A stretch of 63,845 nt of DNA, filler included, from Rhizaria sp. SCN 62-66 (taxonomy: Eukaryota), in NCBI GenBank assembly GCA_001724265.1. It is 3 parts of 3 records of this genome, joined end to end, with 100 filler letters (N's around TTAATTAATTAA, not from the genome) between each part and the next. Parts side by side here need not be neighbours in the genome. Positions count along the whole stretch, not along the records: positions 1 to 31,061 come from MEDY01000459.1; positions 31,162 to 51,296 come from MEDY01000460.1; 1 more part is not named here. One strand, written 5' to 3'. Position numbers and translations under genes: made by a program. The notes under the pieces were generated by a model that made no database searches, had not been told where the DNA came from, and saw nothing but the letters and a program-made list of their open reading frames with translations. Positions 1 through 63,845 of the stretch are shown here, piece after piece; position 1 is the stretch's first letter; each line of letters begins with the position of its first letter.

Positions 1-200
1 AACGGAAGCCTTGAGGCGGAGCGCAGAAGCAGCACGCTTCTTCTGGATGCGCTGGAGGCGGAGGAAGGACTCGGGGGCCTTGATGGCAGTCTTAGCCTTG
101 GGAGCGACGGAGCTGTGGGAGGGATAAGCAGATGGGGGGAGAAGGAGACAGCGCGGGAAAACCAGGAAAACGGGACAGAGAACACCAGATGGGACGGCAT
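1..200 (-). CDS. RPL7: 60S ribosomal protein L7 (uL30), N-terminal part, runs off the window start
   Basis: Exon 112..1 reads SVAPKAKTAIKAPESFLRLQRIQKKRAASALRLKASV. This resembles the uL30 N-terminal 'PES..K...K' helix and has strong C/T-ending codon bias. It follows a pyrimidine-rich CAG acceptor (113-115). A candidate first micro-exon ATG CC lies at 200-196 (donor GTCCCA, uncertain). Confidence 0.55.
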   Translation of the reverse strand, partial: MPSHLVFSVPFSWFSRAVSFSPHLLIPPTAPSLPRLRLPSRPPSPSSASSASRRSVLLLRSASRLP

Positions 201-1536
201 ATACGGAAACCAGGAACGGGAACACCAGAAGAGAACGCGGTTAGCGTGAGGGTTTTGATAGGACGTGGGAGGAAAATGTCGAAGAGTAGCTTCGAACCCC
301 AGTCGCTTGCAGACTTTTCACCGGAGCACCGACAAAACACGTAGTATTTGACCCATAAATGCAGCAACGACCATTGACTATTATAAAATAGCGCGATGTC
401 TTATGTGTTGTGCGGGAAATATATATAAACTTGTGCTGTCGTGCACGTGCACACGGCATAACCAGCCCCTTAGGGGCTGAGGACAAACAGCTCCCGCGTC
501 CGCGAGATCCCTGAAGTACGCTACGAAGAGCATATTCAGTCCAATCAACAGCATAGGCGAGCTCACAAGGTAACAAGCCATAGTAAAAGCTGGTAAATGA
601 TCAGAATCGTATGACGGTCCGAGTAGGACAAGACGACGAACGTGGATGTTAGGTGCGGGTACAGCGGGCTAATGTTGAGTGGCGCCGAAGCATTGTCCCC
701 GTTGGGGACGATAAACCGATCTCAACAAAAGCTGGCTAATGAATTTAAAGAAAAGGCTCTAGCTATAGTATCTCCGCAAACCAAGCAACACTCTCAGTAA
801 GCCTCTCCTAGCGCCACAATGATACCATTGGGTGTCTTAGCTTCGGTGCGAGGAAAGGGCTCTGGGAGAGGTTGCGAGGGTGTTTGCGGCCACATTTGAC
901 GACCTAAAGGAGGGCAAAACGCGTGGCTACGAGAAAGCATCGAAATCCTAGACTCAGTCACCTGCTACGTCTTCATTGACTTGCCCTCAGACGCGGCAGA
1001 ACCGCGCCACACAGAGGGGCAAAAGAAGGGCGTCCTGCAGAGATTAGCAACAGTGAGGTTGCTCATGCTTTCTGCGCGGGCGTATATTGCAACACCCGGC
1101 GCGTCCGACATGCTGGCAAATAGAACACCATCATTACAAGGTATCAATTGACGTACACCATGGGGATAAAAGGTAACTAGTAGACTCTGTACAGAGAACT
1201 GTTCGAAACCAAAACAGCCTTCGACTTCGACATGACCCTTTGAGCGGTTTGCCGCAAACCGACCTCAAAGTCTGGCCGCATTGATGACCGTGAGCAGGCG
1301 GTCGACGACTTTCACATTCCAAGTCAAATATGGCTTGTGCATGGCATCATAGAAAGTATAATTAGCACGTTAGATCTTTAGTTACTATTTCAATACTATA
1401 CTGCGACGGCGTCTTAAATGACGGATTGTGCAGGAATATATTTACGATTCTTATGTTTCCTCTGACAACTCAACGCTTGTAATCTCCACCCAAACTGTCC
1501 ATGCACACGCTCATTGACTTGTCACAACTCTGCAGC

Positions 1537-2955
1537 ATGAGTGTCCCCACTGAGTGCATCACCACCGACGTGGTCCCTGCCGTTGTAGCCGCCGCGTCGT
1601 GCGCCTCCTGTTGCACGTGTACTACCCGCCGCGCCCACCTGCAGGACACCTCCGCACGCCACTTGATCCCTGCGCTGTGCGAGCTCTTCTACGACCTCAA
1701 GTGGGTCACCGGCACCGGAGGCTCTATCTCCATCCGCGAAGGGTACGTTTATGCCTTCAACTTGTGTCAAACTTTCACACCTGACAATCTTGATTCATGA
1801 GACCCGCTTCGATTGAGTACATCGTTGCTTTGACTAACCTGAAGCATAACATTGGATATATCATGCTTATCGAATCTCTAACAAATTAAACCAATATGAT
1901 TAGTTATTATATATATAACACAGTTTTATAGTTAAAATCCATATTCTTCCGTGTCTATCATGCCTATCGTTTGTCGTGTTTTGTACTTAGCGACAAGATT
2001 TACATCACCCCCTCCGGCGTGCACAAGGAGCGCATCCTCCCCGAGGACCTCTTTGTCATGACCCCCGAGTCCACCGAGCTCGAGGGCCCGCCCGCGCACA
2101 AGGGCTACAAACAGTCTCAGTGCACACCGCTTTTCTTCAACGCCTACTCGCTGCGCGGCGCTGGCGCGGTGATTCACACGCACTCGATCCACGCCGTCAT
2201 CACCACGATCCTGCTCGGCTCTGCGAAGGAGTGGCGGATCACGCACCAGGAGATGATCAAGGGCATTCGCGTGGGGTCCACCAAACAGAACTATCGGTAC
2301 TTTGACGAGCTGGTGGTGCCCATCATCGAAAACACGGCCGAGGAGGAGGACCTCAAGGATCGCATGGCCGTCGCCATGAAGGGTACGCTAGATGCACAAA
2401 TTCCACAATATGAATGAATATTCCCCTCAATTGTTTCGATAAGAGTGTATTTATTGTATATTGTCTTTTTATGTCATAATGAAGTGTAATCTCTCATATC
2501 TTTATTCGTAACACTCTTCGCTTTGTTTAACTCCTTTTTTTTCTTTGATCTTTATACGAAACCACAGCCTACCCGAAGGCCAACGCCGTGCTGGTGCGCC
2601 GCCACGGTCTGTACGTGTGGGGTGAGTCTTGGGAGAAGGCCAAGTCGATGGCCGAGTGCTACGACTATCTCCTCGAGCTCACTGTCAAGGTCCGCAATAC
2701 CCACCAATCAACCAGCACAGTTTGTCATTGCCAGTACATTGTCTGCATGACTTGAACTTGGCGTGTTATTGAATCATGTCACGGTCATTGCGACGAGCAT
2801 TGGTGTATTCCTTCTTAAATATATCTAACCTGACTATTTTCTTTGATTCCGTGGACTGTTTTGTCGCACTATAGATGATGAAGCTGGGTCTCGACCCCGC
2901 TAAGATGCCAGAGGACTCCGAGTACTGCAACGAGGAGCGCATCACGGGCCCTTAA
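1537..2955 (+). CDS. APIP: Methylthioribulose-1-phosphate dehydratase (APIP/MtnB/Mde1, class II aldolase family)
   Basis: Exons 1537-1742, 1991-2382, 2568-2689 and 2875-2955 splice in frame. Motifs: [63 protein letters not shown]. Ends in TAA. Confidence 0.95.
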
Positions 2956-3695
2956 GCACCACAACGGCTTATCGTGCAGTGCGAATATGCCCAATGCATG
3001 AACAAATATCGCGGTCTTCAGTATAATATCGTGATTACTCCTCTTAGTGCTGTACGCTAATGACGTAAGTCACAGTTACACTAGCTGCTTCTGGACACAA
3101 TGATTGGAAGAGCAGTCAATGAAGCGTTATCTGTCCCTCATGGGTGTTATATGAGTGAAGATGATAGACTGAGGTGCGAGATAACACTCGATTACGATTA
3201 CGTAGCAGCAGCGCCGCCGGCAGCGACCCCGAGGGCTCAGGCGCGCATGAGAATACACTAGTTCCGAAATTTGAAACGCATATGCGCAACTATAATTGAA
3301 GTATACGCTTGCAACATAATACTATGTAAGGTAAACGGTACTATACATTAGCATACCAGCGAATGATCATATCTGACGTTAACTATGGCCAATCCCTGAC
3401 GATACTGCAATTCGTAGTGAAATCGTGCCTCAATTGTCGACCGACGACCACACCAATCTCAGAATTTGTATAGGTCACAACTCAATGCATATTCGTCAGG
3501 TCGGGATGGCGGAGATGAACATATACCAAACGTATCTTTCATAGCTAAATCCTTTATTATATGCTCTATATTCTTCGTTCAATCTCAGAATCTCTACTCA
3601 GACAACAAGCTCGCAGACCGAACCCAGCACATCCAACCCAACCCAGTGCGTCGCCCGCATCACCCCGCGCCGCCTGCCGCGCCCCGCAGCCCGCA

Positions 3696-5558
3696 ATGGA
3701 CGGCAACTCAGTGAGTTTCTTCGAGATGGTGGCGCAGGACCGCCTCGTCCCGACCCTCAAGCCGGCTTTCGCGTACGTCCTCTCGTCCCTCGCCCGCTGG
3801 TACCCGCGCTTCTCTGCGCCGCTGATAAACTACCGGGAAGAGCTGTTCTACGGGCTGGTGTACCTGCTCGAGGCACACTACCTACGCGCGCACTCGGCTT
3901 CGTTTGGCGAGCAATTCTATGGGCTCAAACGACTGCGCACATTGCACCCGGGTCTAGCAGTGCCCTCCGCCGTCACCGCACAGGCCACGATCACTCCCTG
4001 TCACTCCACCCTGCCTTTCTCGCCTTTCCCGCGCGATACCGCAGACGGGGCCGGCTCCAGCGGCGGTGGCGGCGGCGCGATTGACCGTGAGCGCGTGTTG
4101 ACGCAACCGCTCAGCAGCGGGGACCGCGGGTGGGCGCTCCTGGCTCTTGTGCTAGTGCCGTATCTCCGCAGCAAGGCCGAGAACTGGTACCGCGCGCGCG
4201 AGGACGACCTGCAGCTCGATTACCACAGCGACGGCGACTACACCGCGCCCGCTAGCAGCAACGACAGCAATAGCGTTGCCCAACAGAACGCAGAGATGGA
4301 GCAACAGCAGCAGCAACTGCAGCAGAGTGACCACGATCGCGAAAGCGACGCTGGCCTCTCCGCCTCCGCCTCGGCCGCCGCTGTGACGGTGACCGACGGC
4401 GCTGCGCCTGCGCTGACGCGGGCGCTGGCCGCGTTTACGGTCGCCCGGCTCCGACTGCTGCTGTGCGCCCTCAGGCTCTGGCGCTGGCTGCGGCGCGCCG
4501 CTGTGACCGTGGGCGCCGCGGCGGTGACCGTGGGCAGGGCCGCGGCATCGAAGATAAGCCGCCGGTGCGGCGACACAGCATTCATCGCGTTCCCCTATGT
4601 GCACGCTGCCTTGGAGGTCGGTAACCTGTGGTTCAGTTTGGCGTATCTCTTCGGCGGCAGCCGCTACTTCACGCCGCTGCACTGGCTCACAAGTCAAGCC
4701 GTCGTGCGGCTTAACTTCGACGATATGCAGCAGCAACAGCAGCAACAACAAAGTCACGCCGCGCTCTCCGCAAAGAAGCCCGCAGCTCCATTTACTCCTG
4801 GTCTCGCTTCGCAGCGGCGCAGCACGGGGACTGCCACCGGCGGTTTCCTCGCCGTCACGCGCCGCGTGCTCAAGTTAAGCCGCCGCGGCCTCTCCACTGC
4901 GCTGCGGTGGGCAGCCGAGTCCGCGAAGTGGGGCATTCTGGCGGCGGTGTTTGCGTTTAAGGTGGCCGAGTGGTGGAACAGCCCCGCAAACCGCGCGGCG
5001 CGGGCCGGACGGGATCGGCTGCCTGTGCCGCCGCCGCCGCCGTGCCCGGTGCCGCTGCCAGCCGCGGTCGCCGCTGCGCCAGCCACGGCGACAGGTGCCG
5101 CGGCGAATAATGCAGCTGCGGCTGCTGCTACTGATGCTGGCAAAGGCAAAGTGACTGTGACGGCGGGGGTTGGTGGTGGTGAGCTGCAGTTGGCTGCAGA
5201 GCCGTTACTACGGCCTGCAATTCTCCCGGCCATAAACAGTAGCAATGCTGCGAACACAGCGAAACCGAACAGCAACACTACCTCTTCCCAGACTAGCTCT
5301 GTGAGCGCCTCGAACAACACTGGCTCGACAAGTGCGAGCGCGATTGCAAGTGATGGTGCGTTCAGCTTGGTCCCGCTGCCGAGCGACTACTCCTTGTGCC
5401 CCCTGTGCCTGCGCACGCGCGAGAACCCCGCCGCGCTGGCCACGGGGTTCGTCTTCTGCTACCGCTGCGCCGTCGAGTGGGTCCGCGCGCGCGGTTGCTG
5501 CCCCGTTACGGGTGCCGCCGTCGACGAGGAAGGCGTTCGCAAGGTATACGACCAGTGA
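3696..5558 (+). CDS. PEX12: Peroxisome assembly protein 12 (Pex2/Pex12 N-domain + C-terminal RING)
   Basis: Single exon. Motifs: SFFEMVAQDRLVPTLKPA, SASFGEQFYGLKR, VFAFKVAEWW, PVPPPPP, and C-terminal CPLCLRTRENPAALATGFVFCYRC...CPVTG...VRKVY. Ends in TGA. Confidence 0.92.
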   Translation: MDGNSVSFFEMVAQDRLVPTLKPAFAYVLSSLARWYPRFSAPLINYREELFYGLVYLLEAHYLRAHSASFGEQFYGLKRLRTLHPGLAVPSAVTAQATITPCHSTLPFSPFPRDTADGAGSSGGGGGAIDRERVLTQPLSSGDRGWALLALVLVPYLRSKAENWYRAREDDLQLDYHSDGDYTAPASSNDSNSVAQQNAEMEQQQQQLQQSDHDRESDAGLSASASAAAVTVTDGAAPALTRALAAFTVARLRLLLCALRLWRWLRRAAVTVGAAAVTVGRAAASKISRRCGDTAFIAFPYVHAALEVGNLWFSLAYLFGGSRYFTPLHWLTSQAVVRLNFDDMQQQQQQQQSHAALSAKKPAAPFTPGLASQRRSTGTATGGFLAVTRRVLKLSRRGLSTALRWAAESAKWGILAAVFAFKVAEWWNSPANRAARAGRDRLPVPPPPPCPVPLPAAVAAAPATATGAAANNAAAAAATDAGKGKVTVTAGVGGGELQLAAEPLLRPAILPAINSSNAANTAKPNSNTTSSQTSSVSASNNTGSTSASAIASDGAFSLVPLPSDYSLCPLCLRTRENPAALATGFVFCYRCAVEWVRARGCCPVTGAAVDEEGVRKVYDQ

Positions 5559-5804
5559 GAACTGAGAACTGGTAAGCAAGGCAATGCCTGTGCGAATATA
5601 AGAAATTGTTACATAGATACGGTTTATCGAGTTTATTTTGAATTCAAACGCAATAATACATTGGTTATTTAATTGAATGATGGTTTATCTATTGTATTAT
5701 TGTTTGTATCTCTTAAGAGATTCACTGGCCATCGTAGCGGCCCAGAATGTCAATTGGCTTGTTGAAATGACCGTGGACACCGATTGCTTCGCTCACCCTC
5801 ACGC

Positions 5805-7014
5805 TCACGCGCTATCGTCGTCCTGCAGTCCGTCGCCCTCGCGGGGCACAATCCCGCGGTCCGCGGCCGCGCGCCACACGCGGCGCCGCGCCTCCCGCGC
5901 AATGAAGGCCCCCGCGGCGGCGGCAGCCTGCTGCGCATGGAGCCACGACGCGACCGGCCATGCGCCGGTGGCGACTGCGGCGACCACGGCGCTGCGGCGC
6001 GCGGCGGCGACAAGGTCCTCGGAGGCCGCAGTGGCGGTGGCGCGCGCGGCGGTGGCGGCGGACTCGGCCTGCGTGGCCGCGGGGGCGGAGGCGGCGGCGG
6101 GCGGTGCCGCGGCTTTCGCGGGCGGGGCGGGGGCGAAGACGAAGACGGCGTGCGCGGACTCGTTCTGGCTCTCCTCGGCCAACGGGTCCATCGCCAAACG
6201 CGCCTTGCTCGCGTCCGAACCGTCCTCATCCTTCGCAGAAGCAGCGGCAACGGCAGCGTCGGTGTCGGCGGTGGCGGCGGCGTTGTCGTTAGCCGTGGAC
6301 TTAGGCGGTGGCAGGAGCGCCAGCTCAACGGCGACGGGGGAAAAGCGCGACGGCAGCGCGGCGTCCAGAACAGCGGCGGCCACGGCGTTCACGCACGCTG
6401 CGGCGACGGAGCCGGCGTCGGAGATGATGTGCACAGTCACCTACAGAACAGTAACAGACAGACAGCGAGAACAAAGCGAGAATGTAAGATGGGAGGATTG
6501 CGACGAGATTGCATGCAACGGAAACAGCACATGGGGACAACAGTGTGTGATATGTGTAATTTAAGTCCGTGGATGTGTAGTTTTGCATCACGATTTGTCG
6601 ACGTACGGCGATCTTGGTGCGCGGGAACGAGTCGACGGCGACGGCGGCAGTGAAAACGGAGCGGATGAGGTTGGCGACCGCGAGCTCCGCAGGGGTCATG
6701 TGGCCGCCTGCGCCAGAGACGGGGCCGCGCACAACGACGTCGAGCACGGCGGCGTGCGTGTCCTCGCGGGACGCGTCCGTGGCAAGCGGACCCGAAACGG
6801 CGGCGAGCACGACGGTGCCGCCGACGGTGAGGCGCACTGAGCCGTCGGCGCGGGTGAAGTTGGTCGGCGCGAACGTCAGCGGGCGCAACTCGTCGAAGCT
6901 CCGGTCGTCGGGCCGCGCGCGGGACTCAAGCACGGGCTGCGTCTCCCAGTTGAAGTTCAGCGTCTGGTGCATCTGCGGCACCGATGTGGGGACGTCGGCC
7001 ATAGGGGCGGACAT
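5805..7014 (-). CDS. RRP46: Exosome complex RNase PH-like subunit, RRP46/EXOSC5 type
   Basis: Exons 7014-6607 and 6440-5805 (GTACGT..TAG intron). Motifs: RADGSVRLTVGGTVVLAAVSGP, FPRTKIAVTVHIISDAGS, ACVNAVAAAVLDAALP. Ends in TGA. Confidence 0.82.
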
Positions 7015-7399
7015 GGCTGGCTGCTGTGCAAATGTCGGAGTGGGAACAAGGGTGGACAAACGAGGGAATTGTGAGGTCATGCAAGAAATCCAGAAGATTT
7101 AATTCAGTGCACGTGTGTTTAAGATCGTGAAAAAATGCGATACTAAACGACAATGATATTGGCGTCGCTGTTGTTGTGCAGTAGATCAAATGCGGTAGCC
7201 AACTTTTGTGTTCGTTCTCACCCCAATCAACGTGTTGCAGCCAATTTGTGGTCGACATCATATTTTCACCGTAGAACAGGGTCAATTAAAGATATTGTTA
7301 GGCCGAACCAAAGCATATTATATTAAGTACAATTATAAATGTCATGCCAACTTGTGGACAATGGGTGAGCTATTTATCTTGTTTATTATTGTGTTTAAC

Positions 7400-8362
7400 T
7401 TAGAACTCGGGGCCGTCCTCCTTGAGCAGGTCGTATGTGATGTTGGCGACCATGGGCTCGAAATGCTCCAGGAACTCCTTCACAGGCACGCGCCACTTAA
7501 GATCGACCTCGCCGCCGCCGAGCCAGAAAAAGCCCTGCTTGAGCTCGGTCACGATCTTGTGCGAAATGATGATGGGGATCTTCTGGCTGCAGCCCAGCGG
7601 CGTGACGCCGTTGTGCGTGTATCCGGTCAGTGCAACATTCGCCTCCGGGGAACACAGACGGAAGTTGTACAGCTTGCGTGGCTTGCCCGAGAGCTCGCGG
7701 ATAGCCTTGCCGACGCGCTCGTTGTGCAGCCGCGCCGTGTACTGCACGATGATGAAGTAGAACCGGGAGTCGGCGTGGGTCGGATTGGTCGTGTTCTCAG
7801 CGGTCACGGGCCACTTGGTGTTCTCCATCACCAGCGACTTGCACAGGTAGTGGATCGACGGCGCGTTCAGCCGCGCGCGGCGCGCCTCGAGCAACCAGTC
7901 GTAGTAGTCACTGGGGCAGCGGTAGAACACCGAGACGGCGCCCAGCGGGGTCTCGGCCGCGAGCGCGAGCTGACGCGTCTCGTTGGCGCTGCTGCCGGCT
8001 TCGGCGGGCAGCTGCGGCATGTATGCGCCATGCGAGTACAAGGGGAGCGCAGCGTGGTCGACAGTCACCACGGTGACGTGCGAGGAGTCTGGCAGCTGGA
8101 TCACGGGGGCCGAGGAGCTCTCGCCGTCGCCGCCCTCGGCAGCGGACTCATCGGCGGCAGTGGCGGGAACAGGAACGGTCGCGGGAGTGGCAGAGGCAGT
8201 GGTTGCAGCAACCGTTGGAACGCTGGCAGTAATGCCAGCAATGTGGGCAGCGGGGGCAGAGCTGACAGGGACGGCAGCACCTTCAAGAAAGCCTAGACGG
8301 GCGAAGGTGGCCTCGAGGGCGGCGGTGCGCGCCACGAGCCCAGCAAGCGTATCGCAGGACAT
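7400..8362 (-). CDS. YbaK/aminoacyl-tRNA deacylase-associated domain protein
   Basis: Intronless 320 aa ORF with DYYDWLLEARRARL..LCKSLVMENT, YFIIVQY, LTGYTHNGVTPLG and FFWLGGGEVDLK. These motifs are typical of the plant/protist YbaK-like subgroup. Ends in TAA. Confidence 0.8.
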   Translation of the reverse strand: MSCDTLAGLVARTAALEATFARLGFLEGAAVPVSSAPAAHIAGITASVPTVAATTASATPATVPVPATAADESAAEGGDGESSSAPVIQLPDSSHVTVVTVDHAALPLYSHGAYMPQLPAEAGSSANETRQLALAAETPLGAVSVFYRCPSDYYDWLLEARRARLNAPSIHYLCKSLVMENTKWPVTAENTTNPTHADSRFYFIIVQYTARLHNERVGKAIRELSGKPRKLYNFRLCSPEANVALTGYTHNGVTPLGCSQKIPIIISHKIVTELKQGFFWLGGGEVDLKWRVPVKEFLEHFEPMVANITYDLLKEDGPEF

Positions 8363-8769
8363 GCGCTGTGAGTGACAAATGAGAATATAAGAGGTGAGAT
8401 TTTAGTAAAACACATGACCATTCACGGACTCCTGGTGACGCGTTGCTTGCACTGTTTGACGATCATACAATTTCAGTAGGCTATGATTCGTATACCGCTC
8501 GCGAGCCCGATGATCGTCATCAATCTTCAAGATCCAGGGTATCATACAGCTAAATGTGACAGTATCTAGTGCAATCAACTTAGTTGCAACAAAATCGTAT
8601 TTATGATACGGGTTTTAATAAAAAATGCACAATATCTGTATAGTTCACTATCAATCTTTCAATAACCAAAACATATCGCTTCTTTTGTCTCATCAGCATC
8701 GAGAGCAATCAACTCTCACGCCATCACCAAAAGCATGAGTCAGCCCGTTATCACGGCGCTGCAGCCGCC

Positions 8770-11403
8770 TTAGACCCTCTGCACCTGCGCGGCGTAGCGC
8801 GCGGCGCCGTCGACGTCCCCGTCAGCAATGATGAGCGCGAGTACCGCGATCTTCTGCGGCACCCCGGCAGCCTCCATGACCAGGCGGATCGACTCGACTT
8901 CGGGATACTGCAGCCGCGTCGCGGTGATGCCGAGCGACATGCGCATCGTGCGCACCATCGCCGTGTGCTTCGCGCGCTCGGCGTCGAGAATACTGGAGGT
9001 GGTGAGAAAACAAGCGAGGAATGAAGTAGGTTTGCGAGATGAGTGTTGAAGTCCATAATGCAATAACAATGCAATAATAGTCATACATGCATCAATGTCG
9101 CACGCGTAAAAAAGTGTTCATATATCTGTATCAAGTGGGGATGCGATGCGTACCGACGGATAGCATTCTTGGCGGCGTCTGGAATGCGCATTGACTCGAC
9201 GTGGGTCAAAACTTCGGGGTTGAATGGCGAGTCAATCGAACTAACGACAGACCGGGCCGAGTTAAACAGGTGCGCTGCGATCTGAGTCACAGGGGATGTA
9301 GCAAGGTCCACAACCGCGGTGCTGGAGAAGACGTGGCCGGGACCTAAAAATAATCGAAAAGAACAAAAATGATATTATGTGCAGAACGATATGAGGCTAA
9401 ACATACAGGAATGAAATATAGTATCGATGAAAGTACAAATCATATTATACGAAGTTTAGTGACTCCAAATTGATCCATTTATCGATATGTTATGACACGT
9501 ACGCGTGACGAGGTACTCTGGCAGGCCCGACAGAGCCGCGGGCGCGGGTACCGGCGAGGCCGACACAGCGGCCGACGCCGGCGCACGCTGAGGCGCACCG
9601 ACCCCGCCGGCCGCCGCGGCGCCGGAGGGGCGCACAGTCGCAGGCGTCGCAGGCGTCGCTGGTACAGCAGCCGCGTTGGCAGCGTTGACGTCAGAAGCGG
9701 CAGCGGGAGATACAGAGGCAGCGTTGCCGGGGGCGCGGGTGGGGATAGGCGTGCCGGGCACAAGCGCGGGCGCATCGACCGGTGTGACAGGGGCGGCGGC
9801 GTTCGTAGCGGCGGCGTTCGTAGCGGCGGCGGCGTTGGCTTGGGCAGAGAGGGAACCGTTGGTCATGAGTGCGCCCAGGAGGTTCGCGAGCGCGTTCTGC
9901 TGAGAGCCGGAGAGGTTGGCGGCGGCGCCGCTTCCGCTGCCAGCAGCAGCAGAAGGAGCAGCAGCAGCGGACGCGGGCGCGGAGCTAGCGCTGGCCGAAG
10001 AAGTGGAGCCGTCTTCCTCGTCGTCACCCATAGCCTTCGCACCGCTCGCGCTCGCACCCACACTGCAGCTCGAGCTGCTGCCGTCGGCCGCGGCCTTGGC
10101 CTTGGCAGTCTCGCTCTCACCGGCCTTAGGGAGGTCGTGCTCGCCCAGGAACGAGATGCTCTGCCCCATGATGCAGAGCTTGTTCTGACTCAGGTCGATG
10201 ACGGCGCCGTGGCGTTTCAGTTGGTCGAGTCCGAAAAGCACGTCCATGCTCTGGTCTTCGAGCACCGAGAAAGAGCACATGATGTACTCGGAGCCGATCT
10301 TGACCGTCGCGGCGTGGATCCGGCCCAGGATCTTCTGGGAGCCAACGCCCACGGCCATGCCGGAGAAGCGCTTGTCCTGGAGTTGCAAACAAAACGGAGG
10401 ATTTAACAAGAAACAGAAAAGATTAAGAACAGAGACAATGTAGAAAAATAATAAACTAGAGTTATATCGATGGGTTCTACAGAATATACAGAATTATGAT
10501 TGTTAAATACGCATGACGTACAAGCAGGTCCTCGAGGCCACAGCGGCGCACACAGGCGGCGGACATAATGGTCATCTGAGCGCCGGAGTCAACGAAAGCC
10601 TTGAGCGGGACCTTGTTGACCTCGATGGGCACGTACAGCATCGTCACCGTGGCAAACACCTCGGGCGAGTGCTCCATCGCAAGCAGGTAGTTCTCATCGA
10701 CCGTGCGCTGCCGCGCGTCGCGGGCGACAACGGCCAGAGCGCCGGGGTCCGTGGGGTCCGTCTCGAGCGTGTGGCGCGCATCGCGGACCTCAGCGCGCTC
10801 TACGGAGTCGGTCAGGAAGCGCTCGCGCAGCGCCGCGACGGCCTCGTCCTTGGGGGCCGTGCGCAGCAGCTGTGCCAGCTCCTGGTTGCGGTCGGCGAGC
10901 TGCGAGATAAGCGAGGGCGACGCCGAGACGATGCGGTAGAAGTGCTCAGGGGACTCCAGCAGCGCGGGGGGGAGCTCCGCTAGCGAGCGGAAGGAAGATG
11001 AAGACAGGCGAGCCAGTGCGGCGTTGCGCGCGGTCGGGGAGAGCTGCATCAGCGTGTCGTTGAACTCCTGCATGTTCTGGTGGCCGGCGGCGCCGCCAGC
11101 AGCGCCACCGGCGGCAGCGGCGGCGGTGGCGGTCGCGGCGGAGAGGCGCTGCGCGAACTCGGCATCGGAAAGCGTGTCATAAGTGAGCACGTCATCGCTG
11201 GTGAGGAAGGAGGACACGGGCGCGCCGGAGGGCGTGAGCACGGCGCCGTTTGCAGATAGCTTGATGCGCTGCACAGGGATGTCAACGACAGAGGCGACTT
11301 GCTGTACGAGCTCAGCGTAGTCCGCATCGGCAGCAACCACAAGGGAGTGGTACTGTGCGCCGTCTGCTGACATAAGCACGAGCTCGATCTGTGAGGAGCT
11401 CAT
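8770..11403 (-). CDS. DDI1: DNA damage-inducible protein 1 (UBL + retroviral-type aspartyl protease, degenerate UBA-like tail)
   Basis: Exons 11403-10522, 10376-9503, 9343-9154 and 8992-8770 splice in frame. Motifs: MEHSPEVFATVTMLY, KAFVDSGAQMTIMS, DKRFSGMAVGVGSQKILGRIH, LFGLDQLKRH. Ends in TAA. Confidence 0.93.
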
Positions 11404-11884
11404 GGGGTGTGACGAGCTGTGGGAGTGATTGGTGGGATGGTGACACACCACAACAAAGCATAGGGCAACATCAGAACATTATGTGAGCTAAAATTGCATT
11501 GCGGCGTAGTGATAAAAGGTGAAAGTATATATCTGTCCATGTACATTTCTGTTGTGGAACTGCAGAAAGATTGATGATGAGACCCGTGTGAGATTGGTGT
11601 GGATAGAGTGAGGTCTATCAGATAGCTAATCTCGAACGAGATCCCTTTGATCCACCACAAACACATTCCTGGAACGATTAAGCGGTTGTACTGACATGAA
11701 GCTAATGCAAATGTGTGATTTATTCATTTTAATCAAATCAAGATTCAATATTATATCTAAATAAACTCGTTATTATTCCATCGTAACACGGCGAGCACCA
11801 AATCTACAAACACTTAAGCGTTCTCCAAGCCATACAGACTGCATTATAACATGAACAGTCTGTCGCTCTGTGACAGTACAACAT

Positions 11885-14411
11885 TTACGGGTGTTGTTGC
11901 TGTTGCTTGTTGCGGTTCGCCGCTGCCTTGCCGAGTGTCATCAGCGCGTCCTTCTCCGCGTCTGCGACCTGGAGTGCATTGCGCTCGATGATGGCTTCGG
12001 TGGAGCTCTTGGGGACCACGCGCACGCGCACGCGGCCCGAATTCTGCCGCGACAGCGCCGCCCCAGGCCCCGCAGACTGCTGCTACTGATGCTGTTGATG
12101 CTGATGCTGCTGTACACTGGGTTGCTGCTTCAGCGGCGGGGCGACGACGGTGGGTGGGGGCCGGGCCGGAACCATCCTGTCGTCAGAGCAGGCGTTGTTT
12201 TCGTTCGCCTCGTCTTCCTCGTCGTCGCCATTGTTCTCGTCGTTATCGTCGTCGCCGTTGCGCAGACTGCTGCTGCTGTTGCTGCCGTGGCCGCTGCTTT
12301 CAACGACCGGCGACGGCAGCCCCGGGAGCCCCGCGGCCCCACCCGTCTCCGGCGTCAGCGGCGGCGGCGACGGCTGCAGCCCCCATCGGGTCGCGACGAG
12401 CCCCACCGCGCCCATCTGGCCTGCGACCGCGGCGGCGACGACCTCGGTGCGTTCGGCGTCGCGCGCCTCTGCGGCCTCGCGCGCGTCGGCGGCCGCGGCG
12501 GCCAGCACCGCGGCCGAGCGCGCGACTGTGAGCCGCCGCCCGCTGCCCATGACGGCGACGGAGCCGGAGCCGGAGCCACCGTGGCCGGGGCTGGTAACGG
12601 CCTCGGTGATGCATAGAGGGCTGCCGCTGAGGATAACCGCCTCGCCGCCGCCGCCGAGGGACGCGGGGGCGGCAGCGGTGTTGGCCGCGGGCAGCGCGAC
12701 CAGGCTGAGGGGGCTGCCGGCCGCGGCGAGTGTGTTCAGAGCGAGGGGACTGCTCAGACCGTAGCCAGCGCTGTTGACAACACTCGCAACGTTGCCGCCA
12801 GCGCCAACAGTGCCGGCCCCAACAGCGGTCGCGTTCGCGCGCTTTTCGTTGTCGTTGTTGCTGTTGTAATCGCAGTTAAGCATGATGTGCTAATTCCGGC
12901 GCGCGCGCTTGGCCCGTGCGTTGTCCCAGGCCGCCTTGGCCGCGGCGGCGGCGCGCGCGTTCTCCTCCTGCTCCAACAGCTGCATGTTGGTGTTGAACGC
13001 CTCCATGACAAAGCCCATAAAGACGGGCATGAAGATGAGGTAGATGAGCGAGCGGAACGCTGTGATGAAGGCCTCGCCGACCCACCCGCGCACCACGGTC
13101 GCGGGCCCAATGAGCATCGTCCACCAGTTGGCCATAGCGATGATCGACCCGGTCAGAATGGCCTGCGGCAAGGACTCAAAGGACATGACGCCGCGATGCG
13201 GCAGCCACTCGCCGCAGCAGCGCGCGTCGTCGAGCGCGGCCACGCGCGTGGGGTCGAGCTGTGGCCCGCCCAGCAAGTCAACTGCGATGAGCGCGAAGGC
13301 GAAGATCAAGAACAGGAAAACCAGCGCGACGCCGGCGAGCGCGGGAAAGACGCGGCCCACGGTCTTGAAGAAGCGCGTGGCGCCCGTGGTCAGCGACAGC
13401 ATGCGCAGCACGCGGACTGAACGCGCGGCCAGGATGAGGTGCATCTGCGACAGCAGCGAGGGCGCAGCGTGCGCCAGAACGCCGCCGGTGACCGAGACGA
13501 ACGTGACGATGAAGTCGATGCGGTTCATGCCGCGCGCCCAGAAGCGCTTGAGCCCGAGCGCCCAGAGCTTCACGGCAACTTCAACAAGGAAGAGCCCACG
13601 CAGGGCTAGCGACACGGCGCCCCAGGGCGTGCGCTCGTAGGCGAAGGGATCAAACGGCGGCAGACCTGCGGCGACGCGGGCGCGCGTGAACATCGCGTAG
13701 TCGTACAGCTGCGCACACAACAAAAGCAGGAACGGAAACAGCACCACGTCCGACAGGCGCACGCTCGTTGCCGCGTCAGTGACGGCCGCAGCGGCGACCG
13801 CGGCGGCCTGGGCGTCGGCGCTGAGCGAGGACGACACGTCGAGCCCGTCCAGCAGTGCGCCGGCGCGGCTGGCGCGCGCGCGGCAGCGGCAGCGCAGGAG
13901 GTCGCTGGGTTGCACGCGCAGCTGCAGCCAGCGGCGCACGGCGCGGCGTGTGCGCGCGCGGCCGCGAGGGCCGCCGCAGCAGGTGCCGCAGCAAGTGCGC
14001 GACTGCTGCCGCTGACGACGACTCGCGGTGCCGTCCCTGTCGGGGTTCACGGCGCCGCTATCGTTGTTGGCGTTCAGTGGCTGCGTGAGCGGGTTTTCGC
14101 CGTTTGCGCCGCCGCCAGCGGCGCCGGGAACGGGTGACATCGGAGAGGCGTACATGAGGGACGCGAGTCCGCTGCCGCCGCCGCCGCTTGTCATGACGGC
14201 GAGCTCGTACGTCGCGGCAGCGGCGGCCGCGGCGTCGGCGTCGTCAGCGTCGTTGTCAGCAAGCACACGCTCCTCGGCGTCCACCCACGACACGCTGGAG
14301 TCAACGCCGCCGCCGTCGCCCTGATCACCGCCGCGGCGGCGACCGTCGCCGGCGCCGCCGTCCTCGGGATCGAGGTCGTGGCCTGCGCCGTCGTAGTCGC
14401 CGTCAAAGCCA

Positions 14412-14442
<31 letters not shown>

Positions 14443-16732
14443 TGTTGTCGCCGTTGCCGCCGCCGTTGCTGGTATCGGACTCTGTGATCACTTCGACCGT
14501 GGCCTCGGAGCAGAGGCGGCAGACGAGCTTGAACGTGGTCAGCGACACCCCCACCGCCGCGAACGGCGCCAAGCGGTCCGACAACACAAACGCACCAGTG
14601 CCAGTCGCAGTCGTAGCTGCAGTCGCGTTTGAATGCACGCCACTACTGACAGAGCTCTTTGCGTTGCCACTGGCATTTGCAAAGCCGGTGAGCGAGGCAG
14701 TGTTCCTCGCAGCGTCACTGTTTGCACCCGCATTTGGATTTACGGTCGCGTTGCGGGAGCGCTGCGCCGCCGCCGAGATGTCCCGGTCGAGCTTGGCGTC
14801 GACATCGCGCAGCAGCGCCAGCGCCGCCGCAGAGGTGAGGGCGGGCGCCAGCACATTGAGCACGCGCAGCACCACGGGCAGCGACACAAATGGCTCAGAG
14901 TCACTCCCGTTGCCGCTCGCAGCAGCAGCCGTGGCAGTGGCTGTGTTAGAGTTGGTGAGCAAGCGGTGCGAGAGCTTGCCGAGCAACGCATGCGTCAGTG
15001 CGAGCCCGTCACGGCGAATGAGCACGCGCCCCTCTGCGTCGGCCTTGACCGAGGCGCGGTAGTTGCGGTACGCCAGCCCCGTCATGACTGAGACGAAGAA
15101 GACGTTGAAGAGGAAGGCGAACGCGGCGAGGTAGGAGGGCGCCCACATGACGCCCGCGCCGCCGCCGGAGGATGCCTCGGGCGTGGCGTAGGGGGACACG
15201 ACCTGCAACAAGCGGGTGGGCGACACGTGCGCCATGAACATGTAGTACAGCGCGTCGGGCAGCGAGTCGAATGCGTTGTGGAAGAGCGGCGACGGCGCGG
15301 GCGTCTTGGGCGAATACGAGGCAAACACGAGGAAGCCGAAGAAGGCAAAGAAGCAGAGCACGAATGCGTTGATGAGCAGGCGGTGCGCGATCGCGGCCAT
15401 GGCGCGGCCGAACGCCGTCAGCACGGACCGCAGCCTGCGCATGCGCGAGATGAGCAGCAGAAGCCGCAGCGGGCGGGACAAGCGGACGTAGCGGCCTGCG
15501 CCCCCGTCGTCGTCCGCGGCGCGGGTGGGTGGGGCCGTGGTGCGCGCGGTGGCGAGGGTGACCGTGAGCATGACCAGGTCCGCCAGTAGCAGCAGCACGC
15601 AGAGCGCGCGGCAGATCGCCCAGGGCCGCAGCGGCAGCACCCACGGCGACACGTCGGGCTCGGCGGTCATCGCGGCTGCAGCAGCGCTGTCGTTTGCAGG
15701 GGCGAACTTGCCGTCGCGCCTTGTGGCCGCGGCTGCGGCGTAACCGGCGCGCGTACGGGCCCATACGCGCTGCTCCTCCGCGCGCCGCAGCGAGGCCGCG
15801 CCGTGTGAGTGCTCGAAGCGCGCGAGCGCGCGGGCCCACGCGGGCGCGCGCGCGCACGGCAGCGGCAGCAGCGCGGGCGGGGAGGGGAACTCGAGGGCGT
15901 GGCGGAAGCGTGCGCGCAGACTGAAGTCGGGCACAAAGGACAGCTGAGACGCGGCGGACGCGGCTGCAGCGTCGGCAGACGTAGATGGGTCACTGGTGCT
16001 GCTGTTGTTGTTGTTCGCAGTTGTGATAAGTGACAGCGAGGCGAGAGAGCTGCCATTACTCGTCGCATCGTTTGAACTGGTGGAAAGGTTAGCAGCTGTG
16101 TTGCTGTCAGAGCTGCTGCTGTGCGGGTGCGTGGGGTAAAGCGCCTTGGAAGCACGCGCGAGCGCCGGCGAGGGCCGCTGGAACAGGCAGCGCGGCCCCG
16201 TTTGCACCTTAAAGGCCAACACCAAGTCCAAGATGTAGACGGTGATGAAGAGGTACTCGAATGCAACAAACAGCCAAGGCGCCGGGCCATACAGCGCGCC
16301 GTCGTCGCCCGCGGACGCGAAGGGGAACTCGAGGAACGCGAGCGCGATGTGCGCGATGCAGACGGCGGCGACGAAGTGCTTCCAGCGGCTCATGTGGAAG
16401 AGGCGGTAGAGCTTGACCTGGTGCGGCGACACTGCTTCGGGACACAGAGCCAGCAGAGGGTCAACACGGCGCGAGTGCAGGGCGTCGTTCAGAACGATGC
16501 ATGCAATGTCGAAGTACGCGGGCGCGTGTTCGGCGTCGCTTGAATCTGACGGCTTGGTGTTAGGAGCAGTAGCAGCCGCAGCAGCAGCGCTGCCTGTGTT
16601 CAGGCCGAAGCCGCTGTTGGAGGGGGGTCTACGGACATTCTTCGTCTGCGTTGGGCTCGCGGGGACGTCGTCCATGCGAACATATGGAGTCTCTTTCGAC
16701 AGAGACAGTGGGGAGCTCTCCGAGCTGCTCAT
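11885..16732 (-). CDS. Two-pore channel (2x6TM voltage-gated ion channel family), ~1615 aa if two in-frame TAG are read as sense
   Basis: Two Ion_trans repeats with S4 segments RLSRPLRLLLLISRMRRLR and AARSVRVLRML, plus pore helices after FDSLPDAL and SFESLPQAI. The frame continues through TAG at 12892-12890 and 12085-12083 to TAA at 11887-11885. Confidence 0.82.
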
Positions 16733-18491
16733 GACAGTCAGGATCAAGAGGCAGGAGAAAGCAGCTGCTTTCGGAACTGGAGCCACTGCGCGCGCAGCAC
16801 ACTAAAACTGAAAAGCGAGAAGAGCTACAGTAAAAATAGCATTTGCAGCACGGTTAGATAAGATGTTATTAGTTACAAAATAATGGTCATCATTTGCATT
16901 GACGATTGAATAATGGCTGTGTGTGCAGTTTTTTTGTGTCGCATTTGGTCGAGCCTGGTGAGGGGCGAAGAGGCGCTTGTTGACTGCCACTTGAACATCG
17001 GACACCTCGTTGATGCCAAGATACAATTGGCCGTTTCAGATTAAAACAAGTTACGAATGAAATTGTGATGTTCGACAATGTGTATACGAAAATATATACC
17101 TTCACCATTGAGAACTGACAGCTGCAACGCCGCCGCTCTCAGCCATATGTTAATAAAAATCATGCACATGAGTTCTGACAAGAATCATTGGCAACGAGCA
17201 CTTGTCGTGCGACGTCTTCAGCGTTTTTTTAGCACGGAGAAGTCGTCCTGGAGCATCTCTATGAGTACGAGTTGCTTTCGAATGCTGTCACATGTGTACT
17301 GACGCCGCAACTTGCGAGCGCGGAAGACCACAGAGCAAACTCAAACAGAACTGCAAGCCAATTTGTGATGTAGATTGCCCTGTCTGTCTCACAACCGACA
17401 ATATTGACAGTTTATAATTGCTACATGTTGTCCCTTACGGCACTTTGCATACACTCCCACAATCTGGATGATATAGAAGGCTTACTCAGTGGACCAGCAA
17501 GCAAGGGCTGCGAGGACGAAAAGGACAAGAGTCGGCGCGAAGAAACAGCTCCTAAGGGAGTCCCAAGCGCTTTGTCGCCATCGTCATCGGACTGGAGACG
17601 CTGCGTGCAATCGTCGAAGCGTTTGTGAACATCCCTGCGCGAGATCTTGACTGACAGAATACGAGCCACACATCTCGTGTGGGAGCGATGATGCACTTCG
17701 GTCAAAGCCAAGAAGTGATCGTGAAAGGAAGAAGCATGATTGTTTGGGATTGTGGAGAAGATGTGGCACTTTACACTACTTGGACAACCAACGTAATTAT
17801 GCAAAGATGCGCATCTGGAAACATTAGCTGCTGGAGCAAAGCGAAGACGAGCACCTATGAAAAAAGATGTACGCCTTCGAAGCCTCGTATGCCTCAAATA
17901 GAGCAAATCGCGTTCAAATCAGCGCGACAAGTTACCCTCCGCAGAATATTAGTCCCACGCACATTTTCCGCACGGGAATGCAAGATTACCTTGCTTGTGA
18001 GGATGAAAAGGATTCAGAAGACCCGATGCAGACCTCTGTAACATTCATAACTTGTTTATCACGCCTGGATTATATGTTCCCAACGCGTCTCGTGACTATT
18101 TTCTGTGTATTGTGCGCCAGAAGCTCCCAATGCACCCTGGCGACGTGACGACTTTTGCACTTGACAACACACGCGTTCATCACGTCGACACCAGTCAGCC
18201 TCTAATATAGGTATGTTGCGTCAATACTGTGTGTCTTCCACCTTATTCACGCTGCCTTAACCCGGTTGAGATTTTGTTAATGAAGGATGATGAGCATAGA
18301 CAGCAGCACTCGCTAACAAACCCGCCCACACGCCACCAGACAAGGTCCAAGTCCTTAAACTCCTGAAGACGTGATCGGGAACATATCAGTAGAGACAATG
18401 ATGTCAACTCTTTGTTTGTCACACGTGCACATAGGTGCATGCGTTTTGTTCATCGAGGGATGAGATCGCGCTTCTCTCAGAGGTTGTTTGT

Positions 18492-19754
18492 GGCAAAAAT
18501 ATCCGTGGCTAAAATATCCGTAGTTGACATGGTGGTGGAAATTGATTTTGTAATACAATTGGATTGATACATATATATTTATTGATGAAATCTGTGAAAA
18601 TAAATGAATATGTGAACTATATATTTGATTATCAATTCTCGGCCTTAAAAAAACTCGATTAGCACGTGGAAGTCTTTACTTACTGTTTTCTGCCTGCTTA
18701 GCATTGGCTTTATCAATTGCCGCTGACACCAGCTGCAAGTGCGTGTGAAGCGACAGACTGTACTCGTTGTCGGGCATAACCTCCCGAGTGTCAGAGTTGT
18801 AAGCAATGTAGCCATAGGCGCTGGGCACGTTCACCGGGAGATCTTCAATTGTGATAAACGACGTGCAGACGTAGGAGCCAAACGTGTTGATGCATATTGA
18901 TTGTAAACCATAAAGCGCCGCACAATTAATTGTTGAAAACATCCTCCCCTGCAGCTGCCTTAGCAATAAACTTCTGGCTGTGCCGATAGAAGTTGACAAA
19001 ATGTCCTTTTTGAGCTCCTCGGTGATGAAGCACAGCGCCGCAGCGCCCTCTAATAGAAAAGGCGGGTTTTAAGACTTTTTTTTTACAACCCGCCTTTTCT
19101 ATTACTGCTTATACGGTGGGAGGTACTTCCACTGAATATTATTTTGCTTTATCACCATGGTCACCTCTCGTACGAGGGCCGTCTTGTGAAAAGCAACGTT
19201 GTCCACCCAAGAAGGCTCGTGACGCAAGCCACTTATCTATTAATACAAGCTAAACGCCATCAAATTTGTGTAGATCGCATGCTCATAACGCCGTGACCTT
19301 AGAAGACAGCGTGCAAGGATCACTCACAACAAAGAGAGGCTTGAGTAATCTGCCCTTGCTGGACGTGCTGTCTGTTACTGAGGGCCGTATGCGCTCCCCA
19401 GAGAACAACATGGCAGCCATCTCGCGCGTAAACGAGCTCATAAGCCACTCTAGCGCCCACTGGCTCCCTGCTGCAGAACATGCTTCTGCAGCTGCTCCGT
19501 CGCACCCAACAGTGCCTCTCCCACCTGTGTAGGCAAGGCAGAAAACAGTAAAGAGTATTAATACCACATGGTAATCGGGTTTTTATAGGCCGAGAATTGA
19601 TAATTAAATATATAATTCACATATTCATGTAGTCTAACAAATTTCATCAATAAATATAAACGTATCAATCCAATTGTATGACAAAATCAATTTCCACAGC
19701 AAATTTGTTTGGTCAACTACGGATATTTTAGCTGTGGCTACTTATATTTTTGCC
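18492..19754. mobile_element. Non-autonomous long-TIR element (Mutator/foldback-like), ~1.26 kb
   Basis: Imperfect ~200-bp AT-rich inverted repeats at 18492-18695 and 19536-19754. They include an exact 21-bp match (GCTAAAATATCCGTAGTTGAC, 18508-18528 vs 19712-19732), and both termini begin GGCAAAAATAT. No transposase and no clear TSD. Confidence 0.75.
19051..19104. repeat. 54-bp hairpin (perfect 18-bp inverted repeat)
   Basis: TAATAGAAAAGGCGGGTT (19051-19068) pairs with AACCCGCCTTTTCTATTA (19087-19104). It extends to 22 bp with one mismatch around a T-rich loop. Confidence 0.85.
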
Positions 19755-19886
19755 CGCAGTTAGTATTGATCGATGTCGCAGACTGGAACTGCTGTTTGTT
19801 ACCGCCGACATTTAGCATAAAATACCAAGTCTCATAGGCTCACACTGGGGCAAACACCACCCACGGTCGTTTCGGTGTGGGTATAA

Positions 19887-20095
19887 AAAGGTGGCGTTCT
19901 CCTGTGAACATAGACTTCTGTTTTGTACATGTATATTAATAAACACAGAGAAAACAATTTATGATATCATTTTGTACACATTTACATACATATAATTCGA
20001 ATTATATACTTGGTTCTTATTGTTTTCATAGAAAAGAGAGTCTGTGTTCTGTTCACAGGAAAACGAAGTGTGTATACACAAGAAACGCCACCTTT
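19887..20095. mobile_element. MITE-like inverted-repeat element (~210 bp)
   Basis: AAAGGTGGCGTT (19887-19898) pairs with AACGCCACCTTT (20084-20095), and imperfect pairing continues inward. An 18-bp perfect palindrome ATATAATTCGAATTATAT (19990-20007) lies near the centre. Confidence 0.55.
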
Positions 20096-21118
20096 AAATC
20101 GCGACCGGCAAAAGCTGTCGACTGGAATTTTATGCAGAATGTCGACGGCGACGGTAACACTGTTGAATAGCTGTTCTAGCTATGAGATTGTGTCGACAAC
20201 AAACAAGATGAACAAGAATGAATAAAATAACAGTGTAGCAATAAATCACAAAGAGGTTAGGATTAGAAGAACTCTAACAAGGCGAAGACCTAGCTGACCA
20301 GGTCTCTTTAGATACAGTACACTTCTTCTTCGTTTTACGAGACGAAGCAGCACGTCTTCTTCTTCGCCACCCCTCATCTCTCCTGGATTTGTGAAGTGCC
20401 ACGACGCGAACATGCCATTTATGAGCTCCGTTTTTACATAGCATGCTGTAAACGTCATTTTCTTTCTAATATCATGCGTCTAGCTTGCGCACACGTATTA
20501 TTGGGTTGGTCCTGCATCTGAAAGTTTGCTCTCCCTCGAGTAATCTTCCCTTCTGCTTCAAAAGCTGTTGCCTTACTTCCCTTACGTGCGTCATTGTGAC
20601 GCGAAGAGAGAGCGTTGAAACGATGCTTGAAAACGGCATGATGTGTGTCAGATTCCCTCGATGTGGCTATATTCTGATATCTACAACCTTTATTGTGTAG
20701 CATCATGCGCAAAACCCGCTCACGCACCTCTCCTGACATTGCCTTGCCAAGTATTTCAACGACAACAAACGACAACAGCTGACGACAAGGAAGGTAACCA
20801 CCGCCTACCGCCTGCAATTGTTCTATTTGTATAGTATTGGCACACAGGCACGTGCCCTTATCTCCGCAACTGTTGGAAATACTCCGACTGCGTTTAGCTC
20901 GTCCCTGCTCGCCTCACGCGCTCCATAGCTGTCGAGCTGCTGCATCGCACAGCGTCACAGCTCGGCAATGCCTGCGATTTCCGTTCCCTCATTGTTCTTT
21001 TTGGGGGGTGTTGAAGCCAATGGAGCCTGCACCGCAGCTTCAGGGACAGCAGTAACGCCGGCTCGTTCTTGCTCGCCATCGTCTTGTCGTAATCTCAACT
21101 TCAATAGTAACAGAACAG

Positions 21119-24100
21119 GAACACAAGCGCTCTTGCGCTTCCCGCATCTCTTGCTCTTCTCCTCCTGTTCTTGGCAGCCTTTTGCACCGCTCTGCATACG
21201 TTCTCGATCGGCAGCGACCGCTCCGCCTCGACTGTGCCATTCCGCGTCGTCCTCAGCTCGCTCGACTCCGGTGATACTGCGCTGGAGCTACAGCAGCTCT
21301 CGTCGGACAAGCTCAACGTCCTTTTTATCAAAGGCTCGCTCACTAACTGTCGCATTGAGATGTAGACGCTGCTGGTGACGATCGTTGGCGTCACCACGAG
21401 TGCTGAAGCTGATATCTTGACTGTGCGCTCGTTAGTGACGCTGAACATCGCGACCATCCCGCTTTCGTGCCGCGTCACGCTGCACCCCGCGCTGGCGCCA
21501 ACCACGTTCACGGCGGTTATGAACACGTCTTTCAGTGGAACCGCGCTCGCTACGGACACGGTGACGTTCATGGTCACCGCCCCGCACTTCATGAACACGC
21601 CCTACAACAGTAAGGTATTTTACGAGAACCAGTGGCTTGGCAAGAGCGAGAACTTCATCCTCCCGTTCCGCTACTCCGGCGACATAAAGCTCACCGCATC
21701 CGTGCTCGGCGCCGCTGATTTTGTCTTGACGCTCAGTTCCACAGCCCCGGTCATGTTCAACAGCAGCAACGTGTAGTGCTTTCTCGACTACCGGCCGCTG
21801 CTCAACAACGTTCTCATGCTCAGCTTGTCCAGCATCGCGAGCGGCGGGCTAATGGTGTTCATGAACATCCCCACGAACGCAATCACCGTCCGCATTCCCG
21901 ACGCGTACACCGGCATCCTCACCTGCAAGGCGCCGTGGCGCTCGCTGACCGAGACCGTCGTGGTCGCGAGCACACTCTTCACAATCACCCCGGGACTTAG
22001 GTTCGGCGCGTCCCAGATCTCCGGCCCGTCGTGCACGCTCGACACCGTAGCGTCATCCACCAGCGACGGCTGGCTCGTCACGTCTACCAATGGCGCGCAG
22101 ACGTGGGCCGCCACCGACTACGGGTTGCGAGGCACCGCCGTGGGCAACATTGACCTGGGCATCGTCCGCGGCAACAGCACGGAGACGTACCGCGGCTCCC
22201 CGCGCTCCTTCTGCACCGTCAGCGCGCGGCCCGCCGCCGCCGCGAGCTCCCCCGTTGCCAACGGCGGCGGCGTGGCCGCGGCGCTGGTGCAGCCCGTGGA
22301 TCCGCTGACTATTCTCTCGACTGGGTATTGCCGCATCCCTTTCGCGAGCCTGCGCATCTACGGCGCCAGCGACGTTCTGTCCTCGGGGGTTGTGCTTGTG
22401 GTATCGATGTACGTCGCCGACGCGCCAACGGAGCTGACCACCATCAGCACGCTCGGCTTTGTCAACGGATGGATCTCAAGGACAATTACGATCTCACAGG
22501 TAGGTGTACTCACGAGTGCGCGATGAAAGTGGCGTTTTGTTTTTAGCTCTGTGTGCCGCTATATAATGCTTTTATGACAGTATTTTTATGCTTGATCATA
22601 TATATTCTATGTCGATATATTTTTTCTTAATCACATCTCACGCTATCGTTCTCGTTTACACGATTTCATGTTTTTTAGGCGTTCACGATGACAGCCATGA
22701 ATTTCTCCCCGACCGTGGCGTCCATCTCGTCCTTTACGCCCCGCGGCATGTACCAGCCGCACCGCGCCTCGTCGCCCTTTCTTCTGTCGCAGAACATCAA
22801 CTTCACGGTCCCGCTGCAGGACTGGTACTCGCTGCGCCCCCAGCTGCCGCTGTCCGTCTCGTCCGCGCGCCCGGCCCCGCGCCCGCGCCCGCGCTACCTG
22901 CAGGCTACGGCTGCCGCCGCCGCGGCGGGGCCCCGTCAGTCGGCCACGTCATCCTCGCTCTCGGGCCAGTACTCGTTCTTCTTCGGCGGCATCGCGCTGC
23001 AAACGTACCCGCTCGCGTCGCCCACCGCGGACCCTTTTGTGGAGCCCGCGCTGCTGTCGGACCTGTGGATGGTCGACGTGCTGGCCAACACCACGACGTT
23101 GCTGCACGGCGACCCCGCGCTGGTGAGGCTGCCCGCCGGGCTCGGTGCCACGGGCTCGCCGACCGTGGGCGTGTACGCATCGACGCTGCGGCCCGCCGCG
23201 CGGCACTCGGCCTCGCTGGCGTACGACCCCACGACGCGCATCCTGTGGCTCTTCGGCGGCGCATACTACCCCATAATCGCCGGCAACGCCGATAAACAGG
23301 CGTTCTTTGATGACATGTGGTCGTTCAGCCTTGACCGCCGGCAGTGGGCGTGGTGGTCTGGATCCACGGAAGCCAAGACCAGGCCCGTCACGAACTTCAC
23401 TATCACGACCAACCCCTCACCCACGGCTGGCGCGGCCATCGCGGCGTACGGGGGACAAATTGTGATTTATGGCGGTACGTTATAGGAATCGCAAACCAGA
23501 ACAACTACAACGATAATATTGTCCTTCGACAAACTTAGGTCTGACTACTCTCGCTGCGACTTTTTTGTGATGTCCTATTTCGCATTTCTTGACTAACTAT
23601 CGTCGGTTTGAACTGGATCAATATCTCTCACAAACTCCCTTCATTGTAGGCTACGCACTCGCGTCAACTGCCATCACCACCGGATACAACCCCGTCGTTG
23701 AGACGGACTTTGTCTTTTTGGCCGTGGTTGCCGGCGCCACCGTTATGTCGTGGCAGCGCCTGGCGGGCGCTATCTCGGTTATCGACAACACGATTCCGTC
23801 CCGCGGCGGCCCCGATGTGCCGGCCGCCCGCGCCTACGCATCGCTGGTCTGGGAGACGCACAACAACGCGGGGGCCGGCTCATCTCTGCTCATGTACGGC
23901 GGCTCGGTCAACGCGCTGCCGCTCACTCTGCCGCCGGGGACTGTGACCGTGAACACGACTCTGCGAACGGCGCCGGGGACGGAGAACGACTCGGGCGTTC
24001 TGGCGGGGCTCTGGCAGTTCTCACTCACCTTGACCCGGTGGACGCGGCTCGACGCCGCGTTCCCCGCCCCGACCGCGGGCGACCGTGGGCAGCCGCGGCT

Positions 24101-27100
24101 CACGCCCGCAGCTGAGTCGGGCATACCGCACCCGGGCGGCCGCGTGTTCCACGCCATGAACATCGCGGCCAACGGCGATGTGTACCTCTACGGCGGCCGC
24201 GGACACGCCGTCGGCGCGTACGTGCGCCCCATCGTCCAGCCGGCCCTGCTCTTAAGCGAGCTCCCGGCCCCCGCGCCGTTCACGCTGCCGCTTAAGGGCC
24301 GGTTCAGCACCACAGTAAACGAAAACGACGCAGTGTCGCTGCACGCGTTTCTTTACACCAAGGCGGAGATGGAGGCCGCGGGCCTGCCCGCCGACGTGCC
24401 GCTGTCATCGCTCGACGTCATGGTGAAGCTCAGCACCGACTCCGTCTTCGCTGAAACGGGCGTCTGGGACTCCACCAGTCGGTTCCGCGTCCGCTCGCTG
24501 CTCACGTCGACGTCGTTGACTGACTTTACAGACACCACGGCGAGCTTTCTCGACACGTACGAGTCGTCTCTGCTCGCGCAGCCCGTTGTCTCGATCGACC
24601 CCACGGCGTGGGCCCCGGGCACTTTCATGGCGATCAACTCCCCGTACATGAAGGACTCGTTCCCCGACTCGGCGACCGTCACGCAGGCGCTCTCGAGCTC
24701 CAACTACATCATCCTGATCTTCGCCGTCGAGTACAAGCTCTCCGGCACCGGCAACACGTCACAGCTTGCCCGCTTTGGGCTCGAGACGACGGATACTATC
24801 TTCGAGCGCGCGCTCTCGTTGCTCAAAAACGCCGGGTCCGCGACCGGACTCGCGACGCGCAACTACGTGCGCTCCACCATGCGGCCCGTGCTGCTGTTCC
24901 GCTCCCCGCTGCCCGCGCATCCGCTGACGCAGCCGCCCGTGTCGCTGTCGCCTTTTGTCGCGCCGCAGCTCGACGACCTGTGGCAGTTCTCCCGCACCAC
25001 GAGCACGTGGACGCTGCTGCGCGGCTTCGTGGCGCCCAACTCGCGCACGAGCTCCACAAGTGACCGCATAGTCCTGCCCGGGACGGCGACGACGTTCTGG
25101 CCCGGCGCGCGGCTGGGCGCGTCGCTGTCAATCCCCTCAACGAGCACGCTGAGCGCGCCCGTGACCAGCGACGCGTCGCTCTTCCTCCGCGGCGGCTGGA
25201 CCGCGGGCTCGACCCCCACGGCGGAGAGGCTGTTTTTCGTCAGCCCGGCCGTGGAGCGGCACATGGAGGACTGCGAGCAGCTCACGGTGCACGACGACCT
25301 CTGGACGGTGGACATCACGGCGGGCACGTGCATCGACAGCACGGCGCCTGGGCAGGACATACTCCCGTGCCACCTGCCCACGGACAACAACAACACCGCG
25401 CGCCTCACGCCGTGGCTGCCCCAGAGCCACATCGTCTACGGCGAGCATGCCCGTGAGTCCCTGTCGCTGGCTAGCGGCAATACCTGCCCTTCGGGGTTTG
25501 CCGCCACTTACTGTAACAGCATGGGCAGCTGCGTCCCCGGTGGCGGTTCCGCGTTTTGCCACTGCAACGACTACACGCAGGGGCCCTCGTGCGCCACTGC
25601 CAGCACGACCGAGATCAAGGCCAAGCTCCAGCTCAGCTTCGGCTCCGCGCTGCTGCCGGCCGCCGCGACCCCGACCGTGCTGCCCTTCGCCGCCGTCGCG
25701 CACCGGCCCGGCACCGGCGAGGTCTACAGCTTTGGCGGCGTCGTCGTCGACGCGGCCGGCAAGGCCTCCGCCAGCGCGGCCTTCACGCGCGTCGACTTGG
25801 TTGCCAACACGGTGATCGAGGTCCCGCGCACGACGGGCTTCGCCGTGTCGCACGACTACTCGCAGGCGCTAATCCCCACTTTCGACATCGGGTTGCCGTA
25901 CGCTGGGACGACGGCGCCGCCGCCGACGGTCGAGTCGCACGCGTGGTTTTCGCCCGACGGGCTGTTTATGTATCTCTACGCCGAGAGCTTCGTGGCGCCG
26001 CCCGGTCTGTGGGTCTACACAGTCCCGTCAAAGGTACGCATTTTGTGCAAAGATTCCTCTATTTTCTCACCTCGATTTAGCTTATTTAATTATGATGTCG
26101 ATTTTCGTCGAATAGTTCCCTTTTTTCAGCTTCTTACAACAACAAAAAATCAAACGTGTGTTTTGTATCATATCTTTCTCTTTCCACGTGTATAACGACA
26201 GTCTTGGACGACGGCGGGGTATAATCATATGAGCCACAACGCGTCGTACCCGTGGGGCACGGGGTCGTACAACTACAACGCGGGCGCCAACGGTGTCCCC
26301 GGTGTGAACTACCACCCCGGCGCGCGCCAGGGCTTTGCGAGGGCGTCGTACTCGTCGGAGGCCTCTGCCGACAACGCCTCGATGTTCTGCATGTACTCGG
26401 GAACGCAGACATATGAGTCGGGTAACCACGGAGACACGTACAACACGGATCTGTGGTGCCTCTTTACCAAGACTAACTCCATGAGTGGAGTCCATGATGC
26501 GCAGTACGTTGCGGCATTTACTCAAAAGTTGAAATGTTCATAACTGTCTTCTTGCACACGTCACCGCTCTCACTTTTCCTCATCCCCATTTTTGCTCACG
26601 TGTTTCTTCCCTTCATTGTTTTTGTTTGAACCTTGTTGTTCTTGTAGGTGGGCGCGCATGGCGGGTAGCTCCAACCAGACTCCCATCGATTACTTGCCCG
26701 TCGCCAGCGAGTCTGGCACGTTCGCCGCCACCAACAACCCCGGTCCACGCCTCGGTGCCAGCATGACGTTTTCCCGTGACGGTCGCTACCTCTATCTCTT
26801 CGGTGGATCTCTCCTTGGCCGCCCTAAGGTCAATGGTGGCAAGATCCCGACCCCGGCTCTTATGGCCGACCTCTGGGTGTTTTCCTTTGCGCTGAACCAG
26901 TGGGCGTACCTCTCCGGCCCGCTCACCTGGGCCGTGCAGGGCAGTCCGCACGCGCGCAGCACCGTCGCCACCGTTGGCGCGTTCTCGCGGCTCCAGGCGC
27001 CCGGCGCGCGCGCCTTCGCGAGCATGACGACCGACGCCGAAGGGCTGTTGTACGTCGGCTACGGGCTGCGGCTGCCGCTGACTGCAGGGACGTCCCTAAG

Positions 27101-30100
27101 CGACGGCGTGAGCGCGGATTTGGCCGACGCCTCGTGTCTCGAGGGCACGGTGTTTGCCGTGTATGCTGAGCAGCTGCACAACAGCTCCTGGACGCCGCCG
27201 GCGACGTCGGCCGCGACGGTGGCCACGGCTCCAGCCTCGCACAACGTCGGCAGCGAAATCCCCGCGTGGGCGCTGCTGGTGAACCCGGTCAACATCGCGG
27301 TGCCGCCGACGCTGACGTTCGTGTGGGCCGCGACCACGGACGACGCGCGGCTTGGCGCCGCGTTCCTCATGCTGCCAAGCACCATCGGCACCGCCAACGC
27401 GCTGTACGCGAACAAGGCCGCGGTCCTCCTGCGCTCGGGCGGCCTGACGTACGCCTCCGGGGCTGCGCTCGATGGCGGCTTGACGACCGCGTACCCGTTC
27501 TACCTGCACTCGAAGCTGCGCTCGGACGTCGACCAGTCCGCGCTCGTGGCGCTCACGTCGCCGTGCTCGCAGAACCCCTGCACCAACGGCGGCACGTGCA
27601 GCGTGTGCACGGTCGCGTCGTGTCTGGCGGAGTCTCCGACTTACTTCGTCGGTCTGAGTTCCAAGAACTACAAGTGCCACTGCCCGTCAGGCCGGTACGG
27701 TGAGCACTGCGAGTTCAGCCGCGCGACCTACGCGCCCACGACGGCGCCCGCGGTGCTCTCGCTGGCCTGCGGCACCAACAGCACGCCGCTCGACTCGCTC
27801 AACACCCCCTGCACGTGCGCGGCGGGCGCCACGGGCACACTCTGCTCCCCTATCAAGGCGCGCGTGCACGTCAACGTCACCGACGGCGCCCCGCGGCCCA
27901 GCGCCGCGCCGCGCTTCTACGCCGCGGCGACGACGGTGCGCAGTCTGCCCGCGACGAGCGCTGCCGCGCTGGGGCTGCCCGTGAGCTCGACCGTAACGTT
28001 CGTCGCCGGCGGCACGGACAGCGTGGACACGACGACGATGACGTCGGCCATCACGGCGCACTCGCTCACGGCGCGCACCAGCGTCGCCGTGGTGCTCGAC
28101 GTCGCCGTGAACCCCGGCACGCCCGTGCTGGAGACCAACGTGACCAAGGGCACGGTGGCCTACACGGGGCAGCACATGGGCGCCTCGCTGGTGTTTTTCC
28201 CGCAGGGCAACTGCCTTTTCTTGTTCGGTGGCATTGTCAGCAACGGTGAGAGCGGCCATGTCGTGAACGTACGTAAAAATTTCTCAATCTTATCTGAACA
28301 AGGAAAAATGAATCAATCTTCTTTGTCATCCGCTAATCTTTGCTCGGATTCTCCTCTTGTATTGACATCATATATTTTTCTCTTAGCGCGAGTACTTCGA
28401 GCGTCTGTGGCGCATCCCCGTCGCCGCAGATTCGCTCAAACTTCCCCCGGAGCTTCTGAGCGGCCGCAACACGGACGCGAAGCCCTCCCCGACGCTCTTC
28501 ACCGCCTCGGACCTGGTCGACGTTGGCAGCGTCGGCCACCAGCACCGCCGCGACGCCTCCGTCTACCCCATGGGCTACCCGGGCGCGCGCGCTTTCCACA
28601 ACTCAGTGCTCGTCACGCTCAGCAGCGGCACGGGCGCCGCGGAGCACTGGGTGTACACCTATGGCGGTTTGGTTCCTTCGGCGGCGGGCACGCAGGTGGC
28701 CTACCGCGGCGATCTCTGGCGATACCGCGCCGCGGCCACGGACAACGTCGTTTGGCAGTACGTTGGCTGCGCCACGGGCCTCGACTACTTCCCCAACACT
28801 ATGTACGCACGCAACCTCACCATCGATCTGGCGAGCTACTGCCCCGCGGCGCGCGCGCGCGCCTCGCTGGTGGCGGTGGGCGAGACGCTGCTGCTGAGCG
28901 GCGGCGTCGGCGTCCGCGGCGCGCTCGACGACGTGTGGAGCTTCAACCTCGTCGCCGAGACGTGGACCCTGATCGCGGGCAACAGCCTGAAGCTACCGCT
29001 GGACGCCTCCACCGCGGCGGTGCTGCCCGTGTTCACGGGGGCCATGCTGAGCCGCACGATGGGGTCGCGCTACGACCACAGCTGCGACGTGGCGCCCGGA
29101 GAAACTAAGGTGTACTGCTACGGCGGCATGACGGCGCGCGCCGTGTACGCCGACGTCTTCCGCAACGCCGTGCCCATCACGCTGTCGCGCGCGGCGCACT
29201 TTCCCAGCGTCAAGGACCCGGCCGTCGTGACGTATCCGTTCCGTGACGCCAAGGGCGACGGCGTGACGGCGAGCCGCGTGGGAAGCTTCGTGCCGCGCGC
29301 TCTGCTCGACCAGGCCGGCGTGCTGGTCGGGATGTCGGTGCGCAGCGTCACCTTCTTCCTCACGCGGCCCGTCGACGCGCGCGTGCGGGTCACGGCCAAA
29401 GTCACGGTGCAAAGCGTTGCGGATGATCCGACAGGCAAGCTGACTGACACGATCGTAGGCAGTAACGGGACGAAGACTCTCTCGTACGCTGACTTTGGCA
29501 ACACTGGCACTGAGTTCTCCGTGCCTCTGGACTCGGCTCTCCTGTTCCCGTCAGACAGCTATGGCCTCGTCATTGCGCTCGAGGTCACCGTGCTCAGCGG
29601 CGACGGCGCTGCTGGCTTTGGCAGCGGCGGGCAGGTCGAGGAGTCGCTCGCCTACGGCAGTTTCGTGACAACTGCCACCGCGAACGTCTTCACCCTCTTC
29701 TCAGGCGTCCGGACCAAGAACACTCACTTCACCACTACGGCCGAGGGCGTCGCGGACGTGTACGAGACGTACCTCGTGCCGCAGATGCGCCTGCTGCTCT
29801 CCCCGCCCGCCGGCGGGCTCACACACGGCCACGCCCCGTCGTCGGACCTCTTCGTCATCGAGACGGCCGTGGCCGCGCGCACCATCGCCGCGGTCTTCGC
29901 ACCCCCGCTCAAGGCCGCGCCCTCGGCCGCCGTGCTCACCGCGGCGCTGTCCAGCGCCGTCGTCAACGGCGGATACCGCAGCGACCCCGTCATCGAGGAA
30001 GCCGAACTCGGCTACGGCACCGTCTGGAGCGCCTTACCGGTGCCCGACACTGACCCTTCGACGCCGGCGCATTTCGGCACCCGCGCCGTCACGCTCCCCG

Positions 30101-31061
30101 CGCTCGCGTCGCACACCTTCGCGCTCATCGAGGACCCGGGCGCCGTGTACGCCATGCAGGGCATCCCCGCCTTTACGCTCTACGGCGGTCGGTGGGCGCT
30201 CGAGACGCCGTACGAAACGACCCAGACGTTGGCGGTGGACCAGCTCGCCGGGTCCGCGACCTTTTTGGCCACGCAGAGCGACCAGTCGGTTCCGAGTTCG
30301 AGGTACATTGCTGACATTAACACGGCTCTTTTATATGTTTCTTCAATTTATTGTTTAACTTTACACATTATTTCATTCGTGTATGCTCACTCTTGCTTGA
30401 CACGTGATTATCTATTTTGTATCGACCTGTAGCGCTTACGCCTTGCGTAACGTCTACGTCTTCCACGCAGGCCTCAGCCTGCCCCCATACGTTCCCCTCG
30501 CTGCTCCGAAGCTGCCGTACCCACAGCCAACCGCGCTACGCTTTACCGCGGCCATGAACGAGGTGCGGCTGACCTTCGACATGGCTACGCAGCAGCCGCG
30601 CAGCACGACGTCCGCGTCGACGGCCAACTGCGCCATCGTTTTCCCCCAAACTGCGCTGGGGCCGTTAGGTGACGCGCCGCTCTGCGCGTGGACGTCATCC
30701 ACAGGTATGCACACGATATCACATTTGCATCGAAGAAATGAAACTATGGCGTGAATGAACGTCTTGTTTGTCTCCTATATCGCACATTAATCTTACCCCC
30801 TTACCCTCGAACTTTTTTCGTGTTGATTCTTCCAAATCCACAGTCTTCAGCATGATTCTCGGCGCCTCGTTTACCGCGCGCGTCGGCACCTCTCTGTCGC
30901 TCCTCGGCGGCGTCATTCGCCGGGACACAACAGCGACTGGAGCGATGTACTTGCCCACCAGTACTGTCACCATTCTGGATCCTGATACCACACCCGTGAC
31001 CCCTGTCTCAGTCATCTCAGGGCCCTCTACGATTGGCCCATGTGACGCGCTGACGCTGTGG
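21119..31061 (+). CDS. Giant secreted/surface protein with kelch-type repeats, EGF-like domains and the start of a REJ/PKD-like region (>2900 aa, 3'-truncated by contig end; start codon unresolved, possibly ATG 21020)
   Basis: Exons ~21119-22499, 22679-23474, 23650-26033, 26202-26503, 26648-28268, 28387-30302, 30433-30704 and 30844->31061 all splice in phase. It has a hydrophobic leader (LALLLLFLAAFC), repeated PGAR/PAAR...L(W/Y)LFGG...DLW kelch units, EGF motifs (CSQNPCTNGGTC...CHCPSGRYGEHCE) and a terminal VISGPSTIGPCDALTL typical of REJ-domain starts. Two in-frame TAG occur in the first large exon (21363, 21774). Confidence 0.78.
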
Positions 31062-31161
31062 NNNNNNNNNNNNNNNNNNNNNNNNNNNNNNNNNNNNNNN
31101 NNNNNTTAATTAATTAANNNNNNNNNNNNNNNNNNNNNNNNNNNNNNNNNNNNNNNNNNNN
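31062..31161. other. Artificial contig linker
   Basis: 44 N + TTAATTAATTAA (stops in all six frames) + 44 N. Confidence 0.97.
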
Positions 31162-31227
31162 AAATAAACCACGTAGTTTGATAACTTCTACGAAAGTGCG
31201 CCAAAGTCGCAAAAAAAGCGCGAATTC

Positions 31228-31259
31228 GCGTTTTTTAGTTGACGCTACATAGGGGTTAT
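31228..31259 (-). mobile_element. Terminal inverted repeat of a DNA transposon at the left end of contig 2
   Basis: The 32 bp GCGTTTTTTAGTTGACGCTACATAGGGGTTAT is the exact reverse complement of 51202-51233 and lies next to the contig break. Confidence 0.7.
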
Positions 31260-31374
31260 ACACATTCGTTTTGTAACACACATTCAAAGTCTTTGTACCC
31301 TCTAGATAAATATGTTCAATTATTAATGAGAAGTGATAAGTTTTCAAGTTAGCAAGATGCGCAATGCGGTCCAC

Positions 31375-33475
31375 TCACTGAGGCGAGCTCACGTCCCCCT
31401 GCATCGACTGTTGCGGCTGCACCTGTGCTGCATGGTACTGCTGCTCCTGCGCCTGCGCCTGCGTCTGCGGTGTCACATAAGTCTGCTATGTGTACTGCGG
31501 TTGCGAGTACTGAGCGTACTGGTGCGGCTGAGGCTGCTGCGACTCTGACTGCGTCTGCGCGGGTGCGTAGGTCGCCATCTGCGGCTGCGGCTGCACTGAC
31601 TGTTGTTGTGAAGCGGCGGTGTACTGAGGCTGCGCGTACACATACTGTTGCTGCTGCACTGGAGCCGACGTCGTCTGCACCTGCTGCTGCTGCTGCTGCT
31701 GCTGCTGTGGCGCGTACTGTGCAGCCTGTTGTTGCTGCTGTTGTTGTTGTTGCTGTTGTTGTTGGATGTACTGGCTGTAGTAGAGCGCCTGCTGTTGCTG
31801 CTGCTGTTGCTGCTGTTGCTGTTGCAGCGCGCGCAACTGTTCCACGTAGCTGTTCTTCTGTGAGAGAAGCGTCGGCAAGTATGACGCGAGCGCGTCGCGT
31901 TGCCCCTGCGACAGCTGCGCCTGCGCGCGCTTCTCGGCCGAGCCCGCGGGGTCTGTAGCCGCAAGCGCGTCGGCCGCCAGACGCTGCTCCTCCTCCTGCT
32001 TGATCAGCAGCGTGAGCGCATCCTGGTACTCCTTGTACATCTTATCAGTCTCGGCGACCTTCTCCTCCAGCGCGCGCGTGGCGCCGGTGCTCGCAGACGG
32101 AGACGCCGCGGCGGCTGACTGCACTTGCGACTGGGACTGCGTCTGCGTCTGAGGCTGCTGCGCGTAGCTATACTGTTGCTGCTGTTGCTGTTGCGAGGGC
32201 TGCGTTTGGTGCACTGGCTGTGCGGGATGGAGGGCCTGCGAGCCGGGCTGCGACGCTGGCTGCGAGGCCGGCGCCGAGGTCGCATAGAGCCCCGGCGTGG
32301 CGGCCCCGTGCTGCTGCGAAGACGGGAACACGGCGGGCGACACCTGTGACGCGGGATGGCTATGGCTCTGCACGTACGACATCTGCGGCGGCTGCGACTG
32401 CGCGTGGTGGTACTGCTGCTGCGGCTGCTGCTGAGCATGTGTGGTCGACGTGGGCGCACTGTACACTGAGGAAGACGCACTTTGTACCTGCGCCTGAGCG
32501 TGCGCCTGCGCTTGAGCCTGCAGATGGTGTTGGTGCTGCGCAGCGTAGTACTGCTGGTACGCCAGCTGCTGCTGTTGCTGCTGTTGCTGCTGCAGTCGAA
32601 GCTGCGCTTGAGCGTCCATCTGCCCATACCCAGTCGCGACAGCGTCACCGTAACCCGCGTTGTTCACCGCGGGGTACGCAGCGGTGCTCGACGCGGAGTA
32701 CGCTGTGGTGCTCGCTGCGGAGTACGGCGCGGCGTTCGCCGCCGGGTACGCCGCGTAAACCGGCGCGACGGACGCGTATCCGCCCTGGTCTGCGCGGTAC
32801 ATCGTCCCAGGCGCCGCCGCGTAGGTCGCGTAGCCCGCGACGGGCGCGGCAGGCGCGTAACCGGGGTAGCCCTGGTAGCTGACCGCGGGGGAGGAGGTGG
32901 GCATTGGCACGGGCGCAGGCGCGGGCAGTGACGACGCCGAGACAGAGGCTGCGGGGAGCCGCGGCAAACCAGACCCAGCGCCGGCATTAGCATTCGCGCC
33001 AGAGCCAGAGCCAGAGATAGAGTTAGAGTTAGAGCTGGCGTTGGCGCCAGAGGAAGCAGTCGCGGCGGGCGAGGGTGCGATGAGCGAGCGCGCGATTTTA
33101 AGCCGCACGACAACGTCCCCGGCTGCAACAGACGCGCGTACGGCAGCGCGCGTCTCGTCGTTGTGCTGGCGGCACGTACCGCAGCGGTTTCCGCACAGCT
33201 TGCGCGTGGCCGTCGACGGGACGGCGCAGTAGGAGTCGAACAGCTTCGCCAGGAAGGCCGGCGACGGGGAGACGGCGAGCGGGCACTGTGTGAGGCAGTC
33301 CGCGGCCAGCAGCCCGGTGGGCGACGCGGCCCAGGGCGGGAGGCCGGGCGCGTACACCGTGCCGGGGGACTCGCCGGTGATGACCTCGGTGCCAGAGTCC
33401 TCGGTGTCGACGCACACGAAGCCGTTCTGCAGCGTGAGTGTGCACTGGACCGGGCCGTCGTGGCCTGAGGCGGCG

Positions 33476-33507
<32 letters not shown>

Positions 33508-34132
33508 AGCCGCGGAGCCAGGGGTCGCGGCGGCCGCGCCGGGCGTACTGGCCGGCAGCGTCAGCATCATCGTCTGGACTTGCATCTTGCCGGTGCCACG
33601 CGAGGAGATCACACGCGCGCTCGGGCCTGGCGCAGGCGTCGCCGCTGCTGTTGCCGCTGTTACAGCCGGCGTGCCGGCAGCCTGTGCGCTGCCTCCAGTC
33701 ACAGTCGCCGTCGCAGAGGCTGATGCGGAACTGGGCGCAGCAGGCAGAGTAGCGGGCGAGACGCCAGCGCCGGTCGCGTATACGACGCCGTTGCTGCTGC
33801 TGCTGCTGTACTGCTGCAGCGGCTGCAGCGGCGCGTAGCCACCGGCGGGTTGCCCCCAGCCGCCGCCGCCACTGCCGCCGCCGGTTGCCGTCGCCGACTG
33901 GCTAGACCCGGTGGCATATGCGCCGTAGCCGCCGCTGCCCTGAGTCTGCAGCGTCGATGAGAGTGACGACATTGTCGTCGGCGGGGGCGGGGGCGGGAAG
34001 GGCTGGGCGAAGGGCCCCTGTAGCGGCTGCTGCAAGTGCGAAGGCTGCTGCATCTGTGCGTAGAGCGCCTCAACGGCCGGCGATGAGCTGCTGCGAACAG
34101 TCCCATACGTATCGCCTCTCCCGCCGTAGCTA

Positions 34133-34169
<37 letters not shown>

Positions 34170-34618
34170 AGCGGTTGTCGTTGAGCGAAAGCATCACCAC
34201 ACCTGAGCCAGAGCCCGCAGGCACAGAGCCGAGGCTCGCATTCACACTCACACTCAAACTTCCATTGGAGTTGGAGCCTGCGGAGGAATCGGAGGCACGG
34301 GGGCCACCTCGCGCGCCTGCGGCGCCGGGCTGCGGCGGCCGCACGGGTCCGATCACCGCACCGGCGCCATGAGCAAGCGCGTCCTCAGCGCCAGCGCCCG
34401 CGGCGGCACCAGCGGCGGCGGCGTTGGCGGCGGTGGCGGCGGGAGCGGGCCGTTTGCGCTTCGGACCGGGCTTGCCGGCCGCCGCGGCGGCTCCTGTTTG
34501 CGCAGCGGCGGGCGCAGCGGCGGCCGCGGAGGGCGGGTCTAGCGAGGGCATCGCAGGGCCAGCACCAGGACCGTTGACGGCGAGCGCTGCTTTGTCCGCT
34601 GATTTATCTGCTGCTTTG

Positions 34619-34659
<41 letters not shown>

Positions 34660-35292
34660 GGCGGCGGCGGCGCCCTTAGCTCCCTTGCGGTGCGTGGGCG
34701 TGGCGGGTTGCTTCGCGCCGCCGGCGGCCGAGGCCGCGGAGTGAGAGGCGTGATGGTGGTGGTACGCATGGTACACAGGCGGAGGCGGGGCCGGGAGGGG
34801 CGTGGCGATGCACTTGGTGAGGTGCTGGGCGAAGCGGGATGAGTTCAAACCGCGGTTGCAGCGAGGGCAGTTCACGTCTGAGGACAGAAAAAACGGGCAG
34901 ATGCGACGGGGCGCAACAGGGATGTGAGCATGGGAGGTTATAACGCACACAAGAGCGACTAGTAATAAATTGCCGAGAGACGGTGTCAAGAGACAGCATG
35001 GGATAGAAACGTACTTGTGTCAACAGATTTTGCAATTTTGAACCCAAAAACATCAACGTCTGTGGGAAATAGTGATACAAGATACGTAGTGCAGAAACAA
35101 GACTTCTTGTGAGGAACGTATTGAGGCAGAAAAAGGCAGCTGAAAACAAAGTGCGACGACGTGTGGAGTTGAAGACAAACCTGGAGCGCCGCGAAGCCAC
35201 TGACCAATGACAGCAAAGCGGTGCGCGCGAGCAGCACTGTCAGCCATCGACTCAAAGTCGTCGTCACAGGAATCCGCGGGATAATTGTCCAT
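31375..35292 (-). CDS. SGF11: SAGA deubiquitination-module subunit SGF11/ataxin-7-like 3 (Sgf11 zinc finger + SCA7 domain, long Ala/Gln-rich tail)
   Basis: Exons 35292-35205, 35059-35015 and 34877-31375. The Sgf11 ZnF reads DVFG...CPRCNRGLNSSRFAQHLTKC and the SCA7 domain reads CAVPSTATRKLCGNRCGTCRQHNDETRAAVR. The frame reads through TAG 31488-31486 for 36 more Gln-rich codons to TGA 31377-31375. Confidence 0.8.
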
Positions 35293-36154
35293 CGCGGCAA
35301 AGGGGCGCGCGCGCAGCGAGTGCTGAGGCAGGAGAGGGAGACGCGCGAAACTGAGGGGCTGCGCAAGTGAGAGCCCGAAAACCACGTCTCACTACACGAG
35401 AGAAGAGCAGCTAAGTCGGGGTAGGGCGTATCAGAACACCAATATGAGATTGGTTCCAAAACAGAAAGTTAGATGTCAAGGGATGAGCGCTTACTGGCTT
35501 AAAATGCATGCGAGCAAACATGAACAGCAAGTTACGCAGTGGTGGTGACACGCAAGAAGCAACGTGGCACAGGTTACTAAGATGGAGCAGAGTCAGAACC
35601 ACACAAAAACAAAACAGCGAACTTCTTTGCATACTATAACTAGCGTTCACCAACAAGCGTGATGACTATCACGTGCACGGCTCGCTTGCGTGTTGTGATG
35701 GCTGAGCGGGCGAGGCACTTTAACGGGCGGCTTCTTTAAGAGGATTACACCACTCACAACCAAAGTGTTACATCAAAGTAATAATAACACAGTAAACAAA
35801 ACCAAACGGTCAATAGCAGCAGCAACGCATCAGTCTATACATGGAAGTACCTGCGCGTTATCACTCAATTTTGGGTGCGCGAACTGAGATCGCTTCGTCG
35901 CCACAGCGGCGTCGCCGGTTGACTCGGTCAGACTGGCGGCAAGAAGACGAACGAGACCTTATCTGTCACGGACCGTGTTGTAATTCAACATTTAGATTAT
36001 GTGTGGTGTTTATTATATTCTCTTTGATTTGAGCGTTATACAACGGTCTCCCCACAGCGCTGCTGCATCACTAAAGTTCGCCGCCGTCAAAGCTCACCGT
36101 CACTCCAACACCCCCATTTGACTCCATACGCAGACCAACACAGGCGCGCTTACA

Positions 36155-38680
36155 ATGCTAGGGCGCTCAGTGTCTACTGTTTTACGCGGGGCCTCTTGGG
36201 CCGCGCGCTCCGGGTGCGCTATTGCTCCTACAGCGCCCCGCACTCCGTTCGCCACGAACGCGAGCAGTCCTGCCCCAAGCGCCAGCGCAAGTGGCAGCGA
36301 CAACTCTGAGCCTAAGCCGGCCGCCGCTGGGCCCGCGCCGTACAACCCGCACGGCATCAATCACGACGACATTTTCTTCCCGGCCGAGGAAACCGCTGAC
36401 CGCAAGACCCCAGAGTATATCGCGACTGCGATGAAGCACTCCGAGGGTCTGTCACCGGCTATCCACACGGCTGCCAAGATCGTCTCCACGTCTGACGTCG
36501 CCCTGGGCTTCTCCGCGGGCACCAAGAAGCCCGTGCGCGGGACGATGACCGAGGACGAGCGCGCCAAGTGGGCGAGCATCATCGACCGCGCGCGCTCCGC
36601 CTCAGAGCGCGGCAACCGCGCCGCGCTGCAAGCCATCTACGAAGAAGCGGGCGTTCCGCCCGTCGCGCCCGACGGCACCGCCGCCGCGTCTGCGATGGAC
36701 CGCGAGAACGCCGGCCGCGCGCCCATGCCGCGCGGCTTCTCTATGCAGACGCCCGTCGACCCCACCGAGGGCATCCCTGAGGCGTTTCTCACCCGCGAGC
36801 TCCGCGACCTCGCCCCGCTGTACAAGATCATCAACGAGCAGTGGAATCGCTCCTCCCCCGCCGCGCAGGCGCCGCGCGTGTCATCGGGCCGCCTCTCGCA
36901 GGTCGACCTGTGGACCGCGCTGGTGCACCTGCAGGACGGCTCGCTGTCCCCACAGGCCGTGCTTGACCGCTACCGCGTCCGACTGGCGACGATGGGACAC
37001 TCGCGCGGGCCCGAGGACGAGGGACGGCTGGACGACTCGGCCGCCGCGCTGGCGGACTTCGAGGCGTTTTCGCAGAGCATGGAGGCGGATGACATGTCGC
37101 CGTTCTACCACCAGCCCGCGGACTACCATCCGCCGCGGTCGACGCTGGAGCCGGGACCCAAGACCGTCGCGGAGGCAGAGGAGCTCGAACGCCAGCAGCT
37201 CGCCGCCGCCGCCGCCGCCGCCACCGCCGCCGCCGAGAACAAGGACCAGACCGACACCGCCAACACTACAACTGCTGTTGCGACGGGCGATGCGGCGAAT
37301 ACTCCTCAGACTGCCGAGGGTGGTTTCGGCCCCCGGTCGGCGCTCACCGCTGCCCAGCGCGAGCAAAACCTCGCCGACGAAGCGTACCGCGCACAGTTCT
37401 CCGCCCGCATTGAGGAGTTTTACGCCACGCGCCTCTCCGTGTTTGACCGCCTGCGGTTCCTGCGACTGGTGGACATTTTTTCGGTCCACCACCCGGCACT
37501 GGGCCGGCTGATGCGCGGCGAGCGCGTGGACGACGACACGCACGCGCTCGAGCGCGGGCTGCTCCGCGTCATCTTCCACCTCGTGCGCGCCAAGGAACTC
37601 ACTGAAGCCGAGCTGGACTTCTTCTCAGGCACGATGCGCCGGCTGATGAACCACGCTGCTCCGGGGTCGTCAATGCCGCTCGGCGACCGCGTCTTTTTCG
37701 CGAACGAAGGCGCCCCGCTGTCGGACCTCTCGCGCCAGCACCAGGAGCGGCTGCGGCGCTTCGGCGTGCCGGAGTACGCCCGCTCGTCCGCCGGCGTCGC
37801 CCCGCTGCCCACAGTCATCCGCAACCCCGGCCGCGATCGTGATGCGGCCGACGCGCAGGCGCGGGCCGCGGGACGCGCGCTGCCCGGTTCGCCCTACGCG
37901 CTCGCCACGGGCACGGACGTGACGCCCACGCCGTTCCTCGTCCGTTCGCTGTATGCGGGCGCGCTGTCGGCCCCGCTTGTGCAGGCGGCGTCGAAGGACG
38001 ATCCGGCTGTTGCGGCGAGCTTTGCCGCGTTTCCGGCCGAAGTGATGGAGATGACGGCCAAGTATCTGCGCGTGCCGTGGCTTGTTGAGTCCGTGGTCGA
38101 AGTGCAAGGCACTGTACGCACTTTACACGCCGTGATCAACCCCGAACAAGTCCCACGCGAGCGCCGTGGTCGCGTGGAGCGGCTTAACTTCGGCAACATC
38201 ATCCGCACTGCTGACTCAGCGGACACCAACGTCGTCGGCTCCTCGCAGTCTGTCGAGGCTGGCACGGGCGCCAACATCCGCGCCCCGAAGCGCACGGACG
38301 ACAACACGGTGCACGCGCTCAAGGATAAGTTCAAGCTCGAGTTCCAGCGCGCGGCGAGTGAGACGATGGCGCAGGTCGGCGCGTGGACGGCTCCGGCCAC
38401 GGAGCGCGCGCGCGAGCTGGAGGATAAGGTGTGGCAGCAGATCCAGCGCCACGGGCGCGGTGGCAACGCGGCGGCCGACGCGGCGACGGCGGCTGGCGAG
38501 GAGATTAAGGAGCGGCCTGAGTACGTGCGTGCGGTTGATGACGCGGAGGCTGAGATGCTGCAACAGCCGGATCTATTCGGCGGGCCGCGTGCGGTGAAGC
38601 TGTACCTGGAGAAGCTGGATCAGCTGCAACGGGACCGTGATTTGGCGGACAAGCAGGCTCGTGAGCGCGATGGCAAGTGA
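36155..38680 (+). CDS. Hypothetical protein (841 aa) with mitochondrial presequence-like N-terminus
   Basis: Long intronless ORF with coding-type codon use. The N-terminus MLGRSVSTVLRGASWAARSG is R/S/A-rich and lacks acidic residues. Ends in TGA. Confidence 0.8.
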   Translation: MLGRSVSTVLRGASWAARSGCAIAPTAPRTPFATNASSPAPSASASGSDNSEPKPAAAGPAPYNPHGINHDDIFFPAEETADRKTPEYIATAMKHSEGLSPAIHTAAKIVSTSDVALGFSAGTKKPVRGTMTEDERAKWASIIDRARSASERGNRAALQAIYEEAGVPPVAPDGTAAASAMDRENAGRAPMPRGFSMQTPVDPTEGIPEAFLTRELRDLAPLYKIINEQWNRSSPAAQAPRVSSGRLSQVDLWTALVHLQDGSLSPQAVLDRYRVRLATMGHSRGPEDEGRLDDSAAALADFEAFSQSMEADDMSPFYHQPADYHPPRSTLEPGPKTVAEAEELERQQLAAAAAAATAAAENKDQTDTANTTTAVATGDAANTPQTAEGGFGPRSALTAAQREQNLADEAYRAQFSARIEEFYATRLSVFDRLRFLRLVDIFSVHHPALGRLMRGERVDDDTHALERGLLRVIFHLVRAKELTEAELDFFSGTMRRLMNHAAPGSSMPLGDRVFFANEGAPLSDLSRQHQERLRRFGVPEYARSSAGVAPLPTVIRNPGRDRDAADAQARAAGRALPGSPYALATGTDVTPTPFLVRSLYAGALSAPLVQAASKDDPAVAASFAAFPAEVMEMTAKYLRVPWLVESVVEVQGTVRTLHAVINPEQVPRERRGRVERLNFGNIIRTADSADTNVVGSSQSVEAGTGANIRAPKRTDDNTVHALKDKFKLEFQRAASETMAQVGAWTAPATERARELEDKVWQQIQRHGRGGNAAADAATAAGEEIKERPEYVRAVDDAEAEMLQQPDLFGGPRAVKLYLEKLDQLQRDRDLADKQARERDGK

Positions 38681-39757
38681 AGAGCACTTAGTGAGCTTTT
38701 CTGTGGCATCGTGTTTCGACGCAATTCTAACTTATTAATGTTATTATCAAAGTGATATTCGAGGTATTTAACATGAAAATTTGTATTTGTGGTAGTGAAG
38801 CGAACGTTGTAATCATCCAATAGTCTGGTTGGCTGGTTAGTGCATGTGACAGCAAATTTGGCCGCGGCCTGTGAGTTGCACAGATAGGGCCATATTTTAT
38901 ATAAATAAACACACTCTCGATGTTGCCGATCATACACCGAACCATATTTAAGCCATAGAAAAGACGCAATCTCACCGGCCACTTGAGGACGCACAAAACA
39001 TCAAACACCTTGACCTCAAATTGTCATCTTCATCGTCGTCACTCGTCTTGTTGACAGTGTCCGCACCCCTCGCATCCTTATCCTGCACGCTGCTGCCGCT
39101 GCTGCTGCTACTGCTGCTGCTGCTACAGTTGCCGTAGACGGCTGAGGGCGGCTAGTGGGGCCACTCGAGCGCGGACATAATCGTCAGCATCATGGCCACC
39201 AGCATCAGGCGCTTGATCTCGGCTCACAGCCGCAGCTGCAGCACGTCAGACCGACAACGTCTTATTTGGCTGCACGACAGACTTCACAACAATGTGATAC
39301 GCATCTCCAGCCTGATGGGTCGGAGACCGCTTGTTACTGTCCCCAAGAAGCTGCAATACAAACGGATAGATCCAGGCAAGCATTTGCTGGGGTGAGAGAG
39401 TCTAGCCCCATGGAAAATCTGAATCGCACGTTTCTCATCCAGCGTCGTCAAATCGGTATGTGTTGCGCACGCAGTATCACCAATAGTGGAGATGCCATCA
39501 CTCGACGAGACCATGGGAAACACAGGGGAGCCACAGGGTGGTTGTCAAAAAGTTTCTATTTAAGAAGCGATATGTCACACTAGCCTGCGCCAGCTACGAC
39601 GGACCGATGGGCACTGCCAATAATTTATAGCGGAAGTACTCGCGTGCATCTTAAGTTAACAATCGATGCGCGCTCTGTGACAAGGCAAAGCAATCGCCGC
39701 TGAGGAGCAGCGCCTGCTGTCCGTGCTGGCGCGTGTGCGTCTGTATGCGGGTTTGAC

Positions 39758-40828
39758 TCAACGCGGGCGTCCGCGGCCACTGCCCGCACTACCGGTTCCA
39801 CCGACAGCCTCACCGAGCGCGGCTGAGGACGACGCCGACAGTCCAGTGCCACCGCTGCTACTGCTACTGGGGCTCGCGAGTGAATGCGACTGCGCATGCG
39901 CACTCAACGCGCCATTATTACCGTGCGCACCGCTGGCGCTAGCGGCGTTTGCGTTGACTGCCGCAGCGGCGTGCGCGGCATCGTCGGCCGCGGCCTGCGC
40001 CTCCTCCGCCGCCCTCGCGGCAACGACAGCCGCCGTGGCCATCGCGTCCGAGTACGCCGTGAGCGCTGCGGACGCAGCGACGGACGCTGCGGAGGCCGTG
40101 GCGGCGGCGACGTCGCGCGCGCGGGCCGAGACGCCGGGCAGCGCGTCCGTGATGCCCCAGTGCACGGCGTCGTAGGACCGCGTGACTACGGCGACGGAGA
40201 CAGTCGCGGCGTTGCGCAAGAGGCCGAGAAGCCCGCCGGTGCTTTCCTCGTCTGCAACCAGAGCACCGGCGCGGGCGACGGCGTCAGCGGCCGCAGCGGC
40301 GTCGGCGTCGCTGCCGGCGGATACTGACGAGGCGCGTTTGCGACCGCGCCAGGCCCAGCGGAGCAGCGCGAGTGCGTTTGCCATGACGCTCTGCTGCCGG
40401 TCGTAGACGCCGTCGATTACGCTGGGGTCATCGTACACGGCGTAGGCGACGCGCGCGCCCAGCACGACGGCCGCCGCGGTGGCGAGCCCGGTGAGCGCGG
40501 CGTAGCGGCGACGCCAGGCCACGCGGTCCACCGTGCGTTCCTCTGGGTCAGGCCAACAGAGCGCGCCGGGGACGGCGGCGGGGAGGTAGGTCGCGCTCAG
40601 GGCCTCTGCACTGGGGAGGTCGGCGCGGCAAGGGCTGGCAAGCGGCGGAGCGGCGCGCGCGAAAAGCGGCGCGCGCGGGGCCTCGAGGGGGACGTCGGCG
40701 GTGAAGCCTTCGGAGTGGTGTAAGGGGGTGAGGACGCGGGCGCTGTCGGCGCGGCTGCTGGAGAAGCGCCGCTCGTAGTAGTCTTCGTCGTCGTACTCGT
40801 CGTCGTAGTAGAAAGAACCGTCGGACAT
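39758..40828 (-). CDS. Hypothetical protein with a putative transmembrane segment
   Basis: GC-rich ORF from MSDGSFYYDD with the hydrophobic stretch YAALTGLATAAAVVLGARVAYAVY. Ends in TGA. Confidence 0.65.
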   Translation of the reverse strand: MSDGSFYYDDEYDDEDYYERRFSSSRADSARVLTPLHHSEGFTADVPLEAPRAPLFARAAPPLASPCRADLPSAEALSATYLPAAVPGALCWPDPEERTVDRVAWRRRYAALTGLATAAAVVLGARVAYAVYDDPSVIDGVYDRQQSVMANALALLRWAWRGRKRASSVSAGSDADAAAAADAVARAGALVADEESTGGLLGLLRNAATVSVAVVTRSYDAVHWGITDALPGVSARARDVAAATASAASVAASAALTAYSDAMATAAVVAARAAEEAQAAADDAAHAAAAVNANAASASGAHGNNGALSAHAQSHSLASPSSSSSGGTGLSASSSAALGEAVGGTGSAGSGRGRPR

Positions 40829-41301
40829 TATCGTACGCGTCGCGCAGAGCACGCTGGTCTGATAGGCGAGATGGTGGAGGGGACTGGGCGGAAAATAGGA
40901 AACCGGTGTGGGAGTGAACGTGAGGGTCTCGAAGTTCGAACGTTTATGAATGTCTGCACAGAGTTACATTGTCCGTCAAGGGGTCCCTCATAATGGTATA
41001 ATAGCTGCTGAATATGTTTCTATATTATATCATTACAGCATTATGGAATCGTCTTTCGGCATGCTTCATCGTATGTTGACAAGAAAGTGACGGGTGGGCT
41101 GTGACCCAAGCCGCAAACGGTTCTCTGTCAAAACAGCATTGACCTGCCCTGACTCGCAATATCATTGCTAATTGAGATCTGAACGTGCGTTCTAGATATT
41201 TAACGCTGCAAGGTGTTGTATGCTTACACTTAATGTCTACCAATCACCTTTATTGCTCCTGTATTCCCAGAACACCGGGTACGGCTGTTTTCCGCTTCTT
41301 C

Positions 41302-44202
41302 ATGTCAACTACAGCGCCCGCGATCGTTTTCCCAGACTGTTTCGATGACAGCACTGGCGCTGACCAGGATACCAACGCTGTACAAGTGAATATCTCTGAT
41401 TCCGAGTCGGCGGCCACTAGAGCGTCCCGCAAACGCACTCGCGACGCCTCAGGCGACGCCGCCTCGCCCTCGCTGACGGCCCGCGGCGCGCCGGCCTCCC
41501 GCGCCACTGCGAGCCCCGTCGGCCCGTCGGTACCGTCTGCGGACGACCTGGCCCAACTGCCGCAGCCTTCCGCCACGGACAGCGCCCGCGCGAGCCCCGC
41601 CGCCGCTGCTGCTGCTGCTGCTGCTGCTTCTGACTCTGCGCAAAGCACTTTTGCGAGGAGCATCAGCAAAGACTCCAGTGACTCTTCAGACTCGGAATCG
41701 GACTCTTCTGATTCTGATTCTGACTCGGACTCGGATGGCGACAGCAGCGACTCTGACGCCGATGACGTCGCCGCGCCTGTGTTCCCAGTCCGCGTTCTGC
41801 CCGCGTCCGCAATCGCCCCCAGCGCGCCCGCAGTCTCAGCCACCACGACCGCCACCATGAGTACCGCAGTTGTCCCTTCCACTGCGTCCTCGGTGTGCGG
41901 GTCGTGCGGCGGTGAAGCGCGGTACTCATGCCCCGCGTGCCGCGCACGCTCCTGTTCCGCCGCCTGCGTCCAGCGACACAAGGCTTCCACAGGCTGCTCC
42001 GGCCGCCGCGCTGCGTCGACCTACGTGCCCCTGCGGTCGATGGACGCTGCGACGCTGGAGAAAGACTTGGCGTTCCTCACGGCCGTCACCAACGCCGCCG
42101 GCGCCGCGTACCGCGACGCGCGCGTGGCGGCGACGTCGGCGGCCGCTCTCCCGGCCCGTTTGCGGCATCTGCTCCAGCATGCGGCGCTGCGCGGCACCCC
42201 GTTGCAGTTGTCGCCAGCTGGGATGCGCGACCGCGAGCGCAACGCGTCGCAGTACTCACCGAAGGATAAGCTGCTTTTCTGGACTGTAGAGCTGGTGTTC
42301 TTGTCGGCGCTGTGTGCTGAACCCAGTGAAGACGACTTTGTGCCCGCGCACCCCCGTATCCTCTCACAGTCAAACTCACAGGCGCAGGCGCAGACGAAGT
42401 TGCAGGTGGCGATGTCCGGCGACGGCGCCGCGGTGCGCGTGCGCGACACAACCACGCTTGCCGATGTACCTAGCGCTGCCAAAACCTCTCACAGGCACTC
42501 CGCTGCTGACGCTGACGGCGACGGCGATGATACTGCCAACGCTAAGGCTGAGAGCGATGGGAGTCAGGGCCCCGCTGCGGTGCGCGTCGTCGGCGGCGGC
42601 AGCGCGGCGGCGGTGTTGGCCACGGGCGTCCCCCGGCGGCCGCCGAAGCACGCTGCGTTCCTGCTGCCTGTGCCCGCGCCAGAGTGCGCGACGTGGGCAG
42701 AGTGTCTCGACCACATGCTGCTCCGCGCTGCGCCGCCGCTCCGCGCGCCAACGCCTCCCACCGGCGCTGGCAATGGCGCGACTGCGGGCGCTGGTAATGG
42801 CGGACAGCAGCAGCAGCAGGGTGGCAAAGGGAAGGGCAAGGGTAAGCATCAACAGCAGCAGCAACATAAGCAACATCAGCAACAGCAACAACATGGCAAC
42901 GCTGACAATGCTGACAATGCTAGTCAAAAGCAGTCCGTCGCTGTTGACATCGTTGCGCTGACCGCAGTTCCTGGCTCTGGCTCGAGCGACGCAGTGGCAT
43001 TTGCCGACGCCTCTGTCGACTCCGACGCGAAGGCCGCTGCTTCCCGCGCAACTGAGAGCGCCACCGGCACAGTCGCTGAGACGGCGGTTGCGATTGCTGC
43101 CGCCGTTGTGCCGGCTGAGACACTAGCCGCGACTGTGGCTGTGCAGAGCGTCTGCCAGGCTCAACAGCAGCATCACGGCAAAGCGAGAGCTGATGCTGCC
43201 GCGCTTGCTGCTGTCGTCAGTCCAGTCGCCGCGCCCGCGGTCGCAGCCACCGCTGCCGCAGCCAGTAACAGCACCGATACTAACATCAACAAGACCTCCG
43301 ACACCAACATCAAGAACAACGGTAAGAACCATGCTTACGCAAACGTTGGTGGTGCAGGAGGCAAGTACACCCGCCCCCGCGCTCCTCACGGCAGCAGCGC
43401 TGGGAACACCGCGGCGGCCGCTCCTGTCGGCGGCTTTGTTCCCGGCGCGCCCACTGCGCCGCTGAACAACTCGACTCTGCGTTATTTGCTCGCGCCGTAC
43501 GCTAAGACTCACTCGCGCTACCGCAAGGCAGAGGCCGCCGCTGCTGCTACTTCGGCTGGCGCTGTTGCCACCGCCGGCGCCGGCATTGTCACAGCTGCTG
43601 ACGCGATCGAGTCCCTAACTGAGACTGCGACCGAGTCAGCGAGCGAGACCGCGACTGCGGTTGTAGCACCGACGGCTGGCGACTCGACGCCCATCGAGGT
43701 TGACACGGCAACTGCTGGGTCCTCTGCCGCTGGTGTCAAGGCAACTGCGACTGCTTCAGCGCCTGTCGCTGCTCTGCGCGTGTTCTTGCGTCTCCGCTCC
43801 GCAGCCAACGACCCCCTGTTCGCCGAATTCCCCCTGTCGGCGACCGTGGGATCGAGCCTCCGCGGTGCCGCTTTGAGCGACTTCCCCCGCGTTTACATCG
43901 CTTTGCCGGATTCTGAGGCACAGCGATACGAGGGCGCACTCGCGGCGGTCAACGACGCTGCGCTGCGGCCCAGTGAAGGGGCGCCGCCGCTGCGGGAGGC
44001 GCCGGTGCAGTCGTTTACCCCTGTGTCTATCGTCAGCTCGACTGGTATCGCCGGTGAGGGTGATGGTGAGGGCGCTGGCGCGGCGCAGGCGAGAGGCAGA
44101 GGCGGTAGAGTGGGCGCAAGTGGCTGCAAAGACGACGACGACGACGATGATGATGACGATGAGGGCGCAGAGGATGTGCTGGCGTGGGTCACTCAGCGGT
44201 GA
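41302..44202 (+). CDS. ZNHIT6: Box C/D snoRNA protein 1 (zf-HIT protein ZNHIT6/Bcd1)
   Basis: The zf-HIT CGSCGGEARYSCPACRARSCSAACVQRHKASTGCSGRR is followed by YVPLRSMDAATLEKDLAFL, GMRDRERNASQY..DKLLFWTVE and C-terminal SLRGAALSDFPRVYI. Ends in TGA. Confidence 0.88.
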   Translation: MSTTAPAIVFPDCFDDSTGADQDTNAVQVNISDSESAATRASRKRTRDASGDAASPSLTARGAPASRATASPVGPSVPSADDLAQLPQPSATDSARASPAAAAAAAAAASDSAQSTFARSISKDSSDSSDSESDSSDSDSDSDSDGDSSDSDADDVAAPVFPVRVLPASAIAPSAPAVSATTTATMSTAVVPSTASSVCGSCGGEARYSCPACRARSCSAACVQRHKASTGCSGRRAASTYVPLRSMDAATLEKDLAFLTAVTNAAGAAYRDARVAATSAAALPARLRHLLQHAALRGTPLQLSPAGMRDRERNASQYSPKDKLLFWTVELVFLSALCAEPSEDDFVPAHPRILSQSNSQAQAQTKLQVAMSGDGAAVRVRDTTTLADVPSAAKTSHRHSAADADGDGDDTANAKAESDGSQGPAAVRVVGGGSAAAVLATGVPRRPPKHAAFLLPVPAPECATWAECLDHMLLRAAPPLRAPTPPTGAGNGATAGAGNGGQQQQQGGKGKGKGKHQQQQQHKQHQQQQQHGNADNADNASQKQSVAVDIVALTAVPGSGSSDAVAFADASVDSDAKAAASRATESATGTVAETAVAIAAAVVPAETLAATVAVQSVCQAQQQHHGKARADAAALAAVVSPVAAPAVAATAAAASNSTDTNINKTSDTNIKNNGKNHAYANVGGAGGKYTRPRAPHGSSAGNTAAAAPVGGFVPGAPTAPLNNSTLRYLLAPYAKTHSRYRKAEAAAAATSAGAVATAGAGIVTAADAIESLTETATESASETATAVVAPTAGDSTPIEVDTATAGSSAAGVKATATASAPVAALRVFLRLRSAANDPLFAEFPLSATVGSSLRGAALSDFPRVYIALPDSEAQRYEGALAAVNDAALRPSEGAPPLREAPVQSFTPVSIVSSTGIAGEGDGEGAGAAQARGRGGRVGASGCKDDDDDDDDDDEGAEDVLAWVTQR

Positions 44203-44518
44203 GCAGCTTATCAACACGACAAGCGCGCTTTATGAACACGATATGCGAGCACAATAATTTGCGCTATTTTGAAGATGAAATTACATCTTTAAAGACAGTG
44301 ATCAAACATTATTAATAATAGACATTAGCCAATCAATTCAGTCTTGTAAATAATTTAATGTATATTGTTCGCGCATCGACTAGTTATTCAGTGTGTATTA
44401 TTTGTTATCTTGCCATGACACCGCACAGAAACTCCCTGCACAGTGCACGACAGTTGATTTTGACTCCTCAAGGAAGTGATGTTGCCGTGCTCACACACAG
44501 CGCAATCGTACGGCGTAC

Positions 44519-44930
44519 TTACGCTTGGATGGCGCGGACGGCCTTGGCGCGGGAAGCGAAGTCGTGCAGGTCGGTGGCGACGACGAGGGTCTTGTCGCCA
44601 GCGTTGCACTTGTCAAGAGTGGCGTAGACGAGAGCGATGATCTTGTCCTGCTCTTCAACGGCCATGGTGAAGATCTCCTTGTCCTTGAGGCCCTCGGCGT
44701 TGAGCGCGGGGCGGTTCAGGGCGAGCACGTTGCCGTTGACTACGGACAAGCGCAAGGAGCGAGCAAAAGTAGCATACGAGAAGGCGAGGGAGAGAAGAAA
44801 GTTCCGAAAGACAGAGTGAGTTGGGGGCGATCTGGAAAGACATGCAGATTGTTGCACAAAAGTATGAAACCGTTTGGTGAGATTGCGGTGCGTACGTACC
44901 GATCTGGATGTACTTGGACTCGGTGGACAT
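44519..44930 (-). CDS. Small (83 aa) unknown protein with highly biased codon usage
   Basis: Exons 44930-44900 and 44739-44519 (GTACGT..TAG intron) give MSTESKYIQIVNGNVLALNRPALNAEGLKDKEIFTMAVEEQDKIIALVYATLDKCNAGDKTLVVATDLHDFASRAKAVRAIQA. Ends in TAA. Confidence 0.7.
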
Positions 44931-46041
44931 GGTAAAGTTTGTCTGCGGCATAAGGAAGAAAGCACAAGAGATCGAGAAGAGTGGTCACGAAGAGGAGTCA
45001 ACACGATTGAAAGGCAAAACATAAAGAGGATACACGAGAGCATATTGTACACCGCGACGTCATATCGTTGCAAAGTATACCCCATGTCCAGAGTCACCAG
45101 ACCCTCGCCGAGGAAGTTGAGGAGGTAAGTGAAATCGTCCAGCAAGCCTTGCAAGAAGGAGTTCCAGAAGACTGCCACAATATGCATAGTGAAATACAGT
45201 CACAGTAAATGCACGACAAAACGCATTATGCTGATTCGTCATGCTAACTATCCTAATTAATGCACTCATGTGCTGCTCCGAGCAGGAAAATAACAAATAG
45301 CGCCATGACCCAAGACGGAAGAGTGCAGCCGCGTCGGGACATGCTCACGAGCTAGAGCGCACTTGATTCGTAATGCCTCAAAAGTGAATGACACAAATAC
45401 ATATGGTAATATATGGGAGCATTATCGCATATGTAGTGACGGATCGTATGAAGGTGAATTGAGAGCCAAAAATCGGCGAGTCCGCACATAGTTGCCGAAC
45501 AAGAGGTTCGCAAAAAACCTAAATGAATTGCTGTCGGGAGAGCAGAAACGGATTTGAAAAAATAGCCCAAAGCTCCTCTAAGAGGCCGTAAGAGAGGTTG
45601 TTCTTGAAATGAGCACGTCGATATGCGCGCATATTATCACTTAAATGTTGTTGCGTCAAGTTGAGGTCGCTGTGCTTCCCGTTGGCCATGCCTTTTGAAC
45701 TGCTCAAAGCTCTGCTGCTGTGACCGGGCGCCAGCTTGCCAGGTCCGCTCCAGTCCCATGAGCGTGCTTATTTACTAAACATAGGATACTACAGTATATT
45801 TTGGACGACGTTTTATGACAACACGGATGCCGCTTGCAACGTAAACCTTCGTATCTTGACTGCACAACCATCAAAGAATCCCAGCCGTTATTGCCCCCCC
45901 TTGACTGTAGACTAACATTCTCTTTCCCTGTCTGTTTGTTTCTCCCCATGTTTAGCGTTCTTCTCTCGCACCGCTCTCACCCTTGCGCGCCCCGCCAGAG
46001 CAGAGAACCAGGTACCGCCAGAGACCGCACGCACTCACACC

Positions 46042-49000
46042 ATGTCGTCCGACGCGCCCGCCGACGCGGGCCCCGCGCCCGAGGTGCCTGAGGCCACCAC
46101 CGCCACTGCCACCGCCGCGGCGGGCACCGACGCCTCCGCTGATGCCGCCGCGCTGACGGACAAGGAGCTGCGCCGCAAACAGAAGGTTGAGGAGCAGACC
46201 AACAAGGTGCGTCGCAAGGCGCTCGAGGAGGCCCGCCAGAAAGCCAGCTCGCGCAAGACCGAGGCCGCGCATGAGGCCGAGGATGATACCACCGCCGCCG
46301 AGATGACAGAGGAGCAGAAAACCCTCCTGGCAAAGCTTAAGGAGCTCCCCAAGACGGGCCGTCTGCCCGACTCGCTGCCCGCGCCCGTCGACGGGCTCCC
46401 GCGCCGGTTGACGCAGCTCGAGCTCGACCTCGCGCGCCGTCTCGCTGACGGGAAGGGCGACGACGCGCTCCACGCACTCTACAAGCGGTTCGCTGACGAC
46501 CGCACGCAGGCCGAAGATGAGATCGCGAAGCTGCGCACGGCGAGCGTCGAGGCATGGCGCGGCAAGGCGTTCAAAGGCAAGACTGGCGCCGACCTCGAAG
46601 CGCGCATGGCCAAGCAGGAAGGCAAGGCGCGTAAGCTGCTAAAGACGGTGCAGAAGCAGTTTATCGTGCTGAGCAAGGCCGCGACGGCGACGCTGCAGAA
46701 CCTGGAGCAGGCGGACGAGTTCGTCAAAATCGGCATGTTCCAGCTCGACAAGGGCGACGACGCCAACAAGGACACGTTCTTGCACTGCGCCGCGCGCGAT
46801 GGTGAGGCCGAGATCGCGGCCTGGCTGCTGAACCGCGGCGCTAGCCCCAACGCGACCAACGACCAGGGAGACACGCCCGCGCATCTCGCCATCACCGCCG
46901 TCGCCGCCGGAGACAAGCCGGGCGCGTGGGCCACGCTCTGGCACCTTATCGAGCGCGGCGCCGACCTGACCATCCGCAACCTCGCCGGCAAGACGGTCGC
47001 CGACGTTGCGCAGGAGCAGGGCCCGCCCATCGAGGTCTGGGCCATGGCGAACCTTATCGCGCTGGCGCACGCCGCGCTCGAGTCCGTGGCGGACCAGCTG
47101 CCGTTCCCTCTGCCCGGCAAGGCGGAGAAGCCGACCGCTGTGCTGATGCCCGCGCTGCCCAAAACCGAGGTTCAGCGCCTCGGCCTTAAGGACTGGAAGG
47201 CGCGACAGATTCTTGAGGCCAACCAGCGCCGCGAGGAAGAGGCCGCGCGCGCCGCCGCGGAGGAAGAGTCCGCTCGCAAGGCCGCCGAGGAGGCTGAGGA
47301 GCGCCGCAAGGAGCTGCTGCAGCTCAAGAAGGCGTCCAAGATCCTGCAAAAGAACCTCGAAGAGCTGTTCCAGAACATTCCGCGCGAGTCCTCTGCGCGC
47401 GCGATCGTCGAGCTGCTGTGCGCGCCACCGCATCTGCGCACAATCCGCGAGAAACTCATCGACGTCTCGTCGCCGCCTGCCGCCGAGGCCGCGGGGCGCA
47501 AATGCACGCCGCTGCACTTGGCCGTGCTGCACTTCAAGCCGATGCTTGCCGAGGCGCTGTTGGCCGCCGAGGCCGACGCGACGGCTGTGGACGCGTCGCA
47601 GGCCACGGCGCTGCACTTTGCCGCGAGACAACTCGCCGACGCACATGCGGGCATCGGGCTCGCCGCGCCGGCCGCGGCCCCCGCAGACGACGATGCCGCC
47701 GCCGAGGCCGAGGGCGAGGGCGACGACAAGAAGGCCGCCAAGGACGAGGAGGAAGACACGGCGATCGCGTTCAAGCTCACCGTGCCGGCCGCGCAGGAGC
47801 TCATGGTGAAGCTGCTCGAAGCGGGCGCGCCGCGCGACGCGCGCGACTCCGAGGGCCGCACCGCCGCCGACCTGCTGCCGACCGACGAACTCAAGGCCTG
47901 GCTGACAGGCGTGCAGGTCCGCACGGAGCTTTTCGACGAGGGCCGCAAGAACCGCATCCTGTCCGGTCTGCTGCAACTGCTCGAGGCCACGCGGTCCGCC
48001 GAGGAGCAGCAGCGCGCGGCCGAGGCGCAGGCGCGGGTCGACGCCAAGCGCCGCGCTGTGGAGCTGCGCAAGCAGCGCGCGCTCGAGGAAGCGAAGCGCA
48101 AGCAGGAGGAAGAGATGACGGCGGCGCTGCTGGTTGCGGCCGAGGCGCAGCGCAGGATGGAGGAGATCGAGAAGGAGCGTGAGGCGGCCGATCTCGCGCG
48201 CAAAGAGAAGGACCGCAAGTTCGAGGAAGATATGGCCGAGGCGCGCAGGGTTGAAGAGGAACAGCGCAAGCGCGAGGAGGAAGAGAAGGCGCTCGCCGAT
48301 GCCCAGCTTGCGGCGAGGCTCGAGCAGGGCAAGATCTCCCAAGAGCAGAAAGCTGTTGCGGAAGCGCAAGCGAATCAGAGGCGGCTCGAGGCTGAGGTCG
48401 CCGCGGAGGCCGCTCGCGCTGATGCAGCGCTCAAAGCGAAGCTCGAAGCTGCTGCCCGCGGAGGCCGCTGGCCAATCAGCGGGCCCGAGACGCCTGAGCA
48501 GGCGCGTCAGCGCACGAAGATCGAGGGTGAGGAAGCCGCCGAGGATTTGGAGATCGCCAAGATGTATGACGGCTCGTTCGATAGTATCTTCACGTCGCTC
48601 GATCTCACTGCCTCGCACCCGACCAAGGACCAGGTCGACGCCCTCAACGTGCACTTGACGGACTTCACCAAGCGGCAGATGCTCAAGCTCGGCCACGAGC
48701 TTAAGTATTTCCGCAAGGGCGTCATCGGCCTTGCTGTGGGCGCCTACGACGCGTTGCAGAGCTACGAAACGCTCTGGGAGCAGGTCAAGTCGCTCGACGA
48801 GCTCATCGACGCCTCGATCGGTGAGACCAAGACGTACAAGAAGGCCATGTCACAGACTGGCTTTTACACAGCGCGTATCACGCGTGAGGCACAGCGCCGT
48901 ATTCAGGTGCTTGCGGTGAACCAAAACATCTACGAGGACCTGATGAACAAGATCGTCAACGACCCCGCGGCGAAGAAGAAGCTCATGGCCGATGCTAAGG

Positions 49001-51012
49001 CCGCGGGCGACCTGGGCCGCTTCAACAAGTTCTGGTCCAAGCTGCCCGACATGGCAAAGAACCGCGCTCTTGCCGAGGAGGCTGAGATCGACGACCTGTT
49101 TGATCCCGTGCTGAGCGAGGCCGCGGGTGGCGCGCTTTTGTCGACCCTGTTGGGCATCATCAGCACGCCGTTGCGCGAGATGGATGCCGCGATGTCGAAG
49201 CTGAGCGAGGACGCGCAAGACGAGCTCCCGCTCGATCTCAACCTCGCTGACCGACTTGAGCAGCCCTCGGCGCGCGAGTGGGGCACGCTCGGCTACGCCA
49301 AACGGCAGATGAACTTCACCGACGGGCTCGTGCGCGATCTGCGCGCGCAGAAGATGGAGCTGGAGAAGCACCTCGCTGGCGAAGGATTGCCCGACGCGAG
49401 CCGGAAGAAGTTCGAGGCGATGCTTGACGAGATCAAGGGTCAGCTGCAGCCGCTCGACACGCAGCACAACATGTACGAGGCCATTATCCAGGCGATCAAT
49501 GACCACCAGAAGGAGCAGTTCCAGCACATGACGCCCAACGAGCAGCTCATGTTCGAGCGCAAGCGTGCTAAGGAGGAGGCCAAGCTGGACGAGTACTTCC
49601 GCAAGCAGGCCGAGGACGCACAAAACGCGCTCGACGCTAAGGGCAAGGTTCCCAATAAGACCGACTCGTTGATTGACAAGGTTCTGCGCGACCACAAGGA
49701 CGACTGGACTGAGAAGGTGACCGACACCAAGACGCTGCTCAAGCCCGTGACGGATGACCTCATCGACGACTTTGGCGGCGACCTCGATATTAACTGGATG
49801 ACGAACCGGTTCGGCGATCTCTCTGGCATCGATCATGATATCATCGAAGATCTCAAACTGCTCACGGAGACTCAGGCCGCGCACTACTTGGCAATTAAGA
49901 TGGCCGAGAACGAAGCCGATGCGACGTTTGCGCGCTTGCTCGAGGCCAAGGCAGCACAAGCTGCGCTCACAGTCCCCGAGCAGATGCGTCTCGCTGACTA
50001 CTCCGCCTTCCTGGACCGGCGCTACCCGATGTACGACCGGCTGTACCACGTTCTCGAGAGCGGGCCACAGGGTGAGGCCAAGTACGTGCAGTTCGCCACG
50101 CTCGACGTTGAGCGTGAGCGCACGCAGGACTTGTTCCTCGCCAAGCGTATCCAGGACGCCAAGATCGACATGCTTGACTGGCGCGATGTCCGCGAGCAGT
50201 GCGCCGCCGACACTTTCTGCGCCGCGATGGCCAAGCTCGGCGGCATGACCCGCCCCTCGCTGGCCGTGGGCGCAGACGGTGTGGTCACCGACGACGGCAT
50301 TGAGCTGAGCGAGGATGTGCTCTCGCAGCTGCACCGCAACCTGCACGCGCAGTGCTGTGTGTCGCAAGACGTGGTGTACATGATCATTAACACCGTCGCT
50401 GACGGCAAGGTGACGCGCAAGAACCTCGTCAAGTCGCTGCACGCGCTCCATGTGGCATGCACGCGCGATACGAACGTGTACTGGGATTCGCAGGTGATGT
50501 TTCCCACCACCGGCGCGTTCGGCATCTTCACGCGCGATCAGGCAGAGCTCGTCTTCGGCTTCAACGACCACGACGTCGGCACGGCCTACTACGACAAGTT
50601 CATCAAAGCGCTGCAGATGGCAACCGAGAAGGCCGAGCGCGCCGAGCAGGCCGCCGGCATCGTGCCGTTCCCGGCGGACATCTTCTCGCGCCGCGCGCTG
50701 GGGCTTGGTCACGGCACGTCGGGCGCCGAGTTCTACGGCGCTGGCGAGGTCAACGAGCACGCCATGACTCCCGGTGTGTCGGTGCTGCCCGTGGACCGCC
50801 TCGCGCTGGCGCCTGGGAAGGACCTCTTCATCTCGGCCGAGGAGCTCGTCGGCTCCAAGAAGAAGGACGCTGTGGTGGATGAGGACGGCAACGTACTCAA
50901 GCCGGGCGCCGAGCGCGCCGCGCGCATCCGTGTCGGGTACTGGGACATGCGTCATCACCTGGTCGCCGCGCCAGACGTCCACCTCTACAGCCCGACGGGG
51001 TGGTCGTATTGA
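46042..51012 (+). CDS. Ankyrin-repeat and coiled-coil protein (1656 aa)
   Basis: Ankyrin units DTFLHCAARDGEAEIAAWLLNRGASPNATNDQGDTPAHLA and TPLHLAVLHF..ALHFAAR, with long E/K/R/A coiled-coil segments. Intronless, ends in TGA. Confidence 0.88.
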   Translation: MSSDAPADAGPAPEVPEATTATATAAAGTDASADAAALTDKELRRKQKVEEQTNKVRRKALEEARQKASSRKTEAAHEAEDDTTAAEMTEEQKTLLAKLKELPKTGRLPDSLPAPVDGLPRRLTQLELDLARRLADGKGDDALHALYKRFADDRTQAEDEIAKLRTASVEAWRGKAFKGKTGADLEARMAKQEGKARKLLKTVQKQFIVLSKAATATLQNLEQADEFVKIGMFQLDKGDDANKDTFLHCAARDGEAEIAAWLLNRGASPNATNDQGDTPAHLAITAVAAGDKPGAWATLWHLIERGADLTIRNLAGKTVADVAQEQGPPIEVWAMANLIALAHAALESVADQLPFPLPGKAEKPTAVLMPALPKTEVQRLGLKDWKARQILEANQRREEEAARAAAEEESARKAAEEAEERRKELLQLKKASKILQKNLEELFQNIPRESSARAIVELLCAPPHLRTIREKLIDVSSPPAAEAAGRKCTPLHLAVLHFKPMLAEALLAAEADATAVDASQATALHFAARQLADAHAGIGLAAPAAAPADDDAAAEAEGEGDDKKAAKDEEEDTAIAFKLTVPAAQELMVKLLEAGAPRDARDSEGRTAADLLPTDELKAWLTGVQVRTELFDEGRKNRILSGLLQLLEATRSAEEQQRAAEAQARVDAKRRAVELRKQRALEEAKRKQEEEMTAALLVAAEAQRRMEEIEKEREAADLARKEKDRKFEEDMAEARRVEEEQRKREEEEKALADAQLAARLEQGKISQEQKAVAEAQANQRRLEAEVAAEAARADAALKAKLEAAARGGRWPISGPETPEQARQRTKIEGEEAAEDLEIAKMYDGSFDSIFTSLDLTASHPTKDQVDALNVHLTDFTKRQMLKLGHELKYFRKGVIGLAVGAYDALQSYETLWEQVKSLDELIDASIGETKTYKKAMSQTGFYTARITREAQRRIQVLAVNQNIYEDLMNKIVNDPAAKKKLMADAKAAGDLGRFNKFWSKLPDMAKNRALAEEAEIDDLFDPVLSEAAGGALLSTLLGIISTPLREMDAAMSKLSEDAQDELPLDLNLADRLEQPSAREWGTLGYAKRQMNFTDGLVRDLRAQKMELEKHLAGEGLPDASRKKFEAMLDEIKGQLQPLDTQHNMYEAIIQAINDHQKEQFQHMTPNEQLMFERKRAKEEAKLDEYFRKQAEDAQNALDAKGKVPNKTDSLIDKVLRDHKDDWTEKVTDTKTLLKPVTDDLIDDFGGDLDINWMTNRFGDLSGIDHDIIEDLKLLTETQAAHYLAIKMAENEADATFARLLEAKAAQAALTVPEQMRLADYSAFLDRRYPMYDRLYHVLESGPQGEAKYVQFATLDVERERTQDLFLAKRIQDAKIDMLDWRDVREQCAADTFCAAMAKLGGMTRPSLAVGADGVVTDDGIELSEDVLSQLHRNLHAQCCVSQDVVYMIINTVADGKVTRKNLVKSLHALHVACTRDTNVYWDSQVMFPTTGAFGIFTRDQAELVFGFNDHDVGTAYYDKFIKALQMATEKAERAEQAAGIVPFPADIFSRRALGLGHGTSGAEFYGAGEVNEHAMTPGVSVLPVDRLALAPGKDLFISAEELVGSKKKDAVVDEDGNVLKPGAERAARIRVGYWDMRHHLVAAPDVHLYSPTGWSY

Positions 51013-51201
51013 GCGGAACTGAACAACAACGCTCATGGGAGTGCCGATATGTGTTTTATTGACCATTGCTAAAGTATATGTATAATAGATTGTAATCTAA
51101 TCATGCAGAGAATGGAGCGATTGAGTTGTGATCCGTATTCGCTGTAGAAGCGGGACGACGATGAACAGGGCCAGTCGTAGTTGTGAATACCTCTAATAAT
51201 A

Positions 51202-51233
51202 ATAACCCCTATGTAGCGTCAACTAAAAAACGC
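51202..51233 (+). mobile_element. Terminal inverted repeat of a DNA transposon at the right end of contig 2
   Basis: ATAACCCCTATGTAGCGTCAACTAAAAAACGC is the exact inverted copy of 31228-31259 and lies 63 bp from the contig break. Confidence 0.7.
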
Positions 51234-51296
51234 CAAAAACGCAGTTTTCGGCAGGTAACTTCCACAATAGAAATCTCTGTGAAATAATCGTCAAAG

Positions 51297-51396
51297 NNNN
51301 NNNNNNNNNNNNNNNNNNNNNNNNNNNNNNNNNNNNNNNNTTAATTAATTAANNNNNNNNNNNNNNNNNNNNNNNNNNNNNNNNNNNNNNNNNNNN
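51297..51396. other. Artificial contig linker
   Basis: 44 N + TTAATTAATTAA + 44 N. Confidence 0.97.
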
Positions 51397-51884
51397 GGTG
51401 AGGCACTGGGAGCCCTGAACGTCGTCAACCTTGAGCTTGAACTTGCGGAAGTCCTCGCCCTTGGGGTTGAGGTCGCCGAGGTTGGACTCGACGACACGGC
51501 CAAGGAGCGACTCGCGGGAAGTGCGCTGGCCGATGGTCTTGGTGGCAGGGGTGATGCCAACGACGCGCTTGACAAAGTAGTTGGGGGCCTTGATGGTGAA
51601 CCACTCCTTGCGGGTGAAGGGGTCGACGCTGTGAGCGAGAGCGAGAGAAAACAAGTGGGTAAATGAGGAGTGAGCTAAGGCTTGTATAGTGAACGCGCCG
51701 GGTTATAGGAGCGAGAGAGGAGAGAGGGAGATTGAGCGGGCTGAAGTATGCTGCGCAGCGGCAGATACAGCGTCCCCCAGGGAGGGGAGAGTCCATGCGG
51801 AGGGTGGAATGGAACGTACATCTTCTTGTTGCCCTTCTTGCCCTTCTTGTTAGCGCCAGCGCCAGCCTTCTTGTCGATAGCCAT
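51397..51884 (-). CDS. RPS3A: 40S ribosomal protein S3a (eS1), 5' part, truncated at contig end
   Basis: Exons 51884-51820 and 51628->51397 give [31 protein letters not shown]...LLGRVVESNLGDL..EDFRKFKLKVDDVQGSQCLT. Confidence 0.95.
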
Positions 51885-52550
51885 GGTACTGCGGGGGAAG
51901 AGAAGCGGAGGGGAAAGGGGGAAAAATGAAGGGAAGTGAGCGGGGAAAGGCACAGGGAGCGCAGGGCGAGCAGAGCGGGCGTCACAGAAGAGGTCTGCAG
52001 AGAGTGCGACCAGGAGCTCGGCCTGGTCCGTGAGGCAAGGCTATTCGCAGCCTATTACCGGGAGCGGAGGACACGTCTATTCGTCACAGCCGTCAATCAC
52101 AGCATTAAATAAAACATATCCAATACCATCATACAACTCAGACGGCATACATTCAAAGCTCAGCGAGAAAAGCGCCCTGCAAAAAATTCGTCAGTGGTTG
52201 CGGCACTGGGGAAAAAGTTAAGCCGTGCGTCTGCCCGCTTGGTTCGCAAAAAAAGGATTGCTTTCTGTCTTTGTGATCTTGTGGACAACCCATCAAAGCA
52301 TGCGTTTCTACGTTCATCTGTTCGTCATTGCGCATCTAATTGAAGAATGCTTCTAACCATTGCCTTTTCTTTGCCTCGTTTTATTCCTTTGCTAAAGCAC
52401 GAACAGTTTAGCGTACTGCAGCTTGAAGTTTGTTCGAACTGGGTGACACGTCCTGCTGACCGATCTTCGCCTGTTCGAGTGCTGCCCGGACTCTACCCAC
52501 ACATTTTCCTCTTTTAAAGCCGTGCAGCACGGTTTTTGCATTGGTAAATA

Positions 52551-55500
52551 ATGTCCACCCCGGCGCACACCGACGCACTGGACGAATCACCCGTGCTGGG
52601 GCCTCAGATCCCTGGCACGTCGCTTCCCATCGATTCCCAGCCCGCTCGCGCCGGCCCCTCTACCACAGCTGCCACTGCCGCCTCGTCTTCTTCTTCCGCA
52701 TTCTCCCGTGACCGGCAGTCTCAGCGCTGGCGTCTCAATGCGGACGACGGCGACGATGACGTGAACGAGGCCGCCATTGCCGCAGCAGCGCGCTCGTCGT
52801 ACTCGGCGGCCAATACGACCACAAATGGCTTTATCGGCGATGACAACGACGATGTCGACGTTTACAGCGCAGGTCGCTATCCCACATCCTCGTTTGCTGC
52901 CCCCAGCGCGCTCGACGACTCCACAGCAGCGCCACACAATGCTGACGTTGACAACTACTCCCACAAAGCTGGTGGTGCTGCTGGTGCTGCAAATCTCAAC
53001 GGTGCTGCAGCGCCCACCCGAGTCTCGCTTGCGTCGCGCTTCGCTTCGGCGTACGCTGCCACTGCGCCAATCGAGTCCTCTGGTCTGACTCCGGACCCGT
53101 CCCCGGCCCCGCGCCGCACTGCGTCTCGCGCCAACGAAGCTAACTCGACCGCGAACGCAAGCCCTCAAGCGTCCTCGTCCTTGGCGTCGTCGTCTTCAAC
53201 AACAACGGGAGCAGCCCTCGCGCGCGCCCCCGGCGGCGGCATCAGCGGCGGCGGGCGCCCCGGGCCGCGTCTGGCGCGCGCGCACAGCAGTGCGGGCGTG
53301 GGCAGCGTGCTCTCGGTGGGTCCCGGTCACGCGCTTCCCGCCGACACTCTCACACTGCTCTCAGGCGTCGGCTTCGCGGCCTCGGACTCGGACAGCAACC
53401 CGCACGCGCTACCCGCCGACGGCGACGCCGCACGCGCGCGCGCGCTGCGCTCGCTGCTCGCCATGTCGCGCCTGCTCTGCTGCTACGCAGTGCCCAAGCG
53501 CCTCCGCACTGAGGCCGACGCGGCTTCGGCGGCGGCGCTCGCGGCCGCGGCCGACAGCGGCAAAGACGGGCTGGGCGGCGCCGGCCACAGGGACACGGAG
53601 ACTGGCGACGCGGGCTACGACGACGAGGACGGGGACGGACCTGCGACTGTCGCGGCTGCGCAGTATGCGAACAACAAGCACGCAAACTCTACTAAGACAG
53701 TCACTGGCAGTCTCAGCCGCGCTGCTTTCGGCGCGAGCAGCCCCGCCCGCAGCAATCGGTACCATAACGTTGCTGGCGGTTTCGCCACCAACGACTTTGG
53801 CAACGACGGAGGCGACTATGACGACGGCGACGACAATGGGAACAACGACGACGCCGAGTACCTGAACGACTACGACGAAAGTGACGACACGGGATATGCC
53901 ACGGACATCACCAACAACAAGAGTTGCTGCATCGGCACGCGCAGCCCGCACTCGCACTGTCAGAACCCGCTGGTTCTGACCGCATTCGTGCTTATTTGCG
54001 TCATCATACCGTTCTTCCAGGCACTGCTCCAGCACACTTCGCTCAACCTGGTGCTTTTCTCCGTCTTCTTCGCGGGCTGCCCCGCTATCGCGATGTTGCT
54101 GCTGTGGGCGCGCGACCCCCGCGCGGCTGTGCTGACGGCCTACCCGGCCGCCATCCTGCTGCTCTTCATGGCTGGCGTACTGCCCGTGCTCTTCTCCGCC
54201 CAGGGCGGGCTCGTGCTGCTGCTGATCGCGCTCGCGGCCGCCGTGCTGCTGGGGCTCTACGCGACGACGCAGCTGCGCCACGTCGAGTCCACGCTTGCGC
54301 TGGTGACACTGGCGACAGAGATCCTGCGCGCCAACAGAGTGCTGTTTTTCGTCGCGCCTCTGTGCACGCTACCGCTGCTGGGCATGTTCTACCTCCACGG
54401 CGACGTGTTGTTCGACACCCGCTCGCTCGCCATCCCTGTGCTGCCGCTCACGACACTGCTGGCGACTTACTGGACCGCGCAGGTCTCGCGCTACGTGCTG
54501 CACTCGGTCACGGCGGGCGTCGTCACGAGCTGGTACTACACGCAGGCTCGCCGCGCCGGCGCGCAGACCGGGCTGGGCGTCGGCATCTCCGCGCTGCATC
54601 TCACCAGCTCCCACACCGCGCCCGTCGGGGCCGGGCTCTTTGCCTCGGCCGCCGGGCTTGGCCACGGCGACGCGGCGGGGGCCCGCGGCGGCAGCGCGAG
54701 CGGGCTGGCGGGCGGCGCGTACGCCTACGACGACGACCTGTCCGACGGCGAGGAGTTCGACCAGCAGTATGACGGACAGCAGCAAGAGAGCAAGCAACGG
54801 CAACGGCAGCAGCGCAAGGGGATGAACTTGGGCAACGACGATAACGACGATGACGAAGTTGTCTTCAGCGCTTCTGCCAACGCGAAGCCCAACGTCAATG
54901 CCAATGACAACAGTGTGGTCTCTGCTAGCACCCCTAACAGCCGCCTCGCAGCCGCCGCCAAGCGCAACGCCGCAGCTGACCCTGGCGAGTCGCTCGACTC
55001 TATCATCCACTATCGGTCTTCGGCCTCTGCCGCTGCCTACGCGCTCGCGGCCCCTGACTCGCACCAGCTGCAGGCCCACCGCCAGAGCCAGTATCCGCCG
55101 CCACAGCAGCAGCAGCAGCAGCAGGAGCAGGTCGTGGTGCAGGCGTCGTCGGCGGCGGCTGGGATGCTTCAGAGCGGTTACTGGCGGCCCCAGCTGCTGG
55201 CCTTCGCATCCCGCGCCACTCAGTCGCGGCTGCCGCTGATCCTGCTGGCGCGCTGCGTCACGCTCAGCCTGGGCCCCATCGCACTGGGCGCTTTCTTTGT
55301 CGGGCCTGTGCGCTGGTTCTGGCTCGGCGCGCGCCGGCTCGCGCGCACGCGCCGCTTCGGCGGCTCACGCTTCGCGCGCGGCCTGCTCTCGGTCTGTGAG
55401 CTGCTGCAGAGCCGGTTCAACAAGTACGCCTTCCGCCACATGATCGTCTACGGGACCGACTTTGCGACGTCCTCGGCCGTCACCTACGCCAACTTCCGCG

Positions 55501-55850
55501 CGCGCGGCGCCGCGGCCATCGTAGAGGCGGACCGTGTCGAGGGCTTCGTGGCCTGCGCCTCGGTATCCGCGGGCGCGCTGACGCTGCTGCTGGCCGCGCT
55601 GCCGCTGCAGTGGCGCGTGGTGAACCCCGCACTCTGGGTCTTCGCCGTCGCCTCCGTTGCCGCGTCCGTAGTCATGGAGCTCGTCGAGGCAGTGTGCACC
55701 ACCCTCTACGCCTGCTTCGGCGAGTGCCCCGGCGTGCTCCGCGAGACGCATCCCGTCGTCTTCGCGCGCCTCGTCCGCATTGTCGAGTTTGCTATGATGC
55801 AAGACATGGCCACGGCGGGCGCGGGTGGCAACGCGCGCAGCGGCTTCTGA
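52551..55850 (+). CDS. Choline transporter-like (CTL/SLC44/PNS1) membrane protein
   Basis: Multiple TM segments with family motifs WTAQVSRYVLHSVTAGVVTSWYY, SLGPIALGAFFV, FNKYAFRHMIVYGTDF and VCTTLYACFGECP. Long low-complexity N-terminus and loop. Ends in TGA. Confidence 0.85.
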   Translation: MSTPAHTDALDESPVLGPQIPGTSLPIDSQPARAGPSTTAATAASSSSSAFSRDRQSQRWRLNADDGDDDVNEAAIAAAARSSYSAANTTTNGFIGDDNDDVDVYSAGRYPTSSFAAPSALDDSTAAPHNADVDNYSHKAGGAAGAANLNGAAAPTRVSLASRFASAYAATAPIESSGLTPDPSPAPRRTASRANEANSTANASPQASSSLASSSSTTTGAALARAPGGGISGGGRPGPRLARAHSSAGVGSVLSVGPGHALPADTLTLLSGVGFAASDSDSNPHALPADGDAARARALRSLLAMSRLLCCYAVPKRLRTEADAASAAALAAAADSGKDGLGGAGHRDTETGDAGYDDEDGDGPATVAAAQYANNKHANSTKTVTGSLSRAAFGASSPARSNRYHNVAGGFATNDFGNDGGDYDDGDDNGNNDDAEYLNDYDESDDTGYATDITNNKSCCIGTRSPHSHCQNPLVLTAFVLICVIIPFFQALLQHTSLNLVLFSVFFAGCPAIAMLLLWARDPRAAVLTAYPAAILLLFMAGVLPVLFSAQGGLVLLLIALAAAVLLGLYATTQLRHVESTLALVTLATEILRANRVLFFVAPLCTLPLLGMFYLHGDVLFDTRSLAIPVLPLTTLLATYWTAQVSRYVLHSVTAGVVTSWYYTQARRAGAQTGLGVGISALHLTSSHTAPVGAGLFASAAGLGHGDAAGARGGSASGLAGGAYAYDDDLSDGEEFDQQYDGQQQESKQRQRQQRKGMNLGNDDNDDDEVVFSASANAKPNVNANDNSVVSASTPNSRLAAAAKRNAAADPGESLDSIIHYRSSASAAAYALAAPDSHQLQAHRQSQYPPPQQQQQQQEQVVVQASSAAAGMLQSGYWRPQLLAFASRATQSRLPLILLARCVTLSLGPIALGAFFVGPVRWFWLGARRLARTRRFGGSRFARGLLSVCELLQSRFNKYAFRHMIVYGTDFATSSAVTYANFRARGAAAIVEADRVEGFVACASVSAGALTLLLAALPLQWRVVNPALWVFAVASVAASVVMELVEAVCTTLYACFGECPGVLRETHPVVFARLVRIVEFAMMQDMATAGAGGNARSGF

Positions 55851-56378
55851 GCAAAGAAAGAAGAAAAAAAAATATGACAGCCTGAACTACTCAGAAGCGC
55901 TGCAAAGAGTGCTTTGCTTGAAACTTTTTAGAATTGTTACCATGTTATTTAGTTATGCTATCGTTAGTTTTTATATGATCATTCAATATTACTGCTACGC
56001 ACTTCCTGTTGTCCTTTGCTATGGACAACCACAATACATTTGACTTACTTTCTAGCAATTGTGTGTTTCGTGTTTGCTTTGTAAGCTTTACGCGTCATGC
56101 CAAATTGCATTTATGTGTGTCATATCGTGTGTCATATCCCAAATAAGCAACCTACCTGCGCAATAAAAAGCCATTGACAGTCAGTATATTATAAGATCAC
56201 ATGTGTATAAATCAATGTTAGTGCCATTGCAGTGGCCATCATACGCTTCTTTCGCGCCATAAAGTGCCACTTGAAGCTTATCGTCATTTACCACTGCCAC
56301 GCATATAGATTCTACTGTTACCTTCACTGCTCATCAACCGTAGTTAGTTCATTCATCACCGTCTGTCCAGTGCTTCAT

Positions 56379-57464
56379 TCACTGCTTACGGGCCTTCTTG
56401 CTGGCGGCCCCGTCGACCTCGCCCTCGGCCTTGGTGCGGCCCTCGGCCGCGGCGGCGACGGCGACCTTCTTGCTGGCGTTGACCATGGTGCGCTTGAGCA
56501 CGCGGAGCGCGTCGCTGAAGACGGGCCCCAGGCGCGGCGTCAGCTCGGTGCGCCATTCGGCCAGCAGCGCGAACAGCCCCTCGAGCGACTCGGGCGGCGC
56601 CACCAGCCCGTCGTCGAAGATCGGCTTCGCCGTCGCCAGCCCACCCGACGCGGCCGCCGCGGCGGGGGCGGCCGAAGCTGCGGTCGGCGCCAGCGGGCCC
56701 GTGGCGCCGGCGCCAGAGGCCGCGGCGGCGCCAGAGGCCGCGGCGGCGGATTTGGTGACGGCGGCCGAGGGGGCGAACTTGACCGTGGCGGCCTGCCAGG
56801 ACGACTCAAGGCGGCGGAAAAATTCCTCCAGGTGCGTGCGCTCGTCCGTGCCGGCTTCGGGGAACTCCTCCACTGGGCATGCAAGAGTTGAATTACGCGT
56901 AACAAAGAGCGACATGAAAGTGAGTTTGTTATCAGTGCATGGCTCGGCGCATTATTTGAGAGCGTTGTCACAATAAAAATGTTGAAAATATATCATTTGT
57001 ACAACATCCATCATAAATACATAATATCATGAACTAGTGTGCAGAATTGATCGAGATATCGTGGGAAACGTACGCTCGGTGATGGCGCTGACGATGGGCT
57101 GCGTGATGTTGACTAGAACGGTGAGCGCCTGCGTGGCGTAGCCCAGCTTGGCGTACGACACAGCCTTGTCAACATAGGGGGAAACGAGCGCAAGGAAGGC
57201 CTCGAGCCCGGTCTCGTCGAGCGCGACCTGGGCTGACTCGATGCACTCGAGGATGGCGTCCTCGCCTAGCATCTTCGCAGCACGCTCCAGCTCGTCGAAG
57301 TTGCTCTCGTCCTTGAGGATCATGCGCACAACCAGGCGCTCCAGTTGGTCGCGCTCCAGCACAGACAGATACGCGTCAAGATCCACGCTATCGTTGGCGT
57401 CGGCGCCGGTGTCGGCGGCGTCCTCGGCGGACACGGAGGTGATGGGGTCCTTGGTGGGGTCCAT
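56379..57464 (-). CDS. Hypothetical helical protein
   Basis: Exons 57464-57074 and 56872-56379 splice in phase (GTACGT..CAG). Basic C-terminus KKARKQ. Ends in TGA. Confidence 0.75.
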
Positions 57465-57935
57465 TGTCGGCGGAGTGAGTGCTTCGGTGACGGGGATAGA
57501 AGGGTATATTAAGTGAATACAGGTGCGTAAAAGATGTGTGTATAGCTAATACAATATAAAATGTGGTGGTCAAATCACAGAGCATTTAACGATGGTTTCA
57601 TTACACACGCTACTTTTCCCGAACGCCATTCGACGGGGACACGCTGCTTCTTCGCGAGCGGCCGCGCGAGAGGTCTGCTTGACTGGATATCGAATGAAAC
57701 CAAGATAGTTCTCCATCACCTAACCGTCTTTGTAAATGTGAACGCCACTTTTGATATTGAAAAAGACAAACATGCTTCTTATTTTAATTAGCTTTTCGCT
57801 GAATGCTGCCAGTTCGTCTTATTCCAGTCTGCAAGTTCTCACAATGCAGAAACGGCTCAACATGTCCTTGTCCTCTATGCATACAGCCCCTCTTTTTTCG
57901 TCCACGACTTCCAACGCACCTGCACATTGACCCCG

Positions 57936-60167
57936 ATGTCCCGCACTCCGGGCATGCAGCGTCGCCGCGCCACCGGTGGTTCCGGTCTCTCCGGCGCCGC
58001 CGCGTCGACCCTCACCCCTTCTTGGGAGCGCCCCACCAGCTACCACGCGCCCCGCGGCACGGCCTCGGCGCTCTACGGCCCCTCTGCCGACGCAACGCCT
58101 TCGGCCAAGTATGTCAACAAGATTCTCTCGGAGATGAGCCTTGACAACCCGTACCTGGCTTCTTTCGCCTCCGATTTGCCGGCCGAGTACCTCAACCCTG
58201 CCCGCAGCCCCGCCTCGTCGTCGTCCTCCTCCACAGCCTCTGTATCGCAGCCTTATGCCACGCACGGCGCCGGGGAGGCGCAACTGCTATTGGGATCCGG
58301 CGCTATGGGCTCGCGGATTGCAGGGACGTCGTCCTTTGCGCGCCCCACCCCGCGACCGCACTCCCACCACTCGTCAAGGTACGACGCCGTCGAACTGCGA
58401 CGAAACAATGTCGATGACTCCATATCGCTGATTATATCTTTAAAAACTTGTGCACGTATGTACACTGTGGTTTCTTATGTTACATTCAAGTTCAGGCGTA
58501 TTTTTTAGTCATCTTATGCACATTTTATCTTGTTGTTATCTTGTTTCCTCCATCGCAGGCACACCCACCCTGCTCCCTCGCCCCCTTCCCCGACCGTCTC
58601 ATCGAGCAGTACGGTGAGCGGCGTCAACGCCGCCGCTGGCGACACCGCCGACGGCGCCGCGCTGCTTTTCTCCTCCGCCGCGCTGCCCGCCCGGCCCACC
58701 CCAGACTCCGGTAGAGGCAACGCGAACAACGCAGCGACGACCAGCAGCAGCAGCGGCAACGCAGGCTTTGCGGGATACTACGCGAGCCCCGCGCCGTGGC
58801 AGTGGTCTGGCCACCCGACGCACGGGCGCGTGTATGCGGACTCGCTGTCGCCCGCGCGCCTCGCGCTCCCGGGACCCGGCGCGTACAACATGGCGCAGCA
58901 CACCTCGTTCATCACCGAGATGCACCGCCGCGCGCGCCAGCTCGCGGGCAACAAGTCCGCCGCGGCCGCCGCTGCAGCAGCAGCTGTTGCCGGGGGAGCC
59001 GCCGCGCCCGCAGCGGCGGCCCCCGCGGCGGGCGCCGTGCCCGCGGCCCCCGCAGCGCCGGCGGCGGGCTCGACCTCCGCGGCCGCAGCCGCGGCCGCGG
59101 CCGCGGGCGCCGGGTTCGGCTCCCACACCGCCAACGAGGCCGCAGCGCGCGCGCACCGGGCGACTAAGTACGGCAAGGACCGCGAGGCGCTGCTGAGCCA
59201 CCTTAAGGCGCGCGTCGCGGCGGGGCTGCTCTCGGAGAAGGACGCCGCGGGCGTATTGATCCGCTTTGAGGCTCGCTTCGCCCCGGGCGACGCGCCGCAC
59301 CCTTGCTCTTCCCTCTTCTCCTACACCTACGCCGACAGCAGCGGCGGCCAGACCGGCGCGGGCGCAAGCAGTGCGGGCGCCGGTGCTGGGGGCAGCGGTG
59401 CCTCGAGCGGCGCCGGCAACCCGGGCCGCGGCGGCAAGAACGGGCGTCCGTCGTCATCCTCTACCCCTGCTGCGGCGGGCGCCTCTGCGACTATGAACGG
59501 GACTGTGAGTGCTGGAACTGCCGGTGCTGCTGCGGGCGGTGCGATTGGCATCGCTGGCGCGAACCCGCTTGCGCAGCCGCCGCCGGCGTTCCTGGCCAAC
59601 GGCTACGCGGCCTACGTCGCAAGCACCATCGCGCCGCCCGCGGCCCACGGTCTCTCCGCCGCCGCCGCGGCCCACGGCCACCCCGGCGGGGGCGCGAGAG
59701 ACGGCGACGCGGCCGCGGCGGGGCTGGCGCACGGTCAGGAGCTGGGGCTGGGCGGGGGCACGTTGGCGTTCAAGTCGCGGCAGCCGCGCGAGCTGAGATG
59801 GGGCTGGCACGGCGCCGGGCCGACGCCGGGGCCAGGGCCGGCGGCGTACGACGTGCCGCGCTACCTGGGGCAGCCCAAGACGTTCCACGCCACAGTCAAC
59901 AGCAGCAATAGCAGCCACAGCAATCACAGCCAGACACATCAGAGCAGCGGTGCCCACGGCGGCGCGAGCACGAGCGCGCAGGCGTTCACTACAACGCACA
60001 GCAACGGCGCGAGCGTTGGCGGGAGCCACAGCGTGAGCAGTGCGACCCACGGCGTGAGCAGCGCGGCGAATACGAGCACGGCGAGCACAGGCTCCAATGT
60101 CGCTCAGTCGCAGTCGCCGCCGCAGCAGCAGAGGCGTGTGCGGACGTCCGTTGACATCATGGACTGA
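57936..60167 (+). CDS. Low-complexity protein with PGP(G/A)AY (SHIPPO/STPG-like) repeats
   Basis: Exons 57936-58378 and 58559-60167. Motifs LPGPGAYN and TPGPGPAAYDVP, the latter preceded by AFKSRQPR. Ends in TGA. Confidence 0.65.
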
Positions 60168-60619
60168 ACTGGCGTGGGCTTAATAATGAGCTGACACACA
60201 CTTTGCTCTTAAGCGTATGCCAAGTGCAGTCTTGCTGTTTACGGGGTGCCTTAACTTATCTAACTGATACCTAGTCAATATTTTCTCATAGTTTACTTAT
60301 CTTCTGCGCTGTGAAATAGCATCATCAATACACACACGTTTGTTTTATCAAATTCCGGAATCTGATAAATTATGGAGCTCTCGTACTAATGTTAACAGAA
60401 ACAGCTGTTATCACTGCACCGCATTGCGACGACGTATCTCTTGCTGTTGTTCAGTTATAGATCTGTTTTGTTTCAACATCGCTATGTATTGCGCATGATC
60501 AAGTTTTCTTAATTGATCACAGCTGCTATATTTGCTAGATAACCAAAGCTCAGTAATAGCTCAGATGAAGATGTCACGCAAGAGCTCCCACAAGCCATTC
60601 AAGTCCTCAAACGCATTGT

Positions 60620-63391
60620 TCACATGCTCGATGTGCGCAGGTACCCATACACGAGCACGTCGCCCTCCTGCCTGCCGGTCAGCGCGGCGGCGAGCTTGAC
60701 TCCGTCCGCGGTGGGCTCAGAGAAGGCAACACGGGTGCGCGCGCGGGCCGCGGCGAGTACACTGGAGTCCGCGGTCGCCGCGCTCGCAGTTGTGTGGGAT
60801 TGAGAGGCCGCAGATGCTGTGATTGCGGGAACACCAGAGATGGGGGCGAGCGTCCGTCTGTGGCAGAAGTGGAAAGCAAAAGATGATGATATGGACACAG
60901 AGGTTGAGAGGCAGACAAAGCAAAGCATTGTAATACCAGGTTGAATGATCCGCATAGCATAAAGAATATCGATGTTCTGACTTCAACGCATATGCTGGTT
61001 TTGATGTTTTGTCGGTGCGACGTACTTGGCGGCGTCGACGAGCAGCGCTGCGATGCCCCTGCGCCGGCGCCCCGAGGCGACCCACACCACATCGACGCCG
61101 ACGCCGCACGTCACGGCGCCGGGCAGGCGCGGCGGGCCGGGCGCCTCCATCGCAGCCGCCTCTGTCGTCGCTGAAGTTGCAGCTGGCACTGTCGCAGGAC
61201 TTGTGTTAGAGCTTGGTGCTGTAACATGTGCAGGTGTGCTGGTGGCGTTTGTGCTCGTGGGGGCGGTCGCCTTAATGATCGAAGTGCTACTGAGACTGTT
61301 AAGCGTTTGCGCAATCGGTAAACTCTGCAAAGCAATCGTGAATGTGCAAGTGCAAGGGTGAGTGTGAGAGTGTACATGTTGTCCGTCAATATATCAATGT
61401 GAAATTGAGGGTTCAGTGAAGATATGAGTGGACACGTACCCTGGCAATGAGTGCTCCTTGTACGCGTTGCTCAGCAACATATAGGAGCAACAAAGGCCAC
61501 GACGGGGGCGAGACGGCGGAGCCCATCGCCGCTGTCTGTACTGCTCCCGCAGCCAACGCTGACGCTGCCGGCGTTGCTGCTGCTGCTGCTGCTCCAGCTG
61601 GCACATCTGGCTGTGGCTGCAGCTTTGATTGTGAGCTCACAAGCGGCTGCGAGCGCGGCAAAGGAGAGATGACAGCGACGGGCCCCAAACCGACCTTGAC
61701 ACTACCCACTCCCACACTGCTGCTGCTCGCGTTGTTTGACACACTCGCGCTGCTGTTGGCATTCGGTGCATTAACAGTCGCAGTCGCAGTGGGAGTCCCA
61801 GGCAGAACACTCGCGGCCACCAGAGTCAGTCGGCGCGGGCACCGGCACTGCTGTTGCTTCTGCTGCTGCTGTTGCTGCTGGTGCTGTGGCTGAAAAACGC
61901 GATTGCGAGCGCATGCACACACTGCATCGCCACGCAGCACATACACGTCGTCAAAGTTAAGCCGCGCGGCAAAGTTCGGCCGCGAGTCAAGCGACGCAAC
62001 CTGGCGCGTTGCCGTGGCCGCGACGGTGAACGTGATCCCACTCAGAGTGACGGTGGGCACAGACGCGGGCGCAGAAACTGGAGAGGTGGTTGAGGTTGAC
62101 AGCGAATAGACTGTATCCGCATTGTTGTTGTTATTGCTACTGCGTCTGTCGTCGTTGCTGTTGTTAGACGCGGGAGGCAAAAACGACAGAGGCCAGTCTT
62201 CGTGTGCACCCAAGACGCGCGCAATGACGCCAAGAATCTCCATAACCTGAGCACGAGCAATCAAACGAGCAACCAAACCGAGATATTATAGCTTTTTCAA
62301 GTGTGTAATTACAATATTGGCACTATTTCAAGTTAAGTAAAAGAGAAAATACGTCTTGGCAAGTTTATCGAGCGTACCTTGGGTTTCTGCGCCGTGGGCA
62401 TCTTTGCGAGCTCGACAAGCACAATCTTCCCCTTCGCATCGGGCGCTTTCACCGAGCTCCCCAGCCCACCAATCAAGCCCATAGCGCCAGCGCCGCCCTT
62501 CAAGGCCGCCTCCAGCGGCACTGTGATCTGCTTCTTCCAGCCCGCAAAGGGCACGCCGCGATCATAGCGGCCGTGCTCGGCGGCGTGACGCGCGGCGTCC
62601 TCCGCGGCCGCTGGGTCCCAAAGAACGCCGCACAGCCCGCACACGCGCGCGCCGGGCCGCGAGAGCGGGTGCTGCGCCGCTGCGCGCGGGCCCGCCACCG
62701 CCGCCGTGAAGGGCGCGAACATCGCCAGCGTCGCCTGCCGCGGAGCCGGGGCTGCGGTGTCGCTGTTGCGGTTTGTGGAGGAGCGGAGCCAGAGGGGGAT
62801 GGACTCGTCCTCGGCTTCTGCAGCAGCCAGAGTGGCAGGGTCGGGGTACCAACGCTCCTCTTCTTCCGCCTCATCCTCTTCTTCGCCGTCCCGCTGCTCC
62901 TGCTCTTGTTCCACGTCTCCGAGAGGCTCATGTTCTTGACAGCCTTGCGAGGCTTTGGCGCGCTCGGTTGCACCGTCGCTGGAGCAGTCTTGCTGCAGCT
63001 CTTGTTCGCTCTGCTTCGCTTCAAGCGCATCAATAGATGCCGTCAAGCTTGTAATCCGGCCTGCAGAGCTTACAGGAGCCGTCTTGCGCTCATTAGCGCT
63101 GTCGCTGTACTTCGCGCTGCCAGTGTTGCTATGAATATCACTGCAGCTGCTGCCACCAGCCACGACTTGAACGAAGCCGGAGGCAGACGGGCCCACAGTG
63201 GTGGAAAGCTGAACCATGCTAGAACTAGAGTCCGCACATGTCGCAGCGGCAGAGCAAGTTGGCGGGGGGTCGAGAGCGGGGCAGGGACGCTGGGGGTCGG
63301 GAGGGTGGTTTGGAGTCGAGTCTGAGTCGGTGGCGAGGGCACGCTTCTTCTGAGATGGTATCTTAGTGAAACCAGAGAAAACGCCTCGCAT
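60620..63391 (-). CDS. ECO1: Cohesin acetyltransferase Eco1/ESCO
   Basis: Exons 63391-62378, 62246-61440, 61324-61026 and 60857-60620. It has a PIP-like RQATLAMF, a C2H2 finger CGLCGVLWDPAAAEDAARHAAEH, and acetyltransferase motifs GVDVVWVASGRRRRGIAALLVD and VAFSEPTADG. Ends in TGA. Confidence 0.9.
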
Positions 63392-63746
63392 CGCACAAAA
63401 TTCACTGAAGAAATTTGCGTGCACTCGTTATAAAAGTCAATGACGGAAGTTACACAGTTATTTTGATCAGTGAAAAGTATGCTCACTTCGGCCTGGCAAA
63501 GTAACCGGTTCGCGAAAAAGCGCAAATCATTTTCGGTTGGTCGTCAGACGAAAATGCGCAACCAACTTTGTCATGGCTTGCATGCGCTGTATCAAAGGCT
63601 TTAAGCACTGCCTTATCAAAACACAAATTGCCTATTGAGGATTCTTAACAAATTGCTTTTTCTGGCTTGCGCTCACTTCGTTTATCGCACTGTTTGCATC
63701 TTTCTACGCAACCTCGTTCTCCAATCTTCAGTTTGCAAGCTTAACC

Positions 63747-63845
63747 ATGTCTGGCAAGGGTCAGTATGCTCTCACTCACAAGGGTGACATGAAGGGTCAC
63801 GGCGGCTGGGTCACCTCCATCGCCACCGGCACCGACGTCGTCATC
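63747..63845 (+). CDS. RACK1: RACK1 (WD40 ribosomal scaffold protein), N-terminus only
   Basis: MSGKGQYALTHKGDMKGHGGWVTSIAT matches the RACK1 first-blade motif 'G.(L/M).GH.GWVTSIAT'. Codon use is highly biased. Confidence 0.8.
   Translation, partial: MSGKGQYALTHKGDMKGHGGWVTSIATGTDVVI

What the first reader, a model, noticed from the sequence alone, without database searches (positions are those of the whole stretch)
11885..31488. Non-standard nuclear genetic code: UAG appears to encode glutamine while UAA and UGA remain stops
Seen: five in-frame TAG codons lie inside three otherwise clean genes: 12085-12083 and 12892-12890 (two-pore channel, -), 21363-21365 and 21774-21776 (kelch/EGF protein, +), and 31488-31486 (SGF11, -). 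In each case the same frame continues with GC-rich coding-type sequence, with no frameshift and no AT-rich intron. Two sit in Gln tracts (CAG CAT CAG TAG CAG CAG; CAG TAC ACA TAG CAG ACT), which points to Gln. Seen: all 16 complete genes end in TAA (5) or TGA (11) and none in TAG; if TAG ended a quarter of genes, that result would have about 1% probability. The signal appears on two separate contigs. Known: uncoupling UAG from UAA is very rare in nuclear codes; examples are UAG=Gln in the fornicate Iotanema spirale and some phyllopharyngean ciliates, and UAG=Leu in an uncultured rhizarian. Inference: a GC-rich, intron-rich genome with PEX12 and a mitochondrial-type presequence looks like a different lineage, so this may be an independent, undescribed reassignment.
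Basis: partly seen in the sequence, partly recalled or inferred. Interest (0 to 1): 0.95.

Follow-up and report, generated by a model that had tools for sequence, protein, structure and literature searches.

The report
Probable UAG sense codon, wastewater eukaryote
Five TAG codons sit inside the reading frames of three genes of an uncultured, chytrid-like wastewater eukaryote, so this organism probably reads TAG as an amino acid (most likely glutamine) and not as a stop, although five codons are too few to prove it.

Summary
All five TAGs are at the stated coordinates. Four of the five were checked in assemblies from two independent metagenome studies and are unchanged there.

- **Coding continues past TAG.** Sequence after every TAG keeps coding-type codon usage in the same frame. 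GC content does not fall after any of the 5 TAGs. It falls within 39 nt of the next TAA or TGA in all 8 genes where this could be tested.
- **Homologues span two TAGs.** Four and five homologous proteins align without gaps across the two TAGs of the kelch gene. One TAG lies next to an invariant cysteine.
- **TAA is a real stop.** It ends a conserved enzyme gene exactly at its homologue's C-terminus.

I rate UAG as a sense codon, with UAA and UGA as stops, at about 0.6. Glutamine is favoured by sequence context only. The two alignable columns are variable.

TAG is very rare, about 0.9% of Gln codons, so any reassignment is young or inefficient.

The main rival is a standard code with tolerated nonsense alleles, glutamine-context readthrough and a decaying kelch paralogue. 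The kelch exon has no visible ATG.

No tRNA, eRF1, RNA or peptide evidence could be obtained, because no genome is held. The organism groups near chytrid fungi, a lineage with no UAG-only nuclear code that I could find in print.

The parts
12890..12892 (-). In-frame TAG no. 1, about 35 codons after the last transmembrane segment of the two-pore channel (...RARRN-TAG-HIMLN...)
   Evidence: Same-frame coding codon usage continues for 268 codons after it. GC in the 90 nt after it is 0.57. Unchanged in X1 and X3 contigs and in L001.
12083..12085 (-). In-frame TAG no. 2 in a Gln/His tract (CAT CAG TAG CAG CAG)
   Evidence: There are 8 Q among the 20 flanking residues. The 65 codons after it fit the sense-frame model best. 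Unchanged in X1 and X3 contigs and in L001.
11885..16732 (-). Two-pore channel gene read with TAG as sense (about 1,615 codons). The public code-11 gene call stops at TAG 12890 (P0132, 1,280 aa).
   Evidence: Pfam Ion_trans E 1.8e-39, two stretches. P0132 is 100% identical and ends at the TAG.
11885..11887 (-). TAA taken as the true terminator of the channel gene
   Evidence: The best GC change-point lies 24 nt from it, with GC 0.69 before and 0.36 after. It does not lie at either TAG, which are 1005 and 198 nt upstream.
21363..21365 (+). In-frame TAG no. 3 in kelch-gene exon 1, three codons after the conserved NCR(I/V)E motif
   Evidence: Four homologues (P0004, P0006, P0007, P0009) align across it without a gap and carry T, P, V, V at that column. 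X1 and X3 contigs cover 20125-22265 and 20125-22845 with 0 other letters.
21774..21776 (+). In-frame TAG no. 4 in kelch-gene exon 1, directly before the Cys of the C-x-LDY motif (Cys in 6 of 6 sequences)
   Evidence: Five homologues (P0001, P0003, P0004, P0007, P0008) align across it and carry H, A, Q, S, R. The window's own database fragments P0005 and P0002 end and start at this TAG.
21114..22499 (+). Kelch-gene exon 1 (signal-peptide-like N-terminus plus a conserved domain with no Pfam family). An intron follows at 22500-22678.
   Evidence: There is no ATG between the TAA at 21108 and TAG no. 3.
31486..31488 (-). In-frame TAG no. 5 in the Gln-rich tail of the Sgf11-domain protein (TAC ACA TAG CAG ACT)
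   Evidence: There are 6 Q among the 20 flanking residues. The 36-codon tail has GC 0.64, against 0.36 after the TGA. It was not covered by read laying.
31375..35019 (-). Sgf11-domain ORF read with TAG as sense, ending at TGA 31375-31377
   Evidence: Pfam Sgf11 E 4.8e-8. The GC change-point lies 19 nt from the TGA and not at the TAG 111 nt upstream.
2953..2955 (+). Control: the TAA terminator of the methylthioribulose-1-phosphate dehydratase gene, at the homologue's C-terminus
   Evidence: tblastn with P0012 ends at ...ERITGP, and the next codon is TAA.

Best explanation
This organism is an uncultured opisthokont close to chytrid fungi, recurrent in bioreactor and wastewater metagenomes. I propose that its cytoplasmic ribosomes read UAG as a sense codon, most likely glutamine, while UAA and UGA still terminate.

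Shown:
- TAG lies inside frames that stay coding on both sides.
- Coding composition ends at the next TAA or TGA, not at TAG.
- Homologues carry ordinary residues at two of the TAG positions.

Inferred:
- A tRNA with anticodon CUA, or efficient near-cognate reading by tRNA-Gln, decodes UAG.
- eRF1 has lost or weakened UAG recognition.
- TAG codons then arose from CAG by C-to-T changes.
- TAG makes up only about 0.9% of Gln codons, so the change would be recent or the decoding still costly.
For: 1. **Codon usage.** All six segments flanking the TAGs score best under the sense-frame-0 model, at -5.37 to -5.73 bits per codon. Five 3'UTR controls score -6.7 to -7.4 under every model.
2. **GC after the codon.** In the 90 nt after the codon, GC stays at 0.57-0.74 for 5 of 5 TAGs. 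It falls to 0.28-0.48 after 10 of 10 clear TAA/TGA ends.
3. **GC change-point.** In all 8 genes whose last 1.3 kb is one exon, the change-point lies 3-39 nt from the TAA or TGA. This includes the channel gene (24 nt) and Sgf11 (19 nt).
4. **Homologues.** An exhaustive HMMER search returned 10 proteins. Four align across TAG 21363 and five across TAG 21774 without gaps, next to conserved motifs. Downstream of the TAGs the window copy departs from columns on which three homologues agree in 10 of 68 cases. The homologues themselves depart in 6/64, 11/69 and 16/74. There is therefore no sign of decay.
5. **Only TAG interrupts.** There are 5 TAG, 0 TAA and 0 TGA in 12,629 codons, and no frameshift.
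6. **No intron.** Four introns with exact borders are 145-185 nt long with GC 0.32-0.42. No such island lies at any TAG.
7. **The TAGs are real DNA** in two studies and in a JGI contig.
8. **TAA is a terminator** at a homology-defined C-terminus.
9. **Gln context.** Two of 5 TAG sites have at least 6 Q among 20 flanking residues. That holds for 31% of Q residues, 8% of H, 7% of Y and 3% or less of every other residue. P(at least 2 of 5) is 0.49 for Q, 0.06 for H, 0.04 for Y and below 0.01 for the rest.
Against: - The sample is five codons in three of about 17 genes. None falls in a conserved Gln column. One of 5 homologues has Q at one site and 0 of 4 at the other.
- TAG is far rarer than a neutral synonym should be. 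TTG/(CTG+TTG) is 15%, which by analogy predicts about 80 TAG. Five are seen.
- The 'no TAG terminator' count is circular for the channel and Sgf11 genes. If both end at TAG, 2 of 16 is normal.
- Kelch exon 1 has no ATG upstream of its TAGs. CAG stands where homologue P0006 has its first residue, and TAA lies directly before it.
- The kelch homologues may be paralogues of one multigene family, in which dead copies are common. Several are recorded on the same number of contigs (6) as the window's own fragments.
- No relative was found that shows the channel tail is translated. The only hit was the window's own truncated ORF.
- The listed RNA contigs of the polyA run X5 do not cover any TAG.
- The window holds no tRNA gene, and no genome is held.
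Confidence: 0.6

Rival explanations
1. The code is standard. The channel and Sgf11 genes now end at TAG because of recent CAG-to-TAG (or similar) nonsense changes in dispensable, low-complexity C-terminal tails. The kelch copy is a decaying paralogue. Where TAG sits among Gln codons, near-cognate tRNA-Gln may read through part of the time.
For: - Three of 5 TAGs lie in non-conserved tails with no Pfam domain.
- The channel TAG at 12890 comes about 35 residues after the last membrane segment, a plausible natural end.
- In this codon usage most single-step routes to a stop lead to TAG: CAG 215, GAG 305, AAG 198 and TCG 172 in the training set. 'TAG only' is therefore weak evidence.
- Kelch exon 1 lacks an ATG.
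- ORF breaks also occur in homologues that lie on long contigs: P0006/P0001 on a 36,383-nt contig and P0004/P0010 on a 147,123-nt contig.
- TAG is about as rare as a deleterious codon would be.
- In yeast, a Q-stop-Q context in Gln-rich mRNAs drives readthrough with Gln inserted (PMC13192750; I read the abstract only). Site 12083 is Q-TAG-Q.
Against: - It needs five independent fixed nonsense events in 3 of about 17 genes, present in samples from two studies. It also needs no frameshift and no TAA or TGA in about 440 downstream tail codons and about 370 kelch exon-1 codons.
- The composition boundary sits at the old TAA/TGA to within 24 nt.
- The kelch copy keeps conserved columns as well as its homologues do.
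- Three of the 5 sites have 0 Q among their 20 flanking residues.
Confidence: 0.27
2. UAG has a dual, position-dependent meaning. It is sense inside genes and a stop near true mRNA ends, as described for some ciliates and trypanosomatids. Alternatively, the organism is at an ambiguous intermediate stage in which a suppressor tRNA competes with eRF1.
For: - The very low TAG use, 5 against 445 CAG, fits costly or competing decoding.
- Context-dependent codes exist (passages of PMC5304391 read).
Against: No gene in the window needs TAG as its terminator. All 8 testable composition boundaries lie at TAA or TGA. The sample of about 16 gene ends is too small to exclude rare TAG terminators.
Confidence: 0.1
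3. The TAGs are corrected in the mRNA, for example by A-to-I editing of UAG to UGG. I recall this from sexual-stage filamentous ascomycetes; no call supports it here. Alternatively they are removed by unusual GC-rich introns.
For: The organism is fungus-like.
Against: - Trp fits the contexts worst: 0 of 127 Trp residues lie in Q-rich flanks.
- Homologues show T/P/V/V and H/A/Q/S/R at the two alignable sites, never W.
- Homology runs straight through both kelch TAGs, so they are not intronic.
- No GT..AG island of intron-like composition lies at any site.
Confidence: 0.03

Closest known systems
UAG=Gln with UAA and UGA as stops: Iotanema spirale (Fornicata), Protocruzia tuzeti and two phyllopharyngean ciliate lineages (PMC5304391 and PMC11687900; passages read)
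   Same: In-frame UAG only. UAA and UGA mark the gene ends. Glutamine is the likely meaning.
   Different: - The lineage is an opisthokont near chytrids, not a fornicate or a ciliate.
- The genome is GC-rich with spliceosomal introns.
- UAG is about 0.9% of Gln codons here, against about 8% in I. spirale (PMC5304391 passage).
- The published cases rest on hundreds of UAGs at conserved Gln columns. This one rests on five codons, none at a conserved column.
UAR=Gln in the aphelid Amoeboaphelidium protococcarum (mentioned in the PMC11687900 Discussion)
   Same: A zoosporic relative of fungi with a stop-to-Gln change. It is the only nuclear stop-codon reassignment in the fungal neighbourhood named in the passages I read.
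   Different: There both UAA and UAG are Gln. Here TAA ends genes, including one at a homology-defined C-terminus. No aphelid sequence was in my tree, so the relationship is untested.
UAG=Leu in the rhizarian exLh and UAG=Ser in Scotinosphaera (PMC5304391 and PMC11687900 passages)
   Same: UAG is uncoupled from UAA in a nuclear code.
   Different: The amino acid differs. Leu and Ser fit the Q-rich contexts poorly, with P(at least 2 of 5) of 0.0014 for Leu and 0.0034 for Ser.
Glutamine-codon-driven readthrough of premature stops in standard-code yeast (PMC13192750, abstract only)
   Same: Gln is inserted at a UAG flanked by Gln codons in Gln-rich mRNAs. This matches site 12083 and, loosely, site 31486.
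   Different: That readthrough is partial and the code stays standard. It does not explain the three TAGs with no neighbouring Gln codons, two of which lie near the start of a large secreted protein.

Membership tests
Nuclear code with UAG=Gln and UAA/UGA as stops (Iotanema type) | In-frame UAG inside otherwise intact coding sequence | tested here: met
   Five TAGs in three genes. The same frame stays coding on both sides. Homologues span two of them.
Nuclear code with UAG=Gln and UAA/UGA as stops (Iotanema type) | UAG never used as a bona fide terminator | tested here: inconclusive
   No TAG among about 16 gene ends if the tails are counted as coding. Only one C-terminus is fixed by a homologue's alignment. 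The count is 2 of 16 if the channel and Sgf11 genes end at TAG.
Nuclear code with UAG=Gln and UAA/UGA as stops (Iotanema type) | UAA and UGA retained as terminators | tested here: met
   TAA lies at the homologue's C-terminus. GC falls after 10 of 10 clear TAA/TGA ends. The change-point lies within 39 nt in 8 of 8 testable genes.
Nuclear code with UAG=Gln and UAA/UGA as stops (Iotanema type) | UAG falls at conserved Gln columns of alignments | tested here: inconclusive
   The two alignable sites are variable columns: T, P, V, V and H, A, Q, S, R. Context statistics favour Gln.
Nuclear code with UAG=Gln and UAA/UGA as stops (Iotanema type) | A tRNA able to read UAG (for example tRNA-Gln CUA) and altered eRF1 domain 1 | not testable with these tools
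   The window has no tRNA gene and no Rfam match. No genome is held. Scans for further contigs found only the same locus.
Nuclear code with UAG=Gln and UAA/UGA as stops (Iotanema type) | UAG present in mature mRNA and translated (reads, peptides) | not testable with these tools
   The listed contigs of polyA RNA run X5 lie on the channel and kelch genes but not on any TAG.
Pseudogene or decaying copy | Frameshifts, mixed stop types, loss of conserved residues | tested here: not met
   No frameshift by the codon model. No TAA or TGA in frame. Ten of 68 conserved columns are changed, against 6-16 in the homologues. However, the kelch exon lacks a visible ATG.
Q-context readthrough under the standard code | Stop flanked by Gln codons (Q-stop-Q) in a Gln-rich mRNA | tested here: inconclusive
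   Met at 1 of 5 sites (12083: CAG TAG CAG). Half met at 31486 (ACA TAG CAG). Not met at 12890, 21363 and 21774.

The most novel reading that the evidence does not exclude
An early-stage UAG-to-glutamine reassignment, with TAG still only about 1% of Gln codons, in an uncultured chytrid-like opisthokont that recurs in wastewater reactors. It would be the first UAG-only nuclear code in the fungal/animal supergroup and a possible half-way state toward the UAR=Gln code of an aphelid. The organism can be re-sampled from bioreactors, so a code change could be studied close to its origin.
Probability: 0.45. Interest if true: 0.8.

Novelty: new member of a known kind. Interest (0 to 1): 0.62.

Why it matters
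[quoted passage not shown] None of them is an opisthokont.

A case with very low UAG use would bear on how reassignments start. The competing ideas are codon capture and an ambiguous intermediate stage. The Gln-tract sites also tie in with the recent yeast finding that Gln-rich contexts weaken termination.

There is a practical consequence too. Public code-11 gene calls already truncate or split these proteins. The channel is called at 1,280 aa instead of about 1,615, and kelch exon 1 is split in three. Eukaryotic bins from wastewater would therefore be mis-annotated.

Tried and rejected
- **Whole genome:** none is held.
- **More DNA of the organism or its relatives.** The metagenome scan returned only the same locus (L001) and an unrelated GC-rich contig (L002). 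Two genome-contig scans gave nothing and an irrelevant actinomycete hit. One viral-contig scan gave nothing.
- **Relatives of the channel tail:** the only hit was the window's own truncated ORF.
- **RNA:** the X5 contigs listed do not reach the TAGs. Depth in the bins around 12083 and 12890 is inflated by low-complexity cross-matches, so it says nothing. A part of the stretch with no RNA cover is not evidence either way.
- **Crude scan for stops flanked by high GC3.** It also flags antisense frames: 3 TGA and 3 TAG antisense to known genes. I replaced it with the codon model.
- **Intron removal of the TAGs:** rejected.
- **TAA also as sense.** The run CAA TAG TAA CAG at 21102-21113 raised the idea. 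I rejected it because reading through gives no ATG either, and TAA ends a conserved gene.
- **A 62-nt intron (21052-21113) joining an ATG at 20968 to exon 1.** It is in frame, but it is much shorter than the four measured introns and the exon is not coding-like. I leave it open.
- **Earlier scan notes:** three look-ups returned nothing.
- **Giant-virus code paper (PMC13524828):** read in passages; it does not bear on this case.


Full report
**Layout and source**

The window is three contigs joined by N runs at 31062-31161 and 51297-51396. No whole genome is held.

The DNA is eukaryotic. GC-rich exons have GC3 of about 0.8. Four introns with exact borders are GT..AG, AT-rich, 145-185 nt long, with GC 0.32-0.42.

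Genes recognised:
- methylthioribulose-1-phosphate dehydratase;
- Pex12, a YbaK-type editing protein, a Ddi1-type protease, a two-pore-type cation channel, a large kelch-repeat protein, an Sgf11-domain protein, Bcd1, an ankyrin protein and a choline-transporter-like protein (Pfam);
- an eS1/RPS3A fragment.

The stretch is held by bioreactor, wastewater and activated-sludge metagenomes of several studies, so the organism is uncultured.

**The observation**

Four of the five were checked against other assemblies.
- X1 and X3 come from different studies. Their contigs cover 11800-14400 and 11800-13900 with 0 other letters.
- X1 and X3 contigs cover 20125-22265 and 20125-22845 with 0 other letters.
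- JGI contig L001 matches window 9961-13900 in 8 of 8 sampled words.

**Is TAG inside coding sequence?**

Three independent measures say yes.

1. *Codon model.* I trained it on 7,162 codons of confident ORFs. All six TAG-flanking segments fall in the sense frame, at -5.37 to -5.73 bits per codon. Five 3'UTR controls score -6.7 to -7.4 under all six models.
2. *GC after the codon.* In the next 90 nt, GC stays at 0.57-0.74 for 5 of 5 TAGs. It falls to 0.28-0.48 after 10 of 10 clear TAA/TGA ends. For eight less certain gene ends the fall is smaller, and one (39758) barely falls, from 0.73 to 0.64.
3. *GC change-point.* Of 11 gene ends tested, three were uninformative because introns lay in range. 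In the other 8 the change-point lies 3-39 nt from the TAA or TGA. For the channel gene it lies 24 nt from the TAA, not at the TAGs 1005 and 198 nt upstream. For Sgf11 it lies 19 nt from the TGA, not at the TAG 111 nt upstream.

No intron-like island lies at any TAG.

**Homologues**

Kelch exon 1 has no Pfam family. A word-index search found one relative at 51% identity.

An exhaustive HMMER search found 10 proteins with E up to 0.001. Two of them are the window's own fragments, cut exactly at the TAGs.

In the alignment:
- P0004, P0006, P0007 and P0009 run without a gap across TAG 21363 and carry T, P, V, V. The site lies just after a conserved NCR(I/V)E motif.
- P0001, P0003, P0004, P0007 and P0008 run across TAG 21774 and carry H, A, Q, S, R. 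The site lies directly before a Cys present in 6 of 6 sequences.

Both TAGs therefore stand where relatives have ordinary codons in a conserved domain. Both columns are variable, so they do not tell the amino acid.

Downstream, the window copy departs from columns on which three homologues agree in 10 of 68 cases. The homologues depart in 6/64, 11/69 and 16/74. This gives no sign of long decay.

**Weak points**

- Kelch exon 1 has no ATG between the TAA at 21108 and the first TAG. CAG stands where P0006 begins. An in-frame 62-nt intron from an ATG at 20968 is possible but atypical.
- The homologues may be paralogues of one family. Several are recorded on 6 contigs, as are the window's own fragments. 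Two of them also show ORF breaks on long contigs, and I could not see whether those breaks are stops or introns.
- No relative of the channel tail was found.
- The RNA contigs listed do not cover the TAGs.
- TAG is very rare: 5 against 445 CAG and 90 CAA. The comparable T-for-C synonym TTG is 15% of CTG+TTG.
- The terminator statistic is circular. With an assumed 25% TAG share, 0.75^16 is about 0.01, but only if the channel and Sgf11 genes are not counted as TAG-ended.

**Which amino acid?**

Two of the 5 sites have at least 6 Q among 20 flanking residues. That is true of 31% of Q residues, 8% of H, 7% of Y and 3% or less of the others. P(at least 2 of 5) is 0.49 for Q and 0.06 or less for everything else.

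CAG is one transition from TAG. This favours Gln, but it equally fits CAG-to-TAG nonsense mutations.

**Weighing the explanations**

The standard-code reading needs all of the following:
- five fixed TAG nonsense events in 3 of about 17 genes;
- no frameshift and no other stop in about 800 downstream codons;
- composition boundaries that still sit exactly on the old terminators.

I judge this much less likely than a sense or strongly suppressed UAG. The small sample, the missing ATG and the rarity of TAG keep my confidence near 0.6.

Yeast data show that Q-stop-Q contexts promote Gln insertion at stops (PMC13192750, abstract only). This offers a partial rival for one or two sites, and also a plausible route by which a reassignment could start.

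**Who is it?**

- The 12 best organism-named hits of the dehydratase exon are chytrid genera, at 63-71% identity. That these genera are chytrids is from my own knowledge.
- I built a quick tree of 43 rows, chosen by me from the 120 listed hits plus the window. The window falls in a clade of four unnamed environmental sequences (SH-aLRT 99). That clade lies beside, not inside, the named chytrid/blastoclad clade. The deeper fork has support of 86 and is drawn open. No aphelid or rozellid was in the set.
- The eS1 fragment scores best against fungal and animal eS1 chains.

The organism is therefore an opisthokont, probably a zoosporic fungus relative.

**Comparison and novelty**

Passages of PMC11687900 and PMC5304391 list UAG-only nuclear codes in Iotanema, Protocruzia and phyllopharyngeans (all Gln), rhizarian exLh (Leu) and Scotinosphaera (Ser). 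They list UAR=Gln in an aphelid.

Seven full-text searches found no report of a nuclear UAG reassignment in chytrid-like fungi or in wastewater eukaryotes. Subscription journals are not covered by those searches.

If real, this is a new lineage with a known code variant, notable for its very low UAG use.

Noticed in passing
window 18497-19743: An element of about 1.25 kb bounded by imperfect terminal inverted repeats (118-nt arms 90% complementary, plus 32-nt outer arms). It lies in the 4-kb AT-rich spacer between the divergently oriented channel and kelch genes. Metagenome contig depth over 19516-20158 is about 100 times that of neighbouring bins in run X1, so the element or a sequence just beyond it is multi-copy or shared.
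   Followed up: partly
window 20968-21113: Kelch exon 1 has no ATG. CAG at 21111 aligns with the first residue of homologue P0006, and TAA lies directly upstream. A possible 62-nt GT..AG intron (21052-21113) would join an ATG at 20968 in frame. It is far shorter than the four measured introns.
   Followed up: partly
proteins P0001/P0006, P0004/P0010, P0007/P0011 (no DNA available): Homologues of kelch exon 1 come in pairs that share a longest-contig length (36,383, 147,123 and 77,426 nt). The same exon is therefore split into two called ORFs in those copies too. Several are recorded on 6 contigs, as are the window's own fragments, which suggests a multigene family in one organism.
   Followed up: partly
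window 2690-2874: The last intron of the methylthioribulose-1-phosphate dehydratase gene begins GTCCGC. This is unlike the GTACGT and GTAGGT of the other three measured introns.
   Followed up: no
window 31375-31290: The TGA that ends the Sgf11 ORF overlaps a perfect GTGAGT, followed by a CTAAC motif and a TAG about 90 nt on. A further 3' intron cannot be excluded. The sequence beyond it is AT-rich and not coding-like.
   Followed up: no
window 31106-31117 and 51341-51352: Twelve non-N letters stand between the two N runs of each contig joint. They look like a separator and not biological sequence.
   Followed up: no
window 28870-28871: Runs X4 and X5 (a later study) carry three extra letters here, inside a kelch-gene exon. 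This in-frame length variant, together with 1-2% letter differences in X4 contigs, indicates a second strain.
   Followed up: no

What the first reader, a model, noticed from the sequence alone, without database searches (positions are those of the whole stretch)
21363..21776. Two TAGs in the first large exon of a >2900-aa gene that is otherwise intact
Seen: CRIEM-TAG-TLLVTIV and SSNV-TAG-CFLDYRPLL join three ORF-track fragments in one frame, downstream of a signal-peptide-like leader. The following seven exons (~7.5 kb) have no stops or frameshifts. Inference: early true nonsense codons would inactivate the gene, yet the rest shows no decay. This is therefore the best evidence that TAG is efficiently translated and not just a tolerated tail truncation.
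Basis: partly seen in the sequence, partly recalled or inferred. Interest (0 to 1): 0.7.

Follow-up and report, generated by a model that had tools for sequence, protein, structure and literature searches.

The report
Protist reads UAG, probably as glutamate
The two 'stop' codons in this giant surface-protein gene are real and belong to a genome-wide pattern in which this unplaced protist seems to have retired UAG as a stop and reads it as an amino acid, most likely glutamate, while UAA and UGA still end genes.

Summary
Both TAGs (21363, 21774) are in frame in exon 1 of an eight-exon, 2,966-codon kelch/EGF-type gene with no other stop; five paralogues show exon 1 is coding. The pattern is genome-wide: TAG ends 3 of 84 gene-end-like frames (TAA 46, TGA 35) but is 24 of 25 stops inside coding sequence. 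The genome has one tRNA with a CUA anticodon, closest to its own tRNA-Glu(CUC). Its eRF1 has T32S and G57S, both invariant in 120 homologues, and itself contains an in-frame TAG. Conserved sites favour Glu (kinase hinge, eRF1 E107, Brr2; Pfam margin 4.3 bits over Gln), but the two window TAGs sit in variable columns and a context model does not pick Glu. TAG is the rarest codon (about 1 in 7,000), so 'efficiently translated' is not shown. No RNA covers the TAGs. A one-base gap at 21111 separates the leader from its ATG in this assembly. UAG=Glu with UAA kept as stop was not found in nine paper searches.

The parts
20968..20970 (+). Probable start codon; in frame with the leader only if one base is added behind 21111
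   Evidence: Frame test with one unknown base; a SNP of run X2 at 21033 is synonymous in this frame. Inference.
21111..21112 (+). One-base gap in the assembly (or a frameshift allele)
   Evidence: Extra A behind 21111 in runs X1 (1 contig, depth 2.8) and X2 (1 contig, depth 7.5)
21129..21197 (+). Hydrophobic signal-peptide-like leader, shared with paralogues
   Evidence: Sequence; alignment A1. No signal-peptide predictor was run.
21111..22499 (+). Exon 1 (read-through frame), family-specific extracellular region with conserved cysteines
   Evidence: No Pfam hit; 5 paralogues at 24-48% identity; none among 8000 scored public candidates of 254-811 aa
21363..21365 (+). In-frame TAG 1 (codon 85 from 21111); paralogue column P/V/T/S/V
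21774..21776 (+). In-frame TAG 2 (codon 222), directly before an invariant Cys; paralogue column H/A/Q/R/S
22679..23474 (+). Exon 2, kelch repeats
23650..26033 (+). Exon 3, kelch repeats and an EGF-like Cys cluster; 9 other contigs hold matches at 33-60% identity
   Evidence: EGF-likeness read from the Cys spacing, not from a profile hit
26202..26503 (+). Exon 4
26648..28268 (+). Exon 5, kelch and EGF-like segments
28387..30302 (+). Exon 6, kelch repeats
30433..30704 (+). Exon 7
   Evidence: the other acceptor tested, 30471, breaks the frame
30844..31061 (+). Exon 8, open at the contig end
12890..12892 (-). In-frame TAG in the C-terminal tail of a two-pore-channel-like gene, which ends at TAA
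12083..12085 (-). Second in-frame TAG of that gene, in a Gln/His-rich tract
31486..31488 (-). In-frame TAG near the end of an Sgf11-domain gene (other contig), which ends at TGA

Best explanation
The nuclear code of this protist keeps UAA and UGA as stops and reads UAG as a rare sense codon, most likely glutamate. A single-copy tRNA with a CUA anticodon, derived from tRNA-Glu, decodes it, and eRF1 has weakened its UAG contact (T32S in the GTS loop, with G57S and T58K beside NIKS). The two TAGs in exon 1 are tolerated substitutions at variable positions of a secreted or surface kelch/EGF-type protein. Shown: the codons, the gene model, the stop-usage skew, the tRNA gene, the eRF1 substitutions, TAG in conserved genes. 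Inferred: charging with Glu, loss of UAG recognition by eRF1, translation of these mRNAs.
For: Stop usage: TAG 3 of 84 gene-end-like stops against a 21% share in non-coding DNA, P=5e-6; one of the 3 is an internal DDX46 site before an intron. TAG is 24 of 25 internal stops; random damage predicts 66-70%, P about 0.001. tRNA(CUA) at G000:C84, full cloverleaf, single copy; best match among 35 other own tRNA sequences is Glu(CUC), 42/72 against at most 36 for the rest and 27 and 23 for the Gln tRNAs (47/73 ungapped). eRF1 (G000:C63): T32 and G57 are in 120 of 120 homologues, T58 in 119; PMC5304391 section 9 ties T32 to the G of UAG and reports T32G in Iotanema. eRF1 has an in-frame TAG at a column with E 109, D 10, V 1 of 120. 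A kinase TAG lies mid-exon at the hinge column, E 32 and D 6 of 41 paralogues. Brr2-like TAG aligns to E in the human and one further Brr2 chain; USP5-like to E in 1 of 2 hits. Summed Pfam bits over 9 sites: E 571.6, Q 567.3, K 566.4, D 565.3, S 561.2, Y 553.6, L 550.7 (summed by hand). 15 of the 22 listed coding SNPs of run X2 in this gene are synonymous.
Against: The Glu call is thin: the margin over Gln is 4.3 bits and 2.4 come from one site. The closest eRF1 relative (P0004, 84%) has Val at the TAG column. SUV3 column is D 93, E 8, Q 5 of 147; Ubc6/UBE2J2 D or S; TOR S; DDX46 H, DDX5 Q. In the 8 TAG columns of this gene family E occurs once and Q twice. A ubiquitin-fusion TAG replaces the CAG (Gln) of the organism's own ubiquitin and several TAGs lie in poly-Gln tracts. 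A flanking-residue model on 32 sites scores E -12.8 bits where real Glu sites give +7.9; no residue fits its own expectation. A relaxed screen gave 15 TAG of 18, not significant against damage (P 0.09-0.16). The RNA run has no cover over 21295-21947. The tRNA is only 58-64% identical to Glu(CUC), and no tRNA-Glu(UUC) was found to compare.
Confidence: 0.62

Rival explanations
1. Ambiguous intermediate: UAG is still partly read as stop. The single suppressor tRNA competes with eRF1, so each TAG costs some full-length protein and is tolerated only in few, weakly expressed genes; the residue may be mixed (Glu with Gln, Lys or Tyr).
For: TAG is about 1 in 7,000 codons, some six times rarer than ATA, the rarest standard codon; one tRNA copy against 8 Glu(CUC) matches; G after TAG is depleted, 10 of 45 against 43% of codon starts or 36% after GAG (P 0.003 and 0.04); 2 gene-end-like TAGs remain unexplained; T32S is a mild change; TAG sites match no single residue's context.
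Against: TAG sits in essential genes, including codon 107 of the only eRF1 found, TOR and Brr2. The 0 TAG in 33,489 dynein codons is no proof of cost: ATA occurs 4 times and TTA 10 times there. Near absence at gene ends fits full loss of stop function.
Confidence: 0.18
2. UAG is reassigned to glutamine, as in Iotanema and two phyllopharyngean ciliates.
For: TAGs in poly-Gln tracts; CAG-to-TAG in the ubiquitin fusion; Q is second in the Pfam sums and near the top in the context model; amber suppressors are often charged with Gln in bacteria (PMC9976931, passages).
Against: The CUA tRNA is least like the Gln tRNAs (27/72, 23/73). Q is not among the five commonest residues of the kinase hinge column and is absent from the eRF1 column (0 of 120). 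The context score for Q is +1.0 where real Gln sites give +21.6. CAG-to-TAG is a transition and would supply TAGs to Gln tracts whatever the residue.
Confidence: 0.12
3. The TAGs are true nonsense mutations or assembly damage (G-to-T or C-to-T) and this gene is a young pseudogene, as the frameshift at 21111 might suggest.
For: The assembly lacks a base at 21111 and shows other indels (ubiquitin copies). The relaxed screen does not exclude damage. The second eRF1 record with the TAG (L230, 100% identical, unspliced) may come from the same reads.
Against: Does not explain the lack of TAG at gene ends, the CUA tRNA or the eRF1 changes. The strict screen has 1 TAA and 0 TGA against 24 TAG (P about 0.001). 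Four of five paralogues also have one TAG in exon 1 and no other stop there. Run X2, with many SNPs, covers the region at about 7x and no variant row is shown at either TAG, though only 40 of 153 rows were listed.
Confidence: 0.05
4. The TAGs are splice acceptors of unrecognised introns, or the gene starts downstream of 21776.
For: Acceptor TAGs do mimic in-frame stops at the edges of domain matches in this genome (both dynein cases; several).
Against: Paralogues align through both TAGs and share the leader; this stretch is GC-rich and coding-like, whereas the seven introns are AT-rich; no motif-matching intron spans 21774.
Confidence: 0.03

Closest known systems
Oligohymenophorea sp. PL0344 code, UAG=Glu and UAA=Lys (PMC10553269, passages)
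   Same: UAG read as Glu by tRNA(CUA) genes most similar to tRNA-Glu
   Different: There UAA is also sense and there are ten tRNA(CUA) genes at 69-93% identity to tRNA-Glu; here UAA is the commonest stop, there is one tRNA(CUA) at 58-64%, and TAG is very rare
UAR=Glu codes of peritrich ciliates and Blastocrithidia (PMC11687900 section 4; PMC12153298 abstract start in a search listing)
   Same: Glu at UAG
   Different: UAA is reassigned too; here no sign of sense UAA (1 of 25 internal stops)
Iotanema spirale, UAG=Gln with UAA stop (PMC5304391 sections 8, 9)
   Same: UAG alone reassigned; eRF1 changed at T32
   Different: T32G there, T32S with G57S and T58K here; Gln there, probably Glu here; UAG is about 8% of Gln codons there and about 0.3% of Glu codons here; no tRNA gene was known there
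Rhizarian exLh (Sainouroidea) and TARA phyllopharyngean ciliates, UAG=Leu (PMC5304391; PMC11687900 sections 4, 11)
   Same: UAG alone reassigned, UAA kept; this organism may also be rhizarian (weak hint only)
   Different: Leu scores last of seven residues here, the tRNA has no long variable arm and L69 of eRF1 is kept (L69A in exLh); the ciliates use UAG in 78-91% of genes
Scotinosphaera, UAG=Ser with UAA stop (as cited in PMC11687900 section 11; original not seen)
   Same: UAG alone reassigned
   Different: Ser is 10 bits below Glu here and the tRNA lacks the long variable arm of tRNA-Ser (the need for that arm is recalled)

Membership tests
Nuclear code with UAG alone reassigned to sense | In-frame UAG inside conserved, intact genes | tested here: met
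   eRF1, kinases, UBE2J, TOR, Brr2-like, SUV3, USP5, DDX46
Nuclear code with UAG alone reassigned to sense | UAG absent or nearly so as terminator, UAA and UGA retained | tested here: met
   TAA 46, TGA 35, TAG 3 of 84 model-called gene ends; ends were called by a coding model, not by transcripts
Nuclear code with UAG alone reassigned to sense | tRNA with CUA anticodon | tested here: met
   G000:C84:76008-76080, minus strand
Nuclear code with UAG alone reassigned to sense | Altered stop-recognition motifs in eRF1 | tested here: met
   T32S, G57S, T58K, L124M against 120 homologues; functional effect not tested
Nuclear code with UAG alone reassigned to sense | UAG retained in spliced mRNA and translated | tested here: inconclusive
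   RNA run X1 has no cover over the two TAGs and shows no splice joint
UAG=Glu | UAG at conserved Glu columns | tested here: inconclusive
   Met at the kinase hinge, eRF1 E107 and Brr2; D, S, H or Q at other sites; 4.3-bit margin
UAG=Glu | CUA tRNA of Glu ancestry | tested here: met
   Closest to Glu(CUC) among 35 other own tRNA sequences; has U11-A24, U13-G22 and a 4-base variable loop, listed as E. coli Glu determinants in PMC9976931; the tRNA set is incomplete
UAG=Glu | Glu shown in peptides or by charging assay | not testable with these tools
   needs proteomics or aminoacylation
UAG=Gln (Iotanema type) | CUA tRNA of Gln ancestry | tested here: not met
   27/72 and 23/73 to the two Gln tRNAs
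UAG=Leu (exLh type) | UAG at Leu columns; tRNA-Leu-like suppressor; eRF1 L69A | tested here: not met
   L lowest of 7 in Pfam sums; short variable loop; L69 kept
UAR=Glu (peritrich or Blastocrithidia type) | UAA also sense | tested here: not met
   TAA is the commonest terminator and 1 of 25 internal stops
Rhizaria/Cercozoa (host lineage) | 1-2 residue insertion between polyubiquitin monomers | tested here: inconclusive
   Ubiquitin genes begin Met-Ser-Met-Gln, but no tandem junction was recovered (trait as in PMC12930898, passages)

The most novel reading that the evidence does not exclude
A eukaryote caught midway through a stop-to-Glu reassignment of UAG alone: one tRNA-Glu(CUA) competes with a weakened eRF1, and the UAG at codon 107 of eRF1's own mRNA acts as negative feedback (more eRF1, more termination on its own message), a eukaryotic counterpart of bacterial RF2 autoregulation (the RF2 comparison is recalled). 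The surplus of TAG in exon 1 of this surface-protein family (4 in 2,267 paralogue codons, P 3e-4 against the genome rate) would then be a way to tune its expression.
Probability: 0.15. Interest if true: 0.92.

Novelty: new variant of a known kind. Interest (0 to 1): 0.76.

Why it matters
Codes that split UAG from UAA are rare; the ones listed in PMC11687900 (section 11) give Leu, Gln or Ser when UAA stays a stop. Glu would be a further outcome, here in a non-ciliate with the tRNA gene and eRF1 both in hand. Because UAG is so rare, the genome may show an early or incomplete reassignment, which makes the ambiguous-intermediate against codon-capture question testable, and gives a natural eRF1 variant (T32S, G57S, T58K) to assay for UAG-specific loss; a relative has T58K but keeps T32 and G57. 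In practice, standard gene callers break these genes: two public proteins end at and start after the SUV3 TAG.

Tried and rejected
Dynein heavy chains as a source of alignable TAG sites: 0 TAG in 33,489 codons of 8 genes; the two TAGs flagged in other dynein matches were splice acceptors. Family scans of the own genome gave few mid-exon sites: ABC 0 of 20 matches, WD40 0 of 149, SNF2, kinesin, DEAD and metallophosphoesterase only edge, acceptor or intron cases as far as inspected. Tyr and Leu were considered from low-complexity contexts and rejected on Pfam sums and tRNA shape. The flanking-residue model did not resolve the residue. RNA contigs did not cover the TAGs (lack of cover is no evidence either way); run X3 held next to nothing. 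No public homologue of exon 1 among candidates of 254-811 aa; longer forms were not searched. USP5 search gave only 2 hits. Three pattern searches found no tRNA-Glu(UUC); the Rfam tRNA search scored only 63 of 506 candidates. The lineage could not be fixed: named eRF1 hits were all 62-70% identical. No fold or atlas result exists for exon 1. Earlier scan notes held nothing on this genome. No supplements were read; those of PMC5304391 (eRF1 alignment) and PMC10553269 (tRNA table) may bear on how unusual T32S, G57S and the tRNA identity are.

Full report
Observation. The two TAGs are at 21363-21365 and 21774-21776 in one plus-strand frame. With seven GT-AG introns of 118-179 nt the gene runs 2,966 codons from 21111 to the contig end at 31061 and has no other stop; exons 2-8 total 7,509 nt. 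Exons 2, 3, 5 and 6 match kelch families, exon 1 matches no Pfam family. Five paralogues align to exon 1 at 24-48% identity, through both TAGs and including the leader, so exon 1 is coding and the start is not downstream of 21776. In the assembly the leader has no in-frame ATG. Runs X1 and X2 both show one more A behind 21111, which joins ATG 20968 to the frame. X1 keeps the window's alleles at the neighbouring SNPs, so a consensus error is likelier than a strain frameshift (inference, one low-depth contig). Of the 22 coding SNPs of X2 that were listed (40 of 153 rows were shown), 15 are synonymous.

What this gene can and cannot show. Paralogue residues are P/V/T/S/V at the first TAG and H/A/Q/R/S at the second. 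These are variable positions and do not name the residue. Four of the five paralogues have one TAG of their own in exon 1; three more occur in 10 exon-3 matches. The RNA run has no cover over 21295-21947, so transcription through the TAGs is not shown.

Genome-wide stop usage. The genome (G000, 34.9 Mb, 714 contigs) could be read only in part. On about 0.99 Mb of fetched loci, partly chosen for gene families, a coding model called 84 gene-end-like stops: TAA 46, TGA 35, TAG 3; and 25 stops inside coding sequence: TAG 24, TAA 1. TAG is 21% of stop triplets in non-coding DNA, so 3 of 84 is a strong deficit (P 5e-6); one of the three is an internal DDX46 codon before an intron. Random damage would give 66-70% TAG; 24 of 25 exceeds that (P about 0.001), whereas a relaxed short-window screen, 15 of 18, does not (the damage test was prompted by an earlier scan note on another genome, e1-4967864, which I did not check). 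TAG is rare: about 32 sites against 236,537 codons, a rough ratio as numerator and denominator were drawn by different filters. Eight dynein genes have none in 33,489 codons, but ATA and TTA are nearly absent there too.

Machinery. A pattern search found one tRNA with anticodon CUA among 19 matches, single copy, with a full cloverleaf and short variable loop. Among 35 other tRNA sequences recovered, Glu(CUC) is closest (42/72; next 36; Gln 27 and 23). The set is incomplete and lacks Glu(UUC). The one eRF1 found has Ser at 32 and 57, where 120 of 120 homologues have Thr and Gly, and Lys at 58 (Thr in 119). PMC5304391 (section 9) states that Thr32 bonds the G of UAG and that Iotanema has T32G; PMC3384315 (passages) reports that T32A lowers UAA and UAG release alike, and PMC4381064 (passages) that T32A is lethal in yeast, so the effect of T32S is an inference. 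eRF1 itself has an in-frame TAG at codon 107; a metagenome contig has the same unspliced sequence (L230) and may not be independent.

Which residue. For Glu: kinase hinge column E 32, D 6 of 41; eRF1 column E 109, D 10, V 1 of 120; Brr2 E; USP5 E in one of two; Pfam bits over nine sites E 571.6, Q 567.3, K 566.4, D 565.3, S 561.2, Y 553.6, L 550.7, with A, T, H and W also below E on the seven sites where they were tried; tRNA ancestry. Against: the nearest eRF1 has Val at that column; SUV3 D 93, E 8 of 147 (the search query had E there); Ubc6 D, UBE2J2 S; TOR S; DDX46 H, DDX5 Q; CAG-to-TAG in a ubiquitin fusion; TAGs in poly-Gln tracts; E once and Q twice in eight family columns; and a context model that scores E at -12.8 bits where true Glu sites give +7.9, with no residue matching its own expectation. 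I read this as TAG arising mostly from neighbouring codons at tolerant positions, with the few constrained sites pointing to an acidic residue. TAG flagged at the edge of a domain match was treated as a splice acceptor and left out of the counts.

Mechanism. Most likely UAG is a rare Glu codon read by the tRNA-Glu-derived CUA tRNA, with eRF1 favouring UAA and UGA (0.62). Rivals: incomplete reassignment with residual termination or mixed residues (0.18; G after TAG is depleted, 10 of 45); Gln (0.12); nonsense or damage (0.05); hidden introns (0.03). That UAG is read as some amino acid at least part of the time is thus about 0.9.

Comparison. PMC11687900 (abstract, sections 4 and 11) lists UAG-only changes to Leu (rhizarian exLh, TARA ciliates), Gln (Iotanema, Hartmannula, Trochilia, Protocruzia) and Ser (Scotinosphaera); Glu appears only with UAA also changed (PL0344, PMC10553269 passages; peritrichs; Blastocrithidia). 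Nine searches of the open-access library showed no UAG=Glu code with UAA as stop; I saw listings for most hits, subscription papers are not covered, and no supplements were read. PMC13746701 and PMC12930898 (passages) do not mention UAG. The organism is unplaced: it has about 11 dynein heavy chains, a peroxin, and ubiquitin genes starting Met-Ser-Met-Gln, a weak rhizarian hint without a tandem junction. It fails the tests for the exLh Leu code and the Iotanema Gln tRNA.

Verdict. Observation confirmed; interpretation partly supported. The finding is a real pointer to a nuclear code variant, probably a new one (UAG=Glu, UAA and UGA stop), with the residue and the efficiency still open. Interest 0.76.

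Noticed in passing
window 31062-31161 and 51297-51396: The window is three contigs joined by N-run linkers with a six-frame stop core; the large gene is cut at 31061.
   Followed up: yes
L031 (G000:C63), eRF1 gene: eRF1 carries an in-frame TAG at codon 107 and ends at TAA; a relative (P0004) has Val there, shares T58K and keeps T32 and G57.
   Followed up: partly
L040:1489-1561 minus (G000:C84): Single tRNA with CUA anticodon (ARAGORN labels it Pyl); acceptor and T stems resemble the genome's tRNA-Glu(CUC), discriminator G rather than A.
   Followed up: yes
G000, whole genome: No tRNA-Glu(UUC) found by three patterns although GAA is used 2,611 times in 236,537 codons; it may be missing from the assembly or carry an intron.
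   Followed up: partly
L224-L228, L282-L284 (G000 C537, C157, C535, C400, C181): Family of at least 9-10 giant kelch-type genes; 4 of 5 paralogues have one TAG in exon 1, two of them in the same column, and exon 3 has 3 TAGs in 10 matches outside the window.
   Followed up: partly
L034 (G000:C706): Very divergent, AT-rich SSU rDNA spread over 4.4 kb with four long insertions that look like group I introns, the first with a possible endonuclease reading frame (my reading, not tested); whether it belongs to the same organism is unknown.
   Followed up: no
L263 (G000:C681): Ubiquitin domain fused to a tail that I recall as phage chaperone-like, in AT-richer DNA; its TAG replaces a CAG of the organism's own ubiquitin.
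   Followed up: partly
L262, L265, L266 (G000 C3, C168, C182): Ubiquitin genes begin Met-Ser-Met-Gln and differ from the usual sequence at several positions; two copies on C3 have internal deletions.
   Followed up: partly
L278 (G000:C129): Public proteins P0131 and P0212 are the two halves of this SUV3-like gene, split at its TAG by a standard-code caller.
   Followed up: yes
45 curated internal TAG sites: G is under-represented right after TAG (10 of 45) and C is commonest (18 of 45).
   Followed up: partly
window 19336-20641: Depth of run X2 rises to 200-300x upstream of the gene, which suggests a repeated element.
   Followed up: no
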